Below are positions 1-64,000 of a DNA stretch of 64,000 nucleotides, piece by piece. The DNA is from Octopus sinensis (lineage: Eukaryota): positions 99,696,001 to 99,760,000 of the forward strand of contig NC_043005.1 of NCBI RefSeq assembly GCF_006345805.1, given 5' to 3'. The notes below the pieces were generated by a model. The model saw nothing but the letters and a program-made list of their open reading frames with translations, searched no databases and was not told the origin of the DNA. Position numbers and translations under genes: made by a program. Within the stretch, counting starts at the first letter, position 1. Each line of letters starts with the position of its first letter.

Positions 1-934
1 AAAGGCCTCTCGCTCAAAGTAAAAGGCAGACTGTATGATGCATGTGTACGAACAGCCATGCTACATGGCAGTGAAACATGGGCCGTGACTGCTGAGGATA
101 TGTGTAAGCTCACAAGAAATGAAGCCAGTATGCTCTGATGGATGTGTAATGTCAGTGTTCATACTCGACAGAGTGTAAGTACCTTGAGAGAAAAGTTGGA
201 CCTAAGAAGCATCAGTTGTGGTGTGCAAGAGAGACATTTGCGCTGGTATGGTCATGTGGTGAGAATGGATGAAGATAGCTGTGTGAAAAAGTGCCACACC
301 CTAGCGGTTGAGGGAACCTTTAGATTAGGCAGACCCAGGAAAACCTGTGATGAAGTGGTGAAGCACGACCTTCGAACTTTAGGTCTCACTGAGGAAATGA
401 ATAGAGACCGAGACCTTTGGAAGTATGCTGTGCATGAGAAGACCCGGCAGGACAAGTGAGACCATAACCCGTGGCCTCTACCTGGGATGTAGCCAGTCCA
501 CTTATGCATACCTTTCCTTCTTGGGACACAAAACTCTACTTGTGAAGACCTGTTGAGGCAAGTGAAAATCCAAAATCAAAATCAAAATCGATCAACATCA
601 ATGGAAATTGCAGTTGCGATACCAGTGCTGGTGGTACATAAGAGAACCATCCGAATGTGGCTGTTGCTAGTGCCGCCCCGACTGGCCTCATGCCGGTGGC
701 ATGTAAAAAGCACCATCCGATCGTGGCCGTTGCCAGCTTTGCCTGGCCTCCGTGCCGGTGGCACGTAAAAAGCTCTCACTACACTCATGGAGTGGTTGGC
801 GTTAGGAAGGGCATCCAGCCGTAGAAACTTTGCCAGATCAGACTGGGCCTGGTGCAGCCATCTGGCTTCCCAGACCGCAGTTGAACCGTCCAACCCATAC
901 TAGCATGGAACACAGACGCTAAACAATGATGATG

Positions 935-936
<2 letters not shown>
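1..936 (+). mobile_element. RTE-clade LINE, 3' part (ORF2 C-terminus, 3'UTR and (TGA)n tail); runs off the window start
   Basis: Frame 1 reads KGLSLKVKGRLYDACVRTAMLHGSETW..ASML*WMCNV..LRWYGHVVRM..GRPRKT..W, the typical RTE post-RT C-terminus. It has an in-frame TGA at 136-138 and ends at 459. The 3'UTR has repeated GCCGGTGGCA(C/T)GTAAAA motifs and ends AAACAATGATGATGAT. Confidence 0.9.
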
Positions 937-970
<34 letters not shown>

Positions 971-1139
971 ATAGCCCCACTGCACACAGATTAACAGCCA
1001 CAACCACACACACACACGTGCTATCATTACACACACACACACGTGCTATCATTACACACACACACACATATACACACATACACCACACACACACACTCGG
1101 ACTTGCGCGCACGCACATACCCACACATACCTCCTTCTC

Positions 1140-1420
1140 TTGCACTCTCCTGTCTTTGAAAGAACTTTTTCTTCACCCATTCCCTTCTGGTCATTCAATA
1201 TGTGACCGCGTGTGTATTGTTGGCGATTTTTTTTTCCTCCATCTTCCTTTCCTTGGGTCTTTCCTTTTCCTATGTTTCTGATGAAGAGCTCCATTCGGAA
1301 CATTAAATCCTCCTTCTTTCTTTCCTTTCCTTTCCTGAGCATCCAATAACACTATATTTGTTCCATGTCTTCACATTGTTGTGTTTTCTCTTTGTGTTTT
1401 CATGTTTGGATTAACTATTT
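1140..1420 (+). mobile_element. Penelope-like terminal fragment with a degenerate hammerhead motif
   Basis: ttt-CTGATGA-a-gag..ttc-GGAA-CA-TT-aaa at 1275-1307, in a pyrimidine-rich segment between CA/TA microsatellites. Confidence 0.45.
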
Positions 1421-2080
1421 ATATGTATGTATATCTGTATATATGCATGTATGTACATATATATATATATATGTATATATATGTGTGTGAGTGTGTATAT
1501 ATAAATATATATATATATATATCATCACCATCATCATCCTTTAACACCTGTTATATGAATACATATACACACACATAAATAAAGATATATATATATATAT
1601 ACACATACATACATATATATACACACACACACACACATATATGCACACACACATACCACGACTTAATTATATTTTTCCATATATATTTCCTTTCTTATAA
1701 AGTGATGAATATACTAAGACACCTTTTGATAATAGTATAGGTTAACAAGTTTAAAAGCACAACTATAACAACTAGCATGGCCTTAAACTGCAGCAGAAGC
1801 ATAAAGAAGAAGGAGAGAGAGAGAGAGAGAGAGAGCCACAGGTGTGAATGGCACAAAAGTATCTTGTTGTACTTTCTATGGTACTGTACCCAAGCTGTTA
1901 AAGTCTGAAATGCAATTAGATGTGTCTTTTATGCCAATTTCTCATGTCTAACATTTATTTCATGTGTATTTCCTTCACTCCAAATTTGATTTCTATTTTT
2001 TACATTCCGTCTCTTTGTATTGAGTTCTTTATAAAAACAAACGAAAACTACATGAAAGGAAATAGCTGTATTTATTTTGT

Positions 2081-2308
2081 GGCAAGCTGGCAGAAACATT
2101 AGCATGCCAGGCAAACTGCTTAGCAGTATTTCGTCTGCCGCTACATTCTGAGTTCAAATTCTGCCGAGGTCGACTATGCCTTTCATCCTTTCGGGGTCGA
2201 TAAATTGAGTACCGGTTACACACTGGGGTCGATATAATCGACTTAATACCTATGTCTGTCCTTGTTTGCCCACTCTATGCTTAGCCCCTTGTGGGTAATA
2301 AAGAAATA
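2081..2308 (+). mobile_element. tRNA-derived SINE family A (Meta/MESC-like core)
   Basis: A-box-like TGGCAGAAACATTAGC, B-box GAGTTCAAATT and core GCCTTTCATCCTTTCGGGGTCGATAAA; 14-bp TSD TGTATTTATTTTGT at 2067-2080 and 2309-2322. Confidence 0.9.
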
Positions 2309-2587
2309 TGTATTTATTTTGTAGCTGTTCATTTTTACATTCATGTTTCATGCTAGCATAAGTTCGAAGAATATATTACGGAGCGATGGTTCCAATGCCA
2401 AATGTTCTTCTTACCACTTATCTGTTTTCCATGTAAGAGATGCTTTATTTCATACAACATCAAAGGAACAAAGCTTGTAGATGATTTGCCTACAGGAAAA
2501 GTGTCAACGACAATATAAGTCATTGCTCATCACTTTCAGAGAGTGCATATAAACACACACACACACACACTCACACACACATACAAC

Positions 2588-2911
2588 GGTAAAAACTCCC
2601 TTTGGTCACGAATGACCATGGGATTACACTTAGAAAGTTCCCCTCTGAGGAACATGTCTGGGCAAGGTTGTTTTTGTGGAAGACCACCCATGCATACCAG
2701 TCTCCCCTCTCCATGCCACCGATGTTGTCCAAGGGAAAGGCAAAGACCAATACAGCTTGGTACCAGTGGTGTTGCAACTGATTTCTACAACCAAGTAACT
2801 GGAGCAACACGGAATAAAGTGACTTGCTCAAGAGCACAACACACAGCCTGATCTGGGAGTTGAACTCACCACCTCATGATTGTGAGCCTGACGCACTCAC
2901 CACTGAGCCAT
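2588..2911 (-). mobile_element. tRNA-derived SINE family C
   Basis: Reverse complement matches the copies at 24251-24762 and 30000-30335 (head TGGCTCAGTGG..GAGTTCAA, body CTTGAGCAAG, tail CCCATGGTCATT). Confidence 0.85.
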
Positions 2912-2919
2912 AATTATAA

Positions 2920-2953
<34 letters not shown>

Positions 2954-2964
2954 GCATACATAGT

Positions 2965-3117
2965 GTGTTTCTTTTAGTTTCTATCTATGAAATTTATTCA
3001 CAAGGTTTTGCTTGGCCCCAGGGCTATAAGAGGAGACACTTGTACAAAATGCTGTGCAGGGGAACTGAAAATAAAACGATGTGGTTGGAAAGGAAAGTCC
3101 TCAATCACTCAGTCGTA
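2965..3117 (-). mobile_element. SINE family B head, diverged
   Basis: Degenerate match to the family B copies (CACAAGG.TTTG..CTATA..AGACACTTG..GAACTGAA..ATGTGGTTGG). Confidence 0.7.
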
Positions 3118-3146
3118 TCTATCCTTTTTTTTTATTTATTCCAAAC

Positions 3147-3364
3147 AAGGTGGCGAGCTGGCAGAAGCATTAGCATGCTGGGCAAAATGCTTAGCAGTAT
3201 TTCGTCTGCCGCTACGTTCCGAGTTCAAATTCTGCCGAGGTCGACTTTGCCTTTCATCCTTTCGGGGTCAACAAATTAAGTACCAGTTGCATACTGGGAG
3301 CAATCTAATCGACTGGACCCCTCCCCTAAAATTTCAGGCCTTGTGCCTAGAGCAGAAAAGATTT
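3147..3364 (+). mobile_element. SINE family A
   Basis: Full head and core; TTTATTCCAAAC is duplicated on both flanks. Confidence 0.9.
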
Positions 3365-3861
3365 TTTATTCCAAACTGATTGAACAATGCCCTGCTTTTT
3401 AAACCTCTCTTCTACATGGAGTTGATAAGAAATGGTTGGCTGGAATGGTTAAATAATTTGGTAACATTTTTACACCATATTTTGTTCTTTAATCATTTTG
3501 CATCAGTCAAAAAAGTTATTTGAGATATCTTCCTCCCGAAAATTTGCCAATTTAGAGATTAGACAGCTCATATTGGTGTGAGAAATTATGGGGGAAATAT
3601 TTCATGGAACTTGATGATATACAACTGAAATTATATTTAATAAACAGGAAACAATAAACAAATAAATAAAAATGTCCAAGAAATTGGAACCATTATGCAG
3701 AATGATCAGCAAAAATAGAATCTAATGTTGCAGTGGAATATGTTGTTTTGTTTTGGAAAATGTATACAGGAAAACGAGAAAAAGTCTATTGATAATTTCA
3801 TCAACAGCTTTCAAAGTCAGTTAGTTCTCTCATCTTGACATTCTCACCTTAAGAATATTAA

Positions 3862-3897
3862 GATAATAATAATAATGATGATGATGATGATGATGAT

Positions 3898-3932
<35 letters not shown>

Positions 3933-3994
3933 TAATAATAATGATAATAATAATAATAATGATAATGATAATAATGATAATAATAATAATAACA

Positions 3995-4058
<64 letters not shown>

Positions 4059-4098
4059 TAATAATAATAATAATGATAATAATAATAATAATAATATA
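3862..4098. repeat. (AAT)n/(ATG)n compound microsatellite
   Basis: Directly visible. Confidence 0.97.
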
Positions 4099-5519
4099 AA
4101 GAATGAGTAAAAGAAAAATGAAGATCTTAGCTAGAAATTTGCCGATAACTTTCTGTAAATAATCAATATTTTATCACCTGTGTAAACCTGTGCCATTACA
4201 CCTAAACTTGCCTAACAAGATTTAGTCATCTTCTTCTTATAATTCTTCCCCGCCTCTTATATAGCCACAAGAAGCAACTGAAATATTGCCTTACACAACA
4301 AACTGAGGTTACCACTGGTTGTTAGATTGCTGCATATTTTATAGATCTACTTGAAATTCCAGTGAATGTCTTCAAGTTACCAAAACTTTGCATCATCTGA
4401 TTAGTAAATGGGTTAAAGCGTTTGTCAAATTATTTGATTAATTTATCTATTTATTTGTCAAATTCGCTCTACACTGTCTAAAAGCAGTACAGACTGGTTT
4501 AACGGAAGCAAAAATATCAAACCCTTGTATAACCTGCTCATTTTCTTGTTGTGAATGTATAGTTCCTGAAAGTACAACACCAATAATTATTCACTACCAT
4601 ATGACCCGGTGTTGCCGTGTCTAGAGCTAGTGCTTGTTGTTCGTTGCTGGGTCGCAGTAAAAATTTCTCACTAAATCAAGAGCTAAGTTTCTTATCACAT
4701 TTCACCCTGGGTCAGTTTTGTTGTTTATGAGATAGTTGGAGCTTTTTATTAGAGTAATTAATAATCATTGGACTTTGGTTTTCACACCTGGAATGGTATA
4801 TACATGGAAAATTAGCAGGACTGTGCCCATGCCATTAATCAGACAAAATAGGAGGCAGAAGAAAGCAAAAAACTGGAATTTGGCAGAAAAATAACTTATG
4901 GGCATAAGGGGTCGGTTTATCAATTTTTTAATGGCTTTCTGGGAGACTGGGGAACTGAAATGATCTTCATGACCACCCTCAGACAGTTTTGAAAGCCCAT
5001 AGAAAATGCGAGCCTGTTATGTGAAAAACTGTGGATTTGTATAAAGGACACACAGATACACAGACGTTTTGCTGTTTATAGATATAGAGATTATTCGGAT
5101 ATTCAGTGCCTGAGATTCTTCATTCTTGAATAACCAAATTTTATGACTGAGCACTATCATATTTAACATTATGCATGTGAAACAATCACTACTAGCCAGA
5201 ATAGAACCCAGGATTACTGATATCATGGATTACAATGGAAATCAACAAATCTTTGCTGCAGACTCCATAAAGTACTAGGTCGAACACCTTGCAATATTTC
5301 TTCTGTGATCTGAGTTCAAATCCCAATAGAATCAATTTTGCCTCCCATCCTTTGAGAGTAATAAATATGTACCCTGTAGTTTTTTTGTCTCTTAGTGTTT
5401 CTTCTGAGATCTCCATTTCCAACACCACTGGGAGGTGGCCCTCAAAGTCGCTGGAAATGGAGATCTCCAGGTCCAAATTCTTGGACGGCTGCAAGACACA
5501 CAAACATATACATAAATAA

Positions 5520-5554
<35 letters not shown>

Positions 5555-5556
<2 letters not shown>

Positions 5557-5720
5557 ACAGGCTTCTTTCAGTTACCATCTACTAAATCCACTCACAAGAC
5601 TTTGGTCGGCCTGAGGCTATAGTAGAATATAGTTGCCCAAGGTACCACACAGTGGGACTGAACCCAGAACCATGTGGTTGGTAAGCAAGCTACTTACCAC
5701 ACAGCCACTCCTGCACCTGT

Positions 5721-5753
<33 letters not shown>

Positions 5754-5927
5754 CAACAGGCTTCTTTCAGTTACCATCTACTAAATCCACTCACAAGACT
5801 TTGGTCGGCCTGAGGCTATAGTAGAATATAGTTGCCCAAGGTACCACACAGTGGGACTGAACCCAGAACCATGTGGTTGGTAAGCAAGCTACTTACCACA
5901 CAGCCACTCCTGCACCTGTTATATATA

Positions 5928-5990
<63 letters not shown>

Positions 5991-6188
5991 ATATATATAT
6001 ATTATATATATATATACATATATACGACAGGCTTCTTTCAGTTTCCGTCTACCAAATCCACTCACAAGGCTTTGGTCGGCCCAAGGCTATAGTAGAAGAC
6101 ACTTGCCCAAGGTGCGAAACAGTGGGATTGAACCCAGAACCATGTGGTTGGTAAGCAAGCTACATACCACACAGCCACTCCTACGCCT
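5555..6188 (-). mobile_element. Three tandem SINE family B heads separated by (TA)n; the first two form a 199-bp duplication
   Basis: Copies start at about 5555, 5754 and 6024. Copies 1 and 2 share private variants (GAATATAGTTG, CACAAGACTTTG) that copy 3 lacks. Confidence 0.9.
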
Positions 6189-6848
6189 ATATATATATAT
6201 ATAAATATATATATATATAATTCATATAAATATAGTGTACATTTAATCACATAAGAGGTATCCATCATAGGATTCCTTTCATGCTATATATATATATAAA
6301 TCAAAATGAGGGTGAAAAATTGGATATTAATTTGATAACATCAATTTTAACACCAGTGGTCTAGCATATAAAAAAAAACTGAGATTCAGCAAATAGTATT
6401 TCATACATAAACATAAGTGGGGATTTTTTAAACTTCTAGGTGGAAACCCTTATGCTAGAAGAAGATCCGCTATGGTCTTAACCACTAAGAATTGTTCTCC
6501 AGAAAAATTTAGCACACCAGAAACATAAGCAAGCAAGACAAATGAAAAGTAACAAATATATATATATAATATACTCTTGAGTTCTTGAGTTTGTAGTTTG
6601 TTCAGAAGAGTAAAATTCTTAGCCCCATCAATCTTTATAGTCCTTTGCAGTCTTCTTGAAGACATGGTTTATAAATTTGATTATAAAATTGTAAGCTGTA
6701 AACTTCTCAATTCTACCTCTGACAGTGAACATCCTAATACGCCACCTTCCCCATGATTCACAAGGCATAAAACAGAATCTGACAGAGAAACATTGTTAAA
6801 CAAAAGCTGTATCTTGAGTAGAATTCCCTACAGGATTAGGTGATTAAT

Positions 6849-7045
6849 AATGGTTTCAAATTTTGGCACAAGGCCTGCAATTTCAAGGGAGTGGGTAAAT
6901 TGATTACACTGACTCCAGTTTTATTAACCCCAAAATGATGAAAGGCAAAGCTGACCTTAGTGGAATTTGAACTCACAGTGTAAAGATGGACAAAATTCCA
7001 CTGAATATGTTACCTGGTGCGCTAACGTTCTGCCAGTTTGCCAAT
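6849..7045 (-). mobile_element. SINE family A, diverged
   Basis: Reverse-complement core GATGAAAGGCAAAG..GGAATTTGAACTC. Confidence 0.8.
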
Positions 7046-7184
7046 AATGGAAAGAGTATTAATGTCACAACACAATACATCTATCAACACAGACAGCAAA
7101 ACTAGACACAACTTGAAGCCACTTCCTCACAGCTGAAAGTAAAAGCCACAAATTTAGCTCCTTTGGTATATTACATCAAAGATA

Positions 7185-7333
7185 AGCATAGGAGTGGCTG
7201 TGTGGTAAGTAGCTTGCTTACCAGTCCCACTGCATCGCACCTTGGGCAGGTGTCTTCTACTATAGCCTTGGGCTGACCAAAGCCTTGTGAGTGGATTTGG
7301 TAGACGGAAACTGAAAGAAGCCTGTCGTATATA

Positions 7334-7380
<47 letters not shown>

Positions 7381-7389
7381 TATATATAC

Positions 7390-7432
<43 letters not shown>

Positions 7433-7620
7433 CGTCTGTGTTTGTCCCCCCCAACATCGCTTGACAACTGATGCTGGTGTGTTTACGTCCCCATAACTTA
7501 GTGGTTCGGCAAAAATGACCGATAGAATAAGTACTAGGCTTACAAAGAAGAAGTCCTGGGGTCAATATGCTCGACTAAAGGCAGTGCTCCAGCATGACTG
7601 AAACAAGTAAAAGAGTAAAG
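7185..7620 (+). mobile_element. SINE family B, near full length with an internal TA/TG microsatellite (resembles octopus OR-type SINEs)
   Basis: Head GGAGTGGCTGTGTGGTAAG, CORE-like CCTTGGGCAGGTGTC, internal microsatellite, tail GACTGAAACAAGTAAAAGAG. Confidence 0.88.
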
Positions 7621-8075
7621 AAAGTGCAGGACAAGGTTTGGTGTTTTCAATTGTTTTGATGGAAGATTAACAATTTTGCATGCAAGTCTCCTAATTCCAT
7701 GCCCCCAATGTATGCTCTATGGATATGGCATGGCCATTGCAGTGTAACACAGTTGATGTTGCAGATGTTGCCGTCAGAATACACAAAGATGGATCAGATA
7801 TTGCAAGACAACCGATTCTGTAGGATGTACTCAAAGTTCTGCCAGTCCATCACCTCCAAGAGAATGAAAGGCTAAGTTGACCTTGGAGTATAAAAACAAA
7901 TACCACAAGGCATTCTATCTCATACTCTGATGACTCTGCCAACTCACTTGTGCACGCATGTGTGTGTGTGTGTACACTCATGCATGAAGTCTATTTTGGT
8001 ATTGTAACTGTAAAAACCACTCGTGTTTATATGGAATGCATAAAACAAGTGATACAAAAAGAACTTCTGCTGTTA

Positions 8076-8470
8076 TCTCTCTCTATATATAAAGCTGAAG
8101 TTGTCTGTGTGTGGCAGGTTTGGTAGCCTTCAACTAACACTATCTCCTCTGAGACCCTGCGACACAAGTTGACCAAAATTGCGAGTATGATAGAAGAAGG
8201 CTTGCTCTTTATTCCGTAGGAGAAAAAATTCAAATCGGACTATGTTAAGACCAAAAATTATTTACATAAAAAAGGTGCTTTTTTTCTATGAAAATCCCTA
8301 TTTTTTATGATTTTTTTTACTGCTGTGTTGCCACTTTTCGGTGAATTTCGACCAGAAAAATGTTCACTTAAAGAGAATAACAAGCTACATAATGCCAAAT
8401 TTTTACTTTTCAAAAATTCCAATTCTAAAGGGTTGAAACAAACCCGAGCAACGCCAGACGATACAGCTAG
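8076..8470 (+). mobile_element. Non-autonomous Helitron
   Basis: Begins with TC after host A (8075). Ends with CTAG (8467-8470) before host T, preceded by a decayed GC hairpin CCCGAGCAACGCCAGAC. No TSD. Confidence 0.8.
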
Positions 8471-8519
8471 TTTTGTGATAAACACAACTGATGGATCATT
8501 TATGTTCTGTTAACAAGTA

Positions 8520-8639
8520 CCACTACGCTCTGTAAAGTGCTTGGCATTAGGAAGGGCATCGAACTATAGAAACGAAACCAAAACTGCCAGTTCTTGTCAA
8601 GTCGTCCAACCATTGCCAGCATGGAAGAACCAGCATTAA

Positions 8640-8675
<36 letters not shown>
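8520..8675 (+). mobile_element. 5'-truncated RTE 3' tail
   Basis: TTGGCATTAGGAAGGGCATC..GCCAGCATGGAA..TTAAA(TGA)n, homologous to 780-936. Confidence 0.8.
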
Positions 8676-9899
8676 GCAGAAGATCAAGAAGAAACTGTAT
8701 GGTGGAGAAAGCTCTACAGGTAGCAGAAGAATGCTATTTATAACCAGGCTAAAAGGGAGCACCTAGGTGGTCACTTGGTTTTAAAGAAATAGCACCCAAG
8801 TGTCCCTCAATGTACACTGTCATGTTATTAAAGCTGATATTCAATGCTGAAGAGAAGCATGAAATGGTTCCAGACAGAACAACTGTGATCAGAGATACTC
8901 TTGCTCAGTAGTGATAGTCATGTCAGGCAAGATTATAACATTGTCTTTATAGCAAGTGACCAGTGAATACAGACTTGGTCTAAGTAAACATGGGAGGTGG
9001 TGGTGGGGGGGATGGTAAGAAAGTACCGTTTGCAGCCTCATAGAATATGGGCTGCAAATGGCACTTTCTCATAGAATATGGAAAGGACTTGGAGAAGGTT
9101 GTCTTGGTAAACTTATCCACTACTGCTAGAAGAAGAAAACTGAGTCTGATGATGAATATGGGGAGAAAGAAAGGTACATACTTGGACACATGCAAATACG
9201 CATGCACACACACACGATTTTCCGCAAGTAAGGTATAACTTAACATTGTGTGCACATGTGTGAGTATATGCACGTGTGCATGTGTGTGTATATGTATGTG
9301 TGCATGTGTGTATATACATGTCTGTCTGTCTATCTATCATTTTATATATCTATCTTTATATTCATCTAACTGTCTGTCTGTCTGTATGTCTGCTTATGAA
9401 AAAGGTATATATATGAAAAAAGTAGAGAAATATCAGGAGACAGAGATGGGTGGAGGAAGAAAAGAGGAGAGCAAGAGGCAGATGGAGAGAGAGAGAGATA
9501 GAGAGAGCGAAAAAGAGAGAGAGTGGTGACATGTTTTTGTCCATGCCATCTTGGTAAGAGTCTAAAGTAATAGTGTAGTAATTACACAGAGGATTGTTGA
9601 AGACACAACACAAAGAAATTTCTTATGAAAATAATTAAATCTACTTGAAGAATACTTCAAACAAGTTATTCAAAAACATTAAAGAATCAATTTTACCATT
9701 CATTTATTCACTTTTACATCAAACTTTTTTCTTGTAATAACCAGAAGTTGTTATTCTTCATTTGTTGCATTGTCTTCCATGTTTGCACTGGACAAACAAC
9801 CGCATTTCTGTGCACCTTGGATATGTGCAGTGTTTGTTTTAATTTTATATTTTTTATTTCAGTGAAAATTTTCTAAGTAATATGTCCTTAGTGCCTTCG

Positions 9900-10110
9900 G
9901 TTGGTGAGCTGGCAGAATTGTGAGCAAGTTGGGCAAAAGTCATAGCAGCATTTTCTCCTGTCTTTGCACTCTGTGTTCAAATCCTGCTGAAGTCATCTTT
10001 GCCTTTCATTCTTTTTGAGGTCGATAAAATATCAGTTGAACACTGGGAATTATTGTAATCAACTTACTCTCTCCCTAAAATTGCTGGCCTTGTGCCAATA
10101 TTTGAAACCA
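9900..10110 (+). mobile_element. SINE family A, diverged
   Basis: GAGCTGGCAGAAT..GTTCAAATCC..GCCTTTCATTC..GGTCGATAAA. Confidence 0.8.
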
Positions 10111-10111
10111 A

Positions 10112-10578
10112 TATGTCTTCAGTTCCCAGTAATGTAATTTTCTGTATGTTGGACATTGTGTCATGTATTTGTCTGCATGTCTTTTGATCCCTTCCAAGGC
10201 CCTTATTATTATAGCTCTGTACCTGGCCCCATATTCAGTGTAGCTCTTTTCCAGGTCTGTATATCTGGATGATTGCTCCATGGTTTTCTTTTCAAGAAGA
10301 TATATTATTGATTGTTGGGGTCAATACTTTGATTAGGAGGTATTTCTGGTGGTCCTTGATCACAATATCTGGTCAGCTAGCTGCTTTGACTGCTCTGTCT
10401 GTGTGGATTGCTATATCCCATATCATGCTCCCTTTTAAATCTCTGTTGTTTTTTAGTAGTTCTCTTTATATATCTAACCCCAACTTTCTGTGTATGAGGG
10501 ACATAAATGTGTTGTGTATTTATCAGCTTTGGGATGGCGTTTCCAAGAACCATTGTTCATAGTTTCCTGGTTATTTCT
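10112..10578 (-). mobile_element. R4/Dong-type LINE fragment (restriction-like endonuclease region), degenerate
   Basis: Minus strand reads SMIWDIAIHTDRAVKAA..PDIVIKD and IIIRALEGIKRHADKY, homologous to the element at 42934-44488. Confidence 0.75.
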
Positions 10579-10584
10579 GCTTAA

Positions 10585-11163
10585 CCCTTCGTTACCATAT
10601 TTCTATTGAAATACATTAACTTTGTTACCTCCAACTTAGCAAAGGCAGAGGTATTGTTTTCAGTATTGTTTGTTTGTTTTTTTTGTCCATGGACAAGAAC
10701 CATTTGATGGATTCAGATGAAACTTTCAGGGATGCTTGGCCTCATGACTGGCACAAACTGATTAGATTTTGGGATCGATCTGGTTCCAGACGAGGATTCT
10801 GGATTATTTTTCCTGTTTTTTTTTACTTAATTTTTGAGAGCGGTCAGGTTCATTTTTTAGTATTCTCGTTTGTGAGAGCAGTCGAGTTTATTTCAGATAT
10901 TCTCGTTTTAAAAACAACCTCTGGCTAATCATTGAGAGGACGTTGGTGTTGCCTTGGCGGAGGTTTGCGTTCTCTGAGAGCTCTTGTTTCAATTAATTTT
11001 GAAAATAATAAAGAATCAAGGAAAATAACTATCATTATGAAACTAGTGTTTGGAACTAAATGACACAAAATTTTGATGGAAGGTTTCAATTTTGATCAGT
11101 ATAAAACAAGAAGTTTATTTCGTAGAACTAAGTATGGTTTCAGGCAGGTTGTGATTAAAAGGG
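10585..11163 (+). mobile_element. piggyBac-type TTAA MITE, interrupted by a Helentron-like insertion
   Basis: TTAA|CCCTTCGTTACC ... AAAAGGG|TTAA; body homologous (in reverse) to 34165-34385. Confidence 0.8.
10625..10987 (+). mobile_element. Non-autonomous Helentron/DINE-like element
   Basis: 5' TTACCTCC..GGCAGAGGTATTGTTTTC and 3' CCTTGGCGGAGGT (sub-terminal inverted repeat) followed by a short hairpin; inserted in a T-rich site with no TSD. Confidence 0.75.
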
Positions 11164-11409
11164 TTAAGCTCTTAAATTCACTTGACTTACAATTGAAGCT
11201 TAAAATCAATTTGAATCAGGTCTGAATTTACTAACGACGCAAATCTAATTAAATCAGGCTTTAATTTATTAAAAATTTCCCTGACATCTACTGGCAGAAT
11301 GTACTATAGCACTTTATGGGATGTATATAGTAGTAGTCACAGATAACAATTTCAGAACTTTGTGAAGATTAAACCATTTCTACTGTAAAACTATTATTTA
11401 CATCAAATA

Positions 11410-11610
11410 AGGCAGTGAGCTAGTGGAATTGTTAGAGACAGATAGAACGCTTAGTGGCATTTCTTCCAGTTCTTAATGTGCTAGGTTCAAATTCTATCTT
11501 TCGACCTTTCATTCTTTGGGGGGTTTAATAAAATAAGTACCAGTTGAACACTGGGGTTGATGTAATCGATTTATTTCCTTCCTTAAAAAAGGCTGGCTTT
11601 GTGCCACTAT
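11410..11610 (+). mobile_element. SINE family A, diverged
   Basis: GGCAGTGAGCTAG..GGTTCAAATT..CCTTTCATTCTTTGGGGG..AAGTACCAG. Confidence 0.75.
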
Positions 11611-11893
11611 CACCAAAAAAATGTAAAGCAACAGCAACTGTTCAGATGGTGTTATTATGAATTGATCTGTGCAGTCTGAAAAGGCCTCCAATAAAGCATG
11701 GGCACTCTCCTTTTCTTCAGACGAAACCAATGAGAAATAAATAAATAAACAAATTAGTTGCACTTGTTATAAGTTCACATTAATTTCAGTTTAACTTGGA
11801 AATTAATTAAAAAGTATTAAACTACGACTGAAAGAGTTAATGACTTCTTTACTTCTCTCTGTCTTTCTTCTTTCACTGTGTCTTTCTTTGGTA

Positions 11894-11937
<44 letters not shown>

Positions 11938-13130
11938 CAAAGCACCAAGTACTTTTTGATAGGATGTCTGAAAATAACTATGGTCGGTCATTTTAATTAA
12001 GAAGGTTATAAATGGACAAAGGAATGGGCAGTCCTGGGGAGAAAGTGAGAGATGGAGGGGGACAAGGTATAATAATGGTGTTCTGACTGCTGGTACTGAG
12101 GAGTGTAGCAAATAGCAAAAAGAAAAAGTAAAAAAAAAAAAAAAAAAAAAAAGAGAGAAAAAACATGGAAGAAGTCCTCAGAAATTGTTTTTGATGATGA
12201 TGAAAATGATGTTGATGAGAGTGACAAAAACTGAAATGGATAATTTTAAAAAATTATACTAACCAAGAAGACACACATACATTCAAAGACAATGGAACCT
12301 AAGACAAGCTATGATTACCTTAATTGCATTATCTAGCAATTATATTGTGGTCTAATATAACATCAGAATTCTAATTTGATCAAAAGACACTCTCCAAACC
12401 AATTCTTCATCTCTCCCACACCAACTTCCAAATGTAAAGAAACGTCTGTTCATTATTTTGCTTCATCTCATTACTTCTGACTAATTAAACTCTAATTAGC
12501 TATTGGAAAGGGTTTTTTTTAAATATATTTTTCTATATTTTTTGTGCTTTTTGTTTTATGAAGCATAACAACATCAAAAATAATAAATAACTTGAGAAAT
12601 AACCAAGATTTAAGGATATTTTCTTTTAAACAGAAAACTAAAAATAAAAAACAAGAAAAAAACAAATAATTAAAAACACACAAAGGAAAACATGATAATT
12701 CTAAAGATAACAGTTTTTCAATATCTTCTTGAGACCTATGCTACATACAGTTCTTTGCATGATGATCAGCTAAAAATAACAATGAATGCTCCCTCAGATC
12801 CTATTCGACCATCTTAAAAAATGAAGGAGACACTGAATTAATGAAGTTCCAGGTAAACAAAAAAAGGAGCCTGACTAGATCCCTGTTGATCATATGTCTA
12901 CTGAATCAGACCTGACCTGGAGCTAAACAACAATAACAATAGTTATTTAGGAATTCTGTTGTGGGGTGGTTTCATTTGGGCAGACCGAGAGAGAGAGAGA
13001 CCAAAGAAGATCTAGAAAAAAGTGGTGAAGGAAGTTCTAGAAAAATGTTAATGGATATAACAAGGTAAATGACTAAGGACTGAAACAATTAGAGATGTAT
13101 AGCATTGCAGAACTGTCCAACCCTAATATT

Positions 13131-13348
13131 GCTTTCAAATTTTGGCACAAGGCCAGCAATTTCGGAGGCGGGAGTTTAAGTCGATTACATCAAGTCCAGT
13201 GTCCAAATGGTATTTATTTTATCGACCCTGAAACGATAAAACAGCAATGTCGACCTTGGCCAAATTTGAACTCAGAACATGAAAATGGATGAAATGCTGC
13301 CAAGCATTTTGCACAGCATCCTAATGACTCTGCCAGCTTCCCACCATA
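13131..13348 (-). mobile_element. SINE family A inserted into an old RTE tail (about 12960-13400)
   Basis: Reverse core; AACCCTAA(A)TATT is duplicated on both sides, and the host tail resumes to (TGA)n at 13378-13400. Confidence 0.75.
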
Positions 13349-13539
13349 ACTAACCCTAAATATTAAAGTAACAAATTAATGATGATGATGATGATGATGA
13401 AGATCACCCTTTTAGTATGAAAAATACTAAGTTGGTAGAAATAGCAGAACACTGAACAGAATTGTAGGTAGTATAAATTTTCAGCCCTCCATCCATCTTC
13501 CCCACCCACTCACTATTCCTGAGAGGTTCATTGGAGTAC

Positions 13540-13990
13540 AGTCCTCAGGTACCTCTTCCATTGGGTCCTGTCAGAAGCAACCATCATAAGACTTTCAAGC
13601 TGGATTCACAAGCTTGATCAACTGAGGTTATGGATATTATTAAATCACTTCATTTTTAGTCTGCCCCTACATGGATCTCCTTTCAGGTGGTTTGGCTTGA
13701 AGAATCTATCTTGTGATTATTTCTTGTGATATTCTAACCACATGTCCATAGCACTGTACATGAGCTGTAATTTCTCATTGTGGAGAATTAATGGTTTGAA
13801 CTAATGAAAAACCCACGATTTCTGAGCTATTCGGGGTAACCAGCTTTTTGATACATGTATTTGTGATTGTACTCTTTCAGTCATTACCCGATGTTTATCA
13901 CCAGTGGTGAGGACAGACACAAAAACTGAAGTGAAGATAGCAAGTTTGGCTTATTTGGCAACCTCTCCTCTTCTGAAGAGTGAATGCTGG
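13540..13990 (-). mobile_element. Old RTE-like LINE C-terminal remnant
   Basis: Minus strand reads QCYGHVVRI..ILQAKPPERR..GRLKMK across frameshifts (WYGHVxRM..GRP motif region). Confidence 0.6.
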
Positions 13991-14094
13991 AGCTGGCTTT
14001 CTGTGTCATTGTCATCATCATCATCCTCAGCATCATCATCGTCACCACCCCCACTTCCTCCTCCTCTTACCCCTCCTCCTCCTCCTCATCATCA

Positions 14095-14485
14095 TCATCA
14101 TCACCACCGTAATTTGACGTCTGTTGTTCATGCTGGCATGGGCTGGATGGTGCGACTGGGGTTGGCAAGCTGGGAGGATGCACCAGCCTCCAGTCTGATT
14201 TGGTATGGTTTCTACAGATGGATGCCCTTCATAACCACCAACCACTTCACAGTGTGTGCTTGGTGCATGTATGTGGCTCTACACTGGCGCCTTTACATGC
14301 TACCACACATGTGCTTTAACATAGCCCTGCATAGGCACTTTCTACGTGGCACTGCATGGCTGCTTCTATGTGGCATGACATGGTGCTTTTACATAGCACT
14401 GCACAGGCACTTTTACATGTCACTACATGTGCGCTTTTATGTGACACTGCATGGGTGCTTTTAGATGGCACTGCCACAAGTACTT
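14095..14485 (-). mobile_element. RTE 3'UTR/tail remnant with degenerate ~21-bp internal repeats
   Basis: CATGCTGGCATGGGCTGGATGG..GGATGCCCTTC, then repeated TGC(T)TTT(A)CA(T/C)G(G/T)CACT units. Confidence 0.7.
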
Positions 14486-14780
14486 TACACCACTAGATAG
14501 ATCAGTCTTGACACTTCTGCTCTGTGAGTGTAAATCATCCTCATTGTCATTTGATCTCTGTTTTTCCCTGCTTGCATGGTTCAGTTGGAATTTTTTGAGG
14601 CAGATTTCCTTTGACAGGATGGCCTTCTTGTCATCAATACTCACCTGTTTCTAAATGAGGTAATATTTCCTTATGGCCAGACACGATTTTTATGGAAGAC
14701 TGAAAACATATGACATTGTTTCTTTGATGACAATGCTCATTTATAACTATCATGAGAAGTCTCGACAAGGGTACACACAA

Positions 14781-14825
<45 letters not shown>

Positions 14826-14839
14826 GCTTCTTTCAGTTT

Positions 14840-15252
14840 CCTTATTTCTTTATTGCCCACAGGGGGCTAAACATAGAGGGGACAAACAAGGACAGACAAA
14901 GGGACTAAGTCAATTACATCGACCCCAGTGCATAACTGGTACTTAATTTATCAACCCTGAATGGATGAAAGGCAAAGTTGACCTCGGCGGAATTTGAACT
15001 CAGAACATAATGGCAGATGAATTACCTATTTCTTTACTACCCACAAGGGGCTAAACACAGAGAGAACAAACAAGGACAGACAAATGGATTAAGTCAATTA
15101 TATCGACCCCAGTGCATAACTGGTCCTTAATTTATCGACCCCGAAAGGATGAAAGGCAAAGTTGACTCAGCGGAATTTGAACTCAGAACGTAATGACAGA
15201 TGAAATACGGCTACGCATTTCGCCCGGCATGCTAACGTTTCTGCCAGCTCAC
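14840..15252 (-). mobile_element. SINE family A with a tandemly duplicated 3' half
   Basis: The block CCCACA.GGGGCTAAACA..GAAAGGCAAAGTTGAC..GAACTCAGAAC occurs twice (about 14840-15022 and 15027-15205). Confidence 0.85.
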
Positions 15253-15412
15253 TGCTTCTTTTGGTTTCCATGTACCAAATCAACTCCTAAGGCTTTGGTC
15301 AGCTTGAGGCTGTTGTAGAAGACACTTGCCAGGGTGTCATGCAGTGGCACTGAACCCGAGACCACATGGATAGGAAGCAAGTTTCTTAACCACACAACAC
15401 AGCCACACCTGT
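15253..15412 (-). mobile_element. SINE family B head
   Basis: GGCTTTGGTC..GTAGAAGACACTTGCC..ACTGAACCC. Confidence 0.8.
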
Positions 15413-15591
15413 GCAAATATATATCGGTAAGAGCCACCAATGAGCATTAAGATGCATTGAGCATCAAAATGCAAAATCATCGATGATTTGGTTATATCTG
15501 TGACAGTAGGGAGCTTTTCTCCCTTGTCATTTCATCATATACGTGTGTGTGTATGTGTGTATATATATATATACATGCACGCACGCGCACG

Positions 15592-15630
<39 letters not shown>

Positions 15631-16301
15631 GCTTAATGAAAAAAAGAATAGTAGCCTCCATAAGACGTTTTCAGGGCCTCTGAGATTGATGGGAGGAAAG
15701 GAGGACCTGAGACCTGGCCCCAATACATCCAATGGGGTTGACCCCATTAAAAATATCCAAACACCAGGTAGTATTTAATTAGAATACAAGTTAAATATAA
15801 TAATAATAATAATAATTAAATAAGATAATAATAAATATAAAATTAATAATATAATATTAAATATAACAATAATAATTCGATTATTATTAAATATAATAAT
15901 AACACAGTTGATTTTGTGATTTATACACCTCCCTCTTTTCAGATTTGGTTTAGTCTCTTGGAAAAAAAAAGAGAAATGAAGATTATTTAGAAATTATATT
16001 CTAATAATTTAGAAATTATATTCTAATAATTAATTCTCAAACCTGGCAGAATATTTGGCAGATAGTCTTTGAGGGAATAAAAAAATTAAAATGTAATTAT
16101 AATTCACAGCTGAAAATAGAAATCTATAAAATATTTATTTTATTTGAATATGAATGTAACTTTATTTCTAATTGTAAGGTTAAAGGTTATGTCAATATTT
16201 TGTCACAATTGAGCATCCATATCAATATCGTAAACTGTATAGATTCAGTTCACCTAGCTATCATTTTAGAAACTTGATTTCAAAAAAAATTTTTTTTAAT
16301 G

Positions 16302-16944
16302 GGGAGACAGCCTAAAAAAAAAAGGGAGACAGCCTAAAAAAATAAAGGGAGACAGCCTAAAAAATAAAGGGAGACAGCCTAAAAAATAAAGGGAGACAGC
16401 CTAAAAAAAAAGGGAGACAGCCTAAAAAAAAAGGGAGACAGCCTAAAAAAAAAGGGGGACAGCCTAAAAAAAAAGGGAGACAGCCTAAAAAAAAAAAGGG
16501 AGACAGCCTAAAAAAAAGGGGGACAGCCTAAAAAAAAAGGGAGACAGCCTAAAAAATAAAGGGAGACAGCCTAAAAAGTAAAGGGAGACAGCCTAAAAAA
16601 ATAAAGGGAGACAGCCTAAAAATTAAAGGGAGACAGCCTAAAAAAAAAGGGAGACAGCCTAAAAGAAAAAGGGAGACAGCCTAAAAAAAAAGGGAGACAG
16701 CCTAAAAAAAATGGGAGACAGCCTAAAAAAAAAAGGGGGACAGCCTAAAAAAAAAAGGGAGACAGCCTAAAAAATAAAGGGAGACAGCCTAAAAAATAAA
16801 GGGAGACAGCCTAAAAAAATAAAGGGAGACAGCCTAAAAATTAAAGGGAGACAGCCTAAAAAAAAGGGAGACAGCCTAAAAAAATAAAGGGAGACAGCCT
16901 AAAAAATAAAGGGAGACAGCCTAAAAATTAAAGGGAGACAGCCT
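16302..16944. repeat. Minisatellite, about 30 copies of GGGAGACAGCCT(A)8-11
   Basis: Near-invariant 12-bp core plus an A-tract; period about 21-22 bp. Confidence 0.97.
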
Positions 16945-17138
16945 ATCTCTTTCTCTGTATCCAACTTCAGTTTTTTAGATTTGTATAAATTGCTGAAATA
17001 GATATTTTTCAATAACAAAAAGTAGAATAGAGAGGGTATGTTAAAATCATTGGCTATAAATATATGATCACAAGTTCAAGTCTTACTGGATATATTGATT
17101 TTGTAGCTTTGAGGAAAATACATGAACAATGAATTATA

Positions 17139-17660
17139 CCATAAATTCTCGAATATAATCTGCATATTTTTCCCCAAATTTAAAGGTCAAAATCCCTAGT
17201 GCATACTTTATACGAGGTTACAAAGGAAAAATATTTTCTAAGCAATGTCCAAGTCTCTATTTGCTGTCTGGCAATGTTTATTCAGACACATTTTGTGATG
17301 TCGGGCATGAAAATGCCTTAAGGTAAGCCTGGAAGCAATGAAGTCATAAAGGGATCATCCATAACTTGCAGTAAGCAACATTTATTAAAATAAAAGTATC
17401 CAGAACACAGAATAACATGTAACAAAAACAATTTGCAAACATATTTACATTCCCATATAACAGTTAAGAACATCACCATTATTGTATTACGCATGCACGG
17501 AAGTGTTTGTTCAACTAGGTGCTGCTGGTTTAATTACACACAACTCAAGTTAGAGAAGGAGTGCGTATTATACACAAGGCTTTGGTTTTTCAGAGGTACA
17601 GCCCCCTAAAAATCCTCTGCGTATTATATGCAAGGGTGGACTATACTCGAAGATTTACGG
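17139..17660 (+). mobile_element. Tc1/mariner-superfamily (pogo/Tc2-like) MITE, copy 1
   Basis: TA|CCATAAATTCTCGAATATAATC ... GACTATACTCGAAGATTTACGG|TA; about 25-bp TIRs, TA TSD; homologous to 20714-21220. Confidence 0.88.
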
Positions 17661-17674
17661 TACTTGACTAGGGA

Positions 17675-17912
17675 TCATCATCATCATCATAATCATTTAA
17701 CGCCTGCTGTTCATGCTGGTATGGGTTGGATGGTTTGACTGAAGACTGGCAAGCCAAGTGGCTGCACCAGGCTCCAATCTGTTCTGGCAAGATTTCTACA
17801 GCTGGATGCCGTATAGTAGAAGACACTTGCCCAAGGTGCCACACAGTGGGACTGAACCCAGAACCATGTGATTTGTAAGCAATCTACTTACCACACAGCC
17901 ATTCCTACACCT
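17675..17912 (-). mobile_element. RTE tail fragment joined to a SINE family B head fragment
   Basis: (CAT)n..CATGCTGGTATGGGTTGGATGG..GCTGGATGCC, then AGTAGAAGACACTTGCCCAAGG. Confidence 0.75.
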
Positions 17913-18898
17913 ATATATATATGTAAAGGTAAAGTCCAAGGAGACCAGAGAGGATATTTATGGTTGAGCAGGCCTGGAATAACTGGTACATAGATGATAG
18001 TTCCACTTGATCTGGTCAATAGAATTAGCTGCATGTCTTTGACTATCTTTACCCAGCATGTTCTTTCTTTGTATGATATAAGGTTAGGGAGATCTGGTTT
18101 CTAATTTTAGCAAATCAAGCAGCCAGATAGCTTCCTTGATGGTTCAATGACGATCATGATGATAGTGATAGTTTCATTAATCTCAAAGTAATTTCTGTAA
18201 GGGAACAGGGATTGTGGATAGAATTGACTTTAGTGTGTTACAGGTACCAGGGTGGAATGAAAAGGGAAGTTTATTTTATTGGGATTTGAACCAAACAAAA
18301 TGAATTAGTGAACCATCAAGACCTGGCACTCTGTCAGTTATGATAACAGCCTGCTCATGAAATTAACATGCTAGTGGCCGCATGCTCCACGGACACATAT
18401 ACTCTAAATTTAGTTCTAAGATAGATTCAGTGTGACACAGAATGTGACAAGGATGGCCCTTTGAAATATTAGTACTACTCATTTTTGCCTGCTGAGTGGA
18501 CAGGAGCAATGTGAAATAAAGGATCCAATGTGCTGCCATGAATTGAACTCACGACCCTACAACCCTATGACCATGAGCTGAATACCCTGACCACCAAGCC
18601 ACATGCTTTCATCATCAAGATACACCGTTAAACCAACAGTCTAGTATTCTGCTGTGTCAACCAACTCTAACACTAATAAATAATGATGATGATGATGATG
18701 AGCAGGACGAGGATGGAGAAGGAGGGAGATGCAATGAAGTGAGTAGAACATGAAAGACCTACCTGAACACTACACAGCAAACAGACAAACCTCTCTAATT
18801 CATGGAATTATTTCGAAAGTGTCAGCAACATAAAACTACCGATAACAAACTTCAAATTAAGTAGCTTCTGGATCATCACTTAGCAACACCATTGACAG

Positions 18899-18934
<36 letters not shown>

Positions 18935-19326
18935 ATAATGTACATGCATGTATGAGTGTTCTATGTATATGCATATGGATTTATCTAAGTGTGTGTATGT
19001 GTGGAGAGAGAGAGAGTGATGGGGGAAAGTTTAAAGTGAAGCCTTATGATCTCAATGTCAATGAAGAAGAGTTTGTAGGCCTTCTGTGTTAATGCTGTGT
19101 CATTAGCAAATGTTTGGTATTTACACTTGGAACAATGACTGACCAGACTCATCGCTGGTAGAGGTGGTAGAGGTGGTAGTAATAGCAGTGATGGTAGAGG
19201 TGGTAGTAATAGCAGTGATGGTGGTGGTGGTGGTAGCGGCAACTTGGATTACACAGCCAACTATTTCTTTGTCTTCATAAATACACAAAATAAATCACAA
19301 AAAATGTAGTAAAGCATTTTATACAT

Positions 19327-19370
<44 letters not shown>

Positions 19371-19745
19371 CAGAAAATTTGAACCTGATCAAATATATTT
19401 TGTCAAACTCATAGTTATTTATGAACTATCTTGACTTAAATATCTTGCATTGAGTACTTTATTATTCTAAGTGGCCTGACTATATTCGTTTGAAACAGTC
19501 ACTTCTGTGAATATGTGTGTACATTAGGTTTGACCCACTCGACTGGAGTTCATTTTCAAGTCAGGGTCAGCTTTACTGACACTCCTCACATGTTCTATTC
19601 TAAATACTACTTTCTTTATGATAGTAATAATTATCTACTTGTGTAAGACCTCCGCTTTCCTCTGTACGTGTGTGTATCTATATTTATGTATGTGTAAGTC
19701 TGTATATTTTGAGAATACATGCCATCAATAATAAAATAAAAATAA

Positions 19746-19993
19746 ATGTGCCCTTTTAAAGCCTAGCCAGGCTCATGGGCCCAGTTTTCCGGTTTCTATG
19801 GTGTATGTGTCCCCCAGCTGGAATGGACGCCAGTCCATCGCAGCGTTACTCATTTTTGCCAGCTGAGTGGACTGGAGCAACGTGAAATGAAGTGTTTTGC
19901 TCAAGAGCACAACGCATCACCCAGTCCAGGAATCGAAACCACAATCTTAGAATCACGATGCTGACACCCGAACCACTAAGCCACGTGCCTCCA
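19746..19993 (-). mobile_element. tRNA-derived SINE family D
   Basis: Reverse head GTGGCTTAGTGG..GGTTTCGATTCC, CTTGAGCAAAAC core; CCATCAATA on both flanks; near-identical to 21424-21672. Confidence 0.88.
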
Positions 19994-20041
19994 CATATTC
20001 CATCAATATCAATGCATTTCTAATGTTAACTTACAATTTCA

Positions 20042-20421
20042 TTCTTTTGTTACCACAAACTGCTCTTGCTTCAGTTAGTTTGAAATATAATGAAGAACTC
20101 AGTGAAATAATTTTCTCATAATCAAGGGGGGTGTTTAGACCATAAATTAGCATGAAATTTTGAGTAAAGTTTTAATTTAGATCACTTTAATCATTTAGCC
20201 CAAACCAGTCAGATTTGGCCTCTCATAGCTACCCTCTAATGACATTCTAAAAATAAACAGTCACATCATCAAAATCCTAAAGATATTAGGCATTGCAGGA
20301 TTAATTCAAAACCATGGGATAAGCAATACTTTTGACAGAATAATTTGAATTTTAAAGGGTTAAAATAGGCTTGTCTTCCTCAGAATCACAGGTGGTCTCA
20401 GGTGTGTTGCTATCAAAAGAG
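20042..20421 (+). mobile_element. Degenerate TTAA MITE containing a second TTAA MITE at 20191-20359
   Basis: Outer element TTCTTTTGTTACC..AAAAGAG|TTAA (same family as 10585 and 34165). Inner element bounded by TTAA at 20187-20190 and AAAGGG|TTAA at 20354-20363. Confidence 0.65.
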
Positions 20422-20713
20422 TTAATATACTGAAGTGATAGTTTATAATTGGTGTTGTTGTCATTTGACCCAGACAGACAGACAGACAGACCTTTTATCA
20501 AAGACATTTCAGCTGTAAACATCTCATCTTTTCTTTGAGTACAGTGTAGTTGAATTTAATGGTAGTATCTAATGTGATGGGGATTTAGCTTCTGTTTCTG
20601 GCAAATTGAGAAATTTCAAAGAGGTTCTTTCATTGGCATCTCATAATGACCATAATTATAGTCAGAATCTTCTGTTATTAGTGTTAGTCTTTTTCCTTTT
20701 TCTTTTTATGATA

Positions 20714-21220
20714 CCGTAAATCCTCGAGTAAAATCCACATTTTTTCCCCAAAATTTAAAGGTCAAAATCCCTAGTGCGTATTATATATGAGGTTAAAAGT
20801 GAAAAATATTTTCTAAGCAATGTCTGAGTCTCCATTTGCTGTCCGGCAATGTTTATTCAGACGCATTTTGTGATGTCAGGTGCTAATCCTGAAAGTAATG
20901 AAGTCTTAAAAGAATCATCCATAACTTGCAGGAAGCAACATTTATTAAAATAAAAGTATCCAGAACACAGAATAACATGTAACAAAAACAATTTGCAAAC
21001 ATATTTACATTCCCATATAACAGTTAAGAACATTACCATTATTGTATTACGAATGCATGGAAGTGTTTGTTCGACTAGGTGGTGCTGGATTAATTACACA
21101 CGACTCAAGTTAGAGAAGGAGTACGAATTATACACAAGGTTTAGGTTTTTCAGAGGTACAGCCCCCTAAAAATCCCCTGTGTATTATACTCAAAGGCGGA
21201 CTATACTCGAAGATTTACAG
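20714..21220 (+). mobile_element. pogo/Tc2-like MITE, copy 2
   Basis: TA|CCGTAAATCCTCGAGTA ... TACTCGAAGATTTACAG|TA. Confidence 0.88.
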
Positions 21221-21423
21221 TAATCTAAATTAGGGCTATGGATCGGCGGAAGTGATTTTTGAAGTATCACTGATCTTTATGTTCTGACTTCAAATCATGA
21301 CTGGATTGTTTTGACTTTTCTCCTTCTGAAGTTGATAAAATACCAGCTAAATAATTGGATCAATATAACTTGCTAAGAATGCCCTTCCCTCTGCCAAATT
21401 TGTGACCATATGTCTATAAATAA

Positions 21424-21672
21424 ATGCGCCCTTTTAAAGCCTAGCCAGGCTCATGGGCCTGGTTTCCCAGTTTCCATGGCGTATGTGTTCCCCAGCTGGA
21501 TGGGACACCAGTCCATCGCAGCGTTATTCATTTTTGCCAGCTGAGTGGACAGGAGCAACATGAAATGAAGTGTTTTGCTCAAGAACACAACATGTCGCCT
21601 GGTCCAGGAACCGAAACCACAATCTTACGATCATGATGCTGACACCCTAACTACTAAGCCACATGCCTCCAC
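21424..21672 (-). mobile_element. SINE family D
   Basis: As 19746-19993; ATATGTCTATA is duplicated on both flanks. Confidence 0.88.
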
Positions 21673-22351
21673 ATATATATGTCTATACTAGTCTAAATTA
21701 AATTAAAGTAGTAGAATTTCAGATCCAAGAGAATCGGTGACTAAATACTCTCTACTATTTACTTGAACATGTTTTACTCCCTAGAGTATCAATAGGATCA
21801 GGACATGTTATGTATCAGGCTTATAGTCCCAAAATGTTAGGGCAGATAAATATTATGTATCACACTAACATCTTTGTTCCTTTCAATTTTTCAAAATTTA
21901 TTGTCCGTTTTATGAGAGCAGCTTTTATCACTTATTCCTGTGTTTTCTTTGGTCTTGCTCTTCCACAATTTTTGTTCACTTTGATATCCTGGAATTTCCT
22001 TTTCTTTCTGTTGCTCTCCATATACATGATATGCTCATGCTAATGGAGTCTTTAGTTTTGTACACTACACTGGATTAATCTTACATTTTATATTTCACAG
22101 CTCTACTATACCATGTCATTCATGCCTACTAACATAGTACATCCAGTGGAAATATCCTTACATCTTTCAGTACCAATGTCACACCACACTATATCTAAAA
22201 ATAGGTGTAATAGTCATGGTTGGAATACCTTAAATCTTGCCCAATAAAAACTGATCTGGGAAAAACACAATAACAACCAATAAAATATTCTTCATTTACA
22301 CATATTTTATGTGTTTCCTGTATCTTTAAATATTTTTAATTGACTTAATAT

Positions 22352-22745
22352 TTACTCTTTTACTTGTTTCAGTCATTTGACTGTGGCCAGGCTGGAGCAC
22401 CACCTTTAGTCCAGCAAATCGACCCCAGGACTTATTCATTGTAAGCCTAGTATTTATTCTATCGGTCTCTTTTTCTGAACCGCTAAGTTATGGGGACGTA
22501 AACACACCAGCATCGGTTGTCAAGCGATGTTGGGGAGACAAACACAGACACAGAAACATATACACACACACATACATATATACGACGGGCTTCTTTCAGT
22601 TTCTGTCAACCAAATCCGCTTACAAGGCTTTGGGTCGGCCTGAGGCTATAGTAGAAGACGCCCAAGGTGCCATGCAGTGGGACTGAACCCGGAACCATGT
22701 GGTTAGTAAGCAAGCTACTTACCACACAGCCACTCCTGTGCCTGT
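22352..22745 (-). mobile_element. SINE family B, full length
   Basis: Tail TTACTCTTTTACTTGTTTCAGTC through head CACACAGCCACTCCTG. Confidence 0.92.
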
Positions 22746-23172
22746 TTACAATATAATTTGTTAAATTATATTGAAACTGAGCATATTTATTTAAAGTGGG
22801 TGACTTCTTTATCATTTGTGAGTTGTGATATCATTGTATGATTTAATTAGATAGAGGAGGGAATGGCTGTACCCTTGACTTTCAGCCATGCTCTCTCCTG
22901 CCACACAGACAAGATTAGTATGGTTGATGTTCAGCTTGAAAGTGAGATGATAACACTTAACACAAGAATGAGGTGAGAATTCTGGAGGTGGATAAAAAAA
23001 AAAGGATCAGGAATAAGGATCGGAGTATGAGAGACAGTATCAGCAATGAAAGAGGGTTTAGTCTGGTAGGAGGTGATTTACAATCAGTGCAGAGGATCAG
23101 AAGCTGTTGTGGCAGTTTCAGAATACGTTGAGATGGGACGATGTACATGTAGGCTAGAGATGGTGGTGCTTT

Positions 23173-23934
23173 TGTGGTGGACAGTCGAGGTTGCCATGTG
23201 ATTTATAGTAGAATTGATTGTAGATTATATGTGTAATGGTTTTTAATCGATTGGTAAACATTATTAAGATATGTCCGGGAGTCAGCAGTTGTGACGATAA
23301 ATACTTGTTGTTAGGACAGCATACTGTAGGATGTGAAAGATAGATGATGCATGAAGTTTTAAGAAGGTATTTATTTACCGTTATGTTACAATACCTTGCC
23401 TTGACGGGCAGGTTGATAAATCCAAAAGCATTCGAAAGTTAGATGCGGTAGAATGTTTGAGTTTGGGTTCTCTTCATTGTTTAGTAGTAATTACAGAGAG
23501 AGAGATAGAATGATGTTGTAAGAGAACAGAATTAGAGCTAGAGAGAATGGTGGGGTTTTGTCTCATAGCTGCTTTCTCCCTCTGACCAAGGTTGGTCAGC
23601 CAGACCATGTTGAGTCGTCAAGATGTGACTGACTGATTTTTGCTTGGGATGTGCTTGCTTATATTAAGATCCAGAAGGAGAGATATATCCTTGAGAACAA
23701 TAGATTTAGTTGGTGGCCTTGTTATCTATTCTAGCTTTTGGTGAAGTAGAAGAGGTTAGAAAGGGTCAAGTGGTGAAGACATTATTTCGGCCTAGCTAAA
23801 GGCATCTGGAAAATGTAAAACTGCTGTCAGAGAAAAACATTGTTCCATTGTGGGAAAGTTCTGTAGCAGTGTTAATTTAAATTTGGCTGTGGTGGATCGA
23901 ATCCACTTCATGCATGCAAGCAACATTCACTACA
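23173..23934 (-). mobile_element. Possible solo LTR
   Basis: Terminal inverted TGTGGTG/CACTACA (TG..CA ends). On the minus strand a TATA-like TAATATAAG (about 23660) precedes AATAAA (about 23370). No TSD found. Confidence 0.35.
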
Positions 23935-24250
23935 CATGTTAGTTAAAATGTTCTGTGATATTGTGTTGTTGCTACACTCTTCTTAAGTGTTGTAGTCAAA
24001 TCTTGTGGGACCAGCTTTGTTTTCATCCAACCACAGTAGACAGAAAACATCATTAATATACTGAGAATTGATTCCATTGGTGACAACCTCCACTGACTCC
24101 TGTTTCGTCTGACTTTGTGTCAGTGTAAAACATTACTGTTGTATTGTGATGGAGAATGAGGAGGCAGCATCTCTCATATGTTGTGTATCTGTAAATGCAC
24201 AACATATAGCTTGTGTGTATACACAGCATATTTATTTGTATATACAACCT

Positions 24251-24762
24251 GTGAAGGTGCAATGGCCCAGTGGTTAGGGCAGCGGACTCGTGGTTGTAGG
24301 ATTGTGGCTTCGATTCCCAGACTGGGCATCATGAGTATTTATTGAGTGAAAACACCTAAAGCTCCATGAGGCTCCAGCAGGGGGTGGTGGTGAACCCTGT
24401 TGTACTCTTTCACCACAACTTTCTCTCACTCTTTCTTCCTGTTTCTGTTATGTCTGTATTTCAAAAGGCCAGCCTTGTCACACTCTGTGTCACACTGAAT
24501 CTCCCCGAGAACTACGTTAAGTGTACACGTGTCTGTGGAATGCTCTGCCACTTGCATGTTAATAAATGAGCTGCGATGTCACGGGTGCCAAGCTGCTTTG
24601 GCCTTTGCCTTTCCCTTGGATAACATTGGTAGCATGGAGAAGGGAGGCTGATATGCATGGGTGACTGCTGGTCTTCCATAAACGACCTTGCCCAGACTTG
24701 TGCCTCGGAGGGTAACTTTCTAGGTGCAATCCCATGGTCATTCATGACTAAAGGGGGTCACA
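24251..24762 (+). mobile_element. SINE family C, long variant
   Basis: tRNA head TGGCCCAGTGGTTAGG..CTTCGATTCCC; 11-bp TSD ATATACAACCT at 24240-24250 and 24763-24773. Confidence 0.9.
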
Positions 24763-25351
24763 ATATACAACCTACATTTTGTGTATATGCAACACAAGTT
24801 TTCTGTGCATGACATATTTGCTTGTATACACACTAGACATTTCTTCATTCAGTCATAATTCTTTAGTCTAATAGACTCTGATGTATTTCAGTTGTTGACA
24901 TGACTAAGATAAATATTTATGACTGACTTGTTGGAATATATATTTTTACAGAGAAGAGTCAATGGAAGAAGTACAACCACAGATTTCTTTCCTCCTTCAG
25001 TAGTTTGAAGTACCCACAATGTCTGCATGCTTAAGGAAATGGTTTACAATATAGTGTCTGTTTTGTATGAGCAAAACTGCAAAACAAAAATGATTCTGAC
25101 AAACATCTTTTCCTTACATTAGCATGGTAATGTGGATATGAAACATAGAAAATAAATAGAAAAATTAGATAAAATAGCAAGAGAACAACAACTAGGGTAG
25201 GAATTGATCGCCAAACCCAGCAAAATAAGGATTAAAAACAGTCATGCTTCTAGCTACCAATAACATTTATTTCTTTTGATAAAACATACGGTAAGTTATT
25301 ATTAGTTAAAACAAATCATAGTTAACAATAAAAGAAACCACTGTCATCAAT

Positions 25352-25387
<36 letters not shown>

Positions 25388-25534
25388 GATATAGTTGTTG
25401 TTGTTATTTGTGCAAAAGAAGAAGACATATATTGACTTAAAATAACCCCAATACATTACTAGTAATTATTTGACTGCCCCTACCCATGACAGATAAAACA
25501 CAGAACACCATCAGAGTTTTCAGTAATGTAAACA

Positions 25535-25572
<38 letters not shown>

Positions 25573-26229
25573 GTTATGCTAAAGTATTTTTTTTTCTTAT
25601 TTTTTAAAAAGAATTTGTATAAATTATATAGAACCATCGATATAAAATGGAGGATGAAAAAAGAAATATCTATATATATAAAACAATATAAATAATAGTA
25701 GTAAAGAAAAAAGACAAATTGGTTCCATTGAGAAGATCGGTTTTTCATTTCTACAATAAATAATGATAAGTATAGATGAGGTTGACCATCATAATAAATA
25801 GCCAAATATTATAGCTAGAAGATGGAGGGGGAAGATGAAGGGAAAAATAAGAGAAGAGAAAGAAGAGACGATGCTGATGTCATGGTGATGGTGGTTGCCT
25901 CAAATATACATCTCATGATGGTGACGTTGAGGGTCATAAGTTTCAGAAGAGATGAAAAATGTTTTTAAAACAGAGAATTGCTTGAGTTTAAACAGTGTAC
26001 AGGCAAAAATATCAATACATCAGCTCTCATACCTTACATTGACGCATTCATATACATGCACGCGCACACACACACATACACTCACACGTATGTTTGTATA
26101 TATATATATATATGTATATTTACATACATATCTATATATTTGTATATGTTTATGTATACACTCATATATTTGTACACACACATATATAAACATACTTATA
26201 CATATATATATACACAGACACACACACAC

Positions 26230-26261
<32 letters not shown>

Positions 26262-26539
26262 GCATATATATATATTTATGTGTATACACCTGTTATTACT
26301 ATTTGTAATTATCAATACTAATAATAATAACAACAGCAATCATAATAATTTCTAACTGTGACGTGTCAGTTTCCATGGTAGCTGGGTAGACTGTGGGTTG
26401 TGCGGGTCAGCAAACAATCATTTTTAGTTGGAAACAAAAAGTTAAACATGAGATGTATACTTGAGATTGGAATTTACAGCCCACCTTCCGTACACATCCA
26501 TCAGATACACACAGACGATGACCAAAAATACTGTCAGCC

Positions 26540-26554
26540 ATACATATTATATAT

Positions 26555-26587
<33 letters not shown>

Positions 26588-26598
26588 ATATATATATA

Positions 26599-26687
<89 letters not shown>

Positions 26688-26768
26688 CACATTATATTAT
26701 ATATATATATTATATATATATATAATATATATATATATACATATAATATATATATACACACACACAAC

Positions 26769-26799
<31 letters not shown>

Positions 26800-26975
26800 A
26801 TATATATATATATATATATAATATACATATATATATACACACATATATATATATTATATATATATAATACATATATATATATATATATATATATCATATA
26901 TATATATTATATTATATATATATACATATATATATAATATACACACCACATATATATATATATATACACACACAC

Positions 26976-27029
<54 letters not shown>

Positions 27030-27159
27030 CACACATAATATAATATATATATATACATATATATATATAATATATATATATACATAATATATATATATAT
27101 AACACACACATATATATTATATATATATTATATATATATATACATATATATATATATAC

Positions 27160-27226
<67 letters not shown>

Positions 27227-27232
27227 CACACC

Positions 27233-27295
<63 letters not shown>

Positions 27296-27406
27296 TATAT
27301 ACACACATATATATATATATATATATATAACATATATATATATATATATATTATTATATATATATATATATATATATATTATACATATATATATATATAC
27401 ACACAC

Positions 27407-27437
<31 letters not shown>

Positions 27438-27441
27438 TATA

Positions 27442-27480
<39 letters not shown>

Positions 27481-27515
27481 TAATATATACACACATATAT
27501 ATATATATATATTAC

Positions 27516-27565
<50 letters not shown>

Positions 27566-27571
27566 CAACAC

Positions 27572-27602
<31 letters not shown>

Positions 27603-27605
27603 CAC

Positions 27606-27640
<35 letters not shown>

Positions 27641-27675
27641 CACATATATATATATATACATATATATATACACAC

Positions 27676-27708
<33 letters not shown>

Positions 27709-28032
27709 CACCTATATATATATATATACACATATATATATATATACACATATATATATATATACACACTATATATATATATAATATATATATATATATA
27801 CATTATATAATATATATATACACATATAATATATATATACATATATATATATATAACACATATATATATATATTATACATATATATATATATACACATAT
27901 ATATATATACATATATATATATAACACACACATATATATTATACATATATATATATATATACACATATATATATATACACATATATATATATATAACACA
28001 TATATATTATATACACACACATATATATATAT

Positions 28033-28063
<31 letters not shown>

Positions 28064-28064
28064 T
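26540..28064. repeat. About 1.5-kb interrupted (TA)n/(CA)n array
   Basis: Directly visible. Confidence 0.97.
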
Positions 28065-28927
28065 GGACAGTACAAAGTTTCAGCTCATAGATTTTCCGAC
28101 CAATTCTTCAATGGCAGTGAAGCGTTACATTCAAACATTACTTCAACTCTAAACTGGAATATATATTTTGAAAGGAAATGAAGTAAGATATAACAACAAC
28201 ATCATGAGTGAAAAATGTAGAATAGGAAAGAAATACAGACGAAAAATACATTAAAAAAAATGGTAATTTAAGCACACACACACAAGCACACACAAAGACA
28301 CGCAAGCAGAGCTGTCGTCCATTTTTAACCTAGTCACTTGTGTTTCTGGTTCTGTTTGTTAAATGTTGATCTAAATGTGAGGATTTGTGGTTTTGTTATG
28401 TTCTTTGACAGGAGTTTGAAGAATGTAAATTTTATCTGTGTTCATGTAGGCTTTTAGTTTTGGCAGCAAAGATCTAAATATGGTCAGATTCTTCTGTGTT
28501 TAGAAGATTCTAGAAGTGGTTTCTATGATTTCTAAATCTTATCTTTTGTTTTTCTTGTTTTTGATGAATTCAGTTCTGGATGTTCCTAGCCTGACAATTG
28601 ACAAGACATACCATTGTGTGTCTATGTTCAGAACCTAAATTTCATAGCAGATATGTTGAATGATGTACAAAGAACAGGAAATTGCAAAGATTGATGGACA
28701 GAAGATTTCAAGTTAAATAAATAAATAAATTCTAACTCTACACCCTGGAGAATGTGTTTCTCCTGTTTCTCTGTACAATATTCTGTGTATCTGTTCAGTA
28801 GTGTATATACAGATATACATTGATATGTATATACATATAAAAATGGTTGTATGTATATACATACATACATACATATATATATATATCTGTCTGTGCATGT
28901 TTGGTTATACATCCATCCATCCATTCA

Positions 28928-28961
<34 letters not shown>

Positions 28962-29999
28962 CATGCATGTATTTGGGGCAGCACCAAGAAGGGTTTTAGT
29001 CGAATAAATCAATCACTAAGTTATGGAGATGTAAAGAAACCAACCAGGATCATAATATGCAAGCATACATACATAGATATACATACATAGATATACATAC
29101 ATAGATATACATACATAAACCTGTACACAGAAGGAGAAGACATAGTGCATAATATAGTGAAAAAGGCAAGCATCAAAGTAAACTCTAATATCCAGTTGTT
29201 CTAATGGTTGTCTTATAATTTCATGGCCAGATGTAGAGTTCCATCATGGCTACAGTTAAATAATTGGAAACAGTAAAAAAAAAATGTAGTACAAATCATT
29301 TTAGTCCACCATGGTTGTTTGCAATTCATGGCTGTCTGGCATTTCAGTCTTTTGCCAATGCAGGCTGTAGTGAGAAATAAAGTAGAATTTACACCGATAT
29401 TTCTTTAGGAGGAGTGAAAATTTTTCAGTGATTTTCACTGAATTTCTCTTCAAAATATAGACTTTATGAGGTGCACATAAAACAATTCAATATATGAACT
29501 AGAATTAAGGCTAAAGTTGTTGAAAAAATACATTTATATGTGTTTATATATGATACATTTCAATGAGCAAACAGCAGAAGGGATAAAATTCAGCAGAGAT
29601 TTGGCAGCTCTGCAAAGAATAAGCAGCAAGCTATTTGTTAGCTTCTATAGCTATGCTTGCTTTATTGGTTGTGTGTCTGTGATGGTAGCATGGTGATTGC
29701 ATTGCAGCATTGGTGGTGGTTGCATGGTTGGTTGTGTGACTGTGTTGGTGGTGCCATAATTAGGCTGACATTAGTGTGGATATGTTGTGGTGGTTGTAGT
29801 ACTGATGTAGTGTTGGTGGGATGGTATTCATGGTGTGATTATTGTACAGTGGCTGTGTTAGTGGTGTATGGTTGGTATGGTAGTGGTATGATGGTAGTGT
29901 TAGTGGTGGTGTTATCATTGTGTTGCTGTGGTAGTTCTATTTCTGATATATTTGTATTCTTGGGGACATGGTGGTGTTATTGACTATATATATATTTGT

Positions 30000-30335
30000 A
30001 AAGGTACATGGATCAGTGATTAGGTTGTCAGGCTCACAATCATGAGGTAGTGAGTTCGATTCCTGGACCAAGTTGTGTGTTGTGTTCTTGAGCAAGACAC
30101 TTTATTTCACATTGCTTCAGTTCCCTCAGCTATAGAAATGAGTTGTGACATCACAGGTGCCAAGCTGTATCAGACTTTGCCTTTCCCTAGGATAACATCA
30201 ATGTCATGGATAGGAGAGGTTGGTATGCATGGACGACTGCTGGTCTTCCATAAACACCCTCACCCAGACTTATGTCATGGAGAATAATTTTCTAGGTACT
30301 ATCCCATGGTCATTCATGACCGAAGGGGGCCTTTA
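30000..30335 (+). mobile_element. SINE family C
   Basis: Head GAGTTCGATTCC, CTTGAGCAAGACAC, tail CCCATGGTCATTCATGACCGAAGGGGG. Confidence 0.88.
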
Positions 30336-31189
30336 CATTTACCTACATGTATTTTGGTCATTTATCTCTTTTGTTCAATGATGAGGATTCACTAGTTTTA
30401 TCAACTGAATAACTTGCTGCTGAATTAATACTTAAGTGGCAGAGTATTCCACAGTCATGTGTATTCTTAATAGAATTTACTGGCAGAATCAGTGTGTCAC
30501 AATGGGTACCTTTTAAGATACAGGTATAATCCATTTGATGGTCATCTGTACAATTTCCATGTACGCAGTTTCATCCCAATGTATGAGTCAGTCCAAGGTC
30601 ATAGACAAAACCCAGGGCCTTGAGGCTGCCAAAGAAACTTCTTAACAATTTGGGAGTTATTCAGTTACCTACACAAATAGAGCGTTCAGAGAATGTAAAT
30701 ATATTCCCATATTAATCTTCTTTTACTTATTGCTTGAGAGAAACTGATAAATATAAGATAATATAATTATATGTGTGTGAGTGTGAGTACATGAAGACAT
30801 ACATACATACATACATATATGTACATACACACACACACACACACACACACATATATTTAGAAGGTTGGTTGTTATGACCACTCAGAGAGTGACCATTGGT
30901 TTCACACGTATAAAGTGCCTAGCTATATAGGTGACTCATTTGACATAAATAAAATTACAGAAAGAAAGTGTTCCTTGTTGCAACAGAAATTTTTCCTCTG
31001 GCAAAACTACATCTGTCCAATGAAATGGATGTGGAAACAGATTCGATAAACCTTTTGAATTCAAATAATCTATGATTTTCTTCCTTTCAAATCGGCGTCA
31101 ATGAATTTATTTTGGGGGTAATTGGTTAAAAAAAATTCTCCAACCCTTGGCATATATGAATTACTGTACGTATTTTTGTATTTTACGTA

Positions 31190-31306
31190 TGTTTTTACGT
31201 ATTTTTGTATTCTTATTCGTGTTATCATTATTGTTTTTACGTATTTTTGTATTCTTATTCGTGTTATCATTATTGTTTTTACGTGTTTTTGTATTTTTAT
31301 TCGTGT
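31190..31306. repeat. 42-bp tandem repeat (about 2.7 copies) within an unclassified repeat at about 31070-31556
   Basis: Unit TGTTTTTACGTATTTTTGTATTCTTATTCGTGTTATCATTAT. Confidence 0.85.
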
Positions 31307-31556
31307 AATATCGTCTGGTTTTCCATCCTTGTTTTGTATACATTCGAGGCTTTCTCCCAAGGAATCTAATGTGCTTAGCTTAGATTTTCCTTTGGGGCTG
31401 GCCACATCGGAGCAATCTCAAGATTAATCAGCCGAAATTGCGAAGATGATCCGGTTCTTGACTGAAGATTGAAGGCTTCGAATGTCTCGTCTGTGTTTTT
31501 TGTATCGTCTTCTAAATGTTTCATGTTCTTGTCCCAGTTTGTATTTTTTTACATTT

Positions 31557-31558
31557 AC

Positions 31559-31590
<32 letters not shown>

Positions 31591-31935
31591 ATACATACAT
31601 ACATGCATATATATATATATATATACATACATATATATATACATATATACATACATATATATATATATACATACATACATACATATATATATATACATAC
31701 ATACATATATATACATATATACATACATACATATATATATATACATACATACATATATATATATACATACATATATATATATATATACATACATATATAT
31801 ATACATACATATATATATACATACATATATATATATACATACATATATATATATATACATACATACATATTATATATATACATACATATATATACATATA
31901 TATATACATATATATATATATACATACATATATAT

Positions 31936-31984
<49 letters not shown>

Positions 31985-32092
31985 CATAATATATATATAC
32001 ACATACATATATATATACATACATACATATATATATGCATATATATATACATACATTCATACATACATACATACAAATATATATATATATAC
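31557..32092. repeat. (TA)n/(TACA)n array
   Basis: Directly visible. Confidence 0.97.
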
Positions 32093-32094
32093 TA

Positions 32095-32648
32095 CTAATA
32101 TAGGATGAAGTTTTTTCTTCTACAGAAAAAAATTCCATCAAGACATGTGGCAGCATATTAAAATACCTTTACGGTTAAAATTATAAACAACTTATAAGTA
32201 AGGGCTAAAGAAAAATTATTTCAAAGCCAATATGCTGATAACAGACTATTAAATCGTCAATTTCCACATATAATCTACTCGCTACAGCAAAAATTGAACT
32301 GAAGTCGGGCAAACTGGCTGTTAGAATATTTAAATTTCGTTATCTCTATATTGAATCAATTTCGGAATTAATTTCATAAAAGATTTATTCGTCTTCAGTA
32401 GAGCTTACGAGAGAATATAAATAAGATACTTACATGCGCCCGTGGAAAAAGCCGAAGCAAAAAACATGAGTACATTTAAGTACCCCAGTTATATCTAATG
32501 AAATTTAAATATTCTAACGGCCAGTTTGCCCGACTTCAGTTCGATTTTTGCTGTAGCGAGTAGATTATATGTGAAAATTGACGATTTAATAGTCTGTTAT
32601 CAGCATATTGGCTTTGAAATAATTTTTCTTTAGCCCTTACTTATAAGT

Positions 32649-32653
<5 letters not shown>
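32095..32653 (-). mobile_element. Penelope-like terminal element with 158-bp inverted arms (32185-32342 and 32496-32653)
   Basis: Arms are reverse complements with about 4 mismatches; the spacer holds a hammerhead motif; (TA)n on both sides. Confidence 0.7.
32343..32404 (-). ncRNA. Type I hammerhead ribozyme motif
   Basis: Minus strand: CTCTA-CTGAAGA-cgaat..attcc-GAAA-TTG att CAA-TA-TAGAG. Stem I is 5/5; the first stem II pair is mismatched. Confidence 0.7.
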
Positions 32654-32695
<42 letters not shown>

Positions 32696-32720
32696 TATAC
32701 ATACATACATATATACATAC

Positions 32721-32759
<39 letters not shown>

Positions 32760-32760
32760 G

Positions 32761-32796
<36 letters not shown>

Positions 32797-33442
32797 CATA
32801 TATACATATATATGTACAGAGAGAGAGAGAGAGAGAGAGACAGACAGGCAGATAAGTATTGTTGGTCTTAAAAGAATTTTATAATCTTTTGAGTTGTGAA
32901 ATGATTTGGGGGAGAGCAGTTGATCTTAGGAGACAAATGATAGCATATAAATATTGGATTGAAAAATACCTTTTTGTGTGGAAAAAGCTCATGGGAATAG
33001 GCCTACATCCCCTGTACACACACACACAGAAAGAAAGAACAAAGAGAAAGAAAGAGAGAGGAGGAGTGTGTGTGAGAGAATGAGTGAAAGGGAAACAGAG
33101 AGAGAGAGAGAGAGCAGGAAAGAGGGAGTTGATGATTGGGGTGGTAATAGCAGGGGTAGAGGGTAATAGCTATCATTGTGATGGTGTTGGAGACGGTGGT
33201 GTAGAAAGATTGACAGAGAGTATCTATTCCCTAAAATAATGTATTGAATGGATGTGTACAGCCAAGTGAGGAGGTTTGTAGTAAGATGTTGGATGTCTTA
33301 AGAGGTAGAAATGGAGGACAATGGTGTATTCTTGTATTGAGTACAAGAAAAAAGTGAGGTAGAAAAGGACAAGATTGAGGGAGAAGATGTAGGGAAAAGA
33401 CTGAGAGGAGATGAGCTGTGTGTATGTGTGTATATATATATA

Positions 33443-33483
<41 letters not shown>

Positions 33484-34164
33484 TGTATCTATGTATCATG
33501 TTTAATATATACATATATATAATGATGATCTATATAATTATTTGAGGGAATATTAATCCTAACTTACAGTTAGGATTAGGATTAATATACATATACTACT
33601 AAAGATGGATAGATTGATGGAGAGAGAGATAAAAAGAGAGGGAGAGATAGATAGAGTGAGGTGAAGCTGAGTCAGTGAGTTGAGTCATATTGATCTCTCT
33701 GCTGTAACCAAATAGTAAAATATCAAAGGAAGGAGTGTACATGCACACACAAGCAAACAAACACATACACACACACAGATATGTATATGCACACAGACTA
33801 TATATACATAGAGAGGATGTGTAAAAGTGTAAAATTAGCAGTGTGTTTAATGAGTCAGAAGTTATGTAAATATGTTCAATATGTATACACAGGCAGTCCA
33901 AAAGGAAATATACACTCCTCCAGTGACGTCGTAGATTTAATAATACAGATCACCACAACCTCATGTTATCATATTTAAAATATTTCAGCTTCATGTATAT
34001 AAGAGCCAATACAACACCAACCAATCCCTTGTTTCTCTGACTTATTCTGTATCACAGTATTGTTTAATCCATCTAAGTGTTGACATTGTGTTTCATAGAA
34101 CTTAATTTTCATCTCTAACTTGTTTCAGTTATTGGACTGGGGTCATGCTGGGGTACCACCTTAA

Positions 34165-34385
34165 CCCTTTTGTTACCCACCCGGCTGAAACCGGCTCTAG
34201 TTCTGTAGTACAAATGCTTTGTTTCCATAAGTTTTGAATTAAAATCTTCCACCAAATGTTAGTCACAATTCATGTTCTTAACACTAGCTTAATGATAACT
34301 AAGTTATTTTACTAAATTCTTTGTTATATTTAAAATAATGGAAAGAAACACAGAACATCTCAAAATAAATACGGTAACAAAAGGG
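34165..34385. mobile_element. piggyBac-type MITE inserted in a SINE family B tail (about 34118-34560)
   Basis: Perfect 13-bp TIRs CCCTTTTGTTACC/GGTAACAAAAGGG flanked by a TTAA TSD. Confidence 0.92.
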
Positions 34386-35415
34386 TTAAAGGATATAGCT
34401 GAACAAATTTTACCCAGTACTTATTTTTTTCCCAATGCCTGTTACTTATTTTATCAGTCTCTTTTTACCAAAGTAGTAAGTTATGGAGATGTAAGGAATC
34501 CAATAGCCGTTGTCAAACTGGTGAGGTACAAACGTAAATACGAAAGTACAAACATACAGATATATATACATACATACAAATTTCATCTCTCCATCCTGCA
34601 GATGGAGGTCGGATCTATTAAATGTTTATTTGCTACCATTACTGGTTGCATATCTTGGTAAACTACATCTGCAAACATTACGAGGTAACTCTGAGCTCCC
34701 AGAAGCAGCTGCTGGACTTGTAAAACCATACCTTCTCCCTTTAGTTTTCTGTATCTTTGTAGCCTATGAGAGAGAGTGCTCTGTTAATATATAAACATCT
34801 ATATATTTATGCTTGGATATTCATTGTCTGAAAATGTTCAGTCTTTGCTTTCTCCCAGTTTGCATGTATACATGTAAGTATATTTTGTATATGGAACCCA
34901 AGCAGTTTTATTTGTTTATTTGCATGATTGTCTCTATACATACATTCATACAAGAAATTTTGCACATTTCATTTGCAATTTACGATTGTCATGATTATTA
35001 TTTAATTCTGGGCTTCTGGAAACAGCTGTTGAGTTATGAATTAACATATTTTAAAATTTCATTCTGTATTTTTTCTGCATTACTATGTATTTTCTATACT
35101 GAGCATATCCAACTCTTACATATTGACTGTATACATACATACACACATGTACATGTGTGTGTGTGTGTATATGTGTGTTTGTGTGTGTAACCCATGCTAG
35201 CACAGAAAACAGACGTTACATGATGATGATGATGATGATATACATTGACCTTTACCTTTGTAGCACTTGACTATGGTGCTGCTACATCAGTCATTGGGAT
35301 GACTCCTTCATAAATCATCTGATTTACAATATGGTTGACTAGACCATAACCCACATCACCAGATATTTTAAGCATTTCAGCTTAATGAGCCAGGGGCATT
35401 TCCTATCTTCATATC

Positions 35416-35459
<44 letters not shown>

Positions 35460-35461
<2 letters not shown>

Positions 35462-35665
35462 GTTTGTGTGTGTCTGTTTTTTCCCCCTGCCCCTTTGCTT
35501 GACAACTGATGTTAGTGTAAACACACCAACATTTCTATAACTTAGTGGTTCCACAAAACAAAGACTGATAGAATAAGTACTAGGCTTACAAAGAATAAGT
35601 CCTGGGATCAATTTGTTCAACTAAAGGTGGTGCTTCAGCTTGGCCACAGTCAAAGCACTGAAAGA
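35460..35665 (+). mobile_element. SINE family B 3' half
   Basis: GCTTGACAACTGATG..GAATAAGTACTAGGCTTACAAAGAATAAGTCCTGGG. Confidence 0.85.
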
Positions 35666-35828
35666 ATATATATATTTTTACTGCTTTATTTTTCTACTGC
35701 TTTATATGAAATAAATTTTTTACTGCTTTAATTCTTTCTTCTGGGCCCGTCTGAGCATGACTGCTTCAATAAGAAAACACACAATATTGTGTTAAGCCTG
35801 CCACGCGATGGTGTCTGTCTCTCTATTT

Positions 35829-35910
35829 TTCCCCTGATGAAGGAGTTATTAGCGTGATGCACCCTAGTGCTTTAAACACAATAATATACCCCTGAAATGG
35901 CCATAGGGAA
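35829..35910 (+). ncRNA. Type I hammerhead ribozyme motif, intact core
   Basis: TTCCC-CTGATGA-aggag(t)tatta..taata(ta)cccct-GAAA-T GGCC A-TA-GGGAA; palindromic stem III; AUA cleavage triplet. Confidence 0.75.
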
Positions 35911-36377
35911 TTTAGTAAATATGGTTTCCTCTTTTTTAACTATAAGGCCTCTCTTTTTCGATAAGTAATTTTATAAGATTTTCTAAACGATGAACCTTTA
36001 TTTTATTTTACATTATATATACTATATATTTTTATATGCTTCCTATATTTATATATTTTTATATACCTATATATTTATATATTACTTTATACTATATTTT
36101 TACGTTTTACCTTCTAGGTGTTGTAATGGTTTTTAAAAAAAAAAAAATTTTTTTCTTAATCGCTAAAGTATTAACTTTTAACCGTGATGAACTATATTCA
36201 CATATATTCACACATTTTTTCTCGCACTTTCTTATATGCTTGTACAGATGAATTATATTCCATCTTCCGTGATGTCTAAATGTATTTTCTATGATTAAAT
36301 GTTCGAGTTATGAAATGTTATGTGGATGACCTTGCATTTGTTTGTTCTATAACTTTAGTTTGATATATGTATGTATG

Positions 36378-36420
<43 letters not shown>

Positions 36421-37519
36421 CACATAAATACTTATAAACAGCATATGTATAACATCAATAAACAGCACATACAATATGTATAACATCAATAACTTACACA
36501 TACAATATAAACAAAAAGCAAATACAAAGCAAATAAACTCATGACAAAACATCTAATGTTATCATTTGATGTGCTATAAATAGTAGCTAAGTCTTGAAAA
36601 CAAAAGGACAAGATGTTCACAATAGGAATCCCTTTAATTGTAGGTTTGCTTCGTCATAGATGACCTAGGGTTAAATACACCACCTTTACTCAGAACATAT
36701 CCAATACTAATTGACTTCCTCTTGAAACAGACAAGTCCTGTTTGTCTCCAAGGACAATGTATTAAACACAGGAAATATTTAACTGACTTTATTAACCTCA
36801 ACACAGGATGTAACTAATAGACTTTATTAACCTCATGTATTTTATTGTAATTATACACAATTATGCAGTATTTCATGGCATCAATCAAATGAAAGATAAA
36901 CCTTCACCTCGTTTGTTTACTGACTTCAACTTCCCTTGAGACTCTATCGACTGTTTCTTGAAACTTGGTAGACTTAGGTAAGTATAAATATATATAGTGC
37001 CAAAATATACAGCAAAACCCAATAATGACTTTTCTCAGCCTCACTACTCAGAATTTTATCATATGGATATCAAATAATATAATATTTCATAACATCAACA
37101 AGATGAGAGATAAAATTTCTGGAGATGATGCCATTTTATGGATGCTAACTTTCAACACATGGTTTGATATTTACTCCTAACTACAATAAGGGAAATGGAA
37201 TTTCTCTTTTTAATGGCTCAAAAAGAGAGGGTATGGCAGTATCCATGATCAATGCTTCTCAAGGGATCTAGGATTGGTGAGTGTGACTTATTCTCACACT
37301 TGAGACACTACCCTAGATGTTTGTGTACTGGGATTAAGTATACACAAATCTATAATAAACAACAACACAGGAAATAATTATTTATACCAAACATGTTGGA
37401 TTTTTGCCATTCGTGGAATGTTGCTGATATTGTTTGGGCCTGAATCAGCTAACTTATGATTAAAGACACTCTAACCATGACCAACCTATCATCTTTACAA
37501 CTACTACAACAACAACAAC

Positions 37520-37695
37520 ATCATAAAAAAATACCTTAGGAATGAGAACCCAGGTTCGAAATTTCCCCAAGACACCTGAAGAAGATGGCAGGTATATCAG
37601 CCAAAATGTTATGCTAACAACAAACAAGATGAGGACAAATATCCGACAAATATAAATAATGTACATAATTCTTCATCTCTTAAATATAGAACAAC
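37520..37695 (+). mobile_element. Short Penelope-like repeat with a heavily decayed hammerhead motif
   Basis: acac-CTGAAGA-a..tcagcc-AAAA-TG-TT at 37572-37610; an intact motif would need several back-mutations. Confidence 0.35.
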
Positions 37696-38276
37696 CTATC
37701 ATCTTTTAGGAATAACATGTAAAGGTTGCATAGAATGCTATGGGAACCGGTATTAAGGAAGGATAGATGTGGGTTGAGAGATGTTTGGCTACTATTTCTA
37801 ACGTGTTGGACAACCATGTAGAAGATTCCTAAGTTCCAGTGATGGAACATAGGGATAACCTACATGTGCCCAATGACAAGGTTAATAAGTGACAAGAGAC
37901 GTCGCTGAGTACTGAACAGTCAATTCAATGTTCTTGGGTTCAAATACTGTCAATGGCACTATGGTGTATTGGTGAAGATGCTGAGGATGAAGATGATGTA
38001 GATAGTACTACTTACTCATCATTGTCATGGTTTGGCTTCACAAAGGAAGATTCATGAAGAGGATTGTCCGCATTGGCTGCAGGTTTGCTGGTGGCTGGTT
38101 TGACCGATACAGCAGAAACAGGTTTCGCCACAGCAATGACAAGGGAGATTCTGTTCTGGGTTTGGTACTGCTTTGTCACAGTTATTCCTCAGTCTTCTGC
38201 CCTGCATGCATTCTTGGAAGAGGAGGGAGACTGGGGAATGATATGTCAACGAGCCTCATGATCAAAGGCTTATATT

Positions 38277-38491
38277 CTTTTCTACTCTAGGCACGAGGCC
38301 GGAAATTTTGGGGGAGGGGGCCAGTTGATTAGATCGACCCTAGTATGCAACTGGTACTTAATTTATTGACCCCTGAAAGGATGAAAGGCAAAGTCAACCT
38401 TGGGAGAATTTGAACTCAGAATGTAAAGACAGACAAAATACCGCTAAGCATTTCGCCCAGCATGCTAACGGTTCTTCCAGCTCGCTGCCTT
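38277..38491 (-). mobile_element. SINE family A
   Basis: Full copy; imperfect ~17-bp TSD TGATC(A/G)AAGG(C)TTATATT at 38259-38276 and 38492-38508. Confidence 0.9.
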
Positions 38492-38699
38492 TGATCGAAG
38501 GTTATATTAGATCACTGGTAATGGTCAATGTAATAGGCATGAAATAAACGTTTTCCAGACAGTTTTAGCATTATTCCTTTGATGCAGCTCAATCAGGGTT
38601 TGCAGTAAAGCACAGTCCTGTGCCTGTAATGATCCTCCATTCTTGAAATGCACTTTGTCAAATGCTGTGTAACTTAACAGCTTAGCTTCATTGCTAGTT

Positions 38700-39620
38700 C
38701 CTTGTCATCTCCTTTATGAGGTTTAGCCTCTTGGAATCACAAACCTCATAGCTTCTCTTGTCCTCCTCTTCTACAAGTTCTTCCCTCTTGAATTATTTGG
38801 TTCTTCTTTACTTCATCTTCTTTCATATGTTTTGCATGTCTATACCAGTTTAGTCTTGAACATGAAACATGATTCCTCTTACACCCAATCTTCTTCTTCT
38901 TCTCAGCTCATCTGTGCCCTGCCATTCATTCACACTAACGTTTTAGACCCAGGGGAACATGCTGACCTCATGTCTTTTTATCCTTCAGAATCTCTCTGTA
39001 TTCAAGGCTAGCATCTCATTACCATGCAGCATTGCACTTCATTCACAAGAGAAATCATTTGTTGCCTCCAGGGGTAATTGCACCTTGAACTTTTTTCCAC
39101 TCTATTATTGCTCTGGTAATTATGGCAATTTCAGAATGCTCACTTCCATATCTTATTACATTACCTGCGAAACAAAAGTTTTCAACTACTTCTGGGGAGA
39201 TTGGCAAGCATTTGCAGGAATTTATCTTGTATAAATTTAGCTTACTAACTCCTCCTGTTCATTAGCTATATATGAAACCCATTTTCCCTGTCAGCCTTCC
39301 TGCAATCCCACAATATCCTGTAATCCCACAATATCCTGTAATCTCACTATACCACTTGTGCATTAATAGTTTACACTGGGCACCCCATATGGATTTTCTG
39401 CCAACTGCTTTTCTGCATATTATGCTTGCCACTTCCACATTGACTGAAGAGTCCTTTCTTCTTTCCAATCAACTAAGAATTTAGTTTTCACTAGATTTAC
39501 TTTCACATCTTATTCTAGATTTGGCAACTACTTTTAGAATTTTTTTTTCCTAAATCTTTGACAGATTTTGCCATTAGAACTAAGTCATCCTCATACACAA
39601 GTTGCTATGGACAGATAGTT
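38700..39620 (-). mobile_element. Degenerate RTE LINE ORF2 fragment
   Basis: Minus strand peptides SIICRKAVGRKSIWGAQCKLLMHKW (Cys-rich segment), EVVENFCFAGNVI and SAMLHGNE..NVSVNEWQGTDELRE, the last collinear with the RTE at 1-250. Confidence 0.75.
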
Positions 39621-41104
39621 TTAAACTCTTCTCTTATAACACAGAGAACTAAAATAAGAACAAGTAGTACATTGGGTTTGACTCATCCAGACTAGGTTTC
39701 ATTCCGTCCTTTATCTGCAAACATTTATCTTGGTAAACGAAATCATTGTAAAATTTTAACATTTCAAGCTGTTTGATAGATTACAAGGAAAAATTTATAC
39801 TAAGACAATTGTTTAATCAACCTGCTCTGATCAAGCCGATGTTCCAACTGTGACGATCTTGTCTGTCATTTGGACATTGTGTATCTATGACAACACAATA
39901 GAATGGAAGTATGATGCTTCAAAGAACCATGTAGGGGACGTACCTATTATTTTATCTTTGGCTCAGAGGGAAATGCAAGAAGTTCAAAAGCAATTGATAG
40001 TTTTTAAGTGGTGGAATATTTCCTAGCATGTACTATAGAATAGAATTTTATCAGGTAGGAATAAAAGACAATGACTAGCAACTACAACAAGAATATATTT
40101 CTGCCATATCTTCGATACTTTGTGAAGAATTTTAGACAACAATACCTTAATTAAAGAATATTTAATAATGATTTCATCTAATTATATGACAAAAATCATT
40201 TTGTTGGGGGATTGAATATATAATTAATTGAAATACAAACAAGCCTGGCAGAACTTGAACCCAAAACAGACAAGTTGTTGAAATTTGAATAGAACAAAGA
40301 TTCTAATCTGGCTTTCTTCTATGTCTGTTACCCATTCTGCTTTAGGTAAAAATGATTTCTTACAAGCCTTGTATTTACAGGAATGAGACGAATGGGAAGA
40401 TGTGATGTTTATGGTCTTTTTTCAGATTATATTTGCAGCAAAAATGAAAGAATTCAGAGAAATAATTGAACTTGACCTGCAAATTAGGTTCAATGAGAAT
40501 ATATCACTTTACCATGGCACTTGGCACTAAATGTCAACCAAATAAAACAAACATGATTAATTCTCTTCAGAAATCTAAGAAACTAGAAACTATTGAGTTG
40601 TGGAGTTGTTAGTCTTGGCTACAATTGGCTGATCATTGACTCATCAACAAGTGTTTGATTAGCTACTTCTGTGCCATAGGCCTACTAACACAAAGTTTAC
40701 CATGACAACAACATTAACATCAAGAAGAACTGTAAATAGTGGTTCATTTCTTTGGGTCATTCTGCACTTCTATACAACATTGTAATTGTAGCAATTTGTT
40801 TTGTTTTTTTTTTTGTTTTTTTTATTAATCTTAGAAAGAACAAAGGTCAAGTTGATGTTTAGAATATTTAAACAGAGAAATCAAAAATGGCAAAAGCAAA
40901 TATATCAGAACTCCCCATTTCTCTTACTTGAATAATTCCACACAGAATTCTTTGTGTAAGAAAGTGATATATAGAATCACTGAAATGTCATACAGCAAAA
41001 TGGCTAATCCTGGATTTAATAATGTCATATAATATAGACTTCTTCAACATCATCATCATCATCGTCACTGTTACAACCATCACCATCATCATTATCATCA
41101 TTTC

Positions 41105-41295
41105 TATGGTGAGCTGGGAGAATCATTAATGCATTTCATCTGGCTTTACATTCAGAGTTCAAATTCTGCCAAGCTCAACTTTGCCTTTCATCCTTTAGGA
41201 CAGATAAAATAAGAGTCAGTCAAGTCCTGGAGTTGATGTCATTGACTTCTCTTTTCTCTCAAAACGACTGGTCTTGTGTCAAAGTTTGGAGCCAT
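41105..41295 (+). mobile_element. SINE family A, diverged
   Basis: GGTGAGCTGGGAGAATC..GAGTTCAAATTCTGCC..GCCTTTCATCCTTT. Confidence 0.75.
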
Positions 41296-41326
41296 TATTA
41301 TTATCAGTATTATTATTATTATTATG

Positions 41327-41870
41327 TAAGAGAGCAACATATGCTATTGAAGTGATGTTGGATTGCAAATATACAAAGCTCAATATGCCCATCTAAATAC
41401 CCATCTGATAAGGGTACTCTAAGTACACGCATCACAGTCATATGTGGGTGGCACGGTGACCTCATTTCAAGACAAACAGTTCATGATGTTGCAGTTGGGG
41501 TCCAGTTAAAATTTCTTTCAGGTCAAGTAGCCATCTACTGAAAAGGTCCCTGAATAAGGGTTGTTAAGAATGATGAATAAAACCCTCATGTATCCAAGGT
41601 GAATTATTCGAACCTCAAAGAATCCCTCTAAAAACATGGCTTTATGATGCGCCCCAACTACTTCTGTTTGTGATCAAAGATGCACATATCTTCAGGCACT
41701 AAAGGACATGCTCAATTGGTTAAGGTCAAGCAACTAACAAGCAAATCTGCAGTATTGAACAGACTATTTACTGTAGCTCATATTTTACATGAAGACAAAA
41801 CCTGTACATGATAACACTTCCAATCAATTAAGATCAGAGAGTCACTGCCTGGTAGTGTGTCAGGACATAT
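41327..41870 (-). mobile_element. Non-coding (TAA)n-embedded interspersed repeat; other copies at 42335-42405 and 53836-54325
   Basis: Reverse complement of 53836-54325; bounded by ATT/TAA runs. Confidence 0.75.
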
Positions 41871-41969
41871 TATTATCATTACTACTATTATTATTATCAT
41901 TATGAGTTTTTCTTCTTTCAATTCTATTTTCATTTCTTGCCAAGTGTCTTCCTAGCTCCTAGGGCAAAT

Positions 41970-42306
41970 GGTAAAGACTCCTTTGGTCATGCATAACAAT
42001 GAGACACCACTTAGAAAGTTCCCCTCCAAAGGCACAAGTCTAGGCAAGGTTGTTTGTCCAAGAGCAGCAGTCACCCATGCAGTCATCTTCCCTCTCCATG
42101 CCACCAATGTTATCCAAGGGAAAGGAAAAGGGTGATAAACCTTGGCACCAGTGACGTCACAACTCATTTCTACAGCTGATTAAACTGTAGCAACACGAAA
42201 CAAAGTGTCTTATTCAAGAACACAACACATAGCCCAGTCCAGGAATCGAATTCACTATCTCATGATTTGGGCCCAACACTCTAATTACTGAGCCATGAAC
42301 CTTCAC
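41970..42306 (-). mobile_element. SINE family C
   Basis: Reverse-complement match to 30000-30335. Confidence 0.85.
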
Positions 42307-42451
42307 AGAAACTCACTGTATAGATTGATAGGCCATTAAATCTGTGGTATTGAGAAGAATATTTGCTGTAGCCCATCTTTTATACCAAGACAAAACAATG
42401 TACATGTTGTTGTTGTTATTATTATTATTATCATTATTATTATTATTATTA

Positions 42452-42912
42452 CTGAGCTGGTAGAATTGTTAGCACACTGGATTAAGCGGTTAGCGGTATT
42501 TTGCCTGTCACTATGTTCTGAGTTCAAATTCCGTCAAGGTTGACTTTGCCTTTCATCCTTTCGGGGTTGATAAATTAAGTACCAGTTGCATACTGAGGTT
42601 GATCTAATCGAATGTCCCCCCCCCAAAATTTCAGGCCTTGTGCCTATAGTAGAAAGGATTATTATTATTATTATCGTCATCATCATCATCATTATATAGG
42701 GTTGTGAGCTGGCAGAATCATTAGAACACTGAACAAAATGCTTAGTGGTATTTCGTCTGTCTTTACAGTCTGAGTTCAAATTCTGATGAGGTCAACTTTG
42801 CCTTTCATCCTTTCAGGGTTGATAAAATAAATACCAGTTGAGTATAGGGATCAAAGTAATTGACTAACAACACTCCCCCAAATTTCAGGCACTGGTGTCA
42901 TTAGTAGAAAAA
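42452..42912 (+). mobile_element. Two adjacent SINE family A copies (42452-42660 and 42700-42912)
   Basis: Each has a head, B-box, core and (ATT)n tail. Confidence 0.88.
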
Positions 42913-42933
42913 ATTATTATTATTATTATTATT

Positions 42934-44487
42934 CAGTAGTTTTATTTTTATAGCGTGCTTTCACTTCACTACCGAGCGCAGCTCTGTGTGCCTTGGGTAT
43001 GTGCTGTGATTTGTTGTGATGCTCTGATGGTTATTGTATGGAAAGTGTTCTGCGTAGGATGTGTGCAGTGCCTAGTAGTGCAATTTTCTGTATGTTATAT
43101 GTGTTTGTAAGTCCTGGTGTTTTTGTTATGTATTTGTCTGAATATTTTTTTATCATGCCTAATGCACCTACTATGATAGGAATTGTTTCTGTTTTCAGAT
43201 TCCACATTCTAGTTACCTCTATTTCCAGGTCTTTGTATTTGAGAGTTTCTCCATTTCTTTTAGAGACACGTTGTCATCAGCCGGTATTGATACATCAATT
43301 AGAAAGCATTTTTTTCCTTCATGATCTCTGACAACTATATCTGGTCTGTTGGCCTTAATTTCTCTATCTGTGTGTATCAGCATATCCCAGAGTATGGTTG
43401 CTTTCTCGTTTTCTGTGACCTTTTCTGGTGTGTGCCTATACCATCTTTTTCTGTTGTTATTCCATAATGTTGGCATAGCTTCCAATGTATGTAGGTTCCA
43501 ACTCTGTCATGTCTGTGAATATATCCTTCTTAGCCAGGACTGGGCAGCTAGAGATAATATGATTTATTGTTTCTTGTCCATCTCCACATATTCTGCAGTT
43601 ACTTGTAATATTTCTTTTCATTACATGTTTTTGGTAATTTCTGGTGGGGAGGCTTTGGTCTTGTGCTGCAATTAAAAATCCCTCTGTTTCTGCTTTGAGT
43701 CCTGAGCTTCTCAACCATTGCTGGGATTTTTCTTTGTCTATTTCTTTTGCATTTAGTTTAGTCCAGTATTTGCCATGAAGGGGCTTTTCTTGCCATCGTT
43801 TTATCATGGTTCGTTGCTGTTCTACTTTTAGTTTGGATTTCATTTGTTTTATAGCTTTTGTTGTTTCTTCATCTTCTTCTTCGTCTTCTTCTTCTTCTTC
43901 TTCTTCTTCATGTTTATTAGGTGGTATGATTTCTTGTTTGTATTTGTCAGCTTCCTTAAATACTGAGAACAGTTTTTTGTTTTGCTCGTGTTTTGCCGCT
44001 ATCTGGATCAGTTTTCCTTCCTTCTGAAGTAGATATTTTTGCAGTCCTATGGTGGTTATTTTATAGTAGTTTTCCAGCTGTATAAGGTCTCTACCACCTT
44101 CTATACGTTGTATATATAGTCTTTCTATGTCAGATTTTGGGTGATGCATCCTAGATCCTGTCATTATTTTTCTTGTTTTCCTATCTATTTTGGTCAGTTC
44201 ATTTCGTGTCCAGTTAAGGATATTGTAGCTGTAACTTATAACTGGGACAGCTAAAGTTTTGATACCTATTATCTTGTTTTTAGCATTGAGCTCTGTTTTT
44301 AGTATTGATCTAACTCGTCTATAATATTCTTTTTTATTTTCTCTTTCATTTGTGTGTGTTGTGTCTTATCTAATTCATGGATTCCTAAGTATTTGTAAGT
44401 TTGGCTTTGGTCTAATTCTTTTATTTCATTGGTTTTATCTAGTGTGATGTTGTTACTCTTAACTAGTTTTCCTCTTTTCATGGTTAC

Positions 44488-44488
<1 letters not shown>
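42934..44488 (-). mobile_element. 5'-truncated R4/Dong-clade non-LTR retrotransposon (RT C-terminus, CCHC knuckle, restriction-like endonuclease), frameshifted
   Basis: YKYLG, RLYIQRIEGGR, ETEGFLIAAQDQSL, CRICGDGQETINHIISSC, ILWD..IHTDREIKANRPDIVV..LIDVSIP..KEMEKL; both ends lie in (TAA)n, the known Dong target. Confidence 0.92.
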
Positions 44489-44540
<52 letters not shown>

Positions 44541-44557
44541 ATTATTACAATTACATA

Positions 44558-44910
44558 AGGCAGTGAGCTGGCAGAATCGTTAGCCTGTTGGGTGAAATGC
44601 TTTCCAGTATTTCGTCTGCCACTACATTCTGAGTTCAAACTCTGCTGAGGTCAACTTTGCCTTTCATCCTTTCAGGGTCGATAAATTAAGTACCAGTGAA
44701 ATACTGGGGTTGATGTAATTTGAAACTATTATTATTATAATTACAAGAAAAGGCAGTGATCTTTAATTTCTGAGTTCAAATGTTGCTGTGGTCACCTTCA
44801 CCTTTTGTCCTTTTGTGATTAATAAAAATAATACCAAATGAGCACTGGGGTTGATGAAATAGACTAGCCCCACCCAACAAAATTCAAAATCTTATGCCTA
44901 CAGTAGAAGA
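44558..44910 (+). mobile_element. Two SINE family A copies, both partial
   Basis: Heads at about 44558 and 44750, with core sequence. Confidence 0.8.
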
Positions 44911-45093
44911 AAAGCATTGCTCAACCCTAGTATGGAAAGTCTTTGCTAATGTGCATTGCAGAGAAGTTGCACTCAGAACCCTGGGCTGTAGTGCAAACCT
45001 TCTCACAAAGCTTTAACATCCTTTCTTGTAAAATTTTCTTTTATTGGTTCCTATATTTAGTTTGAATTAAAATTTCCTATACAGACTGATGGG

Positions 45094-45488
45094 TACTCTT
45101 TTACTTGTTTCAGTCATTTGACTGTGGCCATGCTGGAGCACCGTCTTTAGTTGAGCAAATCAACCCCAGGACTTATTCTTTGTAAGCCTAGTACTTATTC
45201 TATCTGTCTCTTTTGCCTAACCACTAAGTTACAGAGACATAAACACACCAACATCAATCGTTAAGCAATGTTGAGGGGAGAAACACAGACACACAAACAT
45301 ACACACACACACATATATATATAAGATGGGCTTCTTTCAGTTTCCATCTACCAAATCCACTCATAAGGCTTTGGTTGGCTTGAGGCTATAGTAGAAGACA
45401 CTTGCCCAAGGTGCCATGTAGTGGGACTGAACCCGGAATCATGTGGTTTGTAAACAAGCTACTTACCACACAGCCACTCCCATGCCTA
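45094..45488 (-). mobile_element. SINE family B, full length
   Basis: Same organisation as 22352-22745. Confidence 0.92.
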
Positions 45489-45496
45489 TGGAAAGT

Positions 45497-45556
45497 GATG
45501 AACAACCTTAATCAATTTTTGAACCTTATTGGGTTCTCATCAGAGGTGTCTACATC
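45497..45556 (-). ncRNA. Minimal type I hammerhead motif with G12 mutated to A
   Basis: Minus strand: ACCT-CTGATGA-GAACC caataa GGTTC-AAAA-ATTGAT-TA-AGGT, with outer GATG/CATC pairing. Confidence 0.65.
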
Positions 45557-46084
45557 ATTCTACTCGTAGAAGGCAATTTTACTCGTAGAAGGCAATTTGA
45601 ATACACCCTAACCTCTTGCATTTTTTTTTTTTAAATACAATCATTAAGAATTGAAAATGAATTCCAAAGACAAATTTGAAGCATTTTTACTTTCATCACA
45701 CTGAAAATTCTGAGAGAAAATATTTCAATTTTATGAAAGAACATATAATTTCTGATGTTAGTAGCTGTGAAAATGAAATTAAAAAAAAAAAAGAAAAACA
45801 TTTGTATAAATAGATCAATCAATGCCATACTATTGATATTACCAAAATTTTTAGTGTCACTCGAAAGGAGACAAGACAAATATACTTTTCATTGCAAGTA
45901 ACAGCACACCATTAATAAGGAATTATGGGTGTGAATGAAAACTTGTAAAAATTGTTCCAAATAGAAGTTGTATGAGTCAATGAAGGCAGCACTTACCATA
46001 TAAACTTATGTATGGAACATAACAGTGACTTCTAGTCTTTCTGTGTGTTTATGTTGTATCTCTTCTTTTCCTCAGAACTGAATC

Positions 46085-46440
46085 GATTTGACATTTAATA
46101 CATGACGTATGTGGTCTCAACAAGATGCTACGACTGACCAGAGAGAAAGAGCTTTCACGGATGTCATTCAAGATATGTTTAATGAGAATGTCATTTCCCA
46201 GTACAATGACAGGCCATGGCCGGCTTGGTTGCGTAATATTTCAGCACGTGTTTATTTCCTTTTGTGCTTCTTCAATGAGAATGTGTTTGTCAACAAACTG
46301 TGCATGCAGGAGGAATTTAAAGCTTCTCCGCATCGAGGAATTCAAGACATGGTGTGAGATGCAATAAAGAACTCCAAGCTTAGGCTACAAGTATACTTAT
46401 GGAATAGTTATTTGGATGATGGTATTTCCAAGACTAAATG
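46085..46440 (+). pseudogene. Tc1/mariner DD41D (rosa-like) transposase C-terminal relic
   Basis: MWSQQDATT..DMFNENVISQYNDRPWPAWLRNISARVYFLLCFFNENVFVNK aligns to the WFQQDGA..WPxRSPDLxPxDFFLWGYLKxKVY motif; 41 residues lie between the second D and the decayed third D position. Confidence 0.75.
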
Positions 46441-46567
46441 AACAGTTACGTGTATATTACATCATTTTACACATTTACACAATAACATTTGGTAATGTCC
46501 TACTATGCCAGCTTTATTTTACACTTTTAATAACCTGACAGATTTATGGATAAATCTATAAAATATG

Positions 46568-46794
46568 TTCTGTTGTGTCTGGGGAGAGTCATTTTGTTTT
46601 GTGCCTTATAAAGTAACACACTTACCGGTAAAATTTCCACTTATTCTTATTTTTATTTTCCTAAAATTTTCGTTGCATCTTGCAACCTTTTCAATAGTTT
46701 TGACTCTCAATAAGGAATAAGTGGAAAGTTGACCGGTGAGTGTGTTAAATTATAAGGCACAAAAAGAAAACGACTCTCCCCAGACACAACAGAA
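46568..46794 (-). mobile_element. Penelope-like terminal element with ~85-bp inverted arms (46568-46651 and 46709-46794)
   Basis: Arms are imperfect reverse complements; the spacer holds a hammerhead-like motif. Confidence 0.6.
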
Positions 46795-48089
46795 TATGCT
46801 TCAATACACGAACTCACATAAAGATCTTGCAAACCAAATCCAAAAACGAAACTATACCTTGACTATCTGCATTATCTATTTGTCTGGCTGTCTGACTGGT
46901 TGTCTGTCTATCTGTCTAAATATATCTTATTATCTTGCACACATACACGCACAAACCACATATATATCCGAGAACAAATTAAACAGGAGATTTAGAGAAA
47001 CTTTATTATAACATCATAAATTATGTAATCTTAACATATGTTTTACTTTCCTATTCTAGAGTGTTGTGCAGCAATTATTACTTGCACAGTTGCATAATCA
47101 CCTTGAGACACCTGATCTTCAAAGGATAACAGTAATTTAATCCAGATTCATTTACCAATCTCAGTTGGTAGGCAAAACTAAACGAGAACTGCAGTTCTTA
47201 TTTAGCTCTACTTACGCCTGTTCCTGTCCCTTTATCTTACTTTAACTTTCAATGTGGCACAAAGCTACTTCCATCAATCCTACATTCCAACTGTGTCAAG
47301 GGAAAAGCTTACAATTTTGAAATACTTTTTACAGATTTCTATAGAATGGTTTGATGATTCTGAGTTGAGCAAAGTTTTATGGATGAACTGGTTTGAAGTT
47401 GTTTTGCACTTAAAAAGAAAGACTTGATCTTAAGAAACTAGCGTTTCAGAATGGAATTTAGGAATACAATTTGTGATAAAGTGTCTTAACTTCTGTTACA
47501 ACATTGTACCACATGGGACTGCATTGGTCAGTCAGTCCTGAAGCGCATGATATCACGAAAATCTTACTAACCAAGTTTACATTCATTTCAAAGAAAGTGA
47601 AGAATTCTCTCATGCAATGGAGAAAAGTCCAACTCTTGCTTCCATCATTGATTTTTGTTCTGTAATAGAATCATTGTATGAACTGGCTTTTGACTAGGAA
47701 CGTTTCCACTGGAGTGTCAAGATTTTGTATATGTGTGTTTCTGTGGTTCTAAAGATAATGTGCATCTCTTAAATTGTTTGTTGTTTTGGTTCAGAAATAT
47801 TTGCGATATTAGTGGTGCTTTGTCTGTTGCTTTGGAATGGCAAAGAGAAATGTTTTACAATATTTCATTAATTAATGCCCAGTTAATTTGGCATTTGTAA
47901 GTCTTTGATAGTAAGGTGAAATTAAGAGAAAAACATCTTAATAACTAAACCTTGAAGATACTGCCAAAAAATTGGCCACAATATGATGACTAGAAGCATA
48001 AAAGAATAATGGTGTATTTTTGTGTACATTTGTATATTCAAATTCATGTAAAAGATATGCATACATGTGAAAAAACACATGTGAATATG

Positions 48090-48137
<48 letters not shown>

Positions 48138-48175
48138 ACTATCTATCTATCTAACTATCTATCTATTTATCTATC
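48090..48175. repeat. (TATC)n microsatellite
   Basis: Directly visible. Confidence 0.95.
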
Positions 48176-48303
48176 AGTCAAAATACACACACACACACAC
48201 ACACAGACATGTATATGTGCATATGCTCACATAGATATGTATCTTGTGGTGTTTGAGCACTCATTTTCATCATTTGACATTTACCTCTCCTTGTTTTTTT
48301 CTG

Positions 48304-48346
48304 TGTCCTTTTCTGTAGAAGAGCATAGGCTCGAAAAGTAAAAGAC
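48304..48346 (+). ncRNA. Minimal hammerhead-like motif (variant core CUGUAGA) in a short repeat at about 48240-48435
   Basis: tttt-CTGTAGA-a-GAGC atag GCTC-GAAA-AG-TA-aaag. Confidence 0.5.
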
Positions 48347-48909
48347 TTTTTCAATTCCTGTGTGTTATACTAATACATCTGTTTGTTTTATACACCACCT
48401 GTCTTTGTCTTTTGTTTTTTCCGCAAACTCTCCCTATATATATATATAAATATATGCACACACACCAGCATATTTGTATGTATGCATACACAAATGAATA
48501 CACATATCTATATACATATATTTACTTACACGCATGCACACACACACATATATATATACATATGCATATAGGCACACAAATATGCATATCTCTCTATCTA
48601 TACACACACACACACACGTACAGTGCGTTAAGGTCAAATGCATAAATATTAAAGTGCTCAAACTCATACAAGCTTATATATTTATCCACACACCTTGCTT
48701 TCTAACATATAGTGTATATGGATGTATATTAGAGTATGAAAGAAATAAAACAACATCAAGCAGTGACACCTCCTTGTATAATAATTTTTAAATGATGAAT
48801 CTATTTCATCATAACTATATGTCACAGTTGAGATAATACCAAGTGGAACACTTCAGAAGTTTACTTCTTAGAAAATCATATTATATAACTACACTATCAC
48901 CATCACAAC

Positions 48910-48951
<42 letters not shown>

Positions 48952-49098
48952 AATTTTAATGTCTGCTGTCTGCACACGCACACACATACATGTATACATG
49001 TGTGCATATATATACATGTATATATATGTGTGTGTGTATGATAATATGATAAAATAGTAATCTAGATTGACATGTGTATGAATAAATGTTTATACATC

Positions 49099-49140
<42 letters not shown>

Positions 49141-51289
49141 TATTCTAATATGTGTGAATATGTGTATGTAAATGTATATGTATGTTTATATATATATATA
49201 TATATATATTTACATATACATATGTATGTCTGTGTATATATATATGTACATCTCTATCTCACTCTCTATATACACACACACACATGCATAAATATATATG
49301 CATAGAAGCATGCATGTGTATAATTATGTGTGTATATGCATATGTGAGTGACAAGGCCCATTCACATGCATACGCACCTACATATGTAAATGCCACACAA
49401 AAGCAATATTGTGAAAAAGAAAGCAAGAAACGTAGGAAGATAACAAAGCAGAAGAGACAAATATTATGGAGTCTGGAATATGTCAAGTTTTCCTTTTTTC
49501 ATGCATTAGTTTTTGATAATTTTGTAGGAGAAAACAGCAGCAAATAACAACAACAACAACTGTAATAATAATAATAGTAATAATAATAATAATGATAATA
49601 ATAATAATAGTAATAATTTTTCTGCTAGCTTTTGTAAAGATTCAGACATTTTTGTGACAAGCCCTCCCAAGTTACCATAGTAAGTTCTTCACCGTTTTGT
49701 TAAGGTGTATCTGTGAATAATTTTCTATCAGTATACACTCACATGTACGCACACATACAGACACACACACATGTAAGCACATATTTGCTTTTTCTTTTGT
49801 TTTGTTTATTTAGAATTTTAAAATGTTAGAAATTTGAAAAATATTTATATAAATGTACACAAAGATTACTAAAACATGCTCAAATATACTACTTCTACTA
49901 CGTCGATGACGATGGCAGCAAAGAAGAAGAAGGAGGAGAAGGAGGGGGAGGAAGAAGAAGAAAATGAAGAAGTAGAAAAAGAAGGGGAGGAGGAGGAGGA
50001 TTATATACAAATAAAGGGAAATCATGTAGAAAATGTTTAAACTAAATATAAGTTAGCCAATTTTAGAATGATCAGCGCTGTCAAATTTAAACCAGGAGAG
50101 ATTTGATTACAGGTGGTTGTAGAAAAGAAAGACAATCACGGAAAACAGGAGTAGGGAGTGGCTGAATATACCCTACCACCACCACCACCACCACCACTTC
50201 CCCACTGAAACAACAAGAAGAAATGAAGAATATCGTAAAAAATATCAGAAGGAAATGAAGGAGGAAGTACAAGATGGAGAATGTTTCCTAAAAGTTTTGT
50301 CATATTCTCCATACAATGAACGGAATCAGGGTTGGCTGTAAGCAAATATCTTTTCTATTCTCAAAGGTTTTACACATTTTGAAAAAGGAAACTTAACACA
50401 GAAATATTGACATATATACACAGAAATGATATATTTTCTCTGTTTTCCTACATATTAAATACCTTTCATAAATGGACACAGAAATATCTAAGAGCTATTT
50501 TCTGTTTTATTGTTTTGTTTTATTTCTGAAAGTTGGCAGATATTGGAGAAGAAAAGTAAAAGACTTATCTGTTTATTTTTTGTATTTTTTATGTTGCATT
50601 TTTTTATTGGGTGTAAAAAATATCTGACACAATGTAAATGTTGGTATATTTCTGTGTCAGAATTAATACAGGAAAGAAGAGAAGGACTTTAGTTTCAATG
50701 AAAATGGTTTCTTTAAATAACAGAACAAAATCATAAAGGAAAAAAAAATACTCATAAATTGTACAGGAAACATATATTTTAAATATTTTTTTACTACTTA
50801 TTTATTCAACTGTTCTTGTATTGCTTCATAAAAGTGAATTTTACAAAATTCTTTTTTCAAATTTGTAAACAATAATAATGATACAAAACAAAATATTAAA
50901 CATATGATGATGATGAGAACAACAACAACAACAACAATAATGTTAAGAGTCATAATGATATTTCTGTTGGCCACAAGGGCCCAAAAAGGCTGAGATGATA
51001 TCAAACAACACTGGCATGTTGATGAACTCCAAAAGTGTGCTACCAATGATATACAAGAAACACTGCTTTTAGATTACATCATTTAGTATCTGATACAGAA
51101 AAGAAATATTTATCCTGAATACAGGGAAATCAGGGCCTTATATAATCAGGAAAATATTATAAAGTATTCATTCTATGATCAAGAAAAATATCAATAAAAG
51201 AATGGCGAAAAATTAACCCTGATAACCATTAAACACGAAATAAAAATTTAGAAATGCGTTTTCTGTCTTGGAGGAAGCCAATGAATATA

Positions 51290-51885
51290 AAACAAAGTAT
51301 GAAATGACAGAATGTTATGAAGAAGAATTAGGACCAATAACAGAAATTGTGAGAAAGCTACAAAAAACAAGCATACAATATGTCATACTAAAGGAATGGC
51401 AAGAAAACCCACTGCATGTCCAATACCTGGGGATAAAATGAGTGGGTGGATGTGGAGAATAAAATTTGTAATTGAGGCCAAGAAATACAAGATGGAAAAA
51501 GGTAAAACTGAAGGATTCTTGAGTGCAGCACAAGATCAAAAGCTTCCCATCAGAAACTATCAAAAGCACATAATGAAGCTGATTATATGGAAATGGGAAG
51601 AAACAATTAGCTGTAATGAGTTTTGAAGCTTTTGTCAGCATTAGGAAATACCATCAGAAATGAGATGGAATAGGTGTACACCAAAAATTGAGAAAATAGT
51701 CATCCTCTGAGCTTTGCTAATTCACATAGACAAGAAAGTCAAAGTTAATTAACTAGACATTAATGTCAAAGTCTAATGGGAGAAGAAATTCTACTTAATA
51801 TATTAGTAAAAAATGACAATGTATCTCTCACAGAAATGGAGAAATTATCCAAATCTGTTAATTAAGATAAGTCATATGTGGCACG
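51290..51885 (+). mobile_element. Degenerate R4/Dong LINE fragment
   Basis: KTEGFLSAAQDQKLPIRNYQKHIMK is homologous to ETEGFLIAAQDQSLPTRNYQKHVMK in 42934-44488. Confidence 0.75.
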
Positions 51886-51887
51886 AG

Positions 51888-52410
51888 TGTCATCATCATC
51901 ATCATCATCATTTAACGTCCACTTTCCGTGCTAGCATGGGTTGGACGATTTGACTGTGGGTTGGCGAACCAGATGGCTGCACCAGGCTCCAGTCTGATCT
52001 GGCAGAGTTTCTACAGCTGGATGCCCTTCCTAACGCCAACCACTCCAAGAGTGTAGTGGGTGCTTTTGCATGCCACCAGCACAAAGGCCAGTCAGATGGT
52101 ACTGGCAATGGCCATGCTCAAATGGTGTTTTTTACGTGCCACCTGCACAGGATCCAGTGCAGCGGCACTAGCAACAACCTCACTCGAATGTTTTTTCATG
52201 TGACACCGGCACAAGTGCCAGTACGGTGACACTGGTAATGATCATGCTTGAATGGTGCTTTTTAGGTGCCACTGGCACGGAAGCCAGTCAGCTGCTCTGG
52301 CAACGATCACACTCGGATGGTGTTCTTAGCGCTCCACTAGCACAGATGCCAGTCATCGAATTTGATTTCAACTTCAATTTTACTTGCCTCAACGGGTCTT
52401 TGCAAGCAGT
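51888..52410 (-). mobile_element. RTE 3'UTR and tail
   Basis: Reverse complement of about 545-936, including the (CAT)n tail and the repeated GGTG.TTTTTACGTGCCAC motifs. Confidence 0.88.
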
Positions 52411-52699
52411 GTGAAAACAGAAACAATCTTCATAATAATAGGTGTCTTTAGAATAATAAAAAACAAACATGGAGACATATATATATATATATATATATAT
52501 AAGTAGGTGAATGAATTATCCTATGTTTATTCTCAGCATGAAAAATTCGTTTAACCGAAACCTGGGTAGCAAATTCACTTCAGAAAACACGGTTGAAGCG
52601 ACCTGTCAAGGGTAGAAACTCTGGGTTCATGTGTAGAAATTTGTGTGTTGTATATGAATAAATGAAAGAATGGAGTCGAACGAAGATGTTAACAAAATT

Positions 52700-52793
52700 C
52701 CTTTACTCTCGACACATGTTTCGAAGACAGTATATTTTCATTCCGAAGGAATAAAGGGTGCATTATGCAATCTTCTCATCAGAAAAGAAAAGG
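52700..52793 (-). ncRNA. Type I hammerhead ribozyme, canonical intact core, in a Penelope-like segment at about 52500-53260
   Basis: Minus strand: CCTTTTCTTTT-CTGATGA-GAAGA..TCTTC-GAAA-C ATGT G-TC-GAGAGTAAAGG; GUC triplet; stem I is 10/11 pairs including G-U. Confidence 0.82.
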
Positions 52794-53539
52794 AGCCTCT
52801 CTCAACAACAAGACAAACAAAAATTTCGATGATTGCCTACATGGTGATCACAGCGATAATGAGTGTTTTTTTTTTTAAAATCCATTATAAGCACTGACGT
52901 CAAAAATAGATAGTAGGAGGAAGTAAAAATAGATAGGGGACAGTATGTTTGCTGTATGTATGGAAATGTGTGGGTGTGTGCTTGTGTTAATGAGTGCGTG
53001 TGTTTGTGTGTGTGTGTATGTGTGTGTGTATATAACTGCATTTGTGTCTGTGTGTGTGAGATTGTGTGTGTGTGTGAGGGAGAGACAGACGTCAAAGATA
53101 GGTAGTAGTAAGGGAAGATATAAAGGAGTAATAGGTAGGGAAGGGGAAGTGTACGGTGATTGAAAGAATGTTCAGAGGCTTAGGAAAGAATTTGTCTATA
53201 GCAGTGGTGTGGACGTGAAGCTAATTGTTAAAACCACAGTGACTATCGTTATCATTTATATGAGTAGAAAGTGTGTTTCTGCCAATGTTTACATTTGTAC
53301 AATTTTTCTATGAATGTGTTTACTAGGGGAACCTTAGCAAAAAGAATATGGAAGAGGTCAGAGTTACAAATGTTACAAAATCTCCTGCCCTTATCAAAAG
53401 GAAAGGATACAGGCAATATGAACCAATCCAACTTGAAAGTTATATTGTTGTCTTTAAGACGCCAAACTAATATAGCTCGGCAAGAAATGGAAGCAAATTT
53501 GAAAGAAGAAAAAAAAAATAAGAAGAAGAAGAAGAAGAA

Positions 53540-53742
53540 TCCATTCTATTACAAGCACAAGGCCTGTATTTTCTGGGGAGTGGGGACAGTCAATCACATT
53601 GACTCTGGTACTCAACTGGTACTTAATTTATTGACCCAAAAAGGATGAAAGGCAAATCAACCTCAGCAGAATTTGAACTTAGAATGTAAAGACAGGCAAA
53701 AATATTGCTAAGCATTTTACTTGGCATGTTAAAGATTCTACC
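53540..53742 (-). mobile_element. SINE family A
   Basis: Reverse core GGATGAAAGGCAAA..GAATTTGAACT. Confidence 0.8.
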
Positions 53743-53755
53743 AATAATAATAATA

Positions 53756-53803
<48 letters not shown>

Positions 53804-53835
53804 CAACAAAAATAATAATAATAATAATAATAATA

Positions 53836-54325
53836 ATGCAGTACCAGACAGTGGCTCTCATGGCTTCTGATCTTAACTGATTGGAAGTGTTTTGTTTTGG
53901 TATAAAAGATGGGCCACAGCAAATATTCTGCTCAGTACCACAGATTTGCTTGTCAGTTGTTTGACCTTAACCAGTTGAGCATGTCCCTTAGTGGCTGACG
54001 ATATGTGCATCTCTGATCACGAGCAGAAGTAGTGGGGAGCATCATAGCCATGTGTTGAGAGGGATTCTTTGGGGTTTGAATAATTCACCTCTGGAAACAT
54101 GGCCGTTTTGTTCATCCTTAAACAAACCTTATTCAGGGAAGTTTTGAGTGGAATGGGCTACTCAACTTGAAGAAAATTCTAACTGGGTCCCACCTGCAAG
54201 GTCATGCACTGTAGCGCACATGTGGTTGTGATGCATGTGCCTGGTATACCCTTATCAGACGGGTAGTCATGATGGGTATACTGGGATTCGTATATTTGCA
54301 CCCCAGTGTCACTTTGATGGTACTC
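53836..54325 (+). mobile_element. (TAA)n-associated interspersed repeat, same family as 41327-41870
   Basis: Internal homology; starts immediately after (TAA)n. Confidence 0.75.
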
Positions 54326-54329
54326 ATGC

Positions 54330-54775
54330 TGATGGCACATAAAAAGCAGCTTTTGAGCATAGGGCCTCATGGAGACAAACATTGGCCAGTGCCAGTGTCG
54401 TGCCACTAGCATCCATGCTAGTGGCACATATGAAGCATTGGGCATCATGAAGGTAATGACAAATGACCAAGGCCCTTGGCAATATGCTGTGCTTGACTAA
54501 AAGACCCATGAAGCCACGTGAAATCCTAGTTATGGAAGATACTGGTGATATGCAATTGGCACCTGTGCTGGTGACATGTAAAAGCACCCATTATGCTCTC
54601 AGAGTGGTTGGTGTTAGGAAGGGCCTCCAGCTGTAGAAATAATGCTAAATCAGACTGGAGTCTGGAGCAGCCCCTCAGCTTACCAGCCCTGGGCAAACCA
54701 TCCAACCCATGCCAGCATGGACAACAAACGTTAAATGATGATGATGATGATAAATGATGACGATGATGATGATGT
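54330..54775 (+). mobile_element. RTE-type 3'UTR and tail
   Basis: GTAAAAGCACC..GAGTGGTTGGTGTTAGGAAGGG..CCAACCCATGCCAGCATGG..TTAAA(TGA)n. Confidence 0.82.
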
Positions 54776-55371
54776 CTTAAAACATAGAATGTCCTATATA
54801 CAAGTTACTGCTCTTGTTTATGTATAATACGAAATTGTTCTGTTTAGCTCTGCAGTGTTCTGTTTTGATTTCTCTCCCTTCCTTATCTTTTTCTCCACAT
54901 TTTCGTTCTCTATCTTCACTATTACAATCATCATCATCAACAACAACAACAACAACAACAACAACAGGAATAATGAGGCTAAATGATGTTAGCTTTAATT
55001 GGTGTTTTATCTATAAACACAAGCATACAAGATGGATTCAGTTTTGTTTGGGAATGATAATCTCTTTTCTAGGCATTTTTTTCTTTCTGGTTTTTATTTT
55101 TGACTGTTTTTCGTTTTTTTTTATCTTGATTGCTTCATTCTTTTACTTTTTTTTTTATATTTGTCTATATTTGAAGAAGTGTGTTCTCCGAATTGAGACA
55201 TAAAGATAGACATTGATTCTCTCTCTCTCCACACATCATTATTTCTGCTTTGGATCGAGAGCCGAACATACACCACTACTGCTTACCTATTCCATCGCAC
55301 ACATGGTAAGTATACGTGTGTACACACACACACACGCATACACACAGACGTTAGTCAATCAATTTTACCAA

Positions 55372-55402
<31 letters not shown>

Positions 55403-55534
55403 AAGAGGGAGAGAAAGAGAGAGAGAGAAAGAATGAAAGAGAGACATAGATACAATATGCATACATATATACATATATATACACACACATATATATATAC
55501 ATATATATATACACACACACACACATATGTATAC

Positions 55535-55571
<37 letters not shown>

Positions 55572-56438
55572 ATATATATCCCTCATAAACATACACCTAG
55601 TTACAGCCAAACAACTCCTTACCTATTCACCCACATCCAGCCACACACACGTGTGTATGCATGCATGCACACACACAGTCTCTCTCTCTCTCACACACAC
55701 ACACTCATGAACCAGTATCTGTCTGGTTGAGTGCGTCAACTGGTTACTATTTCCTTGCTGAATCTTATTCGTTAGACCCAGTTATCTTTTCAATTATTGA
55801 TTCAATAAGAAAAGAGAACAGCAGAATGGCTAATCTCTTTCACTTTCACTATCCACTTCGAAACAAACGTTGTCGTCGTCGTCGTTGTTGTTGTTCATGT
55901 TGCTGTAATGGACAAAATCTTTGCTATGTAGCTTAGATGAAAGCTGTAATGACAAAGTCTTGCAACCCTCAGGCAAAAGTGTACTCAATCAGTGGACTGA
56001 TTACCACACTGAATATTCATAAAAATGGCATCTTTACTTTGCAGGTATTGGTAGTTCTTATCATAGTATTAAACTCAAACTGGTAAATAGTTCCATCTCG
56101 AAGAATAACTATTAATGGCTTGCAATAAAATAAAGTTGTTTTTTTTTATCTTCTTTTCTTTTGCTTTTTACTTAGTTTTAATTTTTATCCTCCATTTCCT
56201 TCCTTAATTCTTCAATTCTTATCATCGTCAATGTCATCTTCATCTTTCCTCTTCTATAATTTTCGAATAGGTTTAGTATTTACAGAAAAGTGATGGAATT
56301 TCCTGAAATGGTTGAATACCAAATTCTGTATGTTTTGTTTCTGTATTTAGGTTCAAGTCTTCTGGTAGTCAATTGTTTCTTTTATCTCTCTGCGGTATTT
56401 GATGACATGAATACAATAATACAATAATTCCTGGTAAT

Positions 56439-56611
56439 GCACCTTGCCCTCAGCAAGCATGATGCAGCGAGTTGTGCACCGTTTCTGCAGCACATGACTT
56501 GGCCGCCCGTGTGCCACCGTGTTGCCTCCCTTGCAATCTGCCTGCTGCTGCCAGTCAGCAACTAGCATCGGCAATCTACCTGACCTGTCTTGAAACACGG
56601 ACCAAGGAGTC
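56439..56611 (+). pseudogene. 28S rRNA fragment (end of the D2 expansion segment plus conserved core)
   Basis: GACCTGTCTTGAAACACGGACCAAGGAGTC (56582-56611) differs at one base from the conserved eukaryotic 28S GACCCGTCTTGAAACACGGACCAAGGAGTC, and a GC-rich tract precedes it. Confidence 0.85.
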
Positions 56612-56621
56612 CCAAAAAAGT

Positions 56622-56854
56622 AAGGTGGTGAGCTGGCAGAAGCGTTAGCACGCCAGGCGAAATGCTTAGCGGTAATTTGTCTGCTGCTACGTTCTGAGTT
56701 CAAATTCCACCGAGGTCGACTTTGCCTTTCATCCTTTCGGGGTTGATTAAATAAGTACCAATTACGCACTGGGGTCAATGTAATCGACTTAATCCCTTTG
56801 TCTGTCCTTGTTTGTTCCCTCTATGTTTAGCTCCTTGTGGGCAATAAAGAAATA
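56622..56854 (+). mobile_element. SINE family A, full length, fused downstream of the 28S fragment
   Basis: Well-preserved head, core and tail AATAAAGAAATA. Confidence 0.92.
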
Positions 56855-57511
56855 ACAATAATTCCTGATAATATACTATGATTGTTTGATGGATTAGATA
56901 GTGCCATTTTACAGATGGGTTGGATCTTCCCTTAGTCATGGATCAAATCCTATCCTTACTGATGGATCAGACTCACCTTTATTAACCTGGAAAATAATGA
57001 GAGAGAGTTCTAACATAAGCACAGAATTATATGTTTCAACTCTTTATTGTTTTACTCTTTTCCTTGTTCCAGTCATGTGCCTGCGGTCATGCTGGAGCAC
57101 TGTCTTTATGACTGTAATATTTTCTTTCTTCCTTCCTTGTACCATCTTGTCAAGAAGTGTCTCCTGGTAATTCCTTAGGAAGTTGTATGTAAATTTTCAT
57201 ATAAGAACACAAAAGTGGTCTCTTGTTGTCTTCCTTTCGATGTATTTTTATAAGAGAACTCTTATCAGATCCATCGTTACAAGAATTTTCATTTATGTTT
57301 TTTATCAAAAGAAAGACATGTTGCTAAAAATATTCCAAAACATAAATGAAAATGAAATCAAAAATAAATCAAAAATAAATAATTAAATTAAGTAATAAAA
57401 AAATAAAAATTAAATTGATTAAATAACAAATAAAGTAAATGAAAAATGAATCAAAAATAAATCAAAAATTAAATCAGAGACATGTTACTGAAAGTAAATC
57501 AAGTATTTGAC

Positions 57512-57667
57512 ACATGCACGGCTGTGTGGTAAGAAGCTTGATTCTCAACCCTCAACCACATGGTTCCGAGTTCAGTCTCACTGCTTGGCACTTTGGGCAA
57601 GTGTCTTCTACTATAGCCTCGGACTGACCAAAGACTTGTGAGTGGATTTGGTAGACGGAAACTGAAA
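57512..57667 (+). mobile_element. SINE family B head, 3'-truncated
   Basis: GGCTGTGTGGTAAG..TTGGGCAAGTGTCTTC..GACGGAAACTGAAAG. Confidence 0.85.
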
Positions 57668-57875
57668 GTGGGGTGATAATTGGGTGGCGAAAAAGGGCGA
57701 TGGATGTAAAAGCAAACAAAATATTGGGTTAATTGGCTCTTTATTTGTGAAATACTGTTGTTTTGAATTTGTGACAGGAAATGGTCTACATTTGTAGTTA
57801 TGAGTGGGGAAGGGCTGCTAGGAATGTGGCCTGGGTGCCAAGGGGTAGCAGCCTGAAAATGTTTGGGAACAACTG
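57668..57875 (+). mobile_element. hAT (Charlie-like) MITE right end
   Basis: Terminus GTTTGGGAACAACTG (reverse of the CAGTGGTTCCCAAAC type) followed by CTCTAGAG, a typical hAT/Charlie target; left end missing. Confidence 0.55.
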
Positions 57876-59869
57876 CTCTAGAGGCAGAGATAATTTTAAT
57901 AACTTAAGAATTCATGTTGTATGGTATCTCATATACCTGTATTTGTCTAATACAGGTATATAATTTTGTCTAACATAAGTATATTGTTCAAATACATGCC
58001 ACTGGTCACTCTGAGTCATTTCTTGTAACTCATTTTGCTTAAATTATCTGAAATTTACTTCACTGAACCAGTTGTAGTTTGGTGTCTAAATCCACAGGTA
58101 TGTCATTCTACCATTGTTCTGACCCAATGTTTTGTCATAAATTGAAGTGGAAAAGGTTATTCCCCTTGTTCAGTAGACTACTCAATACCACCACCCCAAC
58201 ACATACACATACACACAGTAGCAGTGATTGGTGAGGTACAATGTCACTTCACTGAAGTTTAAAATACCAATACTTTGTTCATCTCACCATTTCAGACTGT
58301 GAATCAGAAATTAATTCTTCCGGATACTTCTTGTAGTCTACATATTCCACCTAGTCTAGGCTATGATTCTTCAGATGAACATTTGACAACAATGTACCCA
58401 GTCAAGTGTTGCAATACTTGGATGACACAAACCTTTGTAAAACCAACCTACAACATCTTTCTTCTCTCTTCAAAGAGTCCTACTGTGTACATAATAATGG
58501 TCAACACTGTGGGGAGAGAATTAAACAAACAAAAACCAAAAAAGGAATTCATTTCAGATTTAGAAAATAGTGTTCCATCTCAGTAAAGAGAAAGCCTTTC
58601 AATTTATTTTCAAAATCTTAAGTGAACCGAAGACTTCCTAATAGCCATTTTACAGAATATTCATTCTTTTGGCTATTCTGGTTCCATACCATTTCATGCA
58701 TGATTTTGCAGAAACTTTGGTCAGCAGTGACTTGTAAAGATTATTGGGATTTATTGAAAATAATTAAAAGAAAATTGACAAAGTAAGAAAAAGCTGCACC
58801 ATTATCTTGTTATATGAGGCAGAACCATTTTAGCAGGGAAGAGGAAATGGCTATGTCCACCTCCCTACTCTTTATTGGTAGCCAATGTTTACTAATAACG
58901 GTCTTATTTTAGCCTTTTTGCTGTAATTTTTTAATACATATTTTTGATGATAGCACTTAACAGTGATTATCAATAGCATCACATTAGTGTTGCTGTCCCA
59001 TCATTATATGTGTTTCTGGAAACTGGAATCAAATATCTGGACACCCAGGTCGAAAAGGAGATGAATTTTACTGTGGAATATTAAACAGTAAGTAAAGTAG
59101 AATTGATTATGGCTTTCCTGGGAAAACTTTCCTAACCAACTGAAATTACTTTCAGGAAGTTGCCCAATAATTTATAGATAAAACAATAGATATACATGTA
59201 TATATTATATGTGTGTACACAAACATATATATATATACATATATATAAGTATTGAAAAGTATTATATACCTAAATACATATATATATATATATATACATA
59301 CATACGTATTTATACTACATATATATATATTCATACATGCACACATTAATGCACATACACACACACTTACCAAGAAGATATTCCATAATGTTAACAAAAA
59401 ACAGCCTTAATTTGCTGTGAATAGATTTTCTAACTTTTGACCTTGTAAGAAGCTAAAACATTTATCACGGATGTCATTTTGATTGGACTTTATTGATTTT
59501 TTACAACTTTAGTTACAGTGATCTAATCAATGATGATGATGATGATGATGATGGTGGTGGTGGCAGTGGGTTGAAGTAGCATAAAATTGAGGGGGTAACG
59601 ATGATGATGATGATGATGAAAATGATGATGTACAATGATGACGACCAAGATAATGGTTGCGGAGGGTAGGGGTGGAATATGATGACGATGACGATGACTC
59701 TTTAAATCTGGTAAATCTTCTCACTATGGAACAAGCATAAATATTCAGTAATTAAGACATGGTCTTTTCCTTCTTGCCTTTTATATATCATGTATACACA
59801 CACACACACATATTTGCAGAGACATACACATGAAACCACATAAAGACAGACTCAATCAGTCACTCTTAG

Positions 59870-59908
<39 letters not shown>

Positions 59909-60349
59909 AACACACTCACACATTCAGATGAACCTACATATATATATTACTATATATATATATATATACACACACAGTGCATACATACACACACATATGC
60001 AAATATATATATAAGATGTATTTATGCATATATCTATATACCCACAACACACACATGCATATTGATATATAAACACACACATACACACATATCTACACAC
60101 GTTGATGTATTCATAGATTCTAAAGTATGATTTAGATTAAACTTTAAGCCATCATTCACTGATTATGTTATTTTGAATGTTTCACTTTTAATAGATCGGC
60201 CCATTCGGTGTGTGTGTACGTGTAATGTTGTTGAGCATGTGTGTGAACATTATTGTGGCTATTATATGTGTGCATGCCACTCTATGCATATGCATATAAC
60301 AAACATGAACTATTGCATTCATGCAATGTAGTTACACACACAATATACA

Positions 60350-60372
60350 TACATATGTGTGTGTGTGTGTGT

Positions 60373-60424
<52 letters not shown>

Positions 60425-60672
60425 TATATACATATATGTATGTATATTGTGTGTGTAACTATATTGCATGAATTTATTGATATATATATATATATTTATA
60501 CACACACACATATATATAGATATATATATATACATATATATATTATATATACATATATATACATATATATATATATATATACATATATATACATATATAT
60601 ATATATATACATATATATACATACATATATATATATATATACATATATATACATACATATATATATATACAC

Positions 60673-60703
<31 letters not shown>

Positions 60704-60780
60704 ATATATATATATAATATATATATATAATATATATATATATACACATATATATACATATATATATATACATACATATA

Positions 60781-60816
<36 letters not shown>

Positions 60817-60896
60817 CATATATATATACATATATATACATACATATATATATATACATATGCATATATATATATATACATATATATATACATATG

Positions 60897-60935
<39 letters not shown>

Positions 60936-60941
60936 CATATG
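60350..60941. repeat. (TA)n/(TACA)n array
   Basis: Directly visible. Confidence 0.97.
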
Positions 60942-61447
60942 TAGAATGCTTACACAAATACATAAAGTACAGTCCAACACACACACACTTGAAGATGGAG
61001 ATTAAATTCCAACTTTTTCTCTCTCATAAAATCTCAGTTTCTCTCTCCTGAACATTATTATCTTGTGTGTATGAATGGATATGAACACACATAAAATCAC
61101 AATCCTTTAATGCCTCTTTTCCATGCTGGCATGGGTTGGACAAATATATGTACATAAAAAAAAAGTTTATTCCAATGTACATATGTGCATACAAACGTGT
61201 GCATGTTTGTATGTGTTTGTGTATGTATGTGTATGTGTGTGTGTGTGTATTTATATTTACGTATAAATAAAAATAGTAAGAGGAGGAATATAATATCCAG
61301 GCAGATACTGAATTTCTCTCAGTAAATAGCCAAGGGTGGTTGGTTCCTTCTGATGGCACATGGAGCTCCTGCCCGATGTTCTAGTTTATTTCTTGGCTAC
61401 TTAGGGTGTACAGTACAAGAAAAAAAACAGCATTTCTTATTCTTTTA

Positions 61448-61540
61448 TTCTTTTACTTCTTTCAGTCATTTGACTGTGGCCATGCTGGAGCATCGCATTT
61501 AGTTGAACAAATCAACTCCAGGACTTATTGGCACACACAC

Positions 61541-61571
<31 letters not shown>

Positions 61572-61893
61572 AATTAGAAAAACCACCTTTTATCAAAATG
61601 AAAAATTAAATTACACCATCTAGAAAATTACATATAATAGAAATATTAAATATAAGATAAAAAATATAACGATGATTAAGTAATGTGCATAATAATAAAT
61701 AAAACGTATATATTTGGTGTATATATATATATATATATATATGACAACCTTATTTCAGTTTCCATCTACCAAATCCACTTACAAAACTTTGTTCGACCCA
61801 AGGTAATAGTAGAAGATACTTGCCCAAGGTGCCACACAGTGGAACCATGTCATTAGGAAGCAAATTTCTTACCACACACTCATGCCTGTGCCT
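61448..61893 (-). mobile_element. SINE family B, split at its internal (TA)n by an AT-rich insert (about 61570-61720)
   Basis: Tail at 61448-61530 and head at 61742-61893. Confidence 0.7.
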
Positions 61894-61909
61894 ATACATA
61901 TATAACATA

Positions 61910-61950
<41 letters not shown>

Positions 61951-62016
61951 TAAAAACGGTAAGATAACAAATGAAAGAAAGAGACCTCAATATTATGTAA
62001 ATAGAGGAAATTTATC

Positions 62017-62106
62017 TATAAAATAATATGTTACAATTATTCAATAGTCAAGATAAAACTCAGAGTTTATCTTGACTATTGAATAATTGTAACATATTAT
62101 TTTATA
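62017..62106. repeat. Perfect 41-bp inverted repeat with an 8-nt loop
   Basis: 62017-62057 is the exact reverse complement of 62066-62106; loop ACTCAGAG. Confidence 0.95.
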
Positions 62107-62154
62107 TATATAAATATACACTGTTTTTTTTTGTTTTTGCTTTTCTATATGATT

Positions 62155-62425
62155 CACCATCATCATCATCATTTAATGTGTCTGGCTTCCATGCTGGCAT
62201 GGGCTGGATAGTTTGATAGGAGATGGGCAGCCATGAGCCTGCACCTGACTTCTGGATCTGTTTCAGCACAGTTTTTACAGCTGAATGCCCTTCCTGACAC
62301 CAACCACCCGGCAGAGTGGACAGAGTGCTTTCTATATGGAACCAGCACAGGAAAGGCCAGTTTTAGCATGGTTTTTCACAGCTGGATGCCCTTCCAGTTG
62401 ACAACCACTTTACAGTGTGGACAGT
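62155..62425 (-). mobile_element. RTE tail remnant
   Basis: (CAT)n TTTAA..CCATGCTGGCATGGGCTGGA..GCTGAATGCCCTTCC. Confidence 0.78.
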
Positions 62426-62684
62426 GTATATATGTATATATATGTATATATATATATATCTGGATGCAGGATCACCAAGCAACTTGCTAGACAAAAATTC
62501 TTTGAGCAGAGTGGGGGGCACTGGAGGAAGAAGACAAAGATCCTTTTAGAGGAGAGGGGACATTATAGGAAGTGATTTTGTGTCAGGTGATGGAAGGTCC
62601 AAGTGTGATGGAGAGACAGAGAGGCAGAAACGTGTGTCTTGTTGTACAGGAGGTACATGGTTACCGAACCACAGAGAGAGAGAG

Positions 62685-62802
<118 letters not shown>

Positions 62803-63883
62803 GTTCAAGAATGAGGATGGGAACAAGTGTGCTGCTGTAAAGGAGATACATGGCTATCCAGCCTGAGGGAAGAGCAAGAGACAAAGAGAGACATTGGGAG
62901 ACAAGAAGAGCACAAGAAAGAGCAGGAGAGAGATGGTAGTGCCAGGGCATACTCACAAGGAATGGGGATCAGAATATAAATTGGATGGTAGAGTAAAGGA
63001 AGAGAGAGAAAGATGGTGGCAAGTGCTAGGGCATACCCTCAAGGTATGGATGTCATAATATAATATAATTTGCTATGGAAGGGTATAGTTAACTACTGTA
63101 AACAGTGGGAACATAGTATTAGTAATGTGTAACACACAAGCATGTAGTGCCACATGGAAGGTATATGTTGTATGTTAAATTGTTCTCCATTGATGTAGAT
63201 GGTTACCTGTTGGGGACGAACCACAAAAAAAACTTCATGTGAGGTGGTCATGTTTGACTGCATATGAAATGACAGAAGAAGGAACATATGATGATATTTT
63301 ACAGAATGATTACTTTATGTAAATTAAAAGAGTGACATAAGAATAATGTGAACAGCAAAAATATTTCTGACGTAATTAAAATATTTTTTTCCAACTGAAA
63401 TACTGCTAAATATTACATAAGCAACATCTGGTATAGTTTTACCTGATGTATAGAAATACAGAGATACCTTAACTTATTGGTTCCTGACATGCAACTTAAC
63501 TAAAAAAAATGATGTAACACAAGAAAACATAAAAAAAATTATCAGCTTATATCTGTTTTAATAAATGGTTTGTACATATTTTCAAAGAGCACTCTATACA
63601 ATAATTTCATTATTATTATTGTTTGATTTTCCACTTCAGTATTGGATTTAAAAAAAAATTTTTCACTTCAAATATGTTCCACAAGACAGACATAATGTCA
63701 GATGAATCAACAGAAGCTGAGGTTTAATTTTCCATTTCTTTAATTTTCCATTTCTCTAAAAATCAATGTAAAGGCAAAAATGACATTACTCAAAAACGCC
63801 ACAAGTTGAGGTTTGCCTGTTTTAGGTTTGCGCGTTCGAAGATTGAGTATTTCCAGGAGTAGATTTACCAAACAACAAACAAC

Positions 63884-64000
63884 TCTTTTACTCGTTTCAG
63901 ACATTTGACTGTGGCCATGCTGGAGCACCACCTTTAGTCGAGGAAATCGACCCCAGGACTTATTCTTTGTAAGCCTAGTACTTATTCTATCGGTCTCTTT
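63884..64000 (-). mobile_element. SINE family B tail, runs off the window end
   Basis: CTCTTTTACTCGTTTCAG..CATGCTGGAGCACCACC..GTAAGCCTAGTACTTATTC. Confidence 0.9.

Follow-up and report, generated by a model that had tools for sequence, protein, structure and literature searches.

Hammerhead ribozyme motifs in unrelated repeats of Octopus sinensis, probable end-pieces of Penelope-like elements

Introduction

Minimal hammerhead ribozymes (min-HHRs) that occur singly, dispersed and in heterogeneous forms have already been described, as has the U3-A8 core (PMC4209133), and both the inverted partial copies left by Penelope-like elements (PLEs) and their targeting of (TA)n have been published (PMC4209133; PMC8557442). 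In a published assay, a single minimal hammerhead did not cleave (PMC4209133). Hammerheads of the Hydra clade have a helix III of 3-4 bp with a short centre and lie near the 3' end, and (TA)n is the preferred target (PMC8557442); Hydra-1_Obim of Octopus bimaculoides is a hammerhead-bearing element that targets (TA)n, while a long loop II has been tabulated only for two spikemoss PLE-X elements (PMC8557442). For non-LTR retrozymes, which also occur as solo monomers, an origin in the terminal repeats of PLEs has been proposed (PMC7229834; 10.64898/2026.07.22.740005).

In the open literature that we searched, we found no hammerhead survey of octopus repeats and nothing on U3A8 or loop II insertion as worded, and the one supplement file of PMC4209133 that was searched contains no cephalopod term. 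The families reported here may already be contained in a repeat library of O. vulgaris (PMC13282606).

Results

Five of eight hammerhead-like sites exceed the chance level

We analyzed a window of 64,000 nucleotides of O. sinensis DNA (NC_043005.1, positions 99,696,001 to 99,760,000), for which a preliminary description had reported eight hammerhead motifs. All eight are present in the letters, at the coordinates and on the strands given there (sites are named below by their first position):

1275..1307, plus strand: weak resemblance to a hammerhead, with a change at A13 and with both stem II and the palindrome disrupted (score 18.9)
32343..32404, minus strand: hammerhead whose core is intact and whose stem II has one additional base on either side (score 29.4)
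35829..35910, plus strand: hammerhead, core intact, with a stem I of 5 bp, a perfect palindrome of 8 nt as helix III and a long insert in loop II (score 34.9)
37572..37610, plus strand: weak hammerhead-like site with damage in stem II and with G12 and the palindrome altered at positions of CpG type (score 17.3)
45497..45556, minus strand: decayed hammerhead of a high-copy family, abutted by a SINE (score 31.5)
46661..46697, minus strand: U3-A8 form of the minimal hammerhead, with an additional base at 9a and a palindrome of 2 nt
48304..48346, plus strand: weak hammerhead-like motif, A6 changed, palindrome broken (score 21.1)
52700..52793, minus strand: hammerhead, core intact, with 5-6 bp in stem II, a nearly palindromic helix III and a long insert in loop II (score 31.0)

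The scoring scheme was post hoc, having been designed with the motifs already seen. Under this scheme 32343, 35829, 45497, 46661 and 52700 obtained 29.0-34.9, far above local dinucleotide shuffles, in which sites scoring at least 28 occurred at a mean of 0.01 per shuffled window and a maximum of 1 (100 shuffles). The other three sites lie in the chance band: shuffled windows contain about one site at the score of 48304, 4-7 at that of 1275 and more than 7 at that of 37572. Two of these, 1275 and 37572, had already been called too decayed to stand on their own, and 48304 has to be added as a third. The loose pattern of the preliminary description matched 5 sites, compared with a shuffle mean of 1.56; 2 of 100 shuffles reached 5.

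Every core base is kept in four window copies (32343, 35829, 46661 as U3-A8, and 52700). An intact core (CUGANGA or the U3-A8 form, GAAA, UH) is thus present in four of the eight, and additionally in the family majority of 45497, while the window copies of 1275, 37572 and 48304 lack it. Paired stems I and II with a palindromic helix III exceeded shuffles at five of the eight sites, under limits that were widened after the window had been seen. By their sequence anatomy, five of the eight sites are real hammerhead motifs.

Consistent with the earlier statement that the stems share no sequence, none of 21 pairs among seven tails (that of 45497, abutted by the SINE, was excluded) reached p<0.05; 35829 and 52700, however, resemble each other in their loop II inserts.

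Published descriptors and Rfam largely miss the motifs

Descriptors were taken from published tables, first run at their published limits and then loosened. No site was found at the published limits, neither by the min-HHR descriptor with H at 9a nor by the Hydra layout with a loop II of at most 15 nt, and matches appeared only upon loosening. The site at 46661 matches the min-HHR descriptor if any base is permitted at 9a, and 35829, 52700 and 32343 match once the loop II limit is raised to 50 nt; at this limit the three matches compare with a shuffle mean of 0.010, and three were reached in none of 300 shuffles. A descriptor match at 45497 requires that A be additionally permitted at position 12.

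Rfam placed none of five rescanned motifs above its hammerhead cut-off. The best match to Hammerhead_1 (RF00163), at 52705-52788, obtained 14.1 bits (E 1.3) against a cut-off of 34 bits; for the other four rescanned motifs no hammerhead was returned, the remaining matches being microsatellite and hairpin noise, and in a scan of the whole window no hammerhead was among the 150 matches listed of 266. Folding of monomers predicted stems I and II for only three of the eight (45497, 46661 and 48304), and the predicted dimer folds were mostly not double hammerheads, although such predictions do not decide whether dimers cleave themselves.

Three weak sites

That 1275, 37572 and 48304 are chance look-alikes within AT-rich DNA is suggested by their scores within the shuffle band and by four sites, absent from the preliminary description, that score above 48304; moreover, the likeness between 1275 and 48304 is insignificant (31.5 vs 24.7 +/- 4.2; tails p=0.19). 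We nevertheless regard this as unlikely, since all three carry the extra base at 9a and the G10.1-C11.1 pair of the published consensus, TA is reached within about 110 nt of 1275 and 89 nt of 48304, and both core-side changes at 37572 affect positions of CpG type, as does the decay at 45497. The tail of 1275 is T-rich and reaches a TA-rich run at about 1416; that of 48304, 89 nt long, stops at (TA)n.

A further partial stretch lies directly upstream of 37572:

37530..37571, plus strand: partial hammerhead-like stretch, stem II and GAAA present, 5' core broken

In stem II it is similar to 45497 (p about 0.002, post hoc). Searches of public collections with a stem II pattern returned 29 viral loci, and those with the tail pattern of 48304 returned four metagenome and no genome loci; none of them matched the window beyond 25-32 nt.

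Two motifs belong to high-copy families

For a comparison at the family level, public contigs were aligned onto the regions of 45497 and 46661 only, that is, for two of the eight motifs. Relative to a single-copy depth of 47.6, depth is approximately 1,500-fold over 45496-45546 and approximately 40,000-fold over 46669-46719, depth not being equal to copy number. At 45497, other copies differ from the window letter in 82-88% of the depth at position 45520 and in 68-80% at position 45514 (X1, X2, X7). At both positions the window copy carries a minority letter within a CpG site; most other copies have G12 restored, along with a perfect palindrome in helix III, and their core is intact. Upstream of 45497 depth drops stepwise (70,696; 10,658; 449; 156), the pattern expected from 5' truncation.

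At 46661 the U3-A8 core is itself the family majority, no variant reaching 25% in either core half among the public contigs, while in stem II the majority letter costs one pair instead of gaining one. The motif is conserved across a multi-copy family in both of the families compared.

Two head-to-head units

Two of the motifs lie within palindromic units:

32093..32653, minus strand: head-to-head unit bounded by two (TA)n runs
46563..46850, minus strand: head-to-head unit of a very high-copy short repeat, consisting of inverted tail copy, hammerhead and tail

The first unit is ordered as inverted tail copy, 91-nt spacer, hammerhead, tail and a 92-nt one-sided extension. Its arms (32185-32342 vs 32496-32653) are 158 nt long and 97% identical; the extra 92 nt of tail, at 32093-32184, are found on one side only. 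Its hammerhead has a palindromic helix III of 5 bp with a 1-nt centre, the layout of the Hydra clade. Within the second unit, a self-match spans 46565-46797 (77%). In both units the inverted arms are copies of the tail, beginning about 6 and 12 nt beyond the predicted site of cleavage. We considered whether inverted arms always begin at the cut site; both window units fit this, but among other 46661 copies the head-to-head junctions differ over tens of bases, and we do not propose such a rule.

An inverted, 5'-truncated copy, seen in both units, and a one-sided extension, seen in the first, are features of PLE insertion, and the tail-copy arms near the predicted cut site together with this extension point to insertion of the PLE type. 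Long arms of 97% identity and the lack of coding capacity would also suit DNA foldback elements (MITEs), with spacers that are hammerhead-like by accident. This reading is very unlikely: the arms of the first unit are not terminal on both sides, they begin beside the predicted cut site of the motif, the junctions vary among other 46661 copies, and the motifs in both spacers are far above chance.

TA context and coding content

Most motifs had been said to adjoin TA microsatellites, which is true of roughly half. A (TA)5 run does lie within 260 nt downstream of five of the eight, one of these runs belonging to the neighbouring SINE, whereas 37572 and 46661 are 7.7 and 1.3 kb away. In four of the eight the motif's own tail ends at (TA)n no more than 260 nt away (P=0.022, the threshold having been set afterwards), as in 52700, the 200-nt tail of which stops at (TA)n. 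The suggested (TA)n preference thus has modest support, and it has already been published for elements of the Hydra clade.

Most motifs had been described as lacking a recognizable reading frame; in agreement, none of the 249 reading frames of the window matched a Penelope reverse transcriptase (RT) or GIY-YIG domain in Pfam, and a search by regular expressions found no convincing PLE coding signature in the window. Consequently no parent element could be linked to the motifs; the absence of an RT/GIY-YIG reading frame is what is expected of stubs. The frame at 43460-44365 matches invertebrate retrotransposon proteins in a protein search. No host exon was recognized among the window reading frames, no tandem array overlaps any motif, and no motif-bearing stretch recurs within the window.

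A loop II insert shared by two sites

An insert of roughly 45 nt in loop II is common to 35829 and 52700 and consists of two shared words that flank a variable hairpin. A consensus fold of the two sequences recovered neither the hammerhead nor a convincing shared domain, and among 115 viral loci matched by the two words, none had core halves on both sides. One could propose that the two sites represent an undescribed hammerhead subtype, with diverged Penelope-like families retaining a structured helix II domain of about 45 nt in the same genome in which a U3-A8 family has been amplified approximately 10^4-fold, but we consider this decidedly unlikely. The loop II domain could be a candidate module for protein binding or tertiary contacts that activates an otherwise weak PLE ribozyme. 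The shared insert would be important if borne out by family alignments. The natural variation within the U3-A8 family would be sufficient for mapping the action of selection on a PLE hammerhead.

Discussion

The five motifs are type I hammerheads with a self-complementary helix III, and they are probably decayed 3' end-pieces of several unrelated PLE families. Hammerheads of Penelope type in several unrelated repeat families, as proposed earlier, are borne out at the family level for two of the eight motifs and by anatomy for three more. Going by published PLE biology, the parent RNA would carry the motif twice, once in each terminal repeat, and the two copies would pair via the palindromic helix III and release a unit-length RNA. 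The parent RT and GIY-YIG endonuclease would then copy this RNA from its 3' end into a (TA)n nick. Copying would usually stop early, often with addition of an inverted partial copy, leaving a stub of 100-500 nt, composed of hammerhead and tail, that would later decay mostly at CpG sites.

It is possible, if less probable than not, that some families, above all that of 46661, are instead short non-autonomous elements with master copies of their own, starting just 5' of the hammerhead and borrowing PLE enzymes. Among the 15 joints listed of 339, other 46661 copies also show a head-to-head turn, located 0-11 nt on the 5' side of stem I; the 24 loose ends listed there show no upstream continuation, depth is very high across about 300 nt, and PLE-derived non-autonomous retrozymes have been proposed (10.64898/2026.07.22.740005). 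However, the window copy itself stops at this point, so that longer copies could sit among 1,569 further loose ends; tandem arrays are absent from the window, and depth upstream of 45497 falls in steps, as under 5' truncation. The earlier attribution to non-autonomous families or retrozymes is not established by these data: head-to-tail arrays are absent, and autonomous elements truncated at the 5' side would leave ends of the same appearance.

Single stubs such as those in the window would cut little or not at all. The preliminary description had also suggested that, if the region is transcribed, the transcript could be cut by intact copies; we found no support for this, the window copies being single and a single minimal hammerhead having stayed uncleaved in the published assay. 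That the host retains the motifs to cut or regulate a transcript spanning the region would agree with the core bases kept in four window copies, but is exceedingly improbable, as the copies lie on both strands, drift from the family majority where compared (45497 and 46661), and are not accompanied by a recognized host exon.

As this kind of motif is already known, the value of the present set is modest. It adds a genome with at least five unrelated hammerhead-bearing repeats in 64 kb that Rfam missed, and two families (45497 and 46661) whose abundance would permit covariation analysis and a clean test of PLE hammerhead function, an open question.

Compared with non-LTR retrozymes (Cervera and de la Pena 2020, PMC7229834; Li et al. 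2026, 10.64898/2026.07.22.740005), the repeats are likewise short and non-coding with type I hammerheads, but the window has no head-to-tail array, and canonical contacts between loop I and loop II were not recognized. With the Hydra clade (Craig et al. 2021, PMC8557442) they share a helix III of 3-5 bp around a centre of 0-3 nt (32343, 35829, 45497 and 52700), an additional base flanking stem II on both sides (32343), the inverted 5'-truncated copy and, putatively, a position near the 3' end and (TA)n targets, clade assignment requiring a reading frame. In contrast, loop II measures 18-45 nt in three window motifs against 3-10 nt in the Hydra table, and the motif of Hydra-1_Obim was not found in the window (3 matches vs 2.17 expected).

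The closest counterpart is the PLE min-HHR (Cervera and De la Pena 2014, PMC4209133), which likewise has a type I layout with an additional base at 9a, a G10.1-C11.1 pair and a palindrome replacing helix III, and likewise occurs as many unrelated families per genome with mostly single, dispersed copies, although no parent reading frame was seen in the window. The base at 9a of 46661 is G, against H in the published consensus, and the family of this site seems, on a rough, depth-based estimate, far more common than the approximately 1,300 U3-A8 matches of S. mansoni. Its seven-base U3-A8 core is identical to that of Schistosoma mansoni(4), the U3-A8 form being known from Cercyon elements of S. 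mansoni.

Hammerhead motifs above chance

The preliminary description, made from the sequence alone, listed eight unrelated hammerhead motifs and ascribed them to non-autonomous Penelope-like retroelement (PLE) families; we found all eight motifs at their positions (each is named by its start position):

1275..1307 (+), motif 1275
32343..32404 (-), motif 32343
35829..35910 (+), motif 35829
37572..37610 (+), motif 37572
45497..45556 (-), motif 45497
46661..46697 (-), motif 46661
48304..48346 (+), motif 48304
52700..52793 (-), motif 52700

Five of these are solid (32343, 35829, 45497, 46661 and 52700), while 1275, 37572 and 48304 fall among chance sites. A strict descriptor matched 35829 and 52700 (two matches versus a shuffle mean of 0.02), and permitting core variants added 46661 and 45497 (four versus a mean of 0.43; 0/100 shuffles reached four); the looser pattern of the preliminary description gave five matches versus a mean of 1.56. 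With an initial additive score, four motifs ranked higher than almost all of 60 shuffles, and 45497 was not picked up. By a CpG-aware score the five led (35829, 34.9; 45497, 31.5; 52700, 31.0; 32343, 29.4; 46661, 29.0), with a gap to the next site (23.1), and shuffles yielded 0.01 sites scoring at least 28; the weak motifs lay in the chance range (48304, 21.1; 1275, 18.9; 37572, 17.3), and four sites absent from the preliminary description exceeded 48304. Both scores were devised after the motifs had been seen and therefore flatter them.

Descriptors copied from published tables, at their published limits, matched nothing in the window. Permitting any base at position 9a matched 46661; permitting a loop II of up to 50 nt matched 35829, 52700 and 32343 (shuffle mean 0.010; 0/300 reached three); and 45497 matched the relaxed descriptor only if A was also permitted at position 12. 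Rfam called none of the motifs, and no hammerhead was among the matches listed for the window (150 of 266), while a rescan of five motifs gave one weak Hammerhead_1 match, at 52700. The position numbers used here (G12, 9a, U3-A8) follow hammerhead numbering.

Family copies of 45497 and 46661

Contigs from four public sequencing runs were compared with 45445-46950 at 80% likeness, which covers two of the eight motifs. In run X1 (single-copy depth 47.6), depth was 70,696 over 45496-45546 (~1,500-fold) and 1.93 million over 46669-46719 (~40,000-fold); as the tool warns that such ratios are not copy numbers, we take both simply as high-copy.

The window copy of 45497 is without G12, and its helix III contains a wobble; both deviating letters are CpG-type transitions. 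In runs X1, X2 and X7, the letter restoring G12 accounts for 82-88% of depth (118-125 contigs), and that giving a perfect helix III palindrome for 68-80% (112-117 contigs). Because the majority letters restore both, the 45497 family, as judged from its sequenced copies, possesses a complete hammerhead that the window copy has lost, which is not expected from chance. A SINE-like high-copy repeat (45094-45489) starts 7 nt beyond the 3' end of this motif, so that this copy has no tail (the stretch 3' of the motif) of its own.

In 46661, neither core half contains a difference reaching 25%, and the U3-A8 core variant is therefore the family norm; the sole common difference within the motif (46677, 72-74%) reduces stem II from six to five pairs. 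U3-A8 covariation is reported to be natural and active (PMC3088659) and also to occur as a PLE form (PMC4209133).

Relationships among the motifs

Tails proved unrelated (0/21 pairs at p<0.05; lowest 0.054), and the motifs therefore represent separate families, as originally proposed. Two partial likenesses were detected, each with p ~0.002, post hoc, among ~24 comparisons: 45497 resembles a broken motif at 37530-37571, and loop II of 35829 resembles that of 52700, these two motifs being otherwise unrelated. The loop II inserts, 35841-35893 (+) and 52723-52775 (-), have two words in common with a variable hairpin between; the words co-occur only at these sites, from which the pattern was itself derived, and a loop II domain conserved in the two families seems improbable. 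The broken hammerhead-like stretch at 37530-37571 (+), whose stem II resembles that of 45497, lies immediately 5' of 37572, with which it possibly forms a relic tandem pair.

Head-to-head units and (TA)n

Motif 32343 sits in a 561-nt unit flanked by two (TA)n runs, in this order:

inverted tail copy, 158 nt (97%)
spacer, 91 nt
motif
tail
extra 92 nt, on one side only

Motif 46661 likewise lies within a head-to-head unit, and its other copies have head-to-head junctions at differing positions (15 of 339 joints listed). For PLEs, PMC8557442 describes both an inverted copy truncated at its 5' end and an extension on one side only; the 32343 unit has both.

A (TA)5 run lies at most 260 nt downstream of 5/8 motifs, versus 15% of random places; that near 45497 belongs to the adjoining SINE, which leaves 4/8 (P=0.022, post hoc threshold). 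Upstream, 2/8 motifs have such a run. Another unit adjoining TA (61947-62110) has an 82-nt inverted self-match (95%) and no scored hammerhead; it is possibly another PLE-type stub ending short of the motif. At 30860-31560 (+), a non-SINE stretch with a 42-nt tandem repeat extends to a long (TA)n run; hammerhead-like words are present there, none of which scored.

Coding content and other repeats

The window (34% G+C), probably octopus DNA judging by the likeness of its SINEs, contains 115 tandem-repeat rows and many dispersed repeats. Among its 249 reading frames (at least 55 aa, low-complexity frames removed), Pfam found no Penelope RT or GIY-YIG domain, and the single match above cut-off was zf-RVT, in a non-LTR fragment (43460-44365). 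Other elements were:

43034-44487 (-), broken non-LTR retrotransposon fragment carrying the zf-RVT match, presumably Dong/R4-like; upstream end meets a (TAA)20 run
near 51321-51623, a smaller relative
17133-17662 and 20708-21222, MITE-like 520-nt element with terminal inverted repeats, two copies (88%)
16302-16945, minisatellite, 22-nt unit, ~30 copies
41350-41857 and 53839-54314, unclassified 500-nt repeat, two copies 74% identical, opposite orientation

Proposed origin

We consider it probable that the motifs are decayed 3' end-pieces of PLEs. Motif anatomy, conservation in two families, head-to-head units and, for half of the motifs, tails ending at (TA)n are observed directly; the PLE parentage is inferred, and membership is likely. 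The parent RNA would be cleaved by a motif dimer, target-primed copying would begin at the 3' end and stop early, with inversion, and decay at CpG would follow. In the literature, cleavage is a proposed part of the PLE cycle, and in vitro cleavage of PLE hammerheads is low, with none for monomers (PMC4209133). Predicted folds form stems I and II in 3/8 monomers, and predicted dimers are mostly other than double hammerheads. That some families are non-autonomous masters is less likely than not, and would be compatible with PLE end-pieces. Nothing speaks in favour of an effect on a host transcript.

Comparison with known hammerhead elements

Membership among retrozymes fails on the tandem organisation that distinguishes those elements from the window motifs. 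Searches of the open-access literature brought up no paper that describes the window's own families. In the cited papers, Hydra-1_Obim of O. bimaculoides combines a hammerhead with (TA)n preference (Craig et al., PMC8557442), its motif being absent from the window by motif search; O. vulgaris has PLEs with recently active families (PMC13282606, whose repeat library may already contain the window's hammerhead families); and giant squid has 235 Rfam hammerheads (PMC6962438). Many families per genome are usual: in one coral, type I motifs number >6,000 and fall into 16 families (PMC7229834). Motifs 32343, 35829, 45497 and 52700 would work like the Hydra-clade hammerheads, and 46661 like the minimal hammerheads of metazoan PLEs, as would 1275, 37572 and 48304, if real; the seven-base core of 46661 is identical to that given for S. 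mansoni(4) (PMC4209133).

What the first reader, a model, noticed from the sequence alone, without database searches (positions are those of the whole stretch)
56421..56872. Chimeric 28S rRNA-SINE retro-insertion inside one 18-bp target-site duplication
Seen: ACAATAATTCCTGGTAAT (56421-56438) and ACAATAATTCCTGATAAT (56855-56872; 17/18 identical) flank a unit made of ~170 bp of sense 28S rRNA-derived sequence, a CCAAAAAAGT linker and a complete family A SINE. Other family A copies here also have 12-17 bp TSDs. Established: LINE reverse transcriptases make chimeras by template switching (for example U6-L1), and 28S-derived SINE heads are known in other animals. Inference: one event in which RT copied the SINE RNA and then jumped to a 28S fragment, possibly an oligoadenylated decay intermediate given the A6 linker. 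It could alternatively be a member of an undescribed 28S-headed SINE subfamily.
Basis: partly seen in the sequence, partly recalled or inferred. Interest (0 to 1): 0.75.

Follow-up and report, generated by a model that had tools for sequence, protein, structure and literature searches.

The report
Single 28S rRNA–SINE chimeric retro-insertion
A piece of 28S ribosomal RNA sequence and a complete SINE sit together inside one 18-base target duplication at a site that is empty in a related species, so they were likely pasted in together when a reverse transcriptase jumped from one RNA to the other, a kind of accident already known from mammals and lizards.

Summary
Observation confirmed. An 18-bp direct repeat (17/18; the only two matches in 64 kb) encloses 416 bp: 173 bp of 28S-like sequence, a 10-nt A-rich linker and a full-length tRNA-type SINE. 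One contig of a related organism (E) joins the two flanks with exactly 434 bp skipped, so its site lacks both parts and has one repeat copy. Organisms A, B and D carry the flank–28S–SINE junction. The SINE alone has no duplication of its own. The last 44 nt match eukaryotic LSU rRNA at 38–40 of 44. The first 127 nt could not be aligned to any 28S; they look like a decayed, CpG-rich hairpin (indirect support only). Contig depth and counts give no sign of a multi-copy 28S-headed family, but a human-DNA filter weakens that test. Best reading (0.7): one target-primed insertion in which reverse transcriptase copied the SINE RNA, then jumped onto a broken, probably A-tailed 28S RNA. This is a new member of a known kind (human 28S/L1, lizard U6/SINE chimeras): a neat, probably neutral fossil. 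Interest 0.3.

The parts
56421..56438 (+). Left copy of the 18-bp target-site duplication; its G at 56434 is a change after insertion
   Evidence: Organism E's empty site follows the right copy through 56868 (A): the piece 56861-57033 has 4 other letters, all listed elsewhere.
56439..56565 (+). GC-rich, CpG-decayed segment; inferred 3' part of the 28S D2/ES7 expansion segment
   Evidence: GC 0.60, top 0.08% of 127-nt windows. TpG+CpA 31 vs 14.9 expected, 0/20000 shuffles, 10 of 499 tiles as high. Folds as a long hairpin only when TG/CA are read as CG: 0/300 controls; 2 of the 80 GC-richest tiles score lower. No direct alignment to any 28S.
56566..56611 (+). Conserved LSU rRNA core just 3' of D2, sense strand, ending near RF02543 model position 675
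   Evidence: 38-40 of 44 identical (56568-56611) to L001-L005. L002 and L005 are RF02543 hits. High-depth contigs in the laid runs read C at 56575 and 56581. Same sequence as published primer 900F (PMC7694287).
56612..56621 (+). Linker CCAAAAAAGT. The first C may still be 28S and the last T may belong to the SINE; the C-A6-G between them fits neither part
   Evidence: Next letter is C in 3 of the 5 LSU loci; several SINE copies begin TAAGG; the longest SINE contig pieces listed for each of the four runs start at 56621.
56622..56854 (+). Full-length SINE of the window's main family: tRNA-like head with A- and B-box-like motifs read by eye, shared body, and the 3' tail type also seen at 2079-2308 and 15252-14843
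   Evidence: Very high contig depth in all four runs. ARAGORN calls no tRNA in the window.
56855..56872 (+). Right copy of the target-site duplication (ancestral allele)

Best explanation
A 28S rRNA fragment and a full-length SINE lie inside one 18-bp target duplication at a site that is empty in a related organism, and they were likely inserted in one event in which a LINE reverse transcriptase copied the SINE RNA and then probably jumped onto the 3' end of a broken, likely A-tailed 28S RNA. Shown: the duplication, the empty orthologous site lacking both parts, the lack of a duplication around the SINE alone, and the LSU identity and sense orientation of the last 44 nt of the rRNA piece. Inferred: a LINE endonuclease made a staggered cut 18 nt apart; reverse transcription was primed on the SINE 3' tail and ran off its 5' end; it moved end-to-end onto a 28S decay fragment ending C-A6-G; it stopped about 173 nt further on, inside the GC-rich hairpin of D2; repair sealed the duplication. 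The copy has since decayed, mostly at CpG, and is probably a neutral single-copy fossil.
For: Empty site: X9 record 25 has contiguous record positions 551|552 mapping to 56861 and 56426 on one strand; the skip is 434 = insert 416 + one 18-bp copy. Filled site: contigs span flank-28S-linker-SINE head in A (X1 rec 1) and B (X2 rec 9, 0 differences), 56433-56656 in D (X8 rec 18), and SINE tail-right flank in A and D. SINE-only duplication: best 4 nt, reached by 200/200 shuffles; whole unit 18 nt, 0/200. LSU core. The order and same-sense orientation match human 28S/L1 chimeras (n=18, 83% sense, 50-482 nt; PMC13174262 passages). Template switching occurs with L1, L2 and RTE, and six U6/AnolisSINE2 chimeras are reported (PMC4476161 passages). 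Broken 28S with A or A-rich tails exists in human cells (PMC1474067 passages). RtcB ligation needs a 2',3'-cyclic phosphate and a 5'-OH and falls sharply with a 3'-OH or a 5'-triphosphate (PMC6789731 passages); a tailed fragment and a full-length Pol III transcript would be expected to carry those poor ends (inference). Age fits: 4 non-CpG differences in 233 nt from the read-majority letters shown, against 21/550 flank differences to E.
Against: The empty site rests on one contig of one run (1 of 5 listed organism-E runs was laid). The branch between E and A/B/D is long enough for two separate insertions. The first 127 nt were not aligned to any 28S, and Rfam sees no LSU in the window. CpG decay looks heavier in the rRNA piece (7 CpG kept against an excess of about 17 TpG/CpA, roughly 70%) than in the SINE (6 of 16), which could mean the rRNA piece is older; both estimates are rough. 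A 9-nt linker is too short to prove a tail, and a human survey found no convincing A-tailed truncated 5S/U2 retrocopies (PMC5322556 passage). U6/Alu-type chimeras were not reproduced experimentally (PMC4476161). The partner LINE was not identified: the SINE tail matches only SINE copies in the window.
Confidence: 0.7

Rival explanations
1. One insertion, but the two RNAs were joined before reverse transcription (RtcB-type or other RNA ligation), and the linker is an extra 5' stretch of the SINE transcript or junction debris rather than a decay tail.
For: It gives the same DNA product. RtcB joins U6 to L1 and to other RNAs (PMC6789731), and PMC13174262 leaves ligation and template switch open for 28S/L1. 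If the SINE transcript carried upstream flank cut by an endonuclease, it would have a 5'-OH.
Against: The SINE is complete to the start used by the other copies, and the A-rich linker lies on the rRNA 3' side; both point to ends that RtcB uses poorly (inference).
Confidence: 0.12
2. Two insertions in sequence: an A-tailed 28S retropseudogene made the 18-bp duplication first, and the SINE later landed between its tail and the right repeat without a visible duplication of its own.
For: C-A6-G looks like the tail of a stand-alone rRNA retrocopy (tailed LSU fragments are described in PMC4994717). The rRNA part seems more CpG-decayed than the SINE. 2 of 11 other copies show no duplication and 4 only marginal ones. 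The E-to-ABD branch allows two steps.
Against: No duplication flanks the SINE alone (4 nt, 200/200). The SINE ends in its normal tail directly against the right repeat. Both same-tail insertions tested (2079, 15252) have 14-16 nt duplications. None of the four organisms laid shows an intermediate state.
Confidence: 0.11
3. The unit is one copy of a low-copy SINE subfamily whose master already carried a 28S-derived 5' extension.
For: SINE subfamilies with 5' extensions and rRNA-derived SINEs exist (PMC4494074; PMC4994717).
Against: No other SINE copy in the window has the extension.
Confidence: 0.07

Closest known systems
[quoted passage not shown]
   Same: Sense 28S fragment 5' of a retroelement in one insertion; its size (173 nt) is within the reported 50-482 nt; ligation or template switch proposed.
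   Different: The 3' partner here is a non-autonomous SINE, not L1. The fragment comes from the D2/post-D2 region rather than the 3,636-4,115 hotspot. An A-rich linker is present. The host is not a mammal (likely an octopus; my inference from recalled repeat types, not confirmed by any search).
U6/SINE chimeras: U6/AnolisSINE2, U6atac/Alu, U6/RTESINE1 (PMC4476161; passages seen)
   Same: A structural-RNA piece joined 5' of a SINE, in the best cases inside one target duplication, ascribed to template switching.
   Different: The 5' piece here is an internal, 5'- and 3'-truncated rRNA fragment, not an snRNA.
SINE28 (PMC4994717; passages seen)
   Same: 28S-derived sequence followed by an A-rich tract and flanked by a target duplication.
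   Different: [quoted passage not shown]
Octopus-specific 28S break in helix 88 (PMC13321053; abstract and first part of the text seen)
   Same: A natural source of 28S fragments in the likely host group.
   Different: That break is at nt 4322/4323 in H88; this fragment ends near RF02543 position 675 of 3401, so it is not a product of that break.

Membership tests
Chimeric retrocopy (RNA fragment/retroelement in one insertion) | One target-site duplication encloses both parts, none encloses the 3' element alone | tested here: met
Chimeric retrocopy (RNA fragment/retroelement in one insertion) | Orthologous empty site lacks both parts and has one repeat copy | tested here: met
   X9 record 25; skip 434. 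One contig, one run.
Chimeric retrocopy (RNA fragment/retroelement in one insertion) | 5' part derives from a cellular RNA, same sense as the 3' element | tested here: met
   Last 44 nt match LSU rRNA in sense
Chimeric retrocopy (RNA fragment/retroelement in one insertion) | The whole 5' part aligns to the host's own 28S | tested here: inconclusive
   No host 28S obtained; indirect support only
Chimeric retrocopy (RNA fragment/retroelement in one insertion) | Join made during reverse transcription rather than by RNA ligation | not testable with these tools
   Both routes give the same DNA; argued from end chemistry only
SINE28 | [quoted passage not shown] | tested here: not met
   Ends near model position 675 of 3401
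28S-headed composite SINE subfamily | Many loci share the 28S-SINE junction | tested here: inconclusive
   Single-copy depth and few contigs argue against it, but the human-like filter and divergence limit sensitivity; no assembled genome held
RTE-mobilised SINE insertion signature (PMC6007223, abstract) | Duplication starts with T about 10 nt downstream of a T stretch | tested here: not met
   The duplication starts with A and the 20 nt upstream hold no T stretch; one site only
tRNA-derived SINE | Head with Pol III A and B boxes, dispersed high copy number, short tail, duplications | tested here: inconclusive
   Copy number, tail and duplications met; boxes read by eye only; ARAGORN negative; family name (OR1/OR2/OK) not determined

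The most novel reading that the evidence does not exclude
The unit is a copy of an undescribed SINE subfamily with a 28S D2-derived head joined through the A-rich tail of an rRNA decay intermediate, i.e. a composite SINE caught near its birth, with other copies hidden from the contig test by the human-DNA filter.
Probability: 0.07. Interest if true: 0.6.

Novelty: new member of a known kind. Interest (0 to 1): 0.3.

Why it matters
It is a clean, dated example outside vertebrates (host likely an octopus, unconfirmed) of a reverse transcriptase fusing a piece of rRNA to a SINE, the step thought to supply new SINE heads. If the C-A6-G linker is a decay tail, such insertions are a fossil record of germline rRNA surveillance ends and favour end-to-end template jumping over RtcB ligation, which a genome-wide survey could test. 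The insertion is also a presence/absence marker separating organisms A, B and D from E. As a single, decayed, probably neutral copy it changes no current model.

Tried and rejected
No whole genome was held, so the junction could not be counted genome-wide. Rfam on the window gave no LSU hit and two chance snoRNA hits at E 3.9 and 8.8, rejected. Pattern scans for a close 28S found nothing in viral contigs or metagenome contigs. The patterns fixed a T at 56575 that one search shows as C in high-depth contigs, so those blanks mean little. The five LSU loci from genome contigs do not align upstream of the core (shuffles reached the observed score in 85-281 of 300); D2 is hypervariable (own knowledge). 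Searching translated frames for spurious rRNA ORFs gave nothing or 9 repetitive hits, of which I looked at 2 and rejected them. The fragment as it stands folds no better than shuffles (z +1.1). The octopus H88 break was checked as a source and rejected by position. Supplement searches of PMC13321053 and PMC13282606 held no matching sequence. A full-text search for a SINE motif gave one unrelated paper, so the host and the SINE's published name stay unconfirmed. No RNA holder was listed. Organism B's right flank was not covered. The 155-aa ORF across the insert (56353-56820, -) has no Pfam hit and is treated as chance. Earlier findings of the scan: none in 3 look-ups. Literature searches for a 28S/SINE chimera listed none by title or abstract start; I read passages of only some listed papers, and subscription papers and unseen supplements may hold such cases.

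Full report
Observation. The two 18-mers are at 56421-56438 and 56855-56872 and differ at one position. They are the only matches in the window at up to two mismatches; 0 of 100 shuffles gave two. They enclose 416 bp: a 173-bp GC-rich piece (56439-56611), the linker CCAAAAAAGT (56612-56621) and a SINE (56622-56854). The SINE gave 18 BLAST hits in the window including itself; the 173-bp piece hit only itself. Other copies start at the same AAGG or TAAGG and fall into several 3' tail types; this copy is complete at both ends.

Is the 5' piece 28S? Rfam does not see it. A pattern from its 3' end retrieved 5 loci among prokaryote assemblies. Two of the five match RF02543, eukaryotic LSU rRNA, at E<=0.001, and window 56568-56611 is identical to the five at 38, 40, 39, 40 and 40 of 44 positions. 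In the Rfam alignment this is the hairpin and linker just after the D2 region, ending near model position 675. A published internal primer, 900F, has the same sequence (PMC7694287, one passage). High-depth contigs in the laid runs read C where the window has T at 56575 and 56581. So the last 44 nt are sense LSU rRNA. The first 127 nt did not align to the five distant loci, and protein-level detours found nothing. Support is indirect: GC 0.60, in the top 0.08% of the window; TpG+CpA 31 against 14.9 expected (0 of 20000 shuffles; 10 of 499 tiles as high); no unusual folding as it stands, but a long hairpin when TG and CA are read as CG (0 of 300 matched controls; 2 of the 80 GC-richest of 501 tiles score lower). 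This fits a decayed CpG-rich expansion segment but does not prove it.

One event or two? Public runs from several coded organisms hold the region. I laid 4 of the 24 listed runs, one each of organisms A, B, D and E. In E (X9), record 25 maps to 56050-56426 and 56861-57033 with adjoining record positions 552 and 551 on one strand; I read this from the table of pieces, since the joints table was cut. The skip is 434 bases, the insert plus one repeat copy. E therefore lacks both parts, and it carries the right-hand allele of the repeat. A and B have contigs from the left flank through the 28S piece into the SINE head, D has one over 56433-56656, and A and D have contigs from the SINE tail into the right flank; B's right flank is not covered. 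The SINE alone has no duplication (best 4 nt, 200 of 200 shuffles), while the whole unit has (0 of 200); of 11 other copies 5 had clear repeats, 2 of them in microsatellite, 4 marginal ones and 2 none. Against the read-majority letters that were displayed (22 rows were not), the SINE has 6 CpG decays, 4 other changes and 10 CpG kept; the flanks differ from E at 21 of 550 sites. This puts the insertion near the split from E (inference). Against one event: the rRNA piece seems more CpG-decayed (roughly 70% by a crude excess count) than the SINE (6 of 16), and the empty site alone cannot exclude two steps on one branch.

One copy or a family? That argues against a large 28S-headed family.

Mechanism. 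The structure is what target-primed reverse transcription gives when two RNAs are copied in turn (established for LINEs; own knowledge and PMC4476161 passages, which report L1, L2 and RTE chimeras and six U6/AnolisSINE2 cases). The 28S match ends at 56611 or 56612 and the SINE starts at 56621 or 56622, leaving C-A6-G. Broken human 28S carries A and A-rich tails (PMC1474067 passages). RtcB ligation needs a cyclic phosphate and a 5'-OH and is much reduced by a 3'-OH or a 5'-triphosphate (PMC6789731 passages), the ends expected on a tailed fragment and a full-length Pol III RNA. I therefore favour an end-to-end template jump (0.7) over prior ligation (0.12), two insertions (0.11) or a subfamily (0.07). 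The tail reading is the weakest step: it rests on nine letters, and a human survey found no convincing tailed truncated 5S or U2 retrocopies (PMC5322556 passages). The partner LINE is unknown. The site lacks the RTE signature described in PMC6007223 (abstract; sequence), and the SINE tail matches only SINE copies in the window.

Comparison and novelty. Human 28S/L1 chimeras are catalogued (n=18, 83% sense, 50-482 nt; PMC13174262 passages). SINE28 comes from the 28S 3' end and does not apply (PMC4994717 passages). SINE subfamilies with 5' extensions and module exchange by template switch are described (PMC4494074, PMC4758252 passages). The octopus H88 break lies at nt 4322/4323, far from this end (PMC13321053 abstract, part 1 of 6 of the text and a supplement search). 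That the host is an octopus is my inference from recalled repeat types; passages of PMC4824008 and PMC13282606 and sequence searches of papers did not confirm it or name the SINE. Four literature searches listed no 28S/SINE chimera, within an open-licence library only. Verdict: real, well supported as a single chimeric insertion, a new member of a known kind, interest 0.3.

Noticed in passing
window 43457-44365 (-): 302-aa open frame with a zf-RVT hit (PF13966, E 3e-6); by recalled motifs it looks like the C-terminal part of an R4/Dong-type LINE. It is the only clear LINE coding remnant among ORFs of 110 aa or more.
   Followed up: partly
window 14843-15258 (-): Same-tail SINE followed directly by a 5'-truncated second copy, both inside one 16-nt duplication: a tandem or nested SINE insertion. 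Similar tail-to-body joints appear in public contigs (table 5).
   Followed up: partly
window 2079, 3147, 7036, 9902, 13348, 38491, 42453, 42697, 53743: The SINE family shares head and body but has at least three different 3' tails, suggesting tail swapping between partner LINEs.
   Followed up: partly
window 56410-56428: Two tandem 8-nt units overlap the start of the left repeat; run X1 (organism A) lacks one unit.
   Followed up: no
window 57044-57115: Fragment of a second high-copy repeat, 7 further hits in the window and very high contig depth.
   Followed up: no
window 610-880: The only other stretch with GC near 0.6; it belongs to another dispersed repeat family with internal repeats.
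   Followed up: partly
L001-L005: Five bacterial genome or MAG records hold short contigs with the eukaryotic LSU rRNA core, likely contamination.
   Followed up: no
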